Shown here: piece after piece, positions 1 through 49,605 of the stretch
Position numbering within the stretch: the first letter of the stretch is position 1
Layout: each line of letters begins with the position of its first letter
Source: Candidatus Lindowbacteria bacterium RIFCSPLOWO2_12_FULL_62_27
GTDB taxonomy: Bacteria > Lindowbacteria > 2-12-FULL-62-27
Length of the DNA stretch: 49,605 nt
NCBI GenBank assembly: GCA_001784175.1
Contig: MFPR01000023.1
Location: 1 to 49,605, forward strand
Direction of reading: 5' to 3'
Translations under genes and position numbers: made by a program
The notes under the pieces: generated by a model
The model's input: the letters and a program-made list of their open reading frames with translations, nothing else
What the model was told of the DNA's origin: nothing
Databases searched by the model: none

Positions 1-107
1 AACTTTTCCGATGCCGTTGGCAGTCTCATCTCACCTTGCACCAGATGATTATGACTCACAACCTCGAAAATTCACCCACAGGAAAACCGGAAGAGGCCCT
101 TTTTGGT

Positions 108-173
108 TGTCATTCCCGCGAAAGCGGGAATCCAGAGGCTGTATTCTGGACCCCTGTTTTCGCGGGGGTGACG
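108..173. repeat. REP-like palindromic dimer (CGTC-tagged / dRS3-like type)
   Basis: TGTCATTCCCGCGAAAGCGGGAATCCA (108-134, internal hairpin) followed by an inverted, diverged copy TGGACCCCTGTTTTCGCGGGGGTGACG (147-173). Confidence 0.8.
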
Positions 174-223
174 AGAATTACTACGGGAAGCAGAAATCAC
201 ATGACACCCAGACTGGAAACCCC

Positions 224-311
224 TTAACTACGAAAAGACGCGAAACAACGCGAAAGGGGTAAATTTTACTATGAAATTTTTCTCGAACTTTCACGCTCAA
301 TTCGTAGTTAA
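224..311. repeat. Inverted-repeat element with internal 10-nt periodic CGAAA units
   Basis: Perfect 11-bp inverted repeat TTAACTACGAA (224-234) / TTCGTAGTTAA (301-311); CGAAA recurs at 231, 241 and 251, with degenerate TTTCnCG mirror copies on the right arm. Confidence 0.6.
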
Positions 312-788
312 AATATCAATGTTTTTCCCTGGGTATGTAACTCCTTGCAACAGTAAGCGTCTTAATTCGTCGCCATGGGAGGTGTCACGTACACGGTGCC
401 ATGAGCGGATTGCGGTAGAATCTGTATCTGGGGGGGTTATGTTTTGAATCTCTGTTCCCGTCGGAGAGCCATCCCCTCCCGGGACCAGGGAGCGGCCGGG
501 CAGGGCCTCGGATTGGATGCCCGGGCGCCTAAGATTTGCTTTTTGTATATATCTAGGGCATACTTTTGTTTAATTAACAAAGTGCCGATATAACCTATTG
601 ATCCTGATTGAGGGGCAAGCGAGCGGGTGGTCAGCCTGACATTATAAGTGAATCGGGCTGAGTACGTTTGTGAGGGGAACCGTGTTGCTCGGACGGAAGA
701 GCGGGTCTTTCGTAAAAGGTCTGGGGATGGGAACGGGGATAGTCTTACCTGACGCCTTTCTTGTGATTTCAATCACAATAGTTGCCGG

Positions 789-3700
789 ATGAGGCTACTT
801 GTGTTTTTTTTATCTATAAAAACCAATAAGAGTTTCAGGGCCGCCGGATTTTTTACGAAATTTTCCGTTTGCCATCCTTTCTTCAGGCTGCTTCTGAAGA
901 CCACACAGATCGGTGTACTGACGGCTTTGTCCCTTGCGATCTTGGTCCAATCTTCCGCCGCGCTGGTTGGCGAGGGTGGGGACCTGAACCTGATTCAGAG
1001 CAACTGGACGGGCGGCGGGGACACGACTCGGGGGACGATCAGCAGTGTCGACTATGAGATCGTCACGACGGTCGGGTATATCGGCGGGGATACGGTCCTG
1101 AGCACCGCGACGCAGGAGACCGCCTTCACGGGCTTTTCGGCGACGCTGAATGCGCCGTTTCCGGACACTTACAAACTTCTCGAAATCACCGCGCCGGCCA
1201 CGGGGCATGAGACGAAGGTCGCGACGATCGTGATCTCCGGCACCAGCGTCCTTTCCATCAGCGACTCGATCATTGCCGTCGTGGACGGCGTGGAGGTCGA
1301 CACGAGCACGACCGACACGAGCGGCTCGTGGACGATCAGCTCCGTGTTGCTGAACGGCACGGACGACGATCTGATGGTGAAGATTCGTGACAAACAGACC
1401 GGCGAGATCCGCGCGCAGGACACGATCACAGTCACCTACGACGGCATCGCTCCCAAAGTCACCGCGATTGCGGACACGTCCGTCAAAAACGGTTCGAACA
1501 AGGGCCAGGTCGCCGCCACCGCCACCTTTTACATCGTCGACACGGGCGCCGGATTCAACGGCACCGGCTCCTGCACGCTCTACTGGCACTTCGACAGCGG
1601 GACCAACATCAATTTCACGGCCGTGGAGCCGAGCGGCTCTCCGGGCACGTACGTGATCGAGGGCACGATCCCGAACCCGGGCGTCGACACGAAAGTTGGA
1701 TTTTGGTGGGGCTGTCATGACGACGCTTTGAACATCATGACCGCGTCGTCTCTGACGCCGAAATATCTTGAATCCGATCCGGGGACGTACACGATCAAGG
1801 CGCCCGCGGCGGCCTCCGGAAATATGATCGCCGACACGCTCGTGATTTACGGGATCATCGACAGTTTCGACGCGACGACGTCTATTGAAGGCGTCATCCT
1901 GTATAATCCGACCGACAGGGCGTTCGATTTGAACGGTTATTCGATTCAGGGGTCCAACGAAAACGACGCGAGCGGATACGTCACTTTCGCGTCCGGGGAT
2001 ACGATTGCCGCCTTTGGATATTTTCTCGTTACGAGTTCGGCGGCAACCGATGCGGACAAAACGATGCCCGATGAGATTACGGATCCTGCCGGCGATTCGG
2101 TGGCGATCCATACCGCCACCGGAGCTCGAGTAGATCTCGTGGGAAATGGGGCCGCCACAGAATACGAGGGAACGGCTCCTACGGCCATGGCAACCAGCAA
2201 TGATGCTCTCATTCGGAAACCCTCTTACAATTTTGTCGGGCATGGACTCAGGCCGGCCGGGGGAGGCGGCGGGATGATCGACACCGACAACAACGCGAGC
2301 AACCTGATGGATGACACGACCCAAAACGGCAACGTGGCATGGCCGAATCGGAATAAGGGCATCACCGACCGGCTGGTGTTTGCCTGTACGGCTCCGACGA
2401 CCGCGGCGCAGAGCGCCAACTTCGGGCTGTCCTGCACTGCGGTGGTTCGATGGAAAGATGTCACGTCTCCGGATTCTGTGGCGAGGGCCTACACGGGATC
2501 GAGCGCTTGGGGAACGATCACGAGCGATGCGGGCACGGTCAACGGTCTGGGCGCCGACAGCTCCTTCACTAACGGCGTTCTCAACAATTATCAACTCAAC
2601 ATCAGCGCCACGCTCGGGACGGTGAGGATCACGATCGCGGACGCATACTGCACCGGGTACGTGGACGTCTACATCAACGCGTCCACGAACGACACCGTGA
2701 CGTTCGACGTGGCGTCGTCCGGCGCGACGCACGAGACCACCGCGGCCTCGGCGACGCTCTCGGGCAACACCGCCGCCGCGTCCGGCGATTCGGTCCAGAT
2801 TTACATCGACAACGTCGCCACCGATTCGCACGTTCTGACCGCCAACGGCGTCTGGAGCATCGTGAACGTGGACTTCAAGGACAAGACCGGCGAGAGCGTG
2901 GCCGCCTACGCGTTTGACGGCGGCGTTTTTCTCGGCGCCGACACGATCACGGTCCACTACGATGCCACCAAACCCCGGATCACGAAAATCGGGGACACCA
3001 CCATCGCGGACGGCGGCACGACCGCGGCCAGCGAGACGATGTTTTTCTACGTCTTTGACACAGGCACCGGCTTCAACAGCGCCGGAGGCTGTACCCTCTA
3101 CTGGCACGTGGACAGCGGCGCCAACACGAACTGGGCGGTGGCGACGGAAAACGACAGCGGCGGCACGGCGACGATCGAGGCGATGATTCCGGTGAGCACG
3201 TTCAATCCTCTCGTCGACACCAAAGTGGGGTTCTGGTGGGTGTGCCGGGACGATCTCGGGAACCTCATGGACTCGGCGTCGCTGTCGCCGTCCTACACCG
3301 ACGCGCGCCCGGGCACGTTCACGGTGGACGTCGCGAGCGTCCGGGACGTGATCATCAGCGAGATCATGTGGGATGGCGACAACAGCCAGGGCGATATGGA
3401 GTATGTGGAACTCTACAACCGCACCGGCGCGAGCGTCAGTCTGAACGGTTGGCGGCTGAGGGACGGTCATGGCACCGGTTCAACCGGATTTGACCTTCGA
3501 TTCGGCGCGGCGGACTCGATCCCCGCCTATTCCTACTACGTGATCTACCAAACGGGCGACGGCGACATCGGCGGCGCGGCGTTTACGGATATCTCAAGTC
3601 ACTTCGACACCACGCACAACGACTGGGACGGAGACAATGACTTGCTGCGCGCCGGCGATTCGCTGACGCTTTTCATCAACTCCACCGGCGTCGAGATCGA

Positions 3701-6700
3701 CTCGGCGCCGTTCTTGACGGGCTGGCCGGCCGGCGGATGGACGGGCACGAACGACACGAACGGCGTTTCGATGGAACGCAAAATGTCCGGCCTCAATTAC
3801 GCGACGGTCGGGTCGGGCGACTCCGAGGCCCAGTGGGACAGCCACAACATGCGCCACGGCAACGGCCGGCCGCATGGCACGCCCGGGCATGTGAACAGCA
3901 TCAACATTCCGAGCCTCACGTCGATCACGCCGAGGAGCCCGGTCGCGTCGTCCGGTCGCGGCAAGTGGACCCTGACGGTGACCAACGGCCGGGACGATTT
4001 TTCAGGCGGCCGCGTCGTTCTCAAAGTCCCGGCCGGCTGGAGCCAGCCGACCAGCACGGCCAACGATCCGGGGTATACGACCGTTTCGGTGAGCAACGGC
4101 ACGATCAACACGACGACGTTTTCCGGGGACAGCATGATCGTCGACCTGACCGCGTGGACGGCCCAGAGTGGAACGCTGGAAATCATCTACGGCGACAATG
4201 CCGGGGGCCGGAACTCTCTGGCGCGGGTGGCGTCGACCTCGAGCGCGACGCCGGTAGAGTTTCAGCTTTTTTATGACACCAGCGGCTCAGTCGTCACCAT
4301 GGCTGGCGACAGCGGGGTGTTTGGCGTGAAATCCGAGACGCTGCCGGTGGTTGAGTATGCCGCGGCGAATCTCCTGGGCGGGGCGATTGACACGAATCCG
4401 TCCGGCAATCCACGCAGTTTCATGAATTCGGAATATACGCTGACCATCACGCACACGGACACGCTGGGGCGCGTCATTTACGGCGCGCACGATTCGGTGA
4501 CGATCAAACCGTTTCTGACTTCGGCGACCGCCGCCTCGGATTCGCACGTGCACGAGGACGCCACGTTTGCCGGTTTCTACGATCCGACGAACAACGACAC
4601 GATTCAGGTCGGCGGGTGGACCGACGAGTACGGCCGGTTTCAGGCAACGCTCCATGTGAGTTCGATCGCCGGCAATGACGCGCAGCTCAACGAATTTCGC
4701 GTGTCATGGGGGGACAACAACAATTCCTCGACGGTTTCCGATTCCGCGCGGTTGCCGGTCCCGGTCATCAATGAAGTCGCGTGGGACGGTTCGGTGGAGT
4801 ATATCGAAGTCTACAACCCGACGCACCAGGTTCAAACGCTGACAGGATTCCAGATCATTTCGGTGAGCAACCTTACGGACAGCGCGACGGCGACCATAGA
4901 AGTCGGCGCCAGCGGCGGCTTCAATAGTGTCTTCAGCTTAAATCCATTTCACTATGTCGTCTTCGTGGATACCGCGGGCACGGCGCCGGACAGTGGCGGG
5001 CAGACCACGGATTCTCGAGAGATCGACGCAGTGACCTTGACCGACAACCCGGCTGAAACGCTGGTTCTACGAAATGCTTCAGCGTCATTTACGGATATGA
5101 TGGGCATTCTCGGCAACAGCGGATACTTCAATGACGCAGACAAAAGCGGGGGACCCGATGAGGGCGTCAGTTATTCGCTGGAGCGTGTCTTCACCAACCG
5201 GTCGGGCAACCAATCCGACAACTGGGCCAGTTCCGACTCGGCGCCCGGCGGAACCGGCGGAGCGGGGACATCCGGTCGGCCGAACGCGAAGTCTCTCTAC
5301 GCCACCCAAGTCGACCGTCTGGACACCGTCATCGGGCGGCCGAACGGGAGCACGATGGACACGGCCCGGGTCACGCTGATTCTGAAGATCGCATCCGGCG
5401 ACACGCAGCCGAACCAGCAGATCGGTGTGCAGGGCGCGATCGCCGAAGGGCCGCGGCACGGGGATTCGAGCTGGTATCTCGTCACGCCGTCCGTGACGAA
5501 CAGTCAGGGCACGGCGGCGATCACGATCTCGGCCAACGGCAACAACACCTCCGGCACGGTTCACATCCGGATCCGGCAGCCCTACGGGGTGACCGACAGC
5601 GCCTACATCGTATTCGACCGCGGCGAAAGCTTCGCCTACATCTTCCAGTCCAGCGAAACGAACATCTCCGACACGTCGGCGAAGAACGCGCTGGTGGTGT
5701 TCGTCAGTTTCAAGGACACCATTTCCGGCATCGACACGAGCATCATGCCGCAGTACCGCTGGAAGGTCGGCGTGAGCGGGACCTACACATCGTACGCGAA
5801 CATGACGTACCACACGGGCGACACGTATCTGGCCCGGATCGACATTTCGCCGGACACCTGGTCCAAAACCCCGCACGACACGATCTACTGGCAATACCTC
5901 TGGCGCGACCGCGCCGGGAACTGGGACACGTCGCCGACCGACGACTCGCGCACGGCCGACTACATCGACAACACGAAGGCTTTCGACACGATTTCCTCGC
6001 CGTCGGCGGGCGACACGCTGAGCGGCTCGAACGCGCTGGTGCGGCTCCTGATCGGCGATGGGGCACGGGACTACTGCACGATCACGGTCAAGTACGACAC
6101 GTACGCCTCAGGGCTCTGGACCAACGCGACGCTGGTGTCGGGATCGGACACCAAAACCAACCTGCGGACGACCCAGGGCGGCGACACGCTGGATTTGCGG
6201 TGGAACACCACGACCGATCTTTCCGGCACCACCATCGTGAGCGTCCGCCTGCGGGTCGAAATCTACGACGGATTCGACACGCGGACGGACACCACGAGCA
6301 ATTTCGGGATCGCCAACGCGACCGGCGCGAACGACCCGCCCTCCGATACGATCGCGCTTCCGGCGGACGGCGAGACCTACGCGGGGAGCGTGACCGTGCG
6401 ATTTTTCCTGGTCGACCCGGACAACCAGTACTGCACGGTGTCGATCCGGTATGCAAAGGACAGCGGGACGGCGTGGTTCCCCGCGACGATCACGGGATCG
6501 ACGAGCAACCTGTACGCGCCGTCGGCCGGGGACACGTTCACAGTCACGTGGAATTCCAAGACCGACCTCGTGGACACGAAAATCGCGAGCGTCAAACTCA
6601 GCGTCACGCCGAGCGACGGCACCGACACCGGCCCCGCCGACACCACGCTGGTGTTCGGGATCGACAATCAGAAACCGGGCGTGATCGACACGGTGACGGC

Positions 6701-7316
6701 CGCGGCGGACGTGGAGGGATCGGACACGGGGGTATACGTGTCGTGGAGCACGTCGTCCGCGTCAGATTCGAAGGGGTACAACATCTACCGATTCAGCGGG
6801 ACGGACAGCGCGCAGTCGTCGAAGGTAAACGTGGGCGTGATCACGGACACGTTCGGTTTCAAGGACTCGTCGGCGGTGCAGGGCGACACGAATTTCTATT
6901 ACGTCGTCGTCGTCGACACCTACGACAACCAGAGCGACAGCTCGATGTCGGCGGAGGCGCCGAACATCGATGTGGTGAAGGACGTGGGGGATTCGAGCAA
7001 CGCGAAGCGTCTGCGGCCCGGCGACACGGTTTCATTTTTGATCACGGTGCGGAACAACGGATTCGCGCCCGCGCGCGGTATCGTGCTGTACGACTACGTT
7101 CCGCAATTTTCCACCTACACCGAATCGGCGGCGGCCACCAGCCTCGAAAGCAACTGGACGATCGAATACCGCGTGGACGGCGCCGGCGGCTCGGACGTGT
7201 GGCAATCCGCGCTGTCCGACACCGCCACCATGCTCCGGTTCACCCGGTCGGCCCGGCTGGAACCGAAGGTTGCGACGGCGTCGGACACGCTGAGGATCAA
7301 GGTGAAAATCCAATAA
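789..7316 (+). CDS. Large secreted multidomain surface protein: three lamin-tail-like domains, Ig-like/FN3 modules, C-terminal DUF11-like domain
   Basis: 2175-aa ORF; hydrophobic signal-like stretch ending VQSSAA; LTD motifs VIISEIMWD..EYVELYN..SLNGWRL, PVINEVAWD..EYIEVYN and a degenerate EGVILYNPT..DLNGYSI; internal duplication (CTLYWH.DSG...VDTKVGFWW twice); C-terminal PNIDVVK..RPGDTVSFLITVRNNG..LYDYVP. Exact start uncertain (no clear SD, long n-region). Confidence 0.85.
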   Translation: MRLLVFFLSIKTNKSFRAAGFFTKFSVCHPFFRLLLKTTQIGVLTALSLAILVQSSAALVGEGGDLNLIQSNWTGGGDTTRGTISSVDYEIVTTVGYIGGDTVLSTATQETAFTGFSATLNAPFPDTYKLLEITAPATGHETKVATIVISGTSVLSISDSIIAVVDGVEVDTSTTDTSGSWTISSVLLNGTDDDLMVKIRDKQTGEIRAQDTITVTYDGIAPKVTAIADTSVKNGSNKGQVAATATFYIVDTGAGFNGTGSCTLYWHFDSGTNINFTAVEPSGSPGTYVIEGTIPNPGVDTKVGFWWGCHDDALNIMTASSLTPKYLESDPGTYTIKAPAAASGNMIADTLVIYGIIDSFDATTSIEGVILYNPTDRAFDLNGYSIQGSNENDASGYVTFASGDTIAAFGYFLVTSSAATDADKTMPDEITDPAGDSVAIHTATGARVDLVGNGAATEYEGTAPTAMATSNDALIRKPSYNFVGHGLRPAGGGGGMIDTDNNASNLMDDTTQNGNVAWPNRNKGITDRLVFACTAPTTAAQSANFGLSCTAVVRWKDVTSPDSVARAYTGSSAWGTITSDAGTVNGLGADSSFTNGVLNNYQLNISATLGTVRITIADAYCTGYVDVYINASTNDTVTFDVASSGATHETTAASATLSGNTAAASGDSVQIYIDNVATDSHVLTANGVWSIVNVDFKDKTGESVAAYAFDGGVFLGADTITVHYDATKPRITKIGDTTIADGGTTAASETMFFYVFDTGTGFNSAGGCTLYWHVDSGANTNWAVATENDSGGTATIEAMIPVSTFNPLVDTKVGFWWVCRDDLGNLMDSASLSPSYTDARPGTFTVDVASVRDVIISEIMWDGDNSQGDMEYVELYNRTGASVSLNGWRLRDGHGTGSTGFDLRFGAADSIPAYSYYVIYQTGDGDIGGAAFTDISSHFDTTHNDWDGDNDLLRAGDSLTLFINSTGVEIDSAPFLTGWPAGGWTGTNDTNGVSMERKMSGLNYATVGSGDSEAQWDSHNMRHGNGRPHGTPGHVNSINIPSLTSITPRSPVASSGRGKWTLTVTNGRDDFSGGRVVLKVPAGWSQPTSTANDPGYTTVSVSNGTINTTTFSGDSMIVDLTAWTAQSGTLEIIYGDNAGGRNSLARVASTSSATPVEFQLFYDTSGSVVTMAGDSGVFGVKSETLPVVEYAAANLLGGAIDTNPSGNPRSFMNSEYTLTITHTDTLGRVIYGAHDSVTIKPFLTSATAASDSHVHEDATFAGFYDPTNNDTIQVGGWTDEYGRFQATLHVSSIAGNDAQLNEFRVSWGDNNNSSTVSDSARLPVPVINEVAWDGSVEYIEVYNPTHQVQTLTGFQIISVSNLTDSATATIEVGASGGFNSVFSLNPFHYVVFVDTAGTAPDSGGQTTDSREIDAVTLTDNPAETLVLRNASASFTDMMGILGNSGYFNDADKSGGPDEGVSYSLERVFTNRSGNQSDNWASSDSAPGGTGGAGTSGRPNAKSLYATQVDRLDTVIGRPNGSTMDTARVTLILKIASGDTQPNQQIGVQGAIAEGPRHGDSSWYLVTPSVTNSQGTAAITISANGNNTSGTVHIRIRQPYGVTDSAYIVFDRGESFAYIFQSSETNISDTSAKNALVVFVSFKDTISGIDTSIMPQYRWKVGVSGTYTSYANMTYHTGDTYLARIDISPDTWSKTPHDTIYWQYLWRDRAGNWDTSPTDDSRTADYIDNTKAFDTISSPSAGDTLSGSNALVRLLIGDGARDYCTITVKYDTYASGLWTNATLVSGSDTKTNLRTTQGGDTLDLRWNTTTDLSGTTIVSVRLRVEIYDGFDTRTDTTSNFGIANATGANDPPSDTIALPADGETYAGSVTVRFFLVDPDNQYCTVSIRYAKDSGTAWFPATITGSTSNLYAPSAGDTFTVTWNSKTDLVDTKIASVKLSVTPSDGTDTGPADTTLVFGIDNQKPGVIDTVTAAADVEGSDTGVYVSWSTSSASDSKGYNIYRFSGTDSAQSSKVNVGVITDTFGFKDSSAVQGDTNFYYVVVVDTYDNQSDSSMSAEAPNIDVVKDVGDSSNAKRLRPGDTVSFLITVRNNGFAPARGIVLYDYVPQFSTYTESAAATSLESNWTIEYRVDGAGGSDVWQSALSDTATMLRFTRSARLEPKVATASDTLRIKVKIQ

Positions 7317-7330
7317 TGAGGAGGTCATCG

Positions 7331-8449
7331 GTGAGACACATCATGGCAATGAAGGCGTACATCGTACTGGGACTTCTAGGACTTCTGACCCCGGCTTACG
7401 GTCTGAGTTTTGACACCATTTACGAAACGCGTGTCGACACGCACGGCGTCTTGATCGTGTGGCAGACCGACACGGCTTCGAACGGCAACATCGAATATGG
7501 CCTCGGGACGGCCGACGCGAACCAGATGTCGATCGAGATGACGATGGCCCTGCAGCATCAGACGTCCATTTACGGGCTTCTCGAGGGCGAGGACTACATG
7601 TTCCGCATCCGCGCCCGGAGCCGGACCGGCGGACAGGCGCAAAGCCCGTGGCACCGGTTTCGGACGCTCGGGATACCGGCCCCGAAGATCCTGGAGGTTG
7701 CCGTGGTGGAGGCGACGCCGGAAGGCGGCACGCTGGTGTGGCGGTCCAACATCCCGACGCGGGGCACGTTCGAGTGCGGCTACGACACGTCCTACGGATT
7801 TCAACAGACCGACGACCGCTACGGGGCCGCCCACGAAGTGATCGTGAAGCGGTTCAATCCGCGCAAGACCATTCACTACCGTGTCCGGGCCGTGGACGAG
7901 CGAGGCCTGGAGGCGCCGGAGCACGCCGGCACGTTTGTGACGGCGGAACGCAACATCGCGGTGGGCGCGAAGGTAACGGGAACATTCACGCGGAACGTCG
8001 AGCCGTCCTACATCAAGGACACCCCGCCGATTCTGGACCGGGTGACCGACGGAGGGCTGGACTACTACACGGGGATGGCGTCGTCCGGCGATCCGAAAGA
8101 CGCGGACCAGTGGGTGGAAATCGATCTCGGAAAAATCGCATTCGTGTCGGACATCGTGACGATGTGGTGGCAGCTTGCGTATCCGAAAAAATTCTCCGTG
8201 AAACTCAGCCTGAACCGGGAAACCTGGCGGGCGCTGGGGGACACGTATGACGCCTCGACGGGCCAGACCGCGAAGAGCCGCAGCGGCGATCCGCTCTGGG
8301 AGCATTTCGCGCAAGCGGGCTCGGTCCTGGCGCGATACGTTCGGATCGACATTCCGCAGGGCGCGCCGTACGAGCGTCGGTTTCCGAAATTCAACTACGT
8401 CACGTTGTTCGAGCTGAAGGTTTATCCGCCGGAGGAAAAACATGATTAG
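7331..8449 (+). CDS. Secreted protein with two FN3-like domains and an F5/8 type C (discoidin) domain
   Basis: SD GAGGAGGT at 7318-7325 before GTG 7331 (alternative ATGs 7316/7343/7349); signal peptide ..LGLLGLLTPAYG; W.T......IEYG...H...GL....Y.FRIRA pattern twice; RNIA..VTDG..QWVEIDLG..ARYVRI..ELKVY discoidin signature. Confidence 0.85.
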   Translation: MRHIMAMKAYIVLGLLGLLTPAYGLSFDTIYETRVDTHGVLIVWQTDTASNGNIEYGLGTADANQMSIEMTMALQHQTSIYGLLEGEDYMFRIRARSRTGGQAQSPWHRFRTLGIPAPKILEVAVVEATPEGGTLVWRSNIPTRGTFECGYDTSYGFQQTDDRYGAAHEVIVKRFNPRKTIHYRVRAVDERGLEAPEHAGTFVTAERNIAVGAKVTGTFTRNVEPSYIKDTPPILDRVTDGGLDYYTGMASSGDPKDADQWVEIDLGKIAFVSDIVTMWWQLAYPKKFSVKLSLNRETWRALGDTYDASTGQTAKSRSGDPLWEHFAQAGSVLARYVRIDIPQGAPYERRFPKFNYVTLFELKVYPPEEKHD

Positions 8450-8487
8450 AGCATCCAGTCAACAAAGAGCGGTACTTCCAACCCTAT

Positions 8488-8511
8488 CGTCTGCCGTTCG
8501 GGCGGGCGTTT
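8488..8511 (+). promoter_or_regulatory. Intercistronic hairpin upstream of the 388-aa gene (weak terminator or mRNA processing/stability stem)
   Basis: CGTCTGCC-GTTCG-GGCGGGCG stem with two G-U pairs, followed by only three T. Confidence 0.4.
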
Positions 8512-8555
8512 CCATAGATCGCACAAACTCTTGCCTTTTGAAAGGAGGCAGATTT

Positions 8556-9722
8556 ATGTCACGTCAAAGTTTAAGCGTACTCGTGACGCTGCTTCTGATC
8601 GGCCTGTCGGCGATGCCGGCACTGGCCGTAGGAACCAGCGGCGACACGGCGTACATCTCGAATGGATTTTTCACCTACACCGACACGGTGCCCAACAGTT
8701 ACGGGCGTCTGTCGGTGGCGTACATGAAATCCCAGAACAGCGCGGATTCGAAGTACAAGGGTCCGTCTGCCGGCGACTCGGTGATTGTCGACACTGCGTG
8801 GGACATGACTCAGATTTACAATCTGACTCAGACGTCCGGCGCGGCGGGCGAGACCGTGTCGTTTGTACACTGGATTGAGAACATCGGAAATGCGACGGCT
8901 CGGATCGATTTCGAGACGCGGTTCATCACCGATGCCAACCTCAAGGACACGGACTGGGGGAGGGAGCGGTACACGATCTTCGGCGACGCCGACAAGGACA
9001 GCGCGGTCGACAACGGCGCCAATCGTGACACCACCTACATCCAGCTTCCCCCGGGAAGGTCCATCCAGATCATCGTGCAGGTGTCGATCCCTGACACGGC
9101 GGTGGATGGCGATTCGTCGCACATCATGCTGGCGGTGACGGACAACGCCGTCACGCTGGCGGATGGCGCCCAGGGCGACTCCTGGCAGGCCGGGACGATC
9201 CTGGCGAGCGGGGAGGACAGCCGCGACACGATGGTGGACACGGTGGTTGTTCAGGTCAAGGGACCGAACGTCATTGTGGAGAAGAACGTGTATGAGATGA
9301 CGGCCAACCGGTCTCGACCGGGTGACACCATTGTCTGCGACATCACGTTCGACAATGACGGTTCGGACTCTGCCCGGGGTCTTCAGATCATGGACGCGAT
9401 CCCGCAGTGGTCCTATTTCCAGAAGAACTCGGCAGAAAGCGGGATTTTTCTGGGCAACTCGGCGCAGACGCCGACTGCCACCGCCGACTCCGAGATCACC
9501 GTCCAGTATGACACGGACGCCGCCAGCATAAACGGCCGGGTGGAGTTCCTCGACACGTACGGCAACCACGCGGACACGAACAGGATCGTCACGGCGATCC
9601 GGTGGACGCTCACGACGTATGTCCGTGCCGGTGACGATGACGCGAACGGAACGGTCGAGTTTAACGACAACAACGCCACGGCGGACAACGGACGCGTGCA
9701 GTACCGCGTCGTCATCGAATAA
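8556..9722 (+). CDS. Secreted 388-aa DUF11-family protein, candidate major filament subunit
   Basis: Strong SD AAAGGAGG (8541-8548) before ATG 8556; 24-aa signal peptide ending PALA; mature N-terminus VGTSGDTAYISNGFFTY; central FVHWIENIGN domain; C-terminal VEK..RPGDTIVCDITFDNDG..IMDAIP DUF11-like domain. Confidence 0.85.
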   Translation: MSRQSLSVLVTLLLIGLSAMPALAVGTSGDTAYISNGFFTYTDTVPNSYGRLSVAYMKSQNSADSKYKGPSAGDSVIVDTAWDMTQIYNLTQTSGAAGETVSFVHWIENIGNATARIDFETRFITDANLKDTDWGRERYTIFGDADKDSAVDNGANRDTTYIQLPPGRSIQIIVQVSIPDTAVDGDSSHIMLAVTDNAVTLADGAQGDSWQAGTILASGEDSRDTMVDTVVVQVKGPNVIVEKNVYEMTANRSRPGDTIVCDITFDNDGSDSARGLQIMDAIPQWSYFQKNSAESGIFLGNSAQTPTATADSEITVQYDTDAASINGRVEFLDTYGNHADTNRIVTAIRWTLTTYVRAGDDDANGTVEFNDNNATADNGRVQYRVVIE

Positions 9723-9739
9723 GGACGGAGGAAAGCGAA

Positions 9740-10704
9740 GCGCCTGAACAGGGAAGACAAGTAAAGAATGCAAGGAAGTCCTGCGGGGCCTGTGGCCACA
9801 GGTCCTGCGGCGACGTGACATTGGCGGCACGGGGCAAGATCGAAACTCGAGATCGATCTTAAACCCACCGCCGGCCCACTCCTTTCGGGGAGCGGGCAGT
9901 CTCCTTTCGGCGGTGTCCGAACCGGTCCCATCCCGGTTGGACCCGTTATGTTGGAGACGTTCCTTGCAGGCAGGTCTTCCCAATCGGCGCGCGATGCGGA
10001 AGAGTCCGTTGTCGGGCGAGGTTGTCGTATGAGGGGAGGAGTCTGCCCCTGAAGCCTCTACCGGGAACGGGAATGCGGACCGAGTAGTCCGCGCCCGCTT
10101 CGCGTGTTTTCCTCCGAGGCCCGCGGTTTGTCCGCGGGCTATGGAGGAAGTCTTTCAGGCGCGATGATGTCGGCCTTGCGCTGACATCGATCGCACTCAT
10201 GGACCAACGGTCCGGAGGGCAACCTCCGCCGGGTCCTGAGGTGGTTCATGGTCCTCCGCAGGACGGCTTAAAGGGAGCCGGTCCACCCGACCGGCCGCCA
10301 GATCGACATGGCGGCAGCCGGGAGAAGGTTCCCAGGCCGGACAGCGGCGGGACTTCACCACCGACGGTACCTCGGCGGGGATGGCCCTGCGCCAACGGTC
10401 CTGGAGTCAGGCTCGTACCCCCGTCAGCCGCTCCGCCGCCCGAAAGGGTGCGCGCGGGGCCTGACCGGGAACAGCCGCCTCCGGGGAAGTTCATAGGTGA
10501 GCTTGGAGTAAAAGCTCCAAGGCAGATACCCAGGGAGACGAGTCCGCCCGGAACATTCGGGATTCGGGAAGGACCGGACTTTATCCGTCATTTCGGCCCC
10601 GTTCCTTTGGGTGAGGGGGAAGGACCGCCCCCAACGCGGGTTGGAGAAAATCCCATCCGGGGATTTTCTGAAATTGGAGCGTTGGGGACAGGACATCCGT
10701 GTCC
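9740..10704 (+). ncRNA. Candidate large (~1 kb) structured RNA, class unrecognised
   Basis: About twenty local and nested long-range helices visible by eye, many with G-U pairs on the + strand, and two GNRA tetraloops; no credible protein encoded. See findings. Confidence 0.6.
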
Positions 10705-10708
10705 GCCC

Positions 10709-13700
10709 ATGCGCGGCAGTGTGTTCCGGCGAATGACCGCGCTGTGGATGATGGTCTGCGCCGTGCTGGGTCTGTGGACGGCGCCCGCGCCGGCCGGCCA
10801 TGGGGATACGCACGCGCCCGTCAAGACGGTCATCACGTTTGATACGGTCACGGTGAAGTACATGTGGCCCCTGTGGACCAGCGCCGTGAATCATGACAGT
10901 GACGCTCGATATTCGAACAAGGACTACGAGACGGTCCAGCTTCTGTCGGCGGTCGACGTCACGACGAATCTGGAGACGGCCTACATCGGGCCGCGGGACA
11001 GTGTGATCTTCATAAGACATATTCGGAATCTTGGGAATGGATACGACACGTACCGGGTGCGCGGGGATTCGCAGCCGGGCGTGAATTTTGTCACCGGAAT
11101 CTTTTTGGACGCCGCCGACGGCGACAGCGTGTTTGACGGCAGTGACCCGCCGGCTGCGACGGCGGTGGTGGGCGCGCTCAAGGAGACGGTCGTGCTGGTG
11201 CGCGTCCAAGCGCCGCCAACCGCGGTGGACGGCCAGATCGACACGTTGCTTCTCTCTGCGACGTCCGACGCCGCCGTTCTGTCGGCGGACACCGTGACGC
11301 TGGTGCTGACGCTTGATTCTCAGCCGCCGACCGCCCCGAGCCTGCAGTCGCCGGCGGGCGGATTCGAAACGAACAGCCTGCGGCCGGCGTTCCGATGGGA
11401 CACGTCCGCCGACACGCTGGCCGGTCTGGCCTGGTACCGGTTCGAGCTGGACACGAGCGGCCTGTTCGTGAATCTCGTTCTGTCGGACACGCGGACCGAC
11501 ACGGCCTTCACGCCGGCCGCGGACATGTCCGCCGGCCGGTATTTCTGGCGCGTGCTCGCGGTCGATACGGTCGGCAATGTCAGCCGGTCGAATCCGGATT
11601 CGAACCGCCTCGTCATCGACACAAGCGCCGCCGTGTCGGCGGTCGGGCCGCCGGACGGTCACGAGACGAACGCGGCGGCGGTGCGGTTCGAATGGGCGTC
11701 GACCGAGGCGGAGACGTACACGTGGCAGTTGTCGAAGTCCGCGGCCTTCGCGACGATCGCCGACAGCGCGGTCGACACGCGGGTCACGAGCCTGAACCGG
11801 ACCCTGCCGGACCAGGACACGTACTTCTGGCGCGTGCTCGCGCGGGACACGGCCGGCAATTACGACACGACGGCCGTGCGCGCCCTCCTGCTGGACACCC
11901 TCGTCGGTCAGGTGAGCTTGACGGCGCCGGCCGACGGGCTTGAGACGCAGGCCGCGTCGGTCCCGATCCTGTGGTCCGCCGTGCCGGACAGCGTGGGGAT
12001 CGACTCGTATGCTGTGGAGGTCGCGAAGACCACGGCGTTTTCGGACGTGGTTTTCGCGGACACCGTCGACGGCGTATTCGCGACCGATACGGTCACCGGC
12101 TTGTACAACGACACGTACTTCTGGCGCGTCCGGGCCGTCGACGATCTCGGCAACAGCGGGGCGTATTCGGCCGCGCGCGGATTTGTGACCGACACCAGCG
12201 TCGCCCAAGTCAGCCCGGCCGGTCCGTCGGACGCGCACGAGACGACGAACGCGAGCGTGGTGGTGACCTGGACCGCCGTCGGGGATTCGGTAGGCATCGA
12301 CAGCTACGCGGTGGAGGCGTCGAAGAACGCTGGATTTGAGAGCCTGAGTTTTGTGGACACGGTCGACGGCGCGCTGACGGGCGATACGATCACGGGCCTG
12401 TACAACGACACGTACTATTGGCGCGTTCGGGCCGTCGATGTGCAGGGCAACGGCGGCGCGAACTCGGCGACGCGCGGGTTTGTGGTTGACACCCTCGCCG
12501 GCCAGGTGAATGTGTCGGGCCCGGCGGACGGCCACGAGACGACGAACGTGAACGTGGTCGTCACGTGGACCGCCCTCGCGGACTCGGTGGGGATCGACAG
12601 CTACGCAGTGGAGGCGTCGAAGAGCGCGGCGTTTGCGAGCGTCGCGTTTGCGGACACAGTCGACGGCGCGTTGACGGGCGATACGATCATGGGCCTGTAC
12701 AACGACACGTATTATTGGCGCGTGCGTGCCATCGACGATCTGGGGAACGCAGGCGCGAACTCGACGGCGCGAGGATTTGTGGTCGACACCCAGGTCGAAG
12801 CGGTGAGTGTGACGGCGCCGTCGGACGCGCACGAGACGACGAACGCGAGCGTAGTGGTGAGTTGGACGGCGGTGGGCGCCGACACGGTGGGGATCGACAG
12901 TTACGTCGTGGAGGCGTCGAAGACCGTCGCGTTTGCCGAGGTCGTGTTTGCGGATACGACCGACGGGACGAATACGACAGACACGATCACCGGTCTCTAC
13001 AATGACACGTATTACTGGCGCGTGCGCGCGGTCGACGATCTGGGGAACGCCGGCGCGAACTCGGCGACCCGGGGATTTGTGGCCGACACCCACGTGGGCC
13101 AGGTCAGCCTGTCGATGCCCGCGGACGGCCATGAGACGACGAGCGTGAGCGTGGTCGCCACGTGGACTGCGGTGGCGGATTCGGTGGGGATCGACAGCTA
13201 CGCGGTGGAGGCGTCGCCGAGCGCGGCGTTTTCGATCGTCGTGTTTGCGGATACGACCGACGGGACAACTACGGCAGATACGATCACCGGTCTGTACAAT
13301 GACACCTACTACTGGCGCGTCAGGGCGGTCGACGATCTTGGCAACGGCGGAGCGGTATCGACTGCCCGGGGCTTCGTGGTCGACACATCGATCGGACAGG
13401 TGAGCGTGACGGGTCCGACGGACGGACACGAGACGACCAACGCGAGCGTGGTGGTGACGTGGACTGCGGTGGCGGACTCGGTAGGGATCGACAGCTACGC
13501 GGTGGAGGCGTCGAAGAGCGCGGCGTTCGCCTCTGTCGTGTTTGCGGATACAACCGATGGGACGAATACGACGGATACAATCACCGGACTATACAACGAC
13601 ACATACTACTGGCGTGTCCGCGCGATCGACGAAGCCGGCAATGCCGGCGTCAACTCGGCGGCGCGCGGATTCGTGGTGGACACGGCAGTGGAGCAGGTCA

Positions 13701-16700
13701 GTCTGTCGTTGCCGGCGGATGGACACGACACGACGAATGCAAGCGTCGTCGTGAGCTGGGCGGCCGTTGGAGCGGACAGCGTCGGGATCGACAGTTACGT
13801 GGTGGAGGCGTCCAAGAGCGCGGCGTTCGCGGCGGTCGTGTTTGCGGACACGACCGATGGGGCGAATACGACCGACACGATCACGGGTCTGTACAATGAC
13901 ACGTACTACTGGCGCGTGCGGGCGATCGACGATCTGGGGAATGCCGGCGCAAACTCTGCCACGCACGGGTTTGTGGTCGACACAGCCGTCGGTCAAGTGA
14001 GTGCGACCGGCCCGGCCGACGGCCACGAGACGACGAACGTAAGCGTGGTCGTCACGTGGAGCGCGGTCGCGGACTCGGTGGGGATCGACAGCTACGCGGT
14101 GGAGGCGTCGAAAAGCGCGGTGTTCGCCGGCATGGCGTTTGCCGACACGGTGGAGGGCGCGCTGACGGGCGACACAGTAACGGGTCTGTACAATGACACG
14201 TACTTCTGGCGTGTCCGTGCGATCGACGATCTGGGCAACGGCGGCGCCTATTCGGCCGCCCGCGCCTTCGTTGTGGATACGTCCATCGAGCAGGTTGTGG
14301 CGGTGTCTCCGTCGGACGGGCACGAGACAACGAGCGCAAGTGTCGTGGTGAGCTGGACGGCGGTCGGCGCGGACAGTGTGGGGATCGACAGTTACGTGGT
14401 GGAGGCTTCGAAGTCGGCCGGATTTGTCGCGATCGTGTTTGTGGATACGACGGATGGGACGAATACGGCAGATACGATCACAGGCCTGTACAACGACACG
14501 TACTACTGGCGCGTGCGCGCGGTCGACGACGTGGGCAACATCAGCGCGAACTCATCGACCCGCGGATTTGTGGTGGATACGGCGGTCGCCCAAGTGAGCG
14601 TATCGAGTCCCGCCGCCGGGCATGAAACTACGAACGTGAGCGTCGTTGTTGCGTGGAGCGCGGCGTCGGATTCGGTCGGCATCGACAGCTACGCGGTGGA
14701 GGCGTCGAAGAGCACGGCGTTTGCCGATGTCGTGTTTGTGGATACGACCGATGGGACGAATGCGACAGATACGATCACTGGTCTGTACAATGACACCTAC
14801 TACTGGCGTGTCCGCGCGATCGACGATCTCGGAAACATCGGAGCGGTCTCGACCGCCCGGGGCTTCGTGGTCGACACGTCGATCGGACAGGTGAGCGTGA
14901 CGAGTCCGGCGGACGCGCACGAGACGACCAACGCGAGCGTGGGGGTGACGTGGAGCGCGGTGTCGGATTCTGTGGGAATTGACAGCTACGCGGTGGAGGC
15001 GTCGAAGAGCACGGCGTTTGCCGCGGTCGTGTTTGTGGATACGACCGATGGGACGAATACGACCGATACGATCACCGGGCTGTACAACGACACATACTAT
15101 TGGCGCGTGCGCGCGATCGACGATGTCGGTAACGTCGGCGCCGCCTCCGCAACCCGCGGGGTTTTGGTTGACAGCGGCGCCGGGCAGGTCGCGCTCGTGT
15201 CGCCCGCCACGAACTCGTCGACATCGGATTCCACGCCGACGCTCACGTGGGCCGCGCTGTCCGACAGCGTCGGGATCGATTCGTACGTGATCGAGGTGTC
15301 GCTCAGCGCTTCGTTTGCCTCCTTCGTGTTCACGGACACGGTAGACGGAACGCTGATAAGCGACACTCCGACAGCGCTGGCCGAATCTACGTATTACTGG
15401 CGCGTCCGGGCGATCGACCAGCTCGGGCAGGCCGGCCAGAATTCCGATTCCTTCATCTTCCGGATTGACACGGGCATCTCGCTGACCCTGACCAATCCGC
15501 CGGCCAATCACGACACCAACGCGGCCACCCTCCGGTTTGAATGGGACGCCGACGCCGACACCTTCACGTGGCAGCTTTCCAAGTCCTCGACGTTCGCGAC
15601 GATTTCCGACAGCGTCGTCGACACGCGCGTGACCAGCCTTGTCCGCACGTTGCCCGAGCCTGACACTTTCTACTGGCGCGTCATCGCCCGCGACACCGCC
15701 TCGAATTACGACACCGCCACCGGACGCCGGCTGATCCTGGACACGGCGGTCGAGCAGGTGACCGTGACCGCGCCGGCGGACGGCCACGAAACGACGAACG
15801 TGAGCGTGACGGTGAGCTGGACGGCGATCGGCGCCGACAGCGTCGGGATCGACAGCTACGTGGTGGAGGCATCGAAGTCGGTTGGATTCGCCGAGGTCGT
15901 GTTTGTGGATACAACGGATATGACGAATACGACAGATACGGTCACAGGCCTGTACAACGACACATACTTCTGGCGCGCGCGCGCGGTGGACAATGTTGGA
16001 AACGTGGGTGCGAATTCCACGGCACGCGGCTTCGTGGTCGACACGGCCGTGGGGCAAGTGAGCCTGGCGAGTCCGGCGGACGCGCACGAGACGACCAACG
16101 CGAGCGTGGGGGTGACGTGGAGCGCGGTGTCGGATTCGGTGGGGATCGACAGCTACGCGGTGGAGGCGTCGAAGGGCACGGCGTTTGCCGCAGTCGTGTT
16201 TGCGGATACGACCGATGGGACGAATACGGCAGATACGATCACCGGTCTGTACAACGACACATACTTCTGGCGCGTCCGCGCGGTCGACGATCTCGGAAAC
16301 ATCGGCGCGAACTCGGCCGCCCGCGGGTTCGTGGTCGACACGTCGATCGCGCAGGTGAGCGTGTCGAGTCCGGCGGACGCGCACGAGACGACCAACGCGA
16401 GCGTGGTGGTGACGTGGAGCGCGGTGTCGGATTCGGTGGGGATCGACAGCTACGCGGTGGAGGCGTCGAAGAGCTCGGCGTTCGCCTCGGTCGTGTTTGC
16501 GGATACGCCCGATGGGACGAATACGACAGATACGATCACGGGGCTGTACAATGACACGTACTACTGGCGCGTCCGCGCGATCGACGATGTGGGAAATGCG
16601 GGAGCGAATTCCACAGCGCGCGGCTTCGTGGTCGACACGGCCGTGGACCAGGTGGGTGCGGCCAGCCCGGCGGATGGCCACGAGACGACGAACGCGAGCG

Positions 16701-19700
16701 TGGTGGTGAGCTGGAGTGCGATAGGCGCGGACACGGTGGGGATCGATTCGTACGTGGTCGAGGCCGCGAAGAGCGCCGCGTTTGCGAGCGTGCTCTTTGC
16801 CGACAGCGTGGACGCGGGCCTGACGAGCGACACGATCACGGGCCTGTACAACGACACATACTTCTGGCGCGTCCGTGCGGTCGACGATCTGGGCAACGTC
16901 GGCGCCAACTCGACGGCCCGCGGGTTCGTGGTCGACACCGCGATCGCGCATGTAAGCGCGGCCGCGCCGGCGGATGGGCACGAGACGAACGCGACCCCCG
17001 TGCGTGTGTCGTGGTCCACCGCGAGCGACAGTGTTGGGATTGATTCGTATGCGGTGGAGGCGTCGAAGAGCACGGCGTTTGCCGCGGTCGTGTTTGTGGA
17101 TACGACAGATGGGACGAATACGACAGATACGATCACCGGACTGTACAACGACACATACTATTGGCGCGTGCGCGCCATCGACGATCTCGGCAACAGCGGC
17201 GCCTTCTCGACCGGCCGGGGATTCCTCATCGATACGGCGATCGGACAGGTCGTTCTTGCGACGCCGGCGAGCTACACGATGACGACCGACTCGACGCCCG
17301 CCCTGACGTGGACCGCGCTGACCGACAGTGCCGGCATCGATTCGTATGTGGTGGAAGTGTCGGCCAGCCCGGCGTTCGCGGCGCTGTCGTTCGCCGACAC
17401 CGTCGACGGTACGAAGGCCGCCGACACGACAGCCGTGCTTGCCGATTCCACCTATTACTGGCGCGTGCGCGCGATCGATGCGGTCGGAAACGTCGGCGCC
17501 AATTCCGAATCGTCCGTCCTGCGCGTCGATACCGGCGTGAGCGTGTCGCTGAGCAGTCCGGCGGACGGCCACGAAACGAACAGCGCGACTGTGACGTTTG
17601 CCTGGTCGTCCGCCGATGCGGAGACCTACACGTGGCAGCTTTCCAAGAGCGCCGCGTTCACGACCGTGATCGACAGCGTGGTCGACTCCACCGCGACGGA
17701 AGTTCGCCGGACGCTGCCCGATCAGGACACATTCTTCTGGCGCGTCATCGCGAGGGACACGGTCGGAAACGTCGACACGACCATCCGGCGGATCGTGATC
17801 CTCGACACCCGCGTTGATTCGGTGACGGTGGTTGGCCCCGAAAACGGGCACGAAACCAACGTCGCATACCCGGCGCTGTCCTGGACCGTGCCGGCCGACA
17901 GCGTGGGGATCGACAGTTTCGTAGTCGAGGTTTCCAAGAGCATCGCCTTCACGAGCCTGGCGCTCGCCGACACGATCGACGGCACGCGGACCGGCGACAC
18001 GCTGATCGGCGTGTACAACGACACCTATTACTGGCGCGTGCGGGCCATCGATCGCGTGGGCAACGTGGGACCCAACTCCGACACGCGAGGATTCCTCGTG
18101 GATACGGCGGTCGGAACCGTGACGCTCGTCTCGCCCGTGAGCGGCACGGTGACCAGTGACACGACGCCGACCCTGAGCTGGAACGCGCCGGCCGACAGCG
18201 TGGGCATCGATTCGTACGCGATTGAAGTGTCCGGAAACCTGTCGTTCGCCGCCCTCGTGTTCGCGGACACCGTCGACGGCGCCCTGACCGCCGACACCGT
18301 GACGGCGCTGACCGATTCGGCGTATTACTGGCGCGTGCGCGCCGTGGACGATATGGGGAACTTCGGCCCGTCCTCGGACACGTTCACGCTGTCCATCGAC
18401 ACCGGCTTGAAGGTCACGCTCACCGGCCCGGCCGACGGCCATGAAACGAATTCGGCGGCGGTCCGGTTCTCGTGGACGGCGGACGCCGACACCTTTACCT
18501 GGCAGCTTTCCAAGACCGCTGCGTTCACGACGATCGTCGACAGCGCCGTCGATACGAACGTGTCGAGCCTCGTGCGGAGTCTGCCGCAGGAGGACACGTT
18601 CTACTGGCGGGTGATCGCGAAGGACACGGTATCGAATTCTGACACGAGCGCCGCCCGCGGCCTGATCGTCGACACGTCGGTCCGGCAGGTGACCGCGGCC
18701 GCGCCTGCCGCCGGCCACGAGACGGCGAATACGCAGCCGGTGACGGCATGGAGCGCCGTGGCGGACAGCGTGGGGATCGACAGCTACGCGGTGGAAGTCT
18801 CCAAGGCCGCGGCCTTCACGAGCGTAATCTTTGCCGACACGATCGATGGCGCGATCCTCAGCGACACGCTGACGGGTCTGTACAACGACACGTATTTCTG
18901 GCGCGTGCGCGCGATCGATGACCTGGGCAACGTTGGCCTGCCCTCCGACTCGCGGGGCATCCTCATCGACACCTTCGCGCCGAAGGTCACGCTCTCGGCG
19001 CCGGCGGACCTCCACGAAACAAACAACGCCACGCCGGTGGTGGGCTGGACTGCGGTGTCGGACAGCGCCGGGGTCGACAGCTATGTAGTGGAAGCCGCAA
19101 AGAACGCGGCCTTCACAAGCCTCGTCTTCGCCGATACGGTGGCCGGCGCGCGCACGAGCGATACGCTGGGGAATCTGTACAACGACACCTATTACTGGCG
19201 TGTCCGCGCGATCGATGTGCTCGGAAACGTCGGCCAGAATTCGGACACGCGCAAGATTCTGCTCGACACGCAGGGCGCCTCGGTCAATCTGGCCGGCCCG
19301 GCGAATGGCTCGGTGACGACGGACACGACGCCGACCTTCTCATGGCAGGCGGTCAGCCAGGTCGGGATCGACAGTTTCGTGCTGATGGTATCGCGCGCCT
19401 CGACCTTCCAGCCGCTGGACTTCGTCGACACGGTCGACGGCGCGATCATGAGCGACACGGCAACGATCCTGGTGGAGGACACCTACTACTGGAAAGTCAT
19501 CGCGATCGACAACGCCGGCAACACGCCGGCCTCCGCCGCATGGACGCTCCTTGTCGACACGGCGTCTCCGACCGCCCCGACGCTGGTCGCGCCGGCCTAC
19601 GGGCATGAGACGTCGAACCTGAAGCCGTACTTCACGTGGACGACGTCCTCCGACAAGGTCAGCGGCGTCTATGCCTACCGGCTCGAGATTTCGACCGATT

Positions 19701-20536
19701 CGAATTTCTCGACATATTACCGGATTGACACCTACGTCGTCGGCGCGGGCTTTTCGGCCGCCGCGCTTGAAACGACCACGCGCTTGCTGGGGGTCGACAC
19801 CTATTATTGGCGCGTGATCGCAGTCGACAACGCCGGCAACACGTCAGGTTCGCCGCCGCCGCCGTACAAGCTCAGTCTCGTCGAGCCGAGCGGATCGATC
19901 GCGTTCGACAAGGCCGAGTACAAGGGCGTGAGCGAGCTGGCGCGGATCCTGCTGACCGACGCGCTCGCGAATCTGTCGCCGAACCTGGTCGACCAGGCGG
20001 AGATTACCGTCACGAGCGACGCCGATCTCCTCGGATTCACGATGTTCCTGACGGAGACCGACCTGAACACGAACATCTTCTCGGGAACCATTCAGTTCAC
20101 GAGCGGGATGACCGACAAGACCGCGCGGAAGATCCGCGTGAACCCCGGCAGCGGCGTGACGGTGCGGCGGGTCCAGACCAACGGCGTCGTCATCACGGGC
20201 GGGACCCGCTGGCTGTCGGACTTCGGAACCACGCCGCCGCAGGACGTGAACAAGGCGCGGAGCTGGCCGAACCCGTGGAACCCGACGTCCGGCGAGCCGC
20301 TCATCATCCAGAACCTGCCGGCCGACCCGTCGATGAGCATCGAGATTTACACGCTCGACATGCGAAAAGTCCGGAGCCTCTACAACGGCAGCGGCATCAG
20401 CGTCTCGAACTTCGGCAGCGCCGCCCAGTGGGACGGCCGCAACGACGCGGGCGATTACGTGGCCAGCGGCGTGTACCTCTACGTGATCAAGAGCCAGTTC
20501 GGGACGACGGTCAAGAAGATCACGCTGGTGAAATAG
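10709..20536 (+). CDS. Giant secreted repeat protein (~3275 aa): N-terminal module homologous to the 388-aa protein, 29 FN3-like repeats, C-terminal FlgD-Ig/T9SS-type sorting-like domain
   Basis: Signal peptide MRGSVFRRMTALWMMVCAVLGLWTAPAPA from ATG 10709 (or 10733); 29 occurrences of a (Y/F)(Y/F)W(R/K) strand; C-terminus WPNPWNP..IEIYTL..KVRSL..WDGRNDAG..VASGVYLY..KKITLVK. Confidence 0.88.
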   Translation: MRGSVFRRMTALWMMVCAVLGLWTAPAPAGHGDTHAPVKTVITFDTVTVKYMWPLWTSAVNHDSDARYSNKDYETVQLLSAVDVTTNLETAYIGPRDSVIFIRHIRNLGNGYDTYRVRGDSQPGVNFVTGIFLDAADGDSVFDGSDPPAATAVVGALKETVVLVRVQAPPTAVDGQIDTLLLSATSDAAVLSADTVTLVLTLDSQPPTAPSLQSPAGGFETNSLRPAFRWDTSADTLAGLAWYRFELDTSGLFVNLVLSDTRTDTAFTPAADMSAGRYFWRVLAVDTVGNVSRSNPDSNRLVIDTSAAVSAVGPPDGHETNAAAVRFEWASTEAETYTWQLSKSAAFATIADSAVDTRVTSLNRTLPDQDTYFWRVLARDTAGNYDTTAVRALLLDTLVGQVSLTAPADGLETQAASVPILWSAVPDSVGIDSYAVEVAKTTAFSDVVFADTVDGVFATDTVTGLYNDTYFWRVRAVDDLGNSGAYSAARGFVTDTSVAQVSPAGPSDAHETTNASVVVTWTAVGDSVGIDSYAVEASKNAGFESLSFVDTVDGALTGDTITGLYNDTYYWRVRAVDVQGNGGANSATRGFVVDTLAGQVNVSGPADGHETTNVNVVVTWTALADSVGIDSYAVEASKSAAFASVAFADTVDGALTGDTIMGLYNDTYYWRVRAIDDLGNAGANSTARGFVVDTQVEAVSVTAPSDAHETTNASVVVSWTAVGADTVGIDSYVVEASKTVAFAEVVFADTTDGTNTTDTITGLYNDTYYWRVRAVDDLGNAGANSATRGFVADTHVGQVSLSMPADGHETTSVSVVATWTAVADSVGIDSYAVEASPSAAFSIVVFADTTDGTTTADTITGLYNDTYYWRVRAVDDLGNGGAVSTARGFVVDTSIGQVSVTGPTDGHETTNASVVVTWTAVADSVGIDSYAVEASKSAAFASVVFADTTDGTNTTDTITGLYNDTYYWRVRAIDEAGNAGVNSAARGFVVDTAVEQVSLSLPADGHDTTNASVVVSWAAVGADSVGIDSYVVEASKSAAFAAVVFADTTDGANTTDTITGLYNDTYYWRVRAIDDLGNAGANSATHGFVVDTAVGQVSATGPADGHETTNVSVVVTWSAVADSVGIDSYAVEASKSAVFAGMAFADTVEGALTGDTVTGLYNDTYFWRVRAIDDLGNGGAYSAARAFVVDTSIEQVVAVSPSDGHETTSASVVVSWTAVGADSVGIDSYVVEASKSAGFVAIVFVDTTDGTNTADTITGLYNDTYYWRVRAVDDVGNISANSSTRGFVVDTAVAQVSVSSPAAGHETTNVSVVVAWSAASDSVGIDSYAVEASKSTAFADVVFVDTTDGTNATDTITGLYNDTYYWRVRAIDDLGNIGAVSTARGFVVDTSIGQVSVTSPADAHETTNASVGVTWSAVSDSVGIDSYAVEASKSTAFAAVVFVDTTDGTNTTDTITGLYNDTYYWRVRAIDDVGNVGAASATRGVLVDSGAGQVALVSPATNSSTSDSTPTLTWAALSDSVGIDSYVIEVSLSASFASFVFTDTVDGTLISDTPTALAESTYYWRVRAIDQLGQAGQNSDSFIFRIDTGISLTLTNPPANHDTNAATLRFEWDADADTFTWQLSKSSTFATISDSVVDTRVTSLVRTLPEPDTFYWRVIARDTASNYDTATGRRLILDTAVEQVTVTAPADGHETTNVSVTVSWTAIGADSVGIDSYVVEASKSVGFAEVVFVDTTDMTNTTDTVTGLYNDTYFWRARAVDNVGNVGANSTARGFVVDTAVGQVSLASPADAHETTNASVGVTWSAVSDSVGIDSYAVEASKGTAFAAVVFADTTDGTNTADTITGLYNDTYFWRVRAVDDLGNIGANSAARGFVVDTSIAQVSVSSPADAHETTNASVVVTWSAVSDSVGIDSYAVEASKSSAFASVVFADTPDGTNTTDTITGLYNDTYYWRVRAIDDVGNAGANSTARGFVVDTAVDQVGAASPADGHETTNASVVVSWSAIGADTVGIDSYVVEAAKSAAFASVLFADSVDAGLTSDTITGLYNDTYFWRVRAVDDLGNVGANSTARGFVVDTAIAHVSAAAPADGHETNATPVRVSWSTASDSVGIDSYAVEASKSTAFAAVVFVDTTDGTNTTDTITGLYNDTYYWRVRAIDDLGNSGAFSTGRGFLIDTAIGQVVLATPASYTMTTDSTPALTWTALTDSAGIDSYVVEVSASPAFAALSFADTVDGTKAADTTAVLADSTYYWRVRAIDAVGNVGANSESSVLRVDTGVSVSLSSPADGHETNSATVTFAWSSADAETYTWQLSKSAAFTTVIDSVVDSTATEVRRTLPDQDTFFWRVIARDTVGNVDTTIRRIVILDTRVDSVTVVGPENGHETNVAYPALSWTVPADSVGIDSFVVEVSKSIAFTSLALADTIDGTRTGDTLIGVYNDTYYWRVRAIDRVGNVGPNSDTRGFLVDTAVGTVTLVSPVSGTVTSDTTPTLSWNAPADSVGIDSYAIEVSGNLSFAALVFADTVDGALTADTVTALTDSAYYWRVRAVDDMGNFGPSSDTFTLSIDTGLKVTLTGPADGHETNSAAVRFSWTADADTFTWQLSKTAAFTTIVDSAVDTNVSSLVRSLPQEDTFYWRVIAKDTVSNSDTSAARGLIVDTSVRQVTAAAPAAGHETANTQPVTAWSAVADSVGIDSYAVEVSKAAAFTSVIFADTIDGAILSDTLTGLYNDTYFWRVRAIDDLGNVGLPSDSRGILIDTFAPKVTLSAPADLHETNNATPVVGWTAVSDSAGVDSYVVEAAKNAAFTSLVFADTVAGARTSDTLGNLYNDTYYWRVRAIDVLGNVGQNSDTRKILLDTQGASVNLAGPANGSVTTDTTPTFSWQAVSQVGIDSFVLMVSRASTFQPLDFVDTVDGAIMSDTATILVEDTYYWKVIAIDNAGNTPASAAWTLLVDTASPTAPTLVAPAYGHETSNLKPYFTWTTSSDKVSGVYAYRLEISTDSNFSTYYRIDTYVVGAGFSAAALETTTRLLGVDTYYWRVIAVDNAGNTSGSPPPPYKLSLVEPSGSIAFDKAEYKGVSELARILLTDALANLSPNLVDQAEITVTSDADLLGFTMFLTETDLNTNIFSGTIQFTSGMTDKTARKIRVNPGSGVTVRRVQTNGVVITGGTRWLSDFGTTPPQDVNKARSWPNPWNPTSGEPLIIQNLPADPSMSIEIYTLDMRKVRSLYNGSGISVSNFGSAAQWDGRNDAGDYVASGVYLYVIKSQFGTTVKKITLVK
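11324..19880 (+). repeat. Intragenic tandem array of 29 FN3-like units, main type with 297/300-bp period
   Basis: Tyr codon of LYNDT at 12104, 12401, 12698, 12998, 13295, 13592, 13892, 14189, 14489, 14786 and 15083. Array boundaries approximate. Confidence 0.95.
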
Positions 20537-20563
20537 GAGGCGCTATGCTAAGAAGTGACGGCG

Positions 20564-20878
20564 ATGGATAACGAAACGTTTATTCTGCAGGTTCGCGGCA
20601 TGATTTCCGTGCTGGACACGCTCCGGCAGTCGCTCTCGGCCGAAATCCAGAAACTGGATGAAACGGCCAAACGGCTCGAGGACAGCAGCCACCTGGGCAG
20701 CGCCTCGGCGTTCGATTTCGGCCTGGAGGATCAGTCAGCCGCGATGAAACGTGTGAAAAAGGAAATCTCCAAGGCGTCGCGGGAGGTCAAGAGACTCTCA
20801 AAGGACCTCGAAGCCGCGCAATCCAAGAAAATCGCCGAACAGTCCGGATCCCTCACCGACAAGATTGAGGATCAATGA
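20564..20878 (+). CDS. Small coiled-coil hypothetical protein
   Basis: ~104-aa charged helical ORF (MDNETFILQ..) directly after the giant gene; alternative GTG start at 20555; overlaps the gltD stop by 7 nt. Confidence 0.7.
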   Translation: MDNETFILQVRGMISVLDTLRQSLSAEIQKLDETAKRLEDSSHLGSASAFDFGLEDQSAAMKRVKKEISKASREVKRLSKDLEAAQSKKIAEQSGSLTDKIEDQ

Positions 20879-22329
20879 TGAAACGGGCTCGTGGGTAGCG
20901 AGGTGACGCCCATCAGATACTGATCCACGCCTCGCGCGCATTCGCGGCCTTCCCAGATGGCCCACACGACCAGGGACTGGCCGCGGCGGGCGTCGCCGCA
21001 GGCGAAGATGCCCGGGATGCCGGTCATGTAATTTTTGTCATTTTTGACGTTGCCGCGATCTGTCATTTCCACGCCGAGATCCTTGATCAGCGTATTTTTT
21101 TCCGGCCCCAAAAATCCCAGCGCCAGCAAAACGAGATCGACCTCCAGCTCGAACTCGCTGCCCGGAATTTCGATCATCCGGGGCGACTGGCCGTTCTGGT
21201 CGGCTTTCCACTCGACCCGGATCACGTGCATTTTTTGGACGCGGCCGTTTTCTCCGGAAAAACGTTTCGTCAGGATCCCCCATTCGCGCTGTCCGCCCTC
21301 CTCGTGCGAGGAGGAGGTGCGGAAGACCCGGCCCCATTCGGGCCAGGGATTGTGGGTCGCGCGCGTTTCCGGAGGTTTCGGCAAAAGTTCAAACGAGTGG
21401 AGGCTCTTGCAGCCCTGCCGGAGGGACGTTCCGTGGCAGTCGGACCCGGTGTCGCCGCCGCCGAGAATGACCACGCGCTTGTCTTTCGCGGAGATGAAGC
21501 GGTCGTCCGGGATGGCGTCGCCCTGGTTGCGCTTGTTCTGTAGCGGCAAAAATTCCATCGCGAAATGAACGCCCATGAGTTCGCGGCCCGGGATCGGCAG
21601 GTCCCGCGGCTGGGTGGCGCCGGTGGCGATGACGAGCGCGTCGTGACCGCTGCGAATCTCCGCCACCGAGACATTGACGCCGACGTGCGCGTTGGTCCGA
21701 AACTCCACGCCTTCGGCCGCCATGAGTTCGATCCGCCGCTGGACCACCCATTTTTCTAGTTTGAAGTCCGGGATGCCGTACATGAGCAGGCCGCCGACGC
21801 GGTCGGAGCGCTCGAAGACCGTCACCTGATGGCCGGCCTTGTTCAACTGGTCGGCGCAGGCGAGGCCCGAGGGGCCGGACCCCACGACCGCCACGCGTTT
21901 TCCCGTGCGGACTTTCGGCGGGGTGGGTTTGATCCATCCTTCCCGATATCCGTGTTCGGCGATTTCCTGTTCGATCCGCTCGATGGTGACGGGATTGTTG
22001 TATATATTGAGGACGCACGCGTCTTCGCAGGGCGCCGGGCAGATCCGGCCGGTGAACTCGGGGAAATTGTTGGTCGACAAAAGCGACGTCAGCGCCTCCT
22101 TCCAGCGGTTCCGGTATCCGAAATCGTTCCAGTCCGGGATGATGTTGCCGAGGGGGCATCCCTTGTGGCAGAAGGGGATGGCGCAGTCCATGCATCGGCC
22201 GGCCTGTTTCTTGAGGAGACTTTCCGGAAACTTGGTGTGGACATTCTCCCAGTCCTTGATCCGCTCCTGGACCGGCCGGTCGGCCGGCAGCTCGCGTTCC
22301 TCCTCGAGAAATCCGGTGATCTTGCCCAT
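20872..22329 (-). CDS. gltD: Glutamate synthase small subunit
   Basis: MGKITGF start, RCMDC.IPFC..GCP Fe-S motif, NNFPEFTGRICPAPCE, GSGP.GL, GGGDTGSDC, GD.RRGQSLVVWAI.EGR. Confidence 0.97.
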   Translation of the reverse strand: MGKITGFLEEERELPADRPVQERIKDWENVHTKFPESLLKKQAGRCMDCAIPFCHKGCPLGNIIPDWNDFGYRNRWKEALTSLLSTNNFPEFTGRICPAPCEDACVLNIYNNPVTIERIEQEIAEHGYREGWIKPTPPKVRTGKRVAVVGSGPSGLACADQLNKAGHQVTVFERSDRVGGLLMYGIPDFKLEKWVVQRRIELMAAEGVEFRTNAHVGVNVSVAEIRSGHDALVIATGATQPRDLPIPGRELMGVHFAMEFLPLQNKRNQGDAIPDDRFISAKDKRVVILGGGDTGSDCHGTSLRQGCKSLHSFELLPKPPETRATHNPWPEWGRVFRTSSSHEEGGQREWGILTKRFSGENGRVQKMHVIRVEWKADQNGQSPRMIEIPGSEFELEVDLVLLALGFLGPEKNTLIKDLGVEMTDRGNVKNDKNYMTGIPGIFACGDARRGQSLVVWAIWEGRECARGVDQYLMGVTSLPTSPFHH

Positions 22330-22336
22330 GAGCGGC

Positions 22337-26857
<4,521 letters not shown>

Positions 26858-26907
26858 TCCATGGCCCCCAGTCTGAAATTTGAGTTACGTAAGTTTGGTC
26901 GGACATT

Positions 26908-26936
26908 ACCATAACCGATTTGAGGGATTTGGTCAA
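26908..26936 (-). promoter_or_regulatory. sigma70-type promoter for gltBD
   Basis: Minus strand TTGACC-17 nt-TATGGT, about 50 nt upstream of the gltB start, with an AT-rich tract upstream. Confidence 0.65.
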
Positions 26937-27095
26937 ATATTCTGGATGAATTTTAAATTTTTTACAAGATATCTCTCCATGCCGGATGAAGGCTCTTGAG
27001 AACCGCCGCATCCAGCGTCCAACCGGTCAGGACCGTGGCGCCAAGCAGGATGCTCGCGCCTGCGGTGGTCTGGGAGATTCGTTTGAAGGGTATGT

Positions 27096-29048
27096 TCATT
27101 TTTTTGCGGCGAGGCCGGACATGACCAGAAGCTCCGCGACGCTCCAGGCCTGCGCCACGCAGCCTTTGGGTTCATGAGGCGGATCTCCGTCGAATATTTC
27201 CGATACGGTGCCCATGACGCAATCGGACAGATGGCGCCGAAAGCCGTTGAGGATTCCGCGAAGGTGTTGCCGCGTTTTTGCCGTGCCGCCCTCGACCCGG
27301 ACACACGCGCGGGCGTAGGGTCCGAGAAGCCAGGGCCAGACGGTGCCCTGGTGATAGGCTGCGTCCCGATCGAGCCGCGCGCCCGCGTGACGGCCTTTGT
27401 AATCCGGGTGATCGGGCGACAGCGTGCGCAGTCCCACGGGCGTCAAAAGTTTCCGCCGGACCGCCGCAAGGATTTTTTTTCCGCGCTTGCGATCCTCAAG
27501 GATCGGGTGGGTCAGCGACATCGCGATCAGTTGGTTCGGACGCAAATCCGCGACGGGCGCGCCGTCCGGTCGAAGGCAGTCGTAGAGATGCGATCCGGCC
27601 GGATACCAATAACGCTCCTGGAAAGAAGTTCGACCGCGCCGGGCGAACTCCAGCGCCGATTCGACGAGTTTGCCGGGCCCGCCGAATCGCGTCGACAAAT
27701 CGCAAAAGATTCTCAGCGCGTTGTACCACAGCGCCTGGATTTCGACCGGAAATCCATGTCGGGGCGTCACCACCCAGTCCCCCACTTTGGCGTCCATCCA
27801 GGTCAGTTGTGTTCCCTCCTCGCCGGAAAAGAGGAGGCCGGTATCGGGATCGGCCTTGATGTTGAATCGCGTGCCGGCCAGATGGTGCTGGATGATCGAT
27901 TGAAAAACAGGAAAGAGTTTACGGCGGACGAAGGCATGGTCCCGGCTGTACGCGAGATACTTCCAGCCCGCTTCGAAAAACCAGAGCGAGGCATCCACCG
28001 TGTTGTAGTGCGGTTCCTCGCCGGCGTCCGGATAATGGTTGGGAATCATCCCCTGTGATTCGGCGCCGGCAAAGGCGGCCAGAATGTCCCGGGCCGCTTT
28101 CCATTCACGGCGGACCAGCGTCAGCCCTTCCAGGGAAATCATCGTGTCCCGGCCCCAATCGGTAAACCAGGGATAGCCGGCGACGATGGTCCGTTTGCGG
28201 CCTGGTGTCCGCCGGACCAGAAATTGATCGGCGGCGGCGCTCAGAATTTTTCGGACCGGCGCGGCCGGCGTTCGGCCCTGCGGACGGAGGCGCATCGTGA
28301 AACGTCTCCGCCGTATCTCCGCGTCCCGCCACCGATCCGGCTGCGGACTCCGGACGGGACCATCGGAAAGGATGACCTCGAGAACACCGCCGGGATTCAG
28401 ATCGAACACGATTCGACCGGGCGAATCAAACCACTCTGTGTCCTCCATCCCCTGCCGCGTTTCCCAATCGTATCGGGCGGGCCCGATCACTTTGGGGTCC
28501 GGCACGTAGGCGCCCCTGCTGTGCCACAGCCATGCCGATTCATCGCCTCGTGAGAACACGACTTGGCGATGGTCGAGCGTCTTCGCCGTTACGCCGCCGG
28601 CGGCGGGCATGGCCGAATCGATGGCATGATGGTCTCGAAGGCCCGGCAGGATTCGGAGAGAAAAATGAACGGCGCCGCCACGATCGAGCCGGTACTGAAT
28701 CAGCGTGACATTGTGCTCGTATCGCATCGAGAGCGTTCGAATCAAACGGCAGGTGCGTCCGCCCGCCTCTTGCCATTCGTAGATGAAGGTGGGTAGCGGT
28801 TCAAGGGAAAAATCAACGATCGCCCCCGACGCTGGCCGGTCCGGCGAAGGGTCCAGCAAGACGGCTTGGCTTGCGGTCTCGGCGGACAGGAGCAGCGCCG
28901 CAAACAGCATCCGCCGCTCCACCGGGGGCCGCCTCGCGGCGATCAGCAGTCCATGGTATCGGCGCGAGGGCCGTCCGTCGGCCGCGCCGAAGGCATACCC
29001 CCCCAGCCCGTTGGTGACGAGCCATTCCTTCCGCGTGTCCGGGCGCAA
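27096..29048 (-). CDS. Glycogen debranching enzyme, amylo-alpha-1,6-glucosidase type (GDE_N + GDE_C)
   Basis: EWLVTNGLGGYA, RRYHGLL, AGYPWFTDWGRDTMISL, QLTWMDAK, RPNQ, YHQGTVWPWL, EIFDG..QAWSVAE. TTG start without obvious SD. Confidence 0.93.
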   Translation of the reverse strand: MRPDTRKEWLVTNGLGGYAFGAADGRPSRRYHGLLIAARRPPVERRMLFAALLLSAETASQAVLLDPSPDRPASGAIVDFSLEPLPTFIYEWQEAGGRTCRLIRTLSMRYEHNVTLIQYRLDRGGAVHFSLRILPGLRDHHAIDSAMPAAGGVTAKTLDHRQVVFSRGDESAWLWHSRGAYVPDPKVIGPARYDWETRQGMEDTEWFDSPGRIVFDLNPGGVLEVILSDGPVRSPQPDRWRDAEIRRRRFTMRLRPQGRTPAAPVRKILSAAADQFLVRRTPGRKRTIVAGYPWFTDWGRDTMISLEGLTLVRREWKAARDILAAFAGAESQGMIPNHYPDAGEEPHYNTVDASLWFFEAGWKYLAYSRDHAFVRRKLFPVFQSIIQHHLAGTRFNIKADPDTGLLFSGEEGTQLTWMDAKVGDWVVTPRHGFPVEIQALWYNALRIFCDLSTRFGGPGKLVESALEFARRGRTSFQERYWYPAGSHLYDCLRPDGAPVADLRPNQLIAMSLTHPILEDRKRGKKILAAVRRKLLTPVGLRTLSPDHPDYKGRHAGARLDRDAAYHQGTVWPWLLGPYARACVRVEGGTAKTRQHLRGILNGFRRHLSDCVMGTVSEIFDGDPPHEPKGCVAQAWSVAELLVMSGLAAKK

Positions 29049-29104
29049 AGTGATATCATGATATCATGATATCATGATAGCTATCATGATATCATGATAT
29101 CACT
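29049..29104. repeat. Palindromic array of 8-bp ATATCATG tandem repeats
   Basis: AGTG-(ATATCATG)x3-ATAG|CTAT-(CATGATAT)x2-CACT: mirror-symmetric except for one extra unit on the left arm. Confidence 0.95.
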
Positions 29105-29110
29105 CTGGGA

Positions 29111-29611
29111 TCACCCGGAGTGGGCCGTCAGCGTTCGCATGATCTTGGTCGGCATGTACCAGAGCATCTCGCCCCGGGACTGGCCCGGCCGCCCGCCGAA
29201 CTCGATGGCCATGACCGCGCCTTTTTTGAACGGCAGGGGATGGTCGGCGCCCAGGAGAAAGGCCGCCAGGTGGCCGAGGTCCGGTTCGTGGCCGACCAGC
29301 ATCACCCTCTCGTCGTCGGACAGGCCGGCCAGCTCCTTGAGCACCAGGGGCGGCGCGCCGCCGGGTGCGAGCGATTCGATCAACTCCGTTTTTTTAAGAT
29401 CCAGCTCTTTCACGAGAATGTCGGCGGTCTGACGCGCGCGTTTGAGGGGGCTCGAGAAGACCCGGCCGGCGCGGAGGCCCGTCCGGACCAGTCCGCGCGC
29501 GGCTTCCTTCATTTTTTCGATCCCCTCCTCCGTGAGCGGCCGGGCTTCGTCCGATCCATCCCAGTCTTCGCGCTCCATGGCAACGGCGTGCCGGACCAGA
29601 TAGAGGATCAT
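29111..29611 (-). CDS. sixA: Phosphohistidine phosphatase SixA
   Basis: LYLVRHA..D..RPLT.EG, SSPL.RA.QTA, LVGHEP.L, FKKGA. Confidence 0.92.
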   Translation of the reverse strand: MILYLVRHAVAMEREDWDGSDEARPLTEEGIEKMKEAARGLVRTGLRAGRVFSSPLKRARQTADILVKELDLKKTELIESLAPGGAPPLVLKELAGLSDDERVMLVGHEPDLGHLAAFLLGADHPLPFKKGAVMAIEFGGRPGQSRGEMLWYMPTKIMRTLTAHSG

Positions 29612-29614
29612 CCG

Positions 29615-31294
29615 TTACAGGACCTCGTAAATCTGAACCGGCTCAGCCACATTTTTCACCCGGATCGGATCAAGCTTTTTGGACGGGAAAATATCCTTGA
29701 TCTCCTGGTAGGTCGACTCGGAGACGAGGATCTGGCTCGCGGCGGCGTTGGCGCAGAGCCTGGAGGCGAGGTTGCAGGCGGCGCCGATGACGGTGTAGTT
29801 CCGGCGGTTGTCGGACCCCATGTTGCCGGCGACGACGCGGCCGGTGTTGATGCCGATGCCCATCCGGATCTCGAATTCGCCGCGCCCGGCGCGCTCCTCG
29901 TTGAATTTCTTCAGCGCCTCCCGTTTCTTGACGCCCGCTCGCACCGCGCGTTCGGCGTCGTCCGCGTGCGCGACAGGCGCGCCAAACAGCGCCATGATTT
30001 CGTCCCCGACGAACTTGTCGACCACCCCGCCCTCCTCGTCGATGCAGATGGCCATGCGGGTCATGTATTCGTTCAGCATGGTGATGACCTGATGGGGCGT
30101 CAATTTTTCCGAGAGCGCCGTAAATCCGCGGAGGTCCGAAAACAGCATGGTGACCTTGCGCTCCTCGCCGCCGAGGGCCCCGCTCTTGAGCATCGCCTCG
30201 GCGATTTCCTTGCCCAGTCCCATGTGGAGCACCGACTGCATTTTTTCCTTTTCCTCGAGGTCCGCGATCATCTCATTGAAGGACGCGGCGAGGTCGCCGA
30301 GTTCGTCCGGAAAGCGCTGGACCACCCGGATCCGGTGTTTGAAATCACAGGCCTCGACTGCCTTGGTCCCCTGCACCAGCGCGCGGATCGGGCGGGTCTG
30401 GCCACGGGCAATCAGATACGAAACAACAATGCTGAAGAGGAGTCCAACGGCTGCGGCCAGCGTGATGCCATTTTTAATGGGCTGGAGACTTTCATGCAGG
30501 ACAGCATCCTTGGAACTCAGAAACAGCATTCCAACCTCCACGCCGGGCAGCACGTAGAATCCACACCGGTGCGTTTCTCCGCGCAAGGACACATCCTGGG
30601 TCGAGCCGTCCCGAAGATCGCTTGTCTCGAGTGATTTCTCCAACAGGGTTCGTTCGCGGCTGTGAAGCGTCGACGCCATCAGCCGGCGGCCATGGGTAAA
30701 CGCGACTTCCATCGAAGATATTCTGCGGATCTCGTCGGCGATGTCCTCGTTGATGTGTCGGCCGGCCAGGAGGATCGCGTTGAGGGAGCGCTGGTCATCG
30801 GCCGCCGAAAACACCGGTACGGCGGCCACCATGACCAGGGCCGAGTCGATCACCTGCACACCCCACGTCCGCCTGGCTTTGAGCGCTTCCTGAATCACCG
30901 GCCAGTCTCGAATGGTCTGACCGGCCGCCTGCGGCTGGTCGGCCCAGTACTGGATCCGGCCTTCTCCATTGGACACAATCAACACATCGCTTCCGAGGGC
31001 GTCCTTGAAATCGCTGAACGAAAACTGGATCGTGGCGTAATCGACGTCGGGCGTTTCCAGGAGCGGCCGAATCTGCGGCGCCTTGGCGATCACCTGAACT
31101 TTGTCGCCCAGCGTATCGAGCCGGAGTTTCAACAGACTCCGGGCGGCATCGCGACCTTCATTGAAGTCGACGGCGAATTTCGCCTCCACGGCCTTGAGCG
31201 CTTCGTTGTACAGGTAATAGAAGGCGCCGCCGAGCACACCGGACAGAACGAGGACGAAAAACAACAGAAACTTGAGCTGAACGGTCAGCCGCAT
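29615..31294 (-). CDS. Membrane class III adenylate cyclase (TM-Cache-like-TM-HAMP-cyclase)
   Basis: Two TM helices, HAMP (RPI..L..DELGDLA.SFN.M), LFSDLRGFT, DKFVGD (Lys suggests ATP specificity), GIGINTG, YTVIG..NLASRL. Confidence 0.92.
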   Translation of the reverse strand: MRLTVQLKFLLFFVLVLSGVLGGAFYYLYNEALKAVEAKFAVDFNEGRDAARSLLKLRLDTLGDKVQVIAKAPQIRPLLETPDVDYATIQFSFSDFKDALGSDVLIVSNGEGRIQYWADQPQAAGQTIRDWPVIQEALKARRTWGVQVIDSALVMVAAVPVFSAADDQRSLNAILLAGRHINEDIADEIRRISSMEVAFTHGRRLMASTLHSRERTLLEKSLETSDLRDGSTQDVSLRGETHRCGFYVLPGVEVGMLFLSSKDAVLHESLQPIKNGITLAAAVGLLFSIVVSYLIARGQTRPIRALVQGTKAVEACDFKHRIRVVQRFPDELGDLAASFNEMIADLEEKEKMQSVLHMGLGKEIAEAMLKSGALGGEERKVTMLFSDLRGFTALSEKLTPHQVITMLNEYMTRMAICIDEEGGVVDKFVGDEIMALFGAPVAHADDAERAVRAGVKKREALKKFNEERAGRGEFEIRMGIGINTGRVVAGNMGSDNRRNYTVIGAACNLASRLCANAAASQILVSESTYQEIKDIFPSKKLDPIRVKNVAEPVQIYEVL

Positions 31295-31315
31295 GGGAGG
31301 CCGAAGGCGGCCCGA

Positions 31316-32020
31316 CTACTCGACGACCGGCAGATTCAAAACGCCCAGCGTCAGTTCCGCCTTCACTTCCTGGGCGTCGTCGGAGATTTCTATGTCTGTC
31401 GCGCTTTCCGGGAACCGCTCGTGCCATGCCACCAATCGGCGCCGGCCGGCGGGCACGCCCAGAATTTTAAAATTGCCTTTCTGGTCCGTCACGGTGAAAT
31501 AGGGATTCTGGAGAACGAGGATATCGGCTTTCATGGTCCGGTGGATGGAGCAGTAAACCGTGATCTGCCCGACCTGGCCGAAGGTGACGGATTTGGTGGC
31601 GCCGGATTTGTAGAGTCCGAGGTCGAAAGGCCTGACCTTGCTGAACGAGAAAACGTTGTGAAAGACCTTGTCGACGTTCGGAAAATCGACCGTGGTGCCG
31701 GCGAGGACCGGCAGGACGGCCGGATGGAAGGTGGCGTTTTTTTGCGTGACCTTGGGATTCTCGGCCGGCGGCTGAAATTCGCCCTTGACTTCCTCGACAT
31801 AAACGACGACATCGACCGCGGCGGTCCTGTAATCCAGCCGCTCGACGCCCTGGACTTTGTAGAGGTCGTCGCTTTTCAGATTCTTCATCTGTTTCTGATA
31901 TTCCGCCTCGGAAAGCTTGGGCTGCGCGCGGACCACGCCGACGATGTCCGCTGATAGGGAAACGTGAGGAAAAAACAGAATAAACCACCAGACCAGAATA
32001 CTCCGCCGTCCGATTGTCAT
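31316..32020 (-). CDS. Exported cupredoxin-like / carboxypeptidase-regulatory-like domain protein
   Basis: Signal peptide from ATG 32020; F.P.VL.V..G..V.FPN.D...HNVFS and YCSIHRTM (His, Cys, His, Met ligand set); C-terminal G.F.I..VP.G..L.AWHE domain. Confidence 0.8.
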   Translation of the reverse strand: MTIGRRSILVWWFILFFPHVSLSADIVGVVRAQPKLSEAEYQKQMKNLKSDDLYKVQGVERLDYRTAAVDVVVYVEEVKGEFQPPAENPKVTQKNATFHPAVLPVLAGTTVDFPNVDKVFHNVFSFSKVRPFDLGLYKSGATKSVTFGQVGQITVYCSIHRTMKADILVLQNPYFTVTDQKGNFKILGVPAGRRRLVAWHERFPESATDIEISDDAQEVKAELTLGVLNLPVVE

Positions 32021-32097
32021 CGGGTTGAACTGAACTACCAATTCCGCACGCTGTCAATATCGTGAGACCGGCTGGGCGGGACCAGTCAAAGATGGAA

Positions 32098-32131
32098 CCC
32101 CCCACCCAGCCTCCCCCACAAGGGGGGAGGA
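32098..32131. repeat. GC-rich REP-like hairpin
   Basis: CCCCCCACCCAG-CCTCCCCC-ACAAG-GGGGGAGG in a divergent intergenic region. Confidence 0.6.
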
Positions 32132-32151
32132 GAGATGGCCATCGCTGCGTA

Positions 32152-32180
32152 TTGCTCCGATGGAACGCCGCTGTTAGCAT
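32152..32180 (+). promoter_or_regulatory. Extended -10 promoter, probably giving a leaderless pullulanase mRNA
   Basis: TTGCTC-17 nt-TAGCAT with TGn extension; ATG lies 7 nt after the -10; no SD. Confidence 0.55.
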
Positions 32181-32187
32181 TCCCCGC

Positions 32188-34770
32188 ATGAACTTCCTGG
32201 GCAGGCTCTTGGTCGCGGTGATCCTTGGCGGCGTGTGGCCGGGGGTGGTGCGGGCGGCCGACCTCACGGTGCATTACCATCGGCCGGAGGGCGACTATGA
32301 GGGGTGGTCGCTCTGGACGTGGGACGCGGAATCCAAAAAGAGTATCGAGATTCAAAGTTCCGCGCGGGACACGTTTGGGCTGGTGTTTGTTCTGGAGCGG
32401 GAATCGTACGGCGGCGCCGGGGGAATCGGACTTCTGCCGAAATTCCGAAATTGGGAAATGAAAGACGACCCGGACCGTTACTGGTTGCCAGACCTCGGAG
32501 ACCACGTTTATATTCTCTCGGCCGACAAATCCCTCTACGCCGCCATCCCTGATATGAGTCCGCGGGTCGTGAAGGCGATCGTGGAGGATACCGACCGCGT
32601 GCGGTTGGCGCTGTCCGTTGCGGCGCCGCCGGATCAGGTCACGGCGGACCGGGTATCGCTGCAAATGGCCGACGGTCAGAAGTTCCAAGCGACGGCGGTT
32701 CGATCGGACAAGAAGGCGGGGGTGCGCGTTAAAATTCTAGATGCGTTGTTTGACCGGCCCATTCCCTTGGAAATTCTGCCCGGCGCCACGGCAACCTTTG
32801 CCGATTACAAGCCCGGGCCGGTCGTGCCGGGAAAAGTCCTGGACCGGTTTTCCACCGATTTGCCGCTCGGCGCGCTCTACTCAGCCGGCCGCACTGTTTT
32901 CCGAACCTTCGCCCCAACGGCCATCGCGGTCAATGTCCGGCTGTACGATCTCCCCGTCGGCGGCGATCCCAAGGAGCACGCCATGAAATCGATCGGGCGG
33001 GGCGTCTGGGAGGCCACGGTCGAGGAGGATTGCCTGAACCGGTACTACACGTTTTTGGCCCGTCATCCGGAGGGCGAGTTCGAGGTCATCGATCCTTACT
33101 CGAAATGCAACACGGCGCACAACGGCCGCGGGTTGATTTTTGTGGATACGGCGAAGGTGTCGCCCGGGCCGACGTTCGACCCGAAGGACGCGATCATCTA
33201 CGAAATGCATATCCGGGACTTCACGATCGATCCGGCGTCTGGCGTTTCGGCGCTGTCTCGAGGGAAGTATACGGGCCCGGCCGAAGCCGGGACAAGATTA
33301 TCAGGCGATTCTGCGATCCTCACCGGCGTGGACCATCTCAAGGAACTCGGGATCAATGTGGTCCAGATCATGCCATTCCAGGATTTCGACAACAGCGAAG
33401 CCGGCGGAGAGTACAACTGGGGATATATGCCGTTTCATTTTTTCTCGCCCGACGGATGGTTCGCGTCCCGCCAGGACGACGCAAGCCGCGTGCGGGAGGT
33501 CAAACAGATGATCGACGGGTTCCATCGAAACGGTATCAAGGTGGTGATGGACGTCGTCTACAATCATACGGCCGAGGGGAATCCCAATATTCGAATGAGT
33601 TTCAATGGGTTGGCGCCAGGATACTACTACAGGCTCCGGGAGGACGGGTCTTATTGGAACGGATCGGGCTGCGGGAACGAGTTTCGGACCGAGTCTCCGA
33701 TGGGGCGTATATATATACTAGTATGTATAGAACACTGGATGACCGAATACGGCATCGACGGGCTGCGGTTCGATTTAATGGGCTTGATCGATCTCGAAAC
33801 CGTCAAACAGATCGTGGCGCTTGCGCGGAGAATCAACCCCGACGCGTTGATTTACGGCGAGCCTTGGGCCGGCGGAGCCACGGGGGTGGACAAGACGGAG
33901 AAAGGCGACCAGCGCGGTCTGGGGTTTTCAGTCTTCAACGACCATTTCCGGGACGCGATCAAGGGAAGCACGTTTTCGAACGATCCGGGGTTTGTTCAGG
34001 ACGGCCGGGCTCCTGGCAAGATCAAGAAGGGAATCAAAGGCAGCATCGACGATTTCGCCCTATCTCCGATCGAGTCGATCAACTACGTGGAGGCCCACGA
34101 CAACCACACGCTGTGGGACCGGCTGAACAACACGACGCGCGCCCGGCCCGATGTTTCGAGGGAGGACCGGGTCAAGATGGACAAACTGGCCGCGGCGCTG
34201 GTCCTGACCTCCCAGGGCATTCCGTTTTTGCACGCCGGACAGGAAATGCTCAGGACCAAGGAGGGCGAGGACAACACCTACAACAAACCCGATACGATCA
34301 ACCAGATTCACTGGCGGTGGAAGAAGGAAAACAGGGAGGTCTTCGATTATTATCGCGGTCTCATTCAGCTTCGCCGAAAACATCCGATGTTCCGCATGGC
34401 GACCGCCGACTCTGTGCGCCGCAACCTATTATTTCTGGACGATGATCTCGGGATTGCGGTTCCCGCCAAAACGGTCGGCTATGTCCTGCACCGGGGCGAA
34501 AGCGGGGACGAATGGCAGAACGCGCTCGTGGTGTTCAACGCCAATGCCGGAGACACCGACGTAACGGTTCCCGCCTCCGCGTGGCAGCCGGCCGGCGTCG
34601 GAGACGCCGGCACTTGGGGCGCCGGAGGCGCTGACCCGGCCGTCGCCGTCGCCGGCGCGTCGCCGGGATCAGCGGTCGATTCGTCCACGATCCGCGTGGC
34701 CGGCCGGAGCGCCGCTATTTTTTTCAACACGGACGAAACGTTTTTCGAACGCGCCACCCGGCGGCGCTGA
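32188..34770 (+). CDS. pulA: Secreted type I pullulanase (CBM41-like + CBM48 + GH13)
   Basis: Signal peptide MNFLGRLLVAVILGGVWPGVVRA; VHYHR..GDY.GW.LWTW; YNWGY; MDVVYNH; DGLRFDLM; YGEPW; NYVEAHDN; SQGIPFLHAGQE. Confidence 0.92.
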   Translation: MNFLGRLLVAVILGGVWPGVVRAADLTVHYHRPEGDYEGWSLWTWDAESKKSIEIQSSARDTFGLVFVLERESYGGAGGIGLLPKFRNWEMKDDPDRYWLPDLGDHVYILSADKSLYAAIPDMSPRVVKAIVEDTDRVRLALSVAAPPDQVTADRVSLQMADGQKFQATAVRSDKKAGVRVKILDALFDRPIPLEILPGATATFADYKPGPVVPGKVLDRFSTDLPLGALYSAGRTVFRTFAPTAIAVNVRLYDLPVGGDPKEHAMKSIGRGVWEATVEEDCLNRYYTFLARHPEGEFEVIDPYSKCNTAHNGRGLIFVDTAKVSPGPTFDPKDAIIYEMHIRDFTIDPASGVSALSRGKYTGPAEAGTRLSGDSAILTGVDHLKELGINVVQIMPFQDFDNSEAGGEYNWGYMPFHFFSPDGWFASRQDDASRVREVKQMIDGFHRNGIKVVMDVVYNHTAEGNPNIRMSFNGLAPGYYYRLREDGSYWNGSGCGNEFRTESPMGRIYILVCIEHWMTEYGIDGLRFDLMGLIDLETVKQIVALARRINPDALIYGEPWAGGATGVDKTEKGDQRGLGFSVFNDHFRDAIKGSTFSNDPGFVQDGRAPGKIKKGIKGSIDDFALSPIESINYVEAHDNHTLWDRLNNTTRARPDVSREDRVKMDKLAAALVLTSQGIPFLHAGQEMLRTKEGEDNTYNKPDTINQIHWRWKKENREVFDYYRGLIQLRRKHPMFRMATADSVRRNLLFLDDDLGIAVPAKTVGYVLHRGESGDEWQNALVVFNANAGDTDVTVPASAWQPAGVGDAGTWGAGGADPAVAVAGASPGSAVDSSTIRVAGRSAAIFFNTDETFFERATRRR

Positions 34771-35401
34771 GCGCACGCCGCCATTCCACGCATTTGTTGC
34801 ACCGGCCGCACGGCCTGCAGCCGGCGCTCGGGCGGAGACAGGAGAAGCAGAGGGAGAGGGGAAGGTGGGCGAACCGGCGGATGAGCCGGCGTTTGGTGAG
34901 TCGCCGGAAAGGCGCCACGATTCGAATGCGCCGGCCGAGCGCCCGGGACGCAATGCGGGAGAAATCAGAAAAAAACTTCGGCGTTGCATCCGCGAAGGGG
35001 TTGGCCGAGAGCGTTCCGATCGCCAGCGTTCGAATTCCGGCCTGAGCACAGTAGACCGCGGTTTTCGACAGCATCAGCAGATTGCGTCCCGGCAGGTAAA
35101 CGGCCGAGTCGCGGCTTCGCGAACCCGGCACGCCCCTTCCGGACAGGCTCCAGTGATCGCCGTAGAGATCGCCGGCGGGCGCGCGGAGCATGACCGGTGG
35201 CAGGAGGTTGGGGCGCTTCAACGTCCGGACCCATCGCCGGAGGGCTTTCCATTCGCCCGGTTCCCACCGAAGGCCAAAGGAGACATAGAGGGGCCGGACG
35301 GCCCCGCGCGCGCGCCGGGCCGCCCATTCGAGGAGGCACGCGCTGTCCATGCCGCCGCTGGCGAGGACGGCCATGTCAGGCCGCCGGTTGAGTGCAGGCA
35401 T
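34724..35401 (-). CDS. queC: QueC-family ATPase (7-cyano-7-deazaguanine synthase-like)
   Basis: SGGMDS PP-loop, YLPGRN, CFSC...CGRCNKC Zn site; 3' end overlaps pullulanase by 47 nt. Confidence 0.75.
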   Translation of the reverse strand: MPALNRRPDMAVLASGGMDSACLLEWAARRARGAVRPLYVSFGLRWEPGEWKALRRWVRTLKRPNLLPPVMLRAPAGDLYGDHWSLSGRGVPGSRSRDSAVYLPGRNLLMLSKTAVYCAQAGIRTLAIGTLSANPFADATPKFFSDFSRIASRALGRRIRIVAPFRRLTKRRLIRRFAHLPLSLCFSCLRPSAGCRPCGRCNKCVEWRRALSAAGWRVRKTFRPC

Positions 35402-35455
35402 CTATTTCAGATTGCCCTATTGCGCAAACCGCTGTCAATCTGTTAGGGAGGCACA

Positions 35456-36079
35456 ATGATTTTCGTAACGGATTTGGAGGGCGTGTTGATCCCGGAGATC
35501 TGGGTGGAGATTGCGGAGAAGACGGGGATTCCCGATCTGCGGTTGACGACGCACGAAGTCGAAGATTTCGAGGAACTGATGTTGATGCGGATTCGCGCGC
35601 TGGCCAAGCACCGGCTTCGCCTGGAGGACATCGTCCGGATCGCCGAAAACGTGATGCCGTTTCCCGGCGCCAACGAATATCTCTCGTGGCTCCGGAAGAA
35701 GGGCCCGATCTTGATTTTGTCCGACACGTTCACCGAGCTGGCCAACGACGTGACGATGCGTCTCGGCGGATTCCCCCTCTTCGCCAACCGATTCAAGGCC
35801 GACGCCCGGGGCAAAATCGTCGGCTATCATCTGCGGATCCGCGGCCGGAAGGACCGCGTCGTCACGGCGCTTCGCGACATCGGCTACACCCTCGTGGCGG
35901 TCGGCGATGGATATAACGACATTTCCATGCTACACACAGCGCATTATCCGATCCTGTTCAATCCCGCGAAAGGTCTGGCCAAAAAACTGGTCGGGCATCC
36001 GCCGATCGTGAAGGACTTTGTGCAATTGAAGAAGGAAATAGAGAAAATAGAAGAGAAGAAAGAGGAAAATGATATTTAA
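35456..36079 (+). CDS. thrH: Phosphoserine phosphatase / homoserine phosphotransferase
   Basis: DLEGVL.PEIW..AEKTGI..L..TT, ILSDTF, GD.YND.SML; SD GGGAGG. Confidence 0.93.
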   Translation: MIFVTDLEGVLIPEIWVEIAEKTGIPDLRLTTHEVEDFEELMLMRIRALAKHRLRLEDIVRIAENVMPFPGANEYLSWLRKKGPILILSDTFTELANDVTMRLGGFPLFANRFKADARGKIVGYHLRIRGRKDRVVTALRDIGYTLVAVGDGYNDISMLHTAHYPILFNPAKGLAKKLVGHPPIVKDFVQLKKEIEKIEEKKEENDI

Positions 36080-38279
36080 CCAACTGCAGATCCGAAGCGT
36101 CACTCTTTCCGACTGCAATATCCCGCCTCCCTTCGCGCGGCTCCAAGAGCTGGCCTACAACCTCTGGTGGTCGTGGTCCGCAGAGGCCCGCCGGCTCTTC
36201 AGCCACATTCATCCCGTCCTCTGGAACCTCTACCGCAATCCGGTCGAGCTTCTGATCAACGTCGACCGCGAGCAGTGGAACGCGCTTCAGCAGAGCGATG
36301 ATTTTCTGAGCCAGTATCAGAAGGTGATCCGGGCCTTTGACCGGTACATGAGCGCCGACCGGTCGACGTGGTTCGGGGAGCGGTTTCCGAACTACGCCGG
36401 CAGCCCGGTCGTGTATTTTTGCAGCGAATTTGGATTTAGCGAATCGGTTCATCTGTACTGCGGGGGTCTGGGCATTCTGGCCGGGGACACCTGCAAATCG
36501 ATGGACCATCTGGGCGTGCCCCTCGTGGCGGTGGGCCTGATGTACCGGTGCGGGTATTTCGAGCAGGTCGTGGACATGGACGGGTCGCAGCATCACATTT
36601 ACCGGACGCACGATTTTTCTAGATTTCCCGTGAGCCTCGTGCAAACCCAGGCCGGCCGGGAGCTGCTGATCAAGGTGCCGCTCGGCGACCGTGACATCCA
36701 TTGCCGCGTGTGGAAGGTCCAGGTGGGCCGGGTGCCGGTGCTGCTTCTGGACACGGACGTATTGCAAAACGATCCGTCGGACCGGCCGATCACGAGCCAG
36801 CTTTACGTGACGGGCCGTGAGATGCGGCTGTGCCAGGAGATCGTGCTGGGCATCGGCGGCGTGCGGCTTCTGCAGGAACTCGGAATCACGCCGGCGCTGT
36901 GGCACATGAACGAGGGTCACTCGGTGTTTCTGGCGGTCGAGCGGATCCGGCAGATGATGGAGTCGACGGGATGCTCGCTGGAGGACGCCTGGAAGGACGC
37001 GCGCGCCACCACCGTGTTCACGATTCACACGCCGGTCATGGCCGGCCACGAGGCGTTCGATCTGGAACTCGTCAAAAAATATTTCGGCCTGGAAAAGGCG
37101 CGGCTTGGCCTTTCGATGGAGGATTTTCTCCGGCTGGGATTCGCCTTTCCGGACCGCCCGGAACGCCAGCCGTTCAGCCTGACGGCCCTGGCGATCCGCC
37201 TGTCCTCCGTGGCCAATGGAGTCAGCCGGCTTCACGGGGAAGTCACGCAGAAGACGTGGGGCCATCTGAGGGTCCTGGCGACCGAAGACAACAACGCGCG
37301 CATCGATTCCGTCACGAACGGCGTCCACGTCATGACGTGGCTCGGAACCGACATTCAGGATCTGTACGAGCAATACATAGGACTGGACTGGCCGAATTTC
37401 TGGAAGAACCCCGACGAGTGGCGGCGCCTGATCCAGGCGCTGCCGGACCAGGAATTGTGGGAGGCGCACGAGGCGCAAAAGGCGCGGCTCATGTCGTTTC
37501 TCAAGAAGCGGCTCCTGACCATGTATTCGCGCCACGGCAACAGCCCGGACGAGCTTCGTCGGTGGCAGGCGATGGTGGATCCCAAGTCGCTGTGGATCGG
37601 ATTTGCGCGGCGGTTCGCCGCCTACAAGCGCGCGGGACTGATCTTCTCCGATTTTCAGAGGCTCCGCGCGATCTGCACGAACCCCGACCGGCCGGTCCGC
37701 ATTGTGTTTTCGGGGAAGGCGCATCCGAGCGACCGGGAGGGGCAGGACCTCATCCGGCATCTTTTTGGGATCGTCCAGAACTCGGAACTGAAGGGACACA
37801 TCTTTTTCCTGGAAAATTACGACATGTACGTCGCCCGGCGGCTGGTCCAGGGCATTGACGTCTGGCTCAACAACCCGGTCCGGCCAATGGAGGCTTCGGG
37901 GACGAGCGGGATCAAGGCCGCGATCAACGGCGTGATGAACGTCAGCATCCCGGACGGCTGGTGGTGCGAAGGTTTCAACGGCGAAAACGGCTGGCAGGTC
38001 GGCGACGGCACGGTGTTCGGCGATCCCGGCCACCAGGCGTGGGTCGACGCCTGCGCGCTGTATGACATTCTGGAGAAGGAAGTGGTTCCGGCCTTTTATG
38101 ACCGCGACGAGCGCGGCGTGCCGGCCAAGTGGGTGAAACGGATGAAATCAGCGCTCACGTCGATCACTCATGATTTTTCCGCGGCACGGATGGTGCGGGA
38201 CTACGTCGAAAAGATTTACGCGCAAACCGATATTTGGAAGGCGGAAGCGCCGCGCCGCGTCTCCGCCCGGATTGCCTGA
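36069..38279 (+). CDS. glgP: Alpha-glucan phosphorylase (GT35)
   Basis: LAYNLWWSW, EFG..Y.GGLGILAGD, HMNEGH, GFARRFA.YKR, GKAHP.D, DVWLNNP.RP.EASGTSG.K (PLP lysine). Confidence 0.96.
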   Translation: MIFNQLQIRSVTLSDCNIPPPFARLQELAYNLWWSWSAEARRLFSHIHPVLWNLYRNPVELLINVDREQWNALQQSDDFLSQYQKVIRAFDRYMSADRSTWFGERFPNYAGSPVVYFCSEFGFSESVHLYCGGLGILAGDTCKSMDHLGVPLVAVGLMYRCGYFEQVVDMDGSQHHIYRTHDFSRFPVSLVQTQAGRELLIKVPLGDRDIHCRVWKVQVGRVPVLLLDTDVLQNDPSDRPITSQLYVTGREMRLCQEIVLGIGGVRLLQELGITPALWHMNEGHSVFLAVERIRQMMESTGCSLEDAWKDARATTVFTIHTPVMAGHEAFDLELVKKYFGLEKARLGLSMEDFLRLGFAFPDRPERQPFSLTALAIRLSSVANGVSRLHGEVTQKTWGHLRVLATEDNNARIDSVTNGVHVMTWLGTDIQDLYEQYIGLDWPNFWKNPDEWRRLIQALPDQELWEAHEAQKARLMSFLKKRLLTMYSRHGNSPDELRRWQAMVDPKSLWIGFARRFAAYKRAGLIFSDFQRLRAICTNPDRPVRIVFSGKAHPSDREGQDLIRHLFGIVQNSELKGHIFFLENYDMYVARRLVQGIDVWLNNPVRPMEASGTSGIKAAINGVMNVSIPDGWWCEGFNGENGWQVGDGTVFGDPGHQAWVDACALYDILEKEVVPAFYDRDERGVPAKWVKRMKSALTSITHDFSAARMVRDYVEKIYAQTDIWKAEAPRRVSARIA

Positions 38280-38291
38280 TCCTGGGCGGCT

Positions 38292-38633
38292 TTAACCGAT
38301 CGCGATTCCTCCCGTTTCGCCGGTCCGGATCCGGATGCACTCCGGAAGGTCCAGCACGAAAATCTTGCCGTCGCCGATCTGACCCGTCCGCGCGCCGCCC
38401 ATGATGGCGTCGATGGTCGGCTTGACGAACGCCTCGTTCACGGCGATTTCCAGTTTCACCTTTTTCAGGAGGCTCCCGGCCTCCTTGTGGCTGCGGTACA
38501 CTTCCGAAATGCCCTTCTGACGTCCCCGCCCCAGGATATTCGAAACCGTGACAAGATGAATTTCCCTTTCCGTCAATCGGTCCAGCACCTCGTCCAGGCG
38601 GTCCGGCTGAATGACGGCCACGATGTATTTCAT
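38292..38633 (-). CDS. glnK: P-II nitrogen regulator (amt-linked)
   Basis: G.GRQKG, KVKLEI, TGQIGDGKIFV, IRIRTGE; directly downstream of amtB. Confidence 0.93.
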   Translation of the reverse strand: MKYIVAVIQPDRLDEVLDRLTEREIHLVTVSNILGRGRQKGISEVYRSHKEAGSLLKKVKLEIAVNEAFVKPTIDAIMGGARTGQIGDGKIFVLDLPECIRIRTGETGGIAIG

Positions 38634-38650
38634 GCCCGATTCGCCTCCTT

Positions 38651-40006
38651 CTATTCCAGCAGCGTGTAGCCGGCCTCACGGTGTTGGGTGAGGTCGAGTC
38701 CGATGCGTTCATCCTGCTCGGCGGCCCGAAGGCCCACGAGGACGTCGACGAGTTTGAGGAGGATGTACGACACCACGAACGAGTAGACGGTCGTGACGAG
38801 AACGGCTTTGAGCTGAATCCATACCTGCGCGGCGTTTCCGTAGAAGAGCCCGTTGGCGCCGGCCGGATTGACGGCCTGGGTGGCGAAGAGACCGGTCGCG
38901 AGCGCGCCCCAGATTCCGCCGATCCCGTGGACCCCGAAGGCGTCCAGCGAGTCGTCATAGCCGAGCTTGACCTTCGCGAAGGCCACCATGAGATAGCAGA
39001 AGACGGCGGCGCCGATGCCGATCCAGATCGAGCCGATGGTGTTCACGAACCCGGCCGCGGGCGTGATGGCGACGAGTCCGGCCACCGCGCCGGTGATCAT
39101 GCCGAGCAGCGTCGGCCGCGCGTTGAACATCCAGTCGAGGAGCGCCCATGTGAATCCGGCCGCTGCCGCGGCCACGTGGGTCACGACGAAGGCGTTGGTG
39201 GCGAGTGCGCCGGCGCCGAGGGCCGAGCCGGCGTTGAATCCGAACCAGCCGAACCAGAGGAGGCCTGCGCCGAGGACGGCGAACGGCAGGCTGTGGGGCG
39301 GCGAGATCGCGTGCGGATATCCGATGCGCTTGCCCAGAACGAGGGCCGCCGCGAGCGCCGCGATTCCGGCGTTGATGTGCACCACCGTCCCGCCGGCGAA
39401 ATCAAGCGCCCCGGCCGTCCGCAAAAATCCCCCGACGCCCCACACCCAGTGGCAGACCGGATCGTAGACGAGGGTGGCCCATAAAAACGAAAACAGGCAG
39501 AATGCCGAGAATCTCATCCGCTCTGCAAACGCACCCAGAATCAGCGCGGGCGTGATGATGGCGAACATCGCCTGGAAAATCATGAACGCCTGGTGCGGGA
39601 TCGTGGCGGCATAGTCGGGATTGGGGCTGGCGCCGACCGACCGGAGCCCCACCCAGTCCAGGTTTCCGATGATCCCGTTCACGTCCGGCCCGAAGCAGAG
39701 ACTGTATCCGAACAGCACCCACTGGAGGCTGACCAGACAGATCATCATGAAGCACTGCATCAGGATCGACAGCACATTCTTGCGCCGGACCAGGCCGCCG
39801 TAGAAAAACGCCAACCCCGGCGTCATGAGCAGCACCATCGCCGAGCTGACCAGGACCCAAGCCGTGTCACCGGTGTCCACCGCGGGCGCCGCGGGGGCGG
39901 CCGCGGGCGCGGCAAGCTCATCCGCGGAAACATGCGTCGCGTAGACCACCATGGCCAGGAACACGACGAAGAACCAGAAGGGAAACCCAGTGACCAGCTT
40001 TTTCAT
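38651..40006 (-). CDS. amtB: Ammonium transporter
   Basis: MTPGLAFFYGG, FQAMFAIIT, DFAGG.VVH, WFGWFGFN, DDSLDAFGVHG.GG. Confidence 0.97.
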   Translation of the reverse strand: MKKLVTGFPFWFFVVFLAMVVYATHVSADELAAPAAAPAAPAVDTGDTAWVLVSSAMVLLMTPGLAFFYGGLVRRKNVLSILMQCFMMICLVSLQWVLFGYSLCFGPDVNGIIGNLDWVGLRSVGASPNPDYAATIPHQAFMIFQAMFAIITPALILGAFAERMRFSAFCLFSFLWATLVYDPVCHWVWGVGGFLRTAGALDFAGGTVVHINAGIAALAAALVLGKRIGYPHAISPPHSLPFAVLGAGLLWFGWFGFNAGSALGAGALATNAFVVTHVAAAAAGFTWALLDWMFNARPTLLGMITGAVAGLVAITPAAGFVNTIGSIWIGIGAAVFCYLMVAFAKVKLGYDDSLDAFGVHGIGGIWGALATGLFATQAVNPAGANGLFYGNAAQVWIQLKAVLVTTVYSFVVSYILLKLVDVLVGLRAAEQDERIGLDLTQHREAGYTLLE

Positions 40007-40019
40007 GCGCGCATCTCCT

Positions 40020-41471
40020 TCAGCAGTCGTAATAGAGGTGGAACTCGGCCGGGTGCGGCCGCAGTTTCACAAAATCCGCCTCCTTCTTTCGCTTGTAGGA
40101 AATCCACGTCTCCAGAAGGTCCTCCGTGAACACGTCGCCCTTCAGCAGGAATTTGTGGTCTTTCTCCAGGTTCGACAGCGCCTCGTCGAGCGACCCCGGT
40201 ACCTGCGGGACTTTCGCCGCCTCCCCGGGCGACAGCTCGTAGATGTCCTTCTCCAGCGGCTTGCCCGGATCGATCTTGTTCTGAATCCCGTCGATCCCCG
40301 CCATGAGCAGCGCCGCAAACGCGAGGTAGCCGTTGCAGGACGGGTCGGGCGGCCGGTATTCGATTCGCTTCGACTTGGCCTCCGCCACCGGATCCATCGC
40401 CGTGTAGGTCGGAATCCGGACGGACGCGCTGCGGTTCCGTTTCGAGTACGCCAGATTCACGGGCGCCTCGTAGCCGGGCACCAGCCGCTTGTAGGAGTTG
40501 GTGGTGGGGCTGCAGAATCCGCAGAGGGCCGGCGCGTGTTTGAGGAGCCCGCCGACGTACCAGAGCGCGAGTTTCGACAGGCCGGCGTATCCCTTGGCGT
40601 CGTAGAAAAGGTTCGTGGCGCCCTTCCAGAGACTCTGGTGGGTGTGCATCCCGTTTCCGTTGTCGCCGAAAATGGGTTTCGGCATGAACGTGACGGTCTT
40701 CCCTCGCTCCCGCGCGATGTTCTTGACCATGTACTTGTACGCGATCAACTGATCCCCCGCCGCCGTCAGAGGCTTGGCGCCGAGACCCAGCTCGCACTGT
40801 CCCGCCGTCGCGACCTCGTGATGGTGCAGGTAACACGACACGATCCCGATCGCGCGGCATCGCAGCATCAAATCCGAGCGGAAGTCCTGCAGGGTGTCGA
40901 CCGGCGGGCACGGAAAGTATCCCTCCTTGTAGCGTACTTTGCTGCCGAGGTTGGGCTGTTCGTCCCGGCCGGTGTTCCAGACGCCCTCGCCGGAATCGAT
41001 CCGGTAGAAGGTGCCGTTGGTTCCAAGATCGTATTGAACATTATCGAATACGAAAAATTCCGCCTCCGGACCCCACAGGGTGCCGGTCGCGATGCCGGTC
41101 TTGGCCAGATACGCCTCGGCCTTCATCCCGACGTGCCGCGGATCCCGCGTGTAGAACCTCTCGCTGATCGGGTCCTTGATGTTGCAGATCAACACCAGGG
41201 TCGGATGTTTGAGCATGGGATCGATGAACGCCGAGTTCGGATCGGGCATGAGCAGCATGTCGGACTCGTGGATCGCCTGAAAGCCGCGAATGGACGATCC
41301 GTCAAACCCGACGCCGGCGGTGAACGTCTTTTCCGACAGCTCGCTGATGTGGTTCGACACGTGCTGCCAGGTGCCCAGAAGGTCGGTAAAGCGGTAGTCG
41401 ACGACCTCGGCCTTGGCCTTTCTCGCCATGGCAAGCGCGTCTTTCGGTGTTTTTTTGGTTGTCTTCTCCAT
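40020..41471 (-). CDS. glnA: Glutamine synthetase type I (GSI-beta-like)
   Basis: FDGSSI.GF, GPEAEFF, HHEVATAGQ.E, FMPKP..GDNG.GMH.H, NSYKRLVPGYEAP, NRSA..RIP, KDIYEL (adenylylation Tyr position). SD AGGAGG before ATG 41471. Confidence 0.97.
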   Translation of the reverse strand: MEKTTKKTPKDALAMARKAKAEVVDYRFTDLLGTWQHVSNHISELSEKTFTAGVGFDGSSIRGFQAIHESDMLLMPDPNSAFIDPMLKHPTLVLICNIKDPISERFYTRDPRHVGMKAEAYLAKTGIATGTLWGPEAEFFVFDNVQYDLGTNGTFYRIDSGEGVWNTGRDEQPNLGSKVRYKEGYFPCPPVDTLQDFRSDLMLRCRAIGIVSCYLHHHEVATAGQCELGLGAKPLTAAGDQLIAYKYMVKNIARERGKTVTFMPKPIFGDNGNGMHTHQSLWKGATNLFYDAKGYAGLSKLALWYVGGLLKHAPALCGFCSPTTNSYKRLVPGYEAPVNLAYSKRNRSASVRIPTYTAMDPVAEAKSKRIEYRPPDPSCNGYLAFAALLMAGIDGIQNKIDPGKPLEKDIYELSPGEAAKVPQVPGSLDEALSNLEKDHKFLLKGDVFTEDLLETWISYKRKKEADFVKLRPHPAEFHLYYDC

Positions 41472-41546
41472 TGAATCTGAACCCTCCTGTTGAGTTTTTG
41501 GTTGTGCCTTCACTGCCTGTATATGCGAATCGACGCCCGCCGGACC

Positions 41547-42053
41547 CTACGGCGGATCCGGCAGGCGCCGAATATTCTCTTTGATGACGTTCAAAATAAG
41601 CTGCGTTTCCGTCCGCTCCACGTGCGGCAGGGCCTGCAGGTATTTCAGAAACCGGTCGAGAATGCTGCGGTCCCGGAACCGCGCGATCACGGTGGCGTCG
41701 GTGCCGCCGGTGTGGTCGTAGACGGCGAACACGTGCGGATTTTCGGATACCCGCCGCTCGACCTCGAAGAGCTTGCCCTGCGTGACCTTGATCTGGATCA
41801 GGACGGAAAAGACGTAACCGAGTTTTTCGAAGTCGATCTGCGCGCGGGCGCCGTGGAAGACGCCCTCGCGTTCCAGGGTCCGCAGCCGGTGGGCCACGGT
41901 CGCCGTCGAGAGGCCCAGCCGCGCGGCGATCTGGCGGAAGGACATCCGCGCGTCCGCCAGGAGCACATCGACGATCCGGAGATCCTCCGGATCGACCGAT
42001 GCCGCCTCTTTCCCGTTTCGACCTGCCCGGTCCTTCCGTTTCCGACCCCTCAT
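41547..42053 (-). CDS. Lrp/AsnC family transcriptional regulator
   Basis: D..D.RI...L..DAR.S...IA..LG.S..TV..R...LE..G HTH and RAM domain (VYD.TG..D). Confidence 0.92.
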   Translation of the reverse strand: MRGRKRKDRAGRNGKEAASVDPEDLRIVDVLLADARMSFRQIAARLGLSTATVAHRLRTLEREGVFHGARAQIDFEKLGYVFSVLIQIKVTQGKLFEVERRVSENPHVFAVYDHTGGTDATVIARFRDRSILDRFLKYLQALPHVERTETQLILNVIKENIRRLPDPP

Positions 42054-42062
42054 GGTCGCGGG

Positions 42063-42091
42063 AGAATACGTGCGTTTAGATCATTTGTCAA
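42063..42091 (-). promoter_or_regulatory. sigma70 promoter of lrp(-glnA-amtB-glnK)
   Basis: Minus strand TTGACA-17 nt-TATTCT, only 9 nt before the lrp ATG. Confidence 0.75.
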
Positions 42092-42203
42092 GAAAAAAGT
42101 TAAATTTTTTGTCATTCGTTTCAAAATTCATGAAAACGGTGTCTAAATGTATGCGCGGGACGCCGGTTGACTTCGCCCTGCCCCAATGCTAGACCTCGCC
42201 GTC

Positions 42204-43559
42204 ATGATGGCAACGACAGAGCCGAAGGACGGCGAACTCAGGGAGAGGAGCCTCTTTTACTCGCTCCGCGACGGCATGGCATGGTCCGTCATGGTGGGAT
42301 TCGGCGACCACTATCTCGGCGCCTTTGCCCTGCTGCTTTTGGCGACCCCCTTTCAGATGGGCCTTTTGGTGGCGCTGCCGCCGATCACGGGCGCTCTGTT
42401 TCAGCTCTGGTCGGCCCGCCTGACGGACCGGAGCGGGCGGCGGCGGAACATCATCGTGACGTCGGCGGGACTGCAGAGCCTGGTGTGGATCCTGATCTTT
42501 CTTGTGCCGATGTCCGTCCCGCGCGAGTGGGCGGTGCCGTTCATGATTTTTTTCGTCGTCTGTTTCGTGGTCGGCGGCCATTTCACCGTGCCGCCCTGGT
42601 ACAGCTTGATGGGGGACCTGGTGGACCCGTCCCATCGGGGCGACTATTTCGGCCGGCGCAACCGGATCTGCCAGTTTTTCACGTTCGTTTCCGTCGGGCT
42701 GGCCGGGCTGGTCCTTCATTATTTTGAGAAACTCGGTCCCGGCGCCCGGCCGTACGGATTCATGGTCATTTTCGGCGTCGCCTGCGCGGCGCGGCTGATT
42801 TCGACGGTCTATCTGTCCCTTCAATACGAGCCGCCCTACGCGCCGCCGCCGAGGGAGAAACAGATCGGGTTTCCGGAATTTCTCCGGAGCCTGGGCAGCT
42901 CCAATTTCGGCCGGTTCGGCGTCTTCTCGGCCGCCATGAGTTTTGCCGTCCATCTTTCGGCGCCGTTTTTCGTGGTGTATCTGCTTCGCGATCTCGGATT
43001 GAATTACATCCGGTTCACGATCGTCACATCGATGGTGGTTCTGGCGCACATTCTGACCCTGGTCTTCTGGGGCCGGGCCGCGGACCGGTTCGGGAACAAG
43101 TGGGTCCTGACGACCTGCGGCCTGATCTTCAGCGTCGGTCCCCTGTGCCTGCCCCTCTCCACTGAATTCTGGTTCATAGTGGCGTTTCAGTTTGTCATGG
43201 CGGTGGCCGGCGCCGGCTTCAACCTCGCGAGCGCGAACTACCTGTTTGACGCCGCGCCGCCGCCCCAGCGCGCGCGATACGTCGCCTTCATTCACGTCTT
43301 GAACGCCTCCGGCGTTTTTCTGGGAGGCCTTGCGGGCGGATGGCTTGCCGGGCGGATGCCGCCGGCAATTGCGTGGGGCCCGGTCCATTTTAATCTTGCG
43401 TCGGGACTGCTCATGCTCTTTCTGATCTCCGGCCTCCTGCGTCTGGTCATCCTGGCGGCGTTCCGGTCCAGGTTTCAGGAGCTGCGGTCCGTCGATCCGG
43501 CGCCCCGGCCGGTTCATCTGTTCCGCCTGGCCGTCGTGGAGATGTTTTCGTTCAAATGA
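42204..43559 (+). CDS. MFS transporter
   Basis: About 12 hydrophobic segments, L.DR.GRRR and WG..ADRFGNK motif-A loops; start 42204/42207 preferred, 42186 possible. Confidence 0.9.
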   Translation: MMATTEPKDGELRERSLFYSLRDGMAWSVMVGFGDHYLGAFALLLLATPFQMGLLVALPPITGALFQLWSARLTDRSGRRRNIIVTSAGLQSLVWILIFLVPMSVPREWAVPFMIFFVVCFVVGGHFTVPPWYSLMGDLVDPSHRGDYFGRRNRICQFFTFVSVGLAGLVLHYFEKLGPGARPYGFMVIFGVACAARLISTVYLSLQYEPPYAPPPREKQIGFPEFLRSLGSSNFGRFGVFSAAMSFAVHLSAPFFVVYLLRDLGLNYIRFTIVTSMVVLAHILTLVFWGRAADRFGNKWVLTTCGLIFSVGPLCLPLSTEFWFIVAFQFVMAVAGAGFNLASANYLFDAAPPPQRARYVAFIHVLNASGVFLGGLAGGWLAGRMPPAIAWGPVHFNLASGLLMLFLISGLLRLVILAAFRSRFQELRSVDPAPRPVHLFRLAVVEMFSFK

Positions 43560-44914
43560 ACGCGATCAAGTGGCCGAACGAGGTCGTCTACCAGATTTTT
43601 CCGGACCGGTGGTGCAACGGCGATCCTTCGAACGATGTGCGAACCGGCGAATACGTCCGGCATGGCGAGCCGGTGCGGAAAAGCACGAGCGTCGCCCATC
43701 TCACGTCGCCGCGCCTGCACCAGCGGTGTTTTTATGGAGGAGACCTGGCGGGGATCATCCGGACCATTCCCTATCTGGTCGACCTCGGGGTCACTGTTGT
43801 GTATCTCACGCCGATTTTCTCTGCGGGAAGCACGCACAAATACGATGCCGACGACTATTTCACGATCGACCGGCACTTTGGCAGCCGGCAAGTGTATGAA
43901 GAGCTGGTTCGAGCCCTTCATGCGGCCGGAATCAAACTCGTGCTGGACGGCGTGTTCAACCACACATCGTTCGACCATCCGTGGTATCGGGACCCGGCGC
44001 GGCGCCGGCGGTTTTACTGCATGAAAACCCGCGAGGAGCCGATGACCTGGATGAACGGCCGGTCTCTTCCCAAACTGAATCCGGAGCGGCCCGAGGTTCA
44101 GCGTGAGCTTCTGCGGGTCATCGAGGCCTGGCCGGAGATTGACGGGTGGCGTCTGGACGCGGCGCATCTTTTGCCGGTGACGTTTCTCATAAAGCTGAAA
44201 CGGAAAGTGGAGTCCCTGGGCCGGACCCGCATCGTGATCATGGAGGACTGGACCGATTCGTCGGGGCATTTTCAGGACCGCATCTGCGACGGCGTGACGA
44301 ATTTCCTGTTTCGCGACGCCGTCGAGCGGTTCCTTGTGGAGGATTGTTCGCCGGAAACGCTGCTCAAACGGCTGTCGGCTTGGATTCACCGCTATCCATG
44401 GCCGAACGTCGTCCAGTCCTGGAACCTTCTCGACAATCACGACACCTTCCGGCTCTACAGCCGGGTCGGCCGGCAGACGGACCGGTTCAAAATCGCGCAG
44501 GTCCTGCAGTTCACGCTGCCGGGGACGCCCATGATCTATCAGGGCGACGAAATCGGAATGACGGGGAAAACCGATGCGGAGTCGCGTGCGCCGATGATCT
44601 GGGATCAGAGCCGCTGGAATGCGGAGATTCTGGCGCACACGCGGTTTCTGACCGGCCTTCGCCGCCGCCATCCGGTCCTGTCGCGCGGGCGGTGGCGGCC
44701 GCTGCTCGCCGTGAACGCGAATCGCGTTCTGGCCTATGAACGCCGCGCGCCCTCGGGGGCACGCGCGGTCGTCGCGATCAACGACGGCTACGCGCCGTTC
44801 GATCTGCGCCTTCCGCCGGTCCGGACGCGCATCCCGCCACATGCGTATGGTCTGTGGATTTCGGACGCCGGCGCCCGCGGGCGGCTGATCTGTTCGTGGC
44901 GAAAGGAGGGATGA
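43556..44914 (+). CDS. GH13 alpha-glycosidase (neopullulanase / maltodextrin glucosidase-like)
   Basis: YQIFPDR, GGDL.GI, HKYD..DY, LDGVFNH, DGWRLDAA, MEDW, LDNHD, PG.P.IY.GDE.G; ATGA overlap with the MFS gene. Confidence 0.92.
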   Translation: MNAIKWPNEVVYQIFPDRWCNGDPSNDVRTGEYVRHGEPVRKSTSVAHLTSPRLHQRCFYGGDLAGIIRTIPYLVDLGVTVVYLTPIFSAGSTHKYDADDYFTIDRHFGSRQVYEELVRALHAAGIKLVLDGVFNHTSFDHPWYRDPARRRRFYCMKTREEPMTWMNGRSLPKLNPERPEVQRELLRVIEAWPEIDGWRLDAAHLLPVTFLIKLKRKVESLGRTRIVIMEDWTDSSGHFQDRICDGVTNFLFRDAVERFLVEDCSPETLLKRLSAWIHRYPWPNVVQSWNLLDNHDTFRLYSRVGRQTDRFKIAQVLQFTLPGTPMIYQGDEIGMTGKTDAESRAPMIWDQSRWNAEILAHTRFLTGLRRRHPVLSRGRWRPLLAVNANRVLAYERRAPSGARAVVAINDGYAPFDLRLPPVRTRIPPHAYGLWISDAGARGRLICSWRKEG

Positions 44915-45795
44915 CGTTGGCGGAGGAGGGAAAGGAGAAGGCTGCAGGCGAGGAGCTGGAGATCGTCGAGGACCTCGGCAAGGACGTCGTCGAGGTGCTG
45001 GCGATGGACAAGGTCGCGGACACGCCGGCGATTTCGGAGACGATCCGCCAGGCGGTCGAAAAGCGCGAGACCCGGCTTTTCCACGATCTTGTCTACGCCC
45101 TCTGCCAACTCGACCTGCCCGAAAAGCTCGCGCAGCAGCGGTGGGAGGAGATTCTGAAGCACAAGTACCTTATGAGCGAAAAGATGGGCCGGAACGTCGG
45201 CATTCACGTCGCGGCCCTCGACTATTTCCAGAACATCACCAAGGAACTCAAATACGTCACCATGATGGACGTCTACCGCTATCACCAGACGCAGCAGGAC
45301 GCGGTGACCGACTGGCTGACCGGGATATACTTGAAGAATCACTTCTACAATATATTGGAAAAGGAGATCACGAGAGCGCAGCGCCTCGATGACCGGCTGT
45401 CCGTCTTTTTCTTCGACATCGACCATTTCAAAATCTACAACGATACGCACGGCCATCTCGCCGGGGACGCGCTCCTCAAGGAATTTGTCGAAGTCGTGTC
45501 CGCGTCCATTCGGCACTACGACATCATCGCGCGGTACGGCGGAGAAGAGTTTGTGATCCTGTTTCCGTCGACGAACAAACCGACCGCGGCGAAGATCTCC
45601 AACCAGATCCGGCAACTGGTCGAAGATTACCCTTTCCCGGGCGAGATGGTGCTCCCGGCCCACGTCCTGACGATCTCGGGCGGCCTCGCGGAATTTCCGG
45701 TCGACGGCGCCGACGTCCAGACGCTGCTCGCCGCCGCCGACAAGGCGCTCTACCGGTCCAAACAGGAGGGCCGCAACCGGGTGACGGTGTGCTAG
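44911..45795 (+). CDS. Cytoplasmic diguanylate cyclase
   Basis: SD AAAGGAGG and ATGA overlap; D.LTG, DIDHFK.YND.HGH..GD, RHYD I-site, RYGGEEF, ADKALY.SK..GRN. Confidence 0.93.
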   Translation: MTLAEEGKEKAAGEELEIVEDLGKDVVEVLAMDKVADTPAISETIRQAVEKRETRLFHDLVYALCQLDLPEKLAQQRWEEILKHKYLMSEKMGRNVGIHVAALDYFQNITKELKYVTMMDVYRYHQTQQDAVTDWLTGIYLKNHFYNILEKEITRAQRLDDRLSVFFFDIDHFKIYNDTHGHLAGDALLKEFVEVVSASIRHYDIIARYGGEEFVILFPSTNKPTAAKISNQIRQLVEDYPFPGEMVLPAHVLTISGGLAEFPVDGADVQTLLAAADKALYRSKQEGRNRVTVC

Positions 45796-47075
45796 ATTTT
45801 CCCCATCTTTCTGACTGCGTTTATCCAGAAAACCGATTCCGAAAAATCACGGAGTTCCACCGGAGGAAAAATTCTGCGCATGGTGGGATCGGCGCGGATG
45901 GCAGAGAGAAAATCCCGGCGAGTTTCGGCGGCCGTCAGGGCCAGCCGCTGGACGAGGTCGTAGGCGGCGTTGCGGGACCAGCCTTTGAGGACGAGTCGGT
46001 TCAGGATGTAGCCGCTCCAGTAGACGCCGCCCGCGCGGTTCAGATTCTCGCGGATCCGGGTTCCGTCGATCCGAAGGCCCTTCACGACCTTTTTCATGAG
46101 ATGCATCATGTAGTGGACGAGCGAGGTCTGGTCCGGCAGCGTGATACGTTCCGTGCTGCTGTTGGTGAGGTCCCGTTCGTGCCAGAGGGCGACCGTTTCC
46201 ATCTGCGCGATCGAGAGGCTGCGGACGATGCGGGCCAGGCCGCAGATGCGTTCGGACAGCATCGGGTTTTTCTTGTGCGGCATCGCCGACGATCCGCGCT
46301 GGCCTTTCCCGAAGCCTTCCTGAATTTCGCCGATTTCGGTTTGGTGGAGCATGCGGATTTCGAGCGCGAAGTGTTCGAGACTCGATGCGAGAAGCGCGAG
46401 GGCGGAGCTGACCTGCGCGAAGAGATCGCGGGGCAGGATCTGGGTGGCGTCGCGCGCGGGCTCCAACCCCAGCCGCCGGAGGACCCATGATTCGTCCTCC
46501 GGGCTGACAAAGACATTCATTCCGACCGCGCCCGAGAGTTTCCCCACGCGCGCCAATTCCCGGGTTTCGTCCAGATGGTTGAGCCGCCGGGCAAGTTCGG
46601 AATAATAGACATGGAATTTGTATCCAAGCGACATCGGCTCCGCGAAAACGCCGTGCGTGCGGCCCATGATGAGGACTTTGGCGTTGGCGCGGATCAGCGG
46701 CCGAATGTCCGCCAGAAGTTCCCGTCCCGACCGCACAATCTCGCGGAGGGCATCCTGGACGGTGAGGCTGAGCGCCGTATCGACCACATCCGAGGATGTG
46801 AGTCCGAAATGAATCCACCGTCCCGCCGGCCCAATCGATTCTTCGACGTTGGTGACGAAGGCGATCACGTCATGCTGAAGTTGTTCCTCCAGCCGCGCGA
46901 TCTTGCTTGGAGAAAAGCGGGCCTTTCGGACGATCCGGCGTCGCTCGGCGGCCGAAACGATTTTTTTCCGGTGCAATAAATCAATGACGGCGAGTTCCAC
47001 CCGCAGCCAAGTCCGGAATTTATGCCCGTCGCTCCACAGCGTTTTCAGCGGCTCCAGCCAATAGCGTTCGATCAT
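45792..47075 (-). CDS. purB: Adenylosuccinate lyase
   Basis: MIERY, HDVIAF, HFGLTSSD, GRTHG, SSAMPHKKNP..SE, LWHERD. Confidence 0.97.
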   Translation of the reverse strand: MIERYWLEPLKTLWSDGHKFRTWLRVELAVIDLLHRKKIVSAAERRRIVRKARFSPSKIARLEEQLQHDVIAFVTNVEESIGPAGRWIHFGLTSSDVVDTALSLTVQDALREIVRSGRELLADIRPLIRANAKVLIMGRTHGVFAEPMSLGYKFHVYYSELARRLNHLDETRELARVGKLSGAVGMNVFVSPEDESWVLRRLGLEPARDATQILPRDLFAQVSSALALLASSLEHFALEIRMLHQTEIGEIQEGFGKGQRGSSAMPHKKNPMLSERICGLARIVRSLSIAQMETVALWHERDLTNSSTERITLPDQTSLVHYMMHLMKKVVKGLRIDGTRIRENLNRAGGVYWSGYILNRLVLKGWSRNAAYDLVQRLALTAAETRRDFLSAIRADPTMRRIFPPVELRDFSESVFWINAVRKMGKI

Positions 47076-47683
47076 GCGCGAACCTCATGATGGATCCGGA
47101 CGTTCCGCCCGTCAAGGACCTCCAGGCAATCCGCCGCCATCAGATTCACCGACTCGATCAGAATCTCATGCTCGAACCGGAGAATGCGCGCTGATAACAG
47201 CTCCTCGGTGTCACCGTCGTACACCGGCACGACGCGCTGCAGAATGACGGGCCCGGCGTCGACGCCCTCGGTGACGAAATGCGTCGTGCAGCCCGTGTAC
47301 CGCACGCCATAGTCCAGCGCCTGTTTCTGCGCGTGAGTCCCCGGAAAGGCCGGCAAGAGCGCCGGGTGGATGTTGAGGATTCGGTGGCGGAAGGCGCCGA
47401 TGAGCCGGGGGGTCAGGATTTTCATGAACCCGGCCAGAACGATAAAATCGACGCCCCGGTCTTTGAGGATTTCGATACAGCGTCCTTCGGCCGCGTCCGC
47501 ATTTTTCCATGGCACGGTCTCGACGGGCGCGCCGTAGCTTCCGGCGACTGCGACGCCCCGCGCGTCTGATTTGTTGCTGATCACGACCGCCGGCCGCGCA
47601 TGGAGCGCGCCGTCGCGGTGGGCCTTGAGGAGCGCCTCCATGTTCGTGCCGCGGCCGGAAATGAAAATGGCGAAGGATTTCAT
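47072..47683 (-). CDS. purN: Phosphoribosylglycinamide formyltransferase
   Basis: ISGRGTNM, LAGFM.IL, NIHP.LLP.FPG, G.T.HFV..GVD.GP; ATGA overlaps with purM and purB. Confidence 0.96.
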   Translation of the reverse strand: MKSFAIFISGRGTNMEALLKAHRDGALHARPAVVISNKSDARGVAVAGSYGAPVETVPWKNADAAEGRCIEILKDRGVDFIVLAGFMKILTPRLIGAFRHRILNIHPALLPAFPGTHAQKQALDYGVRYTGCTTHFVTEGVDAGPVILQRVVPVYDGDTEELLSARILRFEHEILIESVNLMAADCLEVLDGRNVRIHHEVRA

Positions 47684-48726
47684 GCCGCAAGCCGCACGCG
47701 CGCCGCGCCGGTTTTTCTCTCGATCCCACCGAGCCGGACCGCGCCCGGAAAATGGGCGCTGATCGCCGAAAGCGCCGATTCCTCGCAGATGGCGACGAGC
47801 CCGAATCCGCAATTGAAAATGTGGAGCATGTCCTCCCACGAAAGGTTCGCGCGCCGGCTGAACCACCGGAAGAGTTCCGCGGATTCGACATCAAACGCTG
47901 ACCGGCTCAGCACGATCCCACAGTCGGCCGGTACGGCCCTCGGGACATTTTCGTAATATCCGCCCCCGGTGATGTGCGCGAGGCTGGAGACAGTGATCTG
48001 TTTTATCCGTATTTTTTCGATGACGCCCGTATAGAGGCGTGTCGGCTCCATGAGAAACTCCTTCAGAGACCGCCGCCGCCCCGACAAGGACAGCCTTTCG
48101 CTCAGCCGGGCGGACGTTCGAGACAGAACCTTTCGGATCAGCGAGTATCCGTTGCTGTGAAATCCGCTCGACGGAAATCCGACCAGAATCTGTCCGGGCC
48201 GCACACGCTCCGGCGACAGAATATCGGCCGGCTTGACCCACCCGATGCCGAAGCCCGCAAGATCAAAGTGGCCGCGGGCGTACAGGCCGGGGAGTTCCGC
48301 CGTTTCGCCGCCCAGAAGCGGCATGGCGCAGGCGTTGCATGCGTCGACGATCGACGCGAGGATGGTGCGATAGACCGCCGGCGCCAGTTTTCCGGTCGCG
48401 TAATAATCGAGAAACGCGGACGGCTGCGCGCCGGACGTGATGAGATCGTTGTAGATCATTCCGACGAGGTCCTGCCCAAGGCCCCCGCACATCCCCGTTT
48501 CGATCCCTAGAAGGATCTTGGTCCCCACGCCGTCGGTGCTCAGCGCGACGTAAAGGTCTTCCGAAGAAATCGCCGCGGGAATCCGAACGAGCTGACAGAA
48601 ATAATTTTTTGGAAGAAGAGGGCTGGCTGGAAATTTCTGGATAAAGCGCCCGATGAGCCGGCCGGCGAGTTCTGCATCGACGCCGGCATCCGCGTAGGCG
48701 GCCATCCGAGTTCGCCGCTTTAACAT
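47680..48726 (-). CDS. purM: AIR synthetase
   Basis: Y..AGVD, TDGVGTK, FLDY.A, GGETAELP, SSG.HSNGYSL, HITGGG..EN..R, FN.G.G; start 48726 or 48705. Confidence 0.95.
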   Translation of the reverse strand: MLKRRTRMAAYADAGVDAELAGRLIGRFIQKFPASPLLPKNYFCQLVRIPAAISSEDLYVALSTDGVGTKILLGIETGMCGGLGQDLVGMIYNDLITSGAQPSAFLDYYATGKLAPAVYRTILASIVDACNACAMPLLGGETAELPGLYARGHFDLAGFGIGWVKPADILSPERVRPGQILVGFPSSGFHSNGYSLIRKVLSRTSARLSERLSLSGRRRSLKEFLMEPTRLYTGVIEKIRIKQITVSSLAHITGGGYYENVPRAVPADCGIVLSRSAFDVESAELFRWFSRRANLSWEDMLHIFNCGFGLVAICEESALSAISAHFPGAVRLGGIERKTGAARVRLAA

Positions 48727-48901
48727 GGGTTCGCCCGCCTTTCCCCAAACGTTGCCATTGCCGGCGCGGGATAGTGCCTTGAAACTGAAGTCTAAGCAAC
48801 GATTCCGCCGGCGAAAGATCATTTGTGCTTGACGTTCAAGCCCGATGCTGTTTCTATACGCGCAGTTTGGTTGGAGTGTGTCCAGTTCGGGGGAGGGGGA
48901 A

Positions 48902-49605
48902 ATGATCGCCGAGGAAAAAGTTCTGGATGGGGGCTTTGTGCGCCTCCTGGAAGTCATGGGAGACGACCTGTCGGTGGTGCAGGGCGCGCGGGTGTCGTAC
49001 GGGCAGGGCAGCAAGGGCGATGAGAAGGACCGGAAGCTCTTGCGGTATTTGTACACGCACCGGCACACGTCGCCTTTCGAGATGGTGGAGTTCAAGTTTC
49101 ACATCCGATGCCCGATCTTTGTCGCCCGGCAATGGATGCGGCACAGGACTTGGAACTACAACGAGTATTCGATGCGGTACTCGCCGGCCATCACCGACTG
49201 CTACGTGCCGACGGCGTGGCGCGCGCAGGACGAAAAAAACAAGCAGGGGTCGGCCGTGCCGCTGGCGGACTTGGACAACCGCGCGCTTCTGGAAAAATAC
49301 AGGAACCACTGCGCCGCCGCCTTCGCGCTGTACGAAGAACTCATGTCCCACGAGGTCGCCCGCGAGATGGCGCGGATGGTCATCCCGGTCAGCACCTACA
49401 CCGAATTCTACGCGAAGGTCGATCTCAACAATCTGCTGAAATTTCTGCTTCTCCGCGACGACCCGCACGCCCAGTGGGAGATCCAGGAATACGCGCGCGC
49501 GATCAAAACCATGATCCAGTCTCATGTACCGTGGACCATCGAAATCTATGAGGAGATGCGTCAGAACGGAAATGGAAGTCCCAGTATCCCCCCTCTCCCG
49601 CCTCT
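48902..49605 (+). CDS. thyX: Flavin-dependent thymidylate synthase (runs off the window end; absent from the ORF track)
   Basis: Manual translation from ATG 48902 (SD GGAGG): MIAEEKVLDGGFVRL..ARVSY..HTSPFE..PIFVARQWMRHRTWNYNEYSMRY..AREMAR..LR.DPHAQWEI; no stop before 49605. Confidence 0.96.
   Translation, partial: MIAEEKVLDGGFVRLLEVMGDDLSVVQGARVSYGQGSKGDEKDRKLLRYLYTHRHTSPFEMVEFKFHIRCPIFVARQWMRHRTWNYNEYSMRYSPAITDCYVPTAWRAQDEKNKQGSAVPLADLDNRALLEKYRNHCAAAFALYEELMSHEVAREMARMVIPVSTYTEFYAKVDLNNLLKFLLLRDDPHAQWEIQEYARAIKTMIQSHVPWTIEIYEEMRQNGNGSPSIPPLPP

Follow-up and report, generated by a model that had tools for sequence, protein, structure and literature searches.

Three surface proteins of a Lindowbacteria locus that may complete each other's DUF11/CLIPPER domains

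In chaperone-usher pili (type 1, P, Csu, CFA/I), Ig-like subunits miss a strand that the following subunit supplies with its N-terminal extension, and the fibre consists of a tip, a shaft and a terminator. Type V (FimA/Mfa1) pili start from a lipoprotein precursor and use a C-terminal donor strand after proteolytic loss of the N-terminal strand. In the SpyTag/SpyCatcher, SnoopTag and DogTag pairs, the strand carrying a reactive residue has been split from a Cna-type domain and reacts upon docking. Giant adhesins such as SprB are anchored through the type IX secretion system (T9SS), with partners of the PorP/SprF type, and the known cargos are single chains.

The DUF11/CLIPPER domain is an intramolecular isopeptide domain of fibrillar adhesins with a CnaA-like fold (PMC12617251). 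Its Lys-Asn bond is formed under catalysis by an Asp, the residues being Lys715, Asp748 and Asn806 in structure 9IFR, and the triad is contained in one complete domain of one chain (PMC12617251). The accessible part of that paper makes no mention of a split or intermolecular form, and no description of a split DUF11/CLIPPER domain was found in the literature searches. The nearest published case belongs to another fold family: BsaA of Clostridium perfringens assembles by donor-strand "exchange and lock", involving N-terminal Asn35, Lys74 and Glu56 and supported by mutants (PMC11580942). In the archaeal thread Saci_0406, donor-strand complementation is effected by the N-terminal tail just past the signal-peptide site, with no usher, and an intermolecular isopeptide bond has been proposed between the alpha-amino group of Asp24 and Asn57 of subunit n-2 (PMC9715654). 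The descriptions given here follow the accessible parts of these papers.

The window, a stretch of 49,605 nucleotides, comes from the 94%-complete genome of an uncultured groundwater bacterium, Candidatus Lindowbacteria bacterium RIFCSPLOWO2_12_FULL_62_27. Three of its proteins, the neighbouring and secreted A, B and C, look like one giant surface adhesin that has been cut inside a self-crosslinking domain. The explanation pursued below is that they complete each other's DUF11/CLIPPER domain in trans and are probably locked by isopeptide bonds; judged from the sequences, its chances appear to be about even.

The reading frames and residue positions given for A, B and C in the preliminary description were found to be correct when the translations and codons were checked (Table 1). 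Absent from that description was protein X, a fourth conserved operon gene, homologues of which occupy the place between the A and B genes in C19 locus 3, L001/L019, L002 and L003. The Shine-Dalgarno sequence of B had been called the strongest in the locus; AAGGAGG does precede B, but X is preceded by GAGGAGG. Pfam matches include LTD (E 8e-32) and DUF11 (E 1.8e-5) in A, and fn3 (E 9e-49), Ig_Rha78A_N and CHU_C in C. The B family comprises 18 close matches plus a wider set. The signal peptides of A, B and C end in the Ala-X-Ala manner with no lipobox Cys; the only Cys of B is residue 261, and the only one of C, residue 17, lies within the signal peptide. A scan of positions 1-11000 for promoters and terminators returned fewer sites than shuffled sequences did.

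Table 1. Positions of the genes and of the observed or proposed domains within the window
Feature	Position	Strand	Description
Protein A, 2175 aa	789..7316	+	Secreted giant "tip" protein; three lamin-tail domains and Ig/fn3-like modules
Acceptor domain of A	6945..7316	+	DUF11/CLIPPER ending at the F strand (LRIKVKIQ, then stop); Lys2064 at 6978-6980, Asp2102 at 7092-7094
Protein X, 372 aa	7331..8449	+	Secreted; fn3/purple-acid-phosphatase-N-like domains and F5/8 type C (discoidin) domain (Pfam)
Protein B, 388 aa	8556..9722	+	Signal peptide, N-terminal donor segment (proposed), complete DUF11-like middle domain, C-terminal acceptor domain
Proposed donor segment of B, residues 25-56	8628..8723	+	VGTSGDTAYISNGFFTYTDTVPNSYGRLSVAY; Asn36 at 8661-8663 (AAT)
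Acceptor domain of B, residues 237-388	9264..9722	+	Ends at the F strand (VQYRVVIE, then stop); Lys243 at 9282-9284 (AAG), Asp280 at 9393-9395 (GAC)
B-C spacer, conserved	9723..10708	+	In frame with C from ATG 10199
Protein C, 3275 aa from ATG 10709	10709..20536	+	N-terminal strand, B-like middle domain, ~30 fn3-type repeats, T9SS sorting domain
Proposed donor strand of C	10796..10864	+	GHGDTHAPVKTVITFDTVTVKYM; Asp45 at 10841-10843
Middle-domain homologue in C	10997..11308	+	FIRHIRNLGN...VRVQAPPTAVDG; BLASTP of B 99-~190 against C 97-~190, E 9e-5 / 2e-5
T9SS type A C-terminal sorting domain of C	20267..20536	+	TIGR04183, 23.4 bits (cut-off 23), E 4e-5

The reading frame of C is open from 10199, and the start used is ATG 10709. 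The spacer between B and C aligns at the nucleotide level with L001 and L002, and the frame is uninterrupted in each of the three. Differences fall in excess on third positions (0.44 compared with 0.23/0.27), and the indel lengths are multiples of three in 11 of the 12 cases listed. An Rfam search of the spacer gave no match. Read from ATG 10199, it may code for a Pro-rich N-terminal extension of C.

A C-terminal domain common to A and B had been reported, and it is readily recognized: residues 232-323 of B align with residues 2053-2132 of A (BLASTP E 2e-9), and DUF11/TIGR01451 is found in both. A scores 25.4 bits with PF01345 (cut-off 24.6) and 29.3 bits with TIGR01451 (cut-off 24). B scores 25.2 bits with TIGR01451 (cut-off 24) and 21.4 bits, below the cut-off, with PF01345. 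The domain was compared with an HMM of 137 positions built from 376 canonical tandem DUF11 repeats, the landmarks of which are K15, D49, the F strand at 86-95, the Asn strand at 102-111 with N107, and the last strand at ~124-130. This HMM matches across the family with E values of 1e-11 to 1e-20, and its K15 and D49 align to K243 and D280 in B and to K2064 and D2102 in A. In all members whose alignment reaches to within 3 residues of the stop codon (11/11), it stops at position 92-95 of 137; hhalign likewise places B 365-386 on the F-strand columns. Because the alignments end at the F strand, two strands are missing, the Asn strand and the last strand. The N107 position is unaligned in the A and B of the window, showing that these strands are not inside the same domain.

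It had been claimed that the DUF11 domains lack their final strand. The truncation was borne out, but one strand was an underestimate; moreover, the Asn strand, which had been taken to be final, is penultimate in the CnaA-like fold according to the accessible part of PMC12617251. The sequences support the conclusion that A and B each end in an incomplete DUF11/CLIPPER domain. In 4 of the 45 B relatives (P0018, P0021, P0030, P0056), an alternative HMM alignment puts an internal Asn from an insert in the E-F loop on N107, which counts against the split-domain explanation. The insert is missing from shorter members, and its Asn is not kept in the B of the window.

The proposed donor segment of B would be the counterpart, in position and motif, of the final two strands of the canonical domain. 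Conservation of its Asn together with the acceptor Lys and Asp had been set as a test. Among 45 B-family proteins, reaching down to ~23% identity, N36/K243/D280 are N/K/D in 41. One of the others has N/K/E and another, P0087, is without all three (L/S/Q), while P0021 and P0102 are without the Asn though Lys and Asp are kept; the last two count against the split-domain explanation. The Lys/Asp pair is thus present in 43/45, plus one K/E. Within the same 45 sequences T27 and N36, as well as K243, D280 and P283, are each at least 90% conserved. The mean column conservation of the donor segment is 0.46, compared with 0.39 for the middle domain, which puts the segment on a par with the folded domains (0.39-0.51).

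Similarity of the segment to the canonical strands was found to be slight. Using hhalign, it falls on the Asn-strand and last-strand columns in 10/12 windows, at a probability of 0.3% and E ~0.2, which is not significant. A PSSM scan for the canonical Asn strand in 48 B-type proteins (the 45 alignment members and 3 paralogs from the same genome) had its best window at the N-terminal strand in only 6, and no best window was convincingly above shuffles, the lowest fraction being 0.045. Both results count against the split-domain explanation.

The preliminary description held A to be an acceptor only, and an HMM of the B N-terminal strand indeed finds no such strand at the N-terminus of A (E 1.2). 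The mature N-terminus of A (LVGEGGDLNLIQSNW) was ruled out as a donor on this ground and because the N-termini of A2 and A3, which are also without a donor-like strand, are unrelated to it.

At the other end of the proposed chain, C has no match to a DUF11 acceptor-type domain anywhere in its length when searched with the repeat HMM. C had been said to share the N-terminal part of B. This holds for the middle domain, which was detected by BLASTP, but not for the N-terminal strand (HMM E 0.86). Over the C N-terminus, matches to the HMM of the B strand were not significant (E 0.5-0.9). When the six C-type N-termini examined are aligned by eye, all have the motif HG[DE]TH[TA]P..T.(I/L)IT.D, or Asn in place of the final Asp. 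Since the C N-terminus has no detectable kinship to that of B, and its Asp/Asn was aligned by eye, this too counts against the split-domain explanation.

The arrangement of the locus recurs, as the preliminary description had proposed to check in related genomes: A-(X)-B-C is found in two further loci of the same genome and in two related genomes. In four main-type loci that are complete (the window, C19 locus 2, L001/L019 and L002), the genes run A-(X)-B-(B)-C along a single strand, and this order is also seen in three loci cut by contig ends. It agrees with the chain polarity predicted by the split-domain explanation; it is not independent evidence, because the loci are paralogs and orthologs. 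For loci with two distinct B subtypes in a fixed order, a defined chain fits at least as well as a polymer shaft, and one or a few copies of B per chain are as likely as a polymer.

A sister system without the triad (C30 in the same genome, L028 in a metagenome) has the same three-part layout. The N-terminal modules of its B' and C' align from about residue 6 (E 4e-27 and 1.6e-28), and in L028 a gene resembling an outer-membrane barrel follows C'. The query for the metagenome scan for relatives was a 17-row alignment. When long relatives of B in fused (unsplit) form were sought, the one match was irrelevant, at 14% query coverage, which is weak evidence.

AF2 predictions from 45 sequences gave a pLDDT of ~90 for both domains of B. 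The donor segment, and residues 20-39 as a whole, were below 50 in both monomer runs. The strand was not inserted and no empty groove is shown, and this absence of strand placement counts against the split-domain explanation. A complex prediction for two mature B copies (residues 25-388, 45 rows), run without controls, scored 0.00 in both runs and weighs neither way. The profile of the B family has no matches in the PDB at E up to 1, and Foldseek of the B model against the PDB gave only generic tandem-Ig matches, with TM 0.2-0.3.

In a structure comparison of the B model, matches to the middle domain (model 79-237) took up the list, and 9IFR was not among the matches listed. The middle domain matches the first domain of the chaperone-usher chaperones CsuC, CfaA, EcpB and Caf1M with Z 9.3-10.2 and rmsd 2.9-4.1 over 104-114 residues. 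This might suggest that B is a periplasmic chaperone-like cap, held transiently in the groove of A as PapD-type chaperones are, instead of a structural subunit. However, many other s-type Ig domains tie on Z, and GH123-type N-domains score higher, at 10.5-11.6. PapD_N is unmatched in the genome, the bond-forming triad would fix the cap permanently, and B has an acceptor domain at its own end. A capping role is therefore most improbable.

The triad evidence fits closure of B in cis equally well. In such a circularly permuted B, the protein's own N-terminal strands would fill its own C-terminal domain and an intramolecular Lys243-Asn36 bond would form; there would be no shaft, and either only the A-C pair would form in trans or half domains would remain unpaired. 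N36, K243 and D280 do lie in one chain and were lost jointly in one chain, P0087. The long linkers of B in the AF2 model (residues 57-90 and 198-236) would let the two Ig domains sit side by side, and the search for long B relatives did not find evidence of fusion or polymers. Nevertheless, AF2 leaves the strand unplaced in cis despite its confidence in both domains, and the gene order agrees with a head-to-tail chain. Some trans pairing is needed in any case, because Lys and Asp are kept in the acceptor-only A-types (7/7) and Asp/Asn in the donor-only C-types. We consider closure of B in cis unlikely.

As previously noted for the window, neither a sortase nor an usher was found among its ORFs tested. 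In the genome as a whole, 94% complete, there is no match to sortase PF04203 (controls positive), nor to usher PF00577 or the PapD chaperone PF00345 (PapD_N), for which E. coli controls were positive. No LPxTG motif occurs in A, B or C, and A and B have no Pfam match to the Peptidase_M73/TasA family at E up to 0.1.

C had been described as ending in a sorting-like domain, and this end was identified as a T9SS type A domain by a TIGR04183 match just above the cut-off. The genome contains 32 CTD-like ORF ends, this one included, and has many CTD cargos together with SprA-like and PorV-like genes. A search with the Pfam SprA_N model gave no matches, but the controls were equally silent and the result is uninformative. 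C is proposed as the anchor of the chain. No T9SS-tail family matches B or the C-terminus of A at E up to 0.01 (NCBIfam) or 0.1 (Pfam). Their lack of such a tail bears on how they would cross the outer membrane and counts against the split-domain explanation. By eye, the terminal strands of A and B look like the alternating last strand of T9SS tails.

That resemblance would suit a reading in which nothing is complemented: the short C-terminal domain would be stable alone, as a terminal module or an export signal, and the N-terminal motif would serve recognition for export or attachment, or pack against the middle domain. The confidence of AF2 in the C-terminal domain without the strand, and the non-significant similarity of that strand to the canonical one, point the same way. 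However, the domain keeps the Lys and Asp of a triad whose Asn it is without, the Asn in the N-terminal strand is near-invariant, and P0087 has lost all three residues. The family searches found no T9SS tail in A or B, and A is without the N-terminal motif though it needs export too. Independent folding of this kind seems quite unlikely.

The sequences support the truncation, the split triad and the way donor and acceptor parts are distributed among the three proteins, and they show that this arrangement recurs. The following course, in which A, B and C would complete each other, is what we infer for the insertion and its direction in trans, for the bond, for the compartment of the cell and for how many copies of B a chain holds. 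Upon Sec export, cleavage of the signal peptide would free the N-terminal segment of B, comprising the Asn strand and the next strand, and this segment would enter A at its open C-terminal domain. In the same way, C would insert its N-terminal strand into the C-terminal domain of B. Each insertion would finish one CnaA-like sandwich and bring the donor Asn (Asp in C) beside the acceptor Lys and the catalytic Asp, where an isopeptide bond would probably form spontaneously. The outcome would be an A-B(n)-C chain whose units follow the gene order and which would amount to a single fibrillar adhesin made of tandem repeats; the T9SS tail of C would give it export and surface attachment.

A broader form of this proposal, possible but doubtful, is that the locus encodes a natural "Tag/Catcher" in a diderm. 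With a CnaA-like CLIPPER domain divided among separately encoded proteins, the tip, spacer and anchor would become covalently joined by self-ligation, either in the periplasm or on the cell surface, and would need no sortase, usher or chaperone; the anchor's one T9SS tail would carry the tail-less pieces out as well. Such a locus might have originated by fission of a giant adhesin gene, with the triad-free sister loci as a non-covalent form.

Compared with described CLIPPER proteins, the domain family is the same and the proteins are secreted surface proteins with a T.I.N-type motif in the Asn strand; the Lys...Asp spacing is 37 residues here and 33 in 9IFR, as far as the accessible part of PMC12617251 goes. 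Here, however, the Asn and last strands are outside the domain, and a matching segment is at the N-terminus of B and probably of C. With BsaA, according to the accessible text of PMC11580942, the proposed assembly would share an N-terminal segment inserted into the neighbour's sheet, an autocatalytic Asn-Lys isopeptide lock with an acidic catalyst, and independence of a sortase. BsaA differs in having a TasA/camelysin fold and a Gram-positive host, and in forming a SipW-dependent homopolymer of a single subunit (PMC11580942); here there are three unlike proteins in a diderm host, with a T9SS tail on the last. An N-terminal Asn, an acceptor Lys and an acidic residue, which a BsaA/TasA-type lock would bring together across chains, are present and conserved in the sequences. 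The Saci_0406 thread, as described in the accessible part of PMC9715654, is unlike the proposed assembly in being an archaeal homopolymer that has neither a CLIPPER domain nor a catalytic Lys/Asp pair.

Acceptor domains lacking strands and a conserved candidate N-terminal extension, again seen at the level of sequence, recall chaperone-usher pili. Those pili have no covalent lock, however, and their polarity is opposite to the anchoring needs; the genome lacks usher and PapD_N matches, and the proposed donor here comes with two strands and a whole extra domain. Sortase-dependent pili differ from the locus, which has no sortase gene and no LPXTG signal, as do type V pili, since the precursors here are not lipoproteins and the conserved extension is N-terminal. 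As in T9SS cargo adhesins there is a TIGR04183 sorting domain, but on the last protein (C) only, and the CTD-less pieces would need joining to that cargo. The SpyTag/SpyCatcher-type pairs are man-made from intact domains, whereas the split proposed here would be natural and CnaA-like, not CnaB-like.

If true, this arrangement would mean that covalent surface fibres or adhesins can be built from modules, enzyme-free, in bacteria of the Gram-negative type. It would unite intramolecular isopeptide domains, donor-strand assembly and type IX secretion, which have so far been studied apart, and would offer orthogonal peptide-protein ligation pairs of natural origin, similar in kind to SpyTag/SpyCatcher. 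It would also hint at a route to the surface for proteins without a T9SS signal, and would account for the widespread unannotated "DUF11 domain-containing" proteins of ~340-420 aa.

The proteins A (the candidate tip), X (an operon protein), B (the candidate shaft or spacer) and C (the candidate anchor) are secreted, and their genes are co-oriented in the window. The preliminary description listed A, B and C and missed X; its codons are all correct and its observation is largely right. NCBIfam assigns DUF11-type repeats to the C-termini of A and B, and a T9SS type A sorting domain to that of C (TIGR04183, 23.4 bits against a cut-off of 23). LPXTG is absent from A, B and C. The other window genes are housekeeping (glutamate synthase, glycogen and pullulan enzymes, an ammonium transporter, purine genes). 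Five further long ORFs are without a Pfam match at E thresholds of 1e-3 or 1e-4.

Locations of the genes, elements and related loci (C followed by a number, contig of the same genome; L, locus of a related genome or metagenome; Ba and Bb, the two B subtypes; primes, sister-system counterparts)
Feature	Location	Strand	Remarks
A	789-7316	+	2175 aa; Pfam: three lamin-tail domains, C-terminal DUF11 match
X	7331-8449	+	372 aa; Pfam: fn3/purple-acid-phosphatase-N-like domains, F5/8 type C (discoidin) domain
B	8556-9722	+	388 aa; weak Pfam DUF11 match at residues 249-322
B middle domain	8790-9266		residues 79-237
B-C spacer, first half	9723-10198	+
Region upstream of C signal peptide	10199-10708	+	counterparts L001 5351-, L019 7016-, L002 13333-
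Hairpin-forming motif	10679-10704	+	just upstream of ATG 10709
Other motif copies	C1 about 109195; C4 about 54190		own genome
C	10709-20536	+	3275 aa; Pfam: many fn3-type repeats, weak CHU_C match
ORF	29120-30634	+
ORF	30662-31954	+
ORF	39951-41474	+	coding strand ambiguous
ORF	42189-43517	-	coding strand ambiguous
ORF	43514-44842	-	coding strand ambiguous
A2-Ba-Bb-C2	C19		own genome
A3-X3-Ba-Bb	C19		own genome; A3 a 5542-aa frame; truncated by contig end
A-X-B-C	L001, L019
A-X-Ba-Bb-C	L002
A-X-...-B	L003
B-C	L004
Paired B genes	C19:42529-45000; C19:70309-71993; L002 9824-12951		donor motifs SQT.I.NGVF and STDSITNGVF
Sister system	C30:60085-69002	-	own genome
Orphan A' of sister system	C25:9027-15752	-	own genome
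Sister system	L028 1-6654		metagenome locus; outer-membrane-barrel-like gene after C'
Third, more diverged cluster	C28:196002-213595		X-like gene, four B-like genes, CTD protein (T9SS cargo), PorV-like gene

The C-terminal domain is common to A and B, as had been proposed, with a BLAST-level match of B 232-323 to A 2053-2132 (31% identity, E 2e-9). The N-terminal likeness claimed for B and C extends to the middle domain (B ~99-190 against C ~97-190; E 9e-5 and 2e-5 in two comparisons) and not to the strand ahead of it. An HMM built from B-family residues 24-60 recovers every B-type protein (E 1e-15 to 1e-19) and, at E 4.5e-5 to 7e-3, diverged B-like proteins encoded in other loci; it detects no likeness in the C-types (E 0.5-0.9) or in the N-terminus of A (E 1.2).

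A canonical repeat HMM was made from 960 tandem DUF11 repeats, cut from 99 long proteins of a representative search, of which 376 (at most four per protein) were aligned. Its 137 positions include Lys 15, Asp 49, the F strand (86-95), a loop, the Asn strand (102-111, with N107) and the last strand (~124-130). These landmarks agree with the CnaA-like fold reported for DUF11/CLIPPER, whose bond joins the first and penultimate strands, for example Lys715, Asp748 and Asn806 in the 708-828 domain of 9IFR (PMC12617251). In 11 family members the alignment runs to within three residues of the stop codon, and in all 11 it ends at position 92-95. An E-F loop insert breaks the alignment earlier in the window's subfamily, where hhalign still sets B 365-386 on the F-strand columns. 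P0018, P0021, P0030 and P0056 get an alternative HMM alignment, with an Asn from this insert placed on N107; the insert is absent from shorter members and the Asn is not retained in the window's B. All 45 aligned B-family members terminate in an x-V-x-F-x-V-x-I-x strand, and shorter relatives have exactly one strand after the R-W-T-L strand. By the HMM end positions, the hhalign placement and this single strand, A and B stop after the F strand; the truncation described earlier stands, with two strands missing rather than one.

B belongs to a distinct family of proteins of about 340-480 residues, named automatically 'DUF11 domain-containing' or 'TIGR01451 family'. There are 18 close matches to B, two of them the window's own protein, and four paralogs share one 17.7-kb contig; an exhaustive search with an E limit of 1e-3 gave 194 matches, many spanning the full length (335-420 aa). 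Their sources include Hydrogenedentota MAGs, and the Atlas cluster labels are mostly Pseudomonadota and Thermodesulfobacteriota. In the 45-member alignment, which reaches down to about 23% identity, conservation reaches 90% or more at positions that include T27 and N36, both in the strand following the signal peptide, and the C-terminal-domain residues K243, D280 and P283. The conservation expected of N36, K243 and D280 is found: they are N/K/D in 41 of 45 members and N/K/E in one. Two retain Lys and Asp without Asn (P0021, T/K/D; P0102, I/K/D), and P0087 has lost all three together (L/S/Q).

Conservation of the N-terminal segment 25-58 is on a par with that of the folded domains: the column mean is 0.44-0.46 there, 0.39 in the middle domain and 0.51 in the acceptor core. 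The B consensus T-x-I-x-N-G-x-F-x-x-G-D-T-x-P-...-G-R-L-S is similar in motif and spacing to the canonical t-t-i-t-N-t-a-t-v-...-d-...-p-...-t-v-t-v. In 10 of 12 windows hhalign sets B 26-56 on the canonical Asn-strand and last-strand columns at a non-significant score (probability 0.3%, E about 0.2), and scanning with a PSSM lacked power; the donor strand is therefore identified by the triad, position and conservation, not by profile similarity.

B might instead close in cis, within its own chain. AlphaFold2 (AF2) models of B reached a mean pLDDT of 60 with 17 sequences (residues 16-90 below 50), and of 78 with 45 sequences (pTM 0.67; both domains near 90, residues 20-39 below 50 and 40-80 near 50). 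The proposed donor strand is left unplaced in cis by these models, which show nothing on placement in trans either. Closure in cis is considered unlikely.

The main argument for at least some pairing in trans is that Lys and Asp are kept in proteins that have no Asn strand, and Asp or Asn strands in proteins that have no acceptor. Lys and Asp are retained by every one of the seven acceptor-only proteins of the main kind, namely A of the window, two others in the same genome, three from two related genomes and a short protein at the C28 cluster. A-types whose N-terminus lies on the contig have no donor-like start. The C-types, with no DUF11 acceptor-type domain at domain E up to 0.01, carry after the signal peptide a conserved HG[DE]TH[TA]P...T-x-(I/L)-I-T-x-D, aligned by eye; the final position is Asp in four of the six N-termini read and Asn in two. 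X has neither donor nor acceptor features. Both the split domain and the donor/acceptor distribution put forward earlier hold at the level of sequence; the earlier interpretation is supported in part, while insertion in trans, the bond and the polymer stay proposals. That there is no complementation at all appears somewhat less probable even than closure in cis.

In structure, the middle domain of B belongs with the s-type Ig domains. It matches the N-domains of GH123-type enzymes best (Z 10.5-11.6); next come the WxL-interacting protein of Enterococcus (Z 10.6) and the PapD-like domains of chaperones (Z 9.3-10.2). Likeness to PapD-like/ASH/MSP-type Ig domains is seen at Z about 9-11.6. A chaperone-like role of B is very improbable; the PapD-like/ASH/MSP/WxL likeness probably reflects merely the common s-type Ig fold. 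The domain also matches the B-C and F strands of the repeat HMM and is read as a complete DUF11-like spacer domain.

The genome, 94% complete, has two more loci of the same kind, and the family is present in three of the four genomes examined from the phylum. The A-(X)-B-C order recurs in the related loci, which are kin and therefore not independent trials. X is conserved between A and B in five loci. In three loci two B genes of the same two subtypes occur in the same order, suggesting fixed positions in the chain; a defined chain A-Ba-Bb-C would fit this order at least as well as a homopolymeric shaft. The sister system has the three-part layout of the main kind but is without the Lys/Asp/Asn triad; its B' and C' can be aligned over their N-terminal modules, starting near residue 6 (E 4e-27 and 1.6e-28).

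C follows a 1-kb spacer and sits within a frame open from an ATG at 10199. The region between this ATG and the C signal peptide is open in three genomes, has an excess of third-codon-position differences (0.44 against 0.23/0.27) and indels in multiples of 3 (11 of 12 listed), and there is no ATG near the hydrophobic segment of C in L001/L019 and L002. For these reasons C may start at 10199, with a Pro/Gly/Arg-rich extension of ~170 residues ahead of its signal/anchor segment; C2 and the L004 C-type are without it. The spacer's first half shares about 70% identity with L001, whose stretch contains a run of N. This half has no codon periodicity and no Rfam match, and could be a leader or structured RNA. 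The hairpin-forming motif, probably a regulatory element or small repeat, occurs in three copies in the genome (up to 3 mismatches); a similar stretch precedes a B gene in L004 and C in L002.

The CTD part of the PorU model matches 32 ORF ends in the genome, including those of C, C2, C' and the C28 protein. There are 16 PorV-like matches and an SprA-like match of 69.9 bits, below the cut-off. Sortase and usher, said earlier to be missing from the window, have no match anywhere in the 94%-complete genome, nor has PapD_N; controls were positive.

If the mature proteins are joined in gene order, an intact DUF11 domain would be rebuilt at each junction, the upstream protein supplying strands A-F and the downstream one the Asn and last strands, and an ordinary tandem-repeat stalk with a T9SS tail at its end would result. 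From this concatenation comes the reading that the operon encodes a giant adhesin cut within its domains, which strand insertion would put together again and which, in the main kind, Lys-Asn/Lys-Asp bonds would lock; to this reading we give about an even chance.

Such joining would have the logic of engineered Tag/Catcher pairs. The archaeal thread (PMC9715654) shares this logic, as does the 'exchange and lock' of BsaA, where an N-terminal residue of one subunit, Asn35, forms a bond to Lys74 of its neighbour together with Glu56, and oligomers are lost in mutants (PMC11580942); here it is proposed from sequence. The C-terminal domain of A and B belongs to CLIPPER/DUF11 but lacks a defining feature of that family, the complete domain with the triad in one chain. 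GhlA of Litorilinea (bioRxiv 10.1101/2025.08.19.671072) and the F-Anchor of F-ENA (PMC12357932) are DUF11 fibres of a single chain. Full-text literature searches found no description of a split DUF11/CLIPPER. The locus would combine a split CLIPPER junction with a T9SS-tail anchor.

Follow-up and report, generated by a model that had tools for sequence, protein, structure and literature searches.

The gap of 1 kb that precedes a giant surface-protein gene in a candidate-phylum bacterium is filled by a strongly folded, conserved and uncatalogued piece of putative mRNA, of which only the first half is non-coding. The gap lies in a window of 49,605 nt (the whole stretch of DNA that was analyzed, from contig MFPR01000023.1 of Candidatus Lindowbacteria bacterium RIFCSPLOWO2_12_FULL_62_27) and falls into three parts, all given here on the + strand: a non-coding multi-domain RNA of 476 nt (9723–10198) that is single-copy, syntenic and favored in the sense orientation; a structured region within a conserved open frame (10199–10624); and a MITE-like palindrome of 78 nt (10625–10702) that is multi-copy and missing from a close strain. 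A first-pass annotation had interpreted the complete kilobase as a large ncRNA. That interpretation is supported in part. What stands of it is a conserved structure, unusually large and outside Rfam, at the level of RNA and on the sense strand; its extension over the whole 1 kb falls, as the 10199–10708 frame is open in all three orthologues with net indels between conserved blocks in multiples of three, which in comparative form is a refuting outcome that the annotation itself had named, and the last 78 nt are mobile.

Position of the Interval in the Operon

The structured region begins at the base following the TAA stop codon (9720–9722) of an upstream gene of 426 aa (8442–9722), and the orthologues of this gene in two relatives end likewise. 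Downstream of the interval lies a gene for a giant surface protein with fn3/Ig repeats (10709–20536), the ATG of which is directly 5′ of a signal-peptide-like segment; the gene caller of the protein database placed the start of the giant gene at 10709. Because the upstream genes overlap (8442 versus 8449), 9723–10709 is the sole long gap in the operon. The first-pass labels "shaft" and "anchor" for the two flanking genes found no support: the upstream protein matches DUF11 only below threshold (21.4 bits versus 24.6) and the downstream gene encodes fn3/Ig-like repeats.

Folding Energy and Searches against Known Families

On the + strand the 987 nt of 9723–10709 fold at −533.2 kcal/mol, compared with −439.6 ± 9.0 for 20 shuffles (z = −10.4), and on the minus strand at −485.8 compared with −411.5 (z = −10.6, 20 shuffles). 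Control windows of the same length from the same stretch (n = 5) gave z values from −2.21 to +1.05, those of 476 nt (n = 25) a mean of −0.43 (sd 0.88, minimum −2.76), and those of 300 nt (n = 91) a mean of −0.64 (sd 1.36), and the comparison with shuffles proposed as a check in the first-pass annotation therefore came out in its favor. One window elsewhere in the 300-nt scan (17701–18000) has a z of −4.98. The 5′ half reaches −8.7 in the window and −9.3 and −9.0 in the relatives G002 and G003, the three sequences coming from three genera, and the 3′ half reaches −5.1, −6.9 and −5.8 in the window and the two orthologues. The generic mark of a structured RNA, a folding energy well under that of dinucleotide shuffles, is thus found in several orthologues and in both halves.

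The minus strand of the 5′ half folds about as well as the + strand in the window (z = −8.2) and much less well in the orthologues (−3.6 in G002 and −3.2 in G003). The MFE structure of this half in the window contains 16 G-U pairs among 163 on the + strand and 6 among 156 on the minus strand, and the corresponding numbers of G-U pairs for the window, G002 and G003 are 16, 27 and 22 compared with 6, 18 and 7. The first-pass observation that mismatches are mostly G-U on the + strand is borne out by these counts together with the orthologue z values.

Covariance models from Rfam 15, including those for GOLLD, ROOL, OLE, HEARO, group I/II introns, riboswitches and ribozymes, gave no hits at gathering score over the whole window, in agreement with the earlier statement that no signature of a known RNA is visible. 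At E ≤ 10 over 9600–10850, four hits were obtained with 13.3–17.6 bits compared with thresholds of 37–60.

Architecture of the Non-Coding Half

An SD-like GGAGGAA (9727–9733) lies 5 nt past the stop codon and is kept in all three orthologues. Its predicted CCUCC partner differs with the context that is folded, and the assignment of a sequestration or juxtaposition role to this GGAGGA failed on that variation. The long-range helix P1 (9740–9748/10154–10162) closes a multi-branched domain of 423 nt with a pair probability of 0.86–0.92 in the window and of 0.94 in three contexts in G002; in G003 its arms read CACCTGG/CCAGGTG, with two positions changed on both sides, and the probability ranges from 0.19 to 0.98 by context. 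Within P1 is a P2/P3 subdomain (9751–9981), in which P2 (9751–9758/9974–9981) and P3 (9769–9777/9960–9968) have pair probabilities of 0.96–1.00 and enclose hairpins at 9778–9814, 9822–9873, 9874–9897 (UUCG loop) and 9899–9958, the second of which contains the AAGATCGA/TCGATCTT hairpin (9836–9860). Of the non-coding half, the S2 domain (9986–10108) is what all three orthologues retain. It is closed by Pa (9986–9994/10100–10108, pair probability 0.92–1.00) and Pb (9996–9999/10095–10098) and carries the arm Pc/Pd (10005–10071) and a hairpin at 10075–10092. The S3 hairpin of the MFE helix list (TTCCTCCG..GGCCCGCGG with CCGCGGGCT..TGGAGGAA, 10109–10149) occupies a hypervariable position at which both orthologues have another hairpin, and a further predicted hairpin, GATGTCGGC/GCTGACATC (10166–10188), lies between P1 and the conserved ATG. 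A self-complementary hairpin loop, CUCGAG, is kept between the window and G002. All eight long-range pairs reported in the first-pass annotation are present, seven as perfect complements and one (10198–10206/10242–10250) with a single G-U, and the local stems that it named are found in the MFE helix list.

Conservation among Orthologues

The phylum is represented by four genomes in the collection searched, namely the window's own genome (G000) and the relatives G001, G002 and G003. In three of the four the element is single-copy and syntenic, located directly after the stop codon of the upstream orthologue and ahead of the orthologue of the giant gene, and a BLAST search over 41 genomes found three that match, own genome counted. 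G001, which is 88% complete, lacks the RNA and also has no gene that is clearly orthologous to the giant one. A protein-guided scan of genome contigs recovered G002 and G003 only, and an exact-pattern scan of metagenome contigs recovered seven stretches: the window, one G002-like contig, and five with different spacing that were set aside uninspected as probable chance matches. A further 22 matches to the S2 motif in viral contigs are regarded as chance because none of them is followed by the next conserved block; the pattern used does not fit the motif in the form that it has in the window.

Among orthologues the non-coding multi-domain structure spans 476–718 nt. P1, P2, P3 and Pa are kept, changes on both sides of a pair are seen in Pa, Pb, P1, P3, H5 and H8, and four hairpins are swapped between genera for unrelated hairpins at the same places. 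G003 is without the whole P2/P3 subdomain (230 nt). At one paralogous locus of the own genome (G000:C19) the leader is reduced to a remnant of ~110 nt, and at two paralogous loci of G003 (C105 and C68) a similar leader was not found.

MAFFT puts the 3′ strand of P1 in the wrong place when it aligns the 5′ half, and pairs in this half were therefore counted from each orthologue folded alone. Of the 81 MFE pairs in the P2/P3 subdomain of the window, 55 are the same in G002, five are kept with a change on one side and five with changes on both sides, seven are gapped and nine are broken; eight of the broken pairs lie in or beside the hairpins 9778–9814 and 9874–9897, both of which are replaced in G002. 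Over the three orthologues, positions 3 and 7 of Pa read C-G, U-A and U-G, position 4 of Pb reads G-C, G-C and C-G, and in S2 the separately folded orthologues each pair the same conserved 5′ strand. In the 3′ half, for which the consensus structure came from the same three-sequence alignment that was used for counting, 89.2% of cells are paired, and changes on both sides are seen in 16 pairs, compared with 6.9 ± 1.9 in 500 shuffles (none of which reaches 16) and 2–5 in slid controls; with three orthologues such covariation counts are small and below R-scape-grade statistics. The close strain has seven listed substitutions in 9723–10198, five of which affect bases that the MFE structure leaves unpaired; the A>G change at 9878 gives G-C where the window has an A-C mismatch, and a change at 9822 breaks a terminal U-G. 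The same strain has 98 other letters in place of the 84 nt of 10101–10184.

An Open Frame That Is Also Structured

A Pro/Gly/Arg-rich open frame extends from the conserved ATG at 10199 to 10708, in the same register as the giant gene. It contains no stop in any of the three orthologues, compared with 4–10 in each other frame, and the net indels between conserved blocks of the window and G002 (24, 9, 6, 18, 6 and 78) are all multiples of three, in contrast to 2 of the 27 gaps in the 5′ half. In its openness and its frame-preserving indels the region therefore behaves as coding sequence. Codon usage and GC3, on the other hand, are unlike those of the genome's genes and do not mark it as coding: GC by codon position is 0.75/0.65/0.57, compared with a GC3 of 0.78–0.85 in three real genes. 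Synonymous sites differ less than those of the flanking genes (pS 0.44 versus 0.65), and pN/pS from protein-guided alignment is 0.59–0.72, similar to the 0.47–0.65 of the flanking genes. A Pfam search with the 170-aa extension found no family, and the sole match in a protein-database search was the window's own product, called from 10709.

Predicted structure continues in this frame. A CGGAGG-GCAA-CCTCCG hairpin with a GNRA loop (10213–10228) is identical in G002 and absent in G003. A conserved long hairpin (10390–10485), in which 10400–10406 pairs with 10479–10485, consists of helices 12–14 with 30 pairs, four of them with changes on both sides; the 17 nt of 10390–10406 are invariant in all three orthologues, synonymous sites included, and the apical hairpin has a distinct sequence in each. 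The AGTCCG/CGGACT helix (10541–10580) encloses a hairpin that differs in sequence between the window and G002. At the end of the region is an SD-like GAGGGGGAAGGA (10613–10624), which is located 6 nt before ATG 10709 in the strain without the mobile element and is kept in G002, where CTG stands at the place of ATG 10709 and neither ATG nor GTG is found near the signal peptide. The stretch 10199–10624 is probably translated, either as a leader or as an N-terminal extension, while being constrained as RNA. The extension may not be the main product, because no SD precedes ATG 10199 and ATG 10709 has one in the empty-site strain.

A Mobile Palindrome before the Giant Gene

The last 78 nt (10625–10702) form a palindrome with stems 10629–10637/10679–10687 and 10645–10654/10660–10669, and direct CCGCCC repeats are found at 10625–10630 and 10703–10708. 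Three copies are present in the own genome, at least 11 in G003 and one in G002 outside the locus; the G003 gap holds two copies, and one copy is in frame within a leuD-like ORF. The contig of the close strain jumps from 10624 to 10703, omitting exactly 78 nt, with six letters that fit both sides. Being short, palindromic, multi-copy, flanked by a direct repeat and polymorphic for presence, 10625–10702 has all the characteristics of a MITE-like element.

The rest of the interval differs in this regard. In the 4.39-Mb genome 9723–10623 has no second copy, recurrence being limited to query positions 902–985, and in the relatives it has no copy outside the syntenic site; the interval as a whole is therefore not a REP/MITE cluster. 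Accordingly, the first-pass claim that the stems are non-repetitive is correct for 9723–10623 and incorrect for the last hairpin (10624–10707), which is a dispersed repeat.

Proposed Role and Alternatives

We favor, with moderate confidence, the reading that the interval forms a composite leader, acting in cis, of the mRNA for the giant protein, located on the + strand within the operon transcript and not a separate RNA gene. The structure most likely belongs to the same transcript as the flanking genes. In the first part (9723–10198), closure of P1 would make the upstream stop codon with its GGAGGA and the ATG at 10199 flank one compact domain. In the second part (10199–10624) the structure would go on while ribosomes also read the frame of the giant gene, yielding either a translated leader or a Pro-rich N-terminal extension before the signal peptide. 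The third part (10625–10702) is inserted between the SD-like motif and ATG 10709, both of which its hairpin could hold within reach. The folded domain would determine how much giant protein is made compared with the products of the upstream genes, which are tightly coupled. At the downstream start or starts it would gate the access of ribosomes or their re-initiation, and it might in addition be a processing or stability barrier separating the two halves of the mRNA. The specific gating model is weak because the partner of the GGAGGA is unstable across folding contexts, and much of the RNA would be dispensable because G003 does without the P2/P3 subdomain and the paralogous locus manages with ~110 nt. 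We infer that a cis role of the "attenuator/processing element" type, one of the two options of the first-pass annotation, is the best reading.

The other option, a free-standing large non-coding RNA gene akin in kind to OLE, GOLLD and ROOL, whose product would be transcribed or processed separately and would work in trans or as an RNA-only assembly, appears unlikely. A multi-domain non-coding structure of 476–718 nt with UUCG and GNRA loops, a conserved self-complementary CUCGAG loop and no matching Rfam family is what such a gene might look like, and known large bacterial RNAs of such size form homo-oligomers (PMC12286853). However, a scan of 7000–11500 found no promoter-like sites, and its four terminators are at chance level (3.0 expected). 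Moreover, the element starts one base past a stop codon, runs into a frame-conserved ORF and is always tied to one gene pair, and its 230-nt subdomain is missing in G003 and only a remnant is present at the paralogous locus.

A bolder version of the cis-acting leader is that the P1-closed domain of 0.4–0.65 kb represents a new class of large ornate RNA working inside mRNA. Its fold would put the upstream stop codon (with GGAGGA) beside the SD-less ATG of a surface protein of 3,400 residues, a hand-over or gating of ribosomes would then span half a kilobase of RNA, and the fold would extend into a translated leader of rare codons that is constrained as RNA and as frame at once. We regard this as a speculative proposal that is unlikely to hold.

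It is quite improbable that the structure has no function and consists of nested selfish palindromes (MITE/REP-like) beside an ordinary Pro-rich extension, its stability being a by-product of DNA palindromes and CCN/GGN-rich codons. The last 78 nt are indeed such an element, strain-polymorphic and present twice in the G003 gap, but 9723–10623 has no second copy in the genome or off synteny in the relatives. Variable hairpins are exchanged wholesale between genera, and the close strain has replaced 84 nt with 98, whereas P1 and Pa, both long-range helices, are kept through changes that are compensatory or preserve G-U pairing, and the strain substitutions avoid paired bases. Although both strands fold equally well in the window, G002 and G003 show a strong preference for the + strand. 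The frame has changed less at its synonymous sites than the flanking genes have at theirs, and the shuffles preserve dinucleotides and so control for richness in CC and GG.

A self-cleaving or RNase-targeted module that cuts the operon transcript before the giant gene and gives the two halves different half-lives would agree with all structural evidence, with a location between cistrons of different size and with a compact P1-closed domain that has stable hairpins on either side, able in principle to shield the ends created by the cut, but we consider it very improbable, as known ribozyme families give no match in Rfam even at E ≤ 10 (9600–10850) and as it leaves the kept-open frame from 10199 unexplained.

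At about 0.5 kb or more, conserved RNA structures are a rarity in bacteria, and every new one has so far been informative. The element described here comes from a candidate phylum with four genomes in the collection searched and matches no catalogued family, it has a defined regulatory position in the sole long gap of an operon for very large surface proteins, and it overlaps an open frame that is under RNA-like rather than codon-like constraint. It thus offers a concrete case for the interplay of mRNA structure over long distances with the starts of translation and with small mobile hairpins. If it were only a stability or processing spacer, its kind would be ordinary and its size unusual.

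Comparison with Known Systems

REPs are short, multi-copy, DNA-palindromic intercistronic elements, whereas the core described here is single-copy, 476 nt long and strand-biased and has long-range helices. Stable hairpins between cistrons, such as REPs and stem-loop stabilizers, could determine how strongly the genes before and after them are expressed relative to each other. Rickettsia palindromic elements insert in frame into genes. Only 10625–10702 resembles these elements and MITEs, as it is a short multi-copy palindrome with a 6-nt direct repeat, a presence/absence polymorphism and an in-frame copy in a leuD-like ORF; unlike the Rickettsia elements, it belongs to a different sequence family and to an uncultivated phylum.

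In genes 38 and 25 of phage T4, a structure between SD and AUG restores functional spacing (PMC3014915). The T4 structures span about 20–30 nt, whereas the inserts considered here are 78 nt and 420–650 nt. The arrangement at the 3′ end of the interval is similar to these split sites, in that the 78-nt palindrome separates GAGGGGGAAGGA from ATG 10709 and the spacing at the empty site is 6 nt. By analogy, the P1-closed domain between GGAGGAA 9727 and ATG 10199 may have a T4-like role, with the qualification that the pairing context of the GGAGGA is unstable.

The large bacterial RNAs OLE, GOLLD, ROOL and HEARO differ from the element in that it matches none of them in sequence or structure, is embedded between and within coding sequences of one operon instead of standing alone, and has only three known representatives. 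It is like these RNAs (Rfam; PMC12286853) in being non-coding over about 0.5–0.7 kb and multi-domain, with UUCG/GNRA loops and variable peripheral hairpins.

Position and Distribution of the Structured Gap

The window forms contig C23 of a 4.39 Mb, 94%-complete genome, and the 987-nt gap at 9723–10709 that holds the structured stretch is the sole long gap in its + strand gene row. This row comprises a gene for an LTD/DUF11 protein of 2175 aa (789–7316), a gene whose end is at 8449, a gene of 426 aa with a DUF11 match below threshold (8442–9722), and a giant open frame of 3445 codons with fn3/Ig-like repeats (10199–20536); we found no measurable basis for the names "shaft" and "anchor" previously given to the genes that flank the gap. 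Genome-wide, dozens of open frames of 2,000–9,000 codons have a common fn3/Ig-like module, and a 400-aa query gave 252 matches within the genome.

In the collection searched, the phylum is represented by only four genomes, all from one family. A BLAST search with the 987 nt against 41 genomes matched three including the genome itself. The remaining two, G002 and G003, each represent a different genus within this family and carry the homologous stretch at the same position, directly 3' of the 426-aa gene's orthologue and 5' of that of the giant gene. A metagenome contig (L029) provides the G002-type sequence without its run of N, and no further homologues were found in metagenome, genome, and viral collections. 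At a paralogous gene pair on contig C19 of the same genome, only a remnant of ~110 nt is present, which retains both arms of the closing helix P1 and a single motif 3' of it. Short gaps of unrelated sequence occupy this place at two more paralogous loci.

Folding of the Gap

All eight long-range arm pairs proposed in the first-pass annotation were recovered at their positions, seven as perfect complements and one with a G-U pair, and the local stems are present in the MFE structure. The folding energy of 9723–10709 is −533.2 kcal/mol on the + strand (shuffles −439.6 ± 9.0; z −10.4) and −485.8 kcal/mol on the − strand (shuffles −411.5; z −10.6), and the + strand value lies far below both shuffles and control windows from the same DNA. 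Five 987-nt controls gave z values of −2.2 to +1.05, twenty-five 476-nt controls a mean of −0.43 (sd 0.88, minimum −2.76), and ninety-one 300-nt controls a mean of −0.64 (sd 1.36). A further 300-nt window, 17701–18000, reached −4.98, a value like that of the gap's 3' half; it is located in the repeated fn3/Ig module region of the giant gene. No Rfam model matched at its gathering score, and the four matches at E ≤ 10 were all at chance level. The observation of dense structure, free of known RNA signatures, stands.

Part 1 Is a Probable Noncoding, Multidomain RNA

The first part of the gap (9723–10198) has stops in all three forward frames. Its z values on the + and − strands are −8.7 and −8.2 in the window, −9.3 and −3.6 in G002, and −9.0 and −3.2 in G003, with 16 and 6, 27 and 18, and 22 and 7 G-U pairs, respectively; the structure is therefore an RNA-level property of the sense strand. 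The orthologues have a common architecture in which P1 (9740–48/10154–62) closes a domain containing P2/P3 and their four hairpins, the second domain, S2 (9986–10108), and a hairpin S3, with an additional hairpin 5' of a conserved ATG. In the window and G002, the pairing probability of helices P1, P2, P3, and Pa is 0.86–1.00 in any context folded; for P1 of G003 a competing helix is predicted. The hairpin at 9836–9860 (AAGATCGA-AACTCGAGA-TCGATCTT) does not differ between the window and G002, and its loop contains a self-complementary CUCGAG that is a possible kissing-loop site.

When each orthologue was folded alone, the conserved 5' strand of S2 paired with a 3' strand 113–190 nt away in otherwise unalignable sequence. 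Positions 3 and 7 of Pa vary as C-G, U-A, and U-G across the three orthologues, position 4 of helix Pb as G-C, G-C, and C-G, and P1 of G003 differs from that of the window at two positions, with both sides changed. Among the 81 window pairs in 9723–9984, 55 are identical in G002, 5 are kept with one side changed, 5 are kept with both sides changed, 9 are broken (8 of them in or adjoining two hairpins that are swapped for different ones in G002), and 7 are gapped. Across the three sequences, such retention and paired changes suggest that pairing is under selection. DNA contigs from two runs of another study represent a close strain with seven listed differences in part 1, from 12 in the contig piece. 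Five of the seven fall on MFE-unpaired bases, one converts an A-C mismatch within the UUCG hairpin to G-C, and one disrupts a terminal U-G. In this strain 10101–10184 is swapped for 98 other letters, and G003 is without the entire P2/P3 subdomain, which argues against a strict need for the whole domain.

Part 2 Is Structured and in Frame

Part 2 (10199–10624) likewise folds more stably than its shuffles, with z values of −5.1, −6.9, and −5.8 in the three orthologues. Of its alignment cells, 89.2% are paired (the alignment was rated reliable), and 16 pairs are changed on both sides, compared with 6.9 ± 1.9 in shuffles (0/500 reach this) and 2–5 in slid controls, for three sequences with the structure taken from the same alignment. 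The giant-gene frame from the conserved ATG (10199) has no stops over 600–783 nt in all three orthologues, versus 4–10 in each of the other two frames. Net length differences between nucleotide-conserved blocks of the window and G002 are multiples of three (24, 9, 6, 18, 6, and 78 nt), compared with only 2 of 27 gaps in part 1. Near the G002 signal peptide there is no ATG or GTG, and CTG stands at the position of the window ATG 10709. Several features speak against ordinary coding: the GC3 of the frame is 0.57 versus 0.78–0.85 in real genes, ATG 10199 is without an SD, the frame matches no protein family, and the protein-database gene call begins at 10709. Conservation at synonymous sites exceeds that in flanking genes (pS 0.44 vs. 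0.65), and one 17-nt stretch containing five synonymous positions does not vary. We read part 2 as translated, or at least kept translatable, with its sequence held mainly by RNA structure. The G003 leader (L022, contig C35, minus strand) also contains simple repeats, (GGATTTC)n and (GGGAGAAA)n, at about 3960–4010 and 3700–3735, and the long frame stays open through both.

Part 3 Is a Mobile Palindrome

The stems had been described as nonrepetitive, which does not hold for the last hairpin: 10625–10702 is a dispersed palindrome. The genome of the window has three copies of it, G003 has eleven or more, and G002 has a single copy, away from this locus. On the close-strain contig 10624 is joined directly to 10703, and six letters (CCGCCC) fit both sides, as in a target-site duplication. 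At this empty site an SD-like GAGGGGGAAGGA precedes ATG 10709 by six bases, and the window has the element hairpin between the two. T4 genes 38 and 25 demonstrate that structure between SD and start can work (PMC3014915). The element keeps the frame because it is 78 nt long.

Another copy of 78–84 nt (~1504–1584 of L003 1139–1717, contig C1 of the same genome) lies in frame in a leuD-like (3-isopropylmalate dehydratase small subunit) ORF, adding 27 codons and no stop, which resembles the behavior of Rickettsia palindromic elements. A copy on contig C4 (~1501–1584 of L002 1478–2206) adjoins a start codon, like that in the window: it lies right where an ORF for a small His/Pro/Glu-rich secreted protein begins or, alternatively, just 5' of an internal ATG ahead of the ORF's hydrophobic segment. 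The G003 gap has two copies (L022, about 3866–3958 and 4358–4440), one of them at the window's relative site, 3' of the SD-like motif; this shared site means that the element either inserted more than once at a favored target or is an old insertion that G002 and the close strain have lost. A second short hairpin, cattcccgcgaaagcgggaatccag, at 108–135 of the window has an exact copy in another genus (about 7312–7336 of L054, contig C68 of G003) and probably represents a further family of dispersed palindromes.

A Probable Cis-Acting Leader Ahead of the Giant Gene

The gap most likely forms part of the operon mRNA and acts in cis as a leader for the giant gene, because it starts right after a stop codon, has a long-range closing helix and a conserved ATG followed by a structured, frame-kept stretch, and occurs at one gene pair. 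Such a leader would restrict or gate the access of ribosomes to the giant gene in comparison with the upstream genes, which overlap and are tightly coupled, and might also act as a stability or processing barrier. The predicted partner of the conserved GGAGGA at 9727 varies with the context folded, and this motif may be either sequestered or presented. A free-standing form of the large ncRNA proposed in the first-pass annotation stays as a rival, as do a pile of selfish palindromes and a self-cleaving module; no one of the three accounts for frame conservation and covarying long-range helices jointly.

Support comes from three sequences, and confidence is limited accordingly. With no Rfam family match and no homologue beyond one family of an uncultivated phylum, the element is new relative to Rfam, the literature having been consulted for comparison classes. 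Its kind, a structured mRNA leader or intercistronic element, is known; its size, multidomain build, and overlap with a probably translated frame are unusual.
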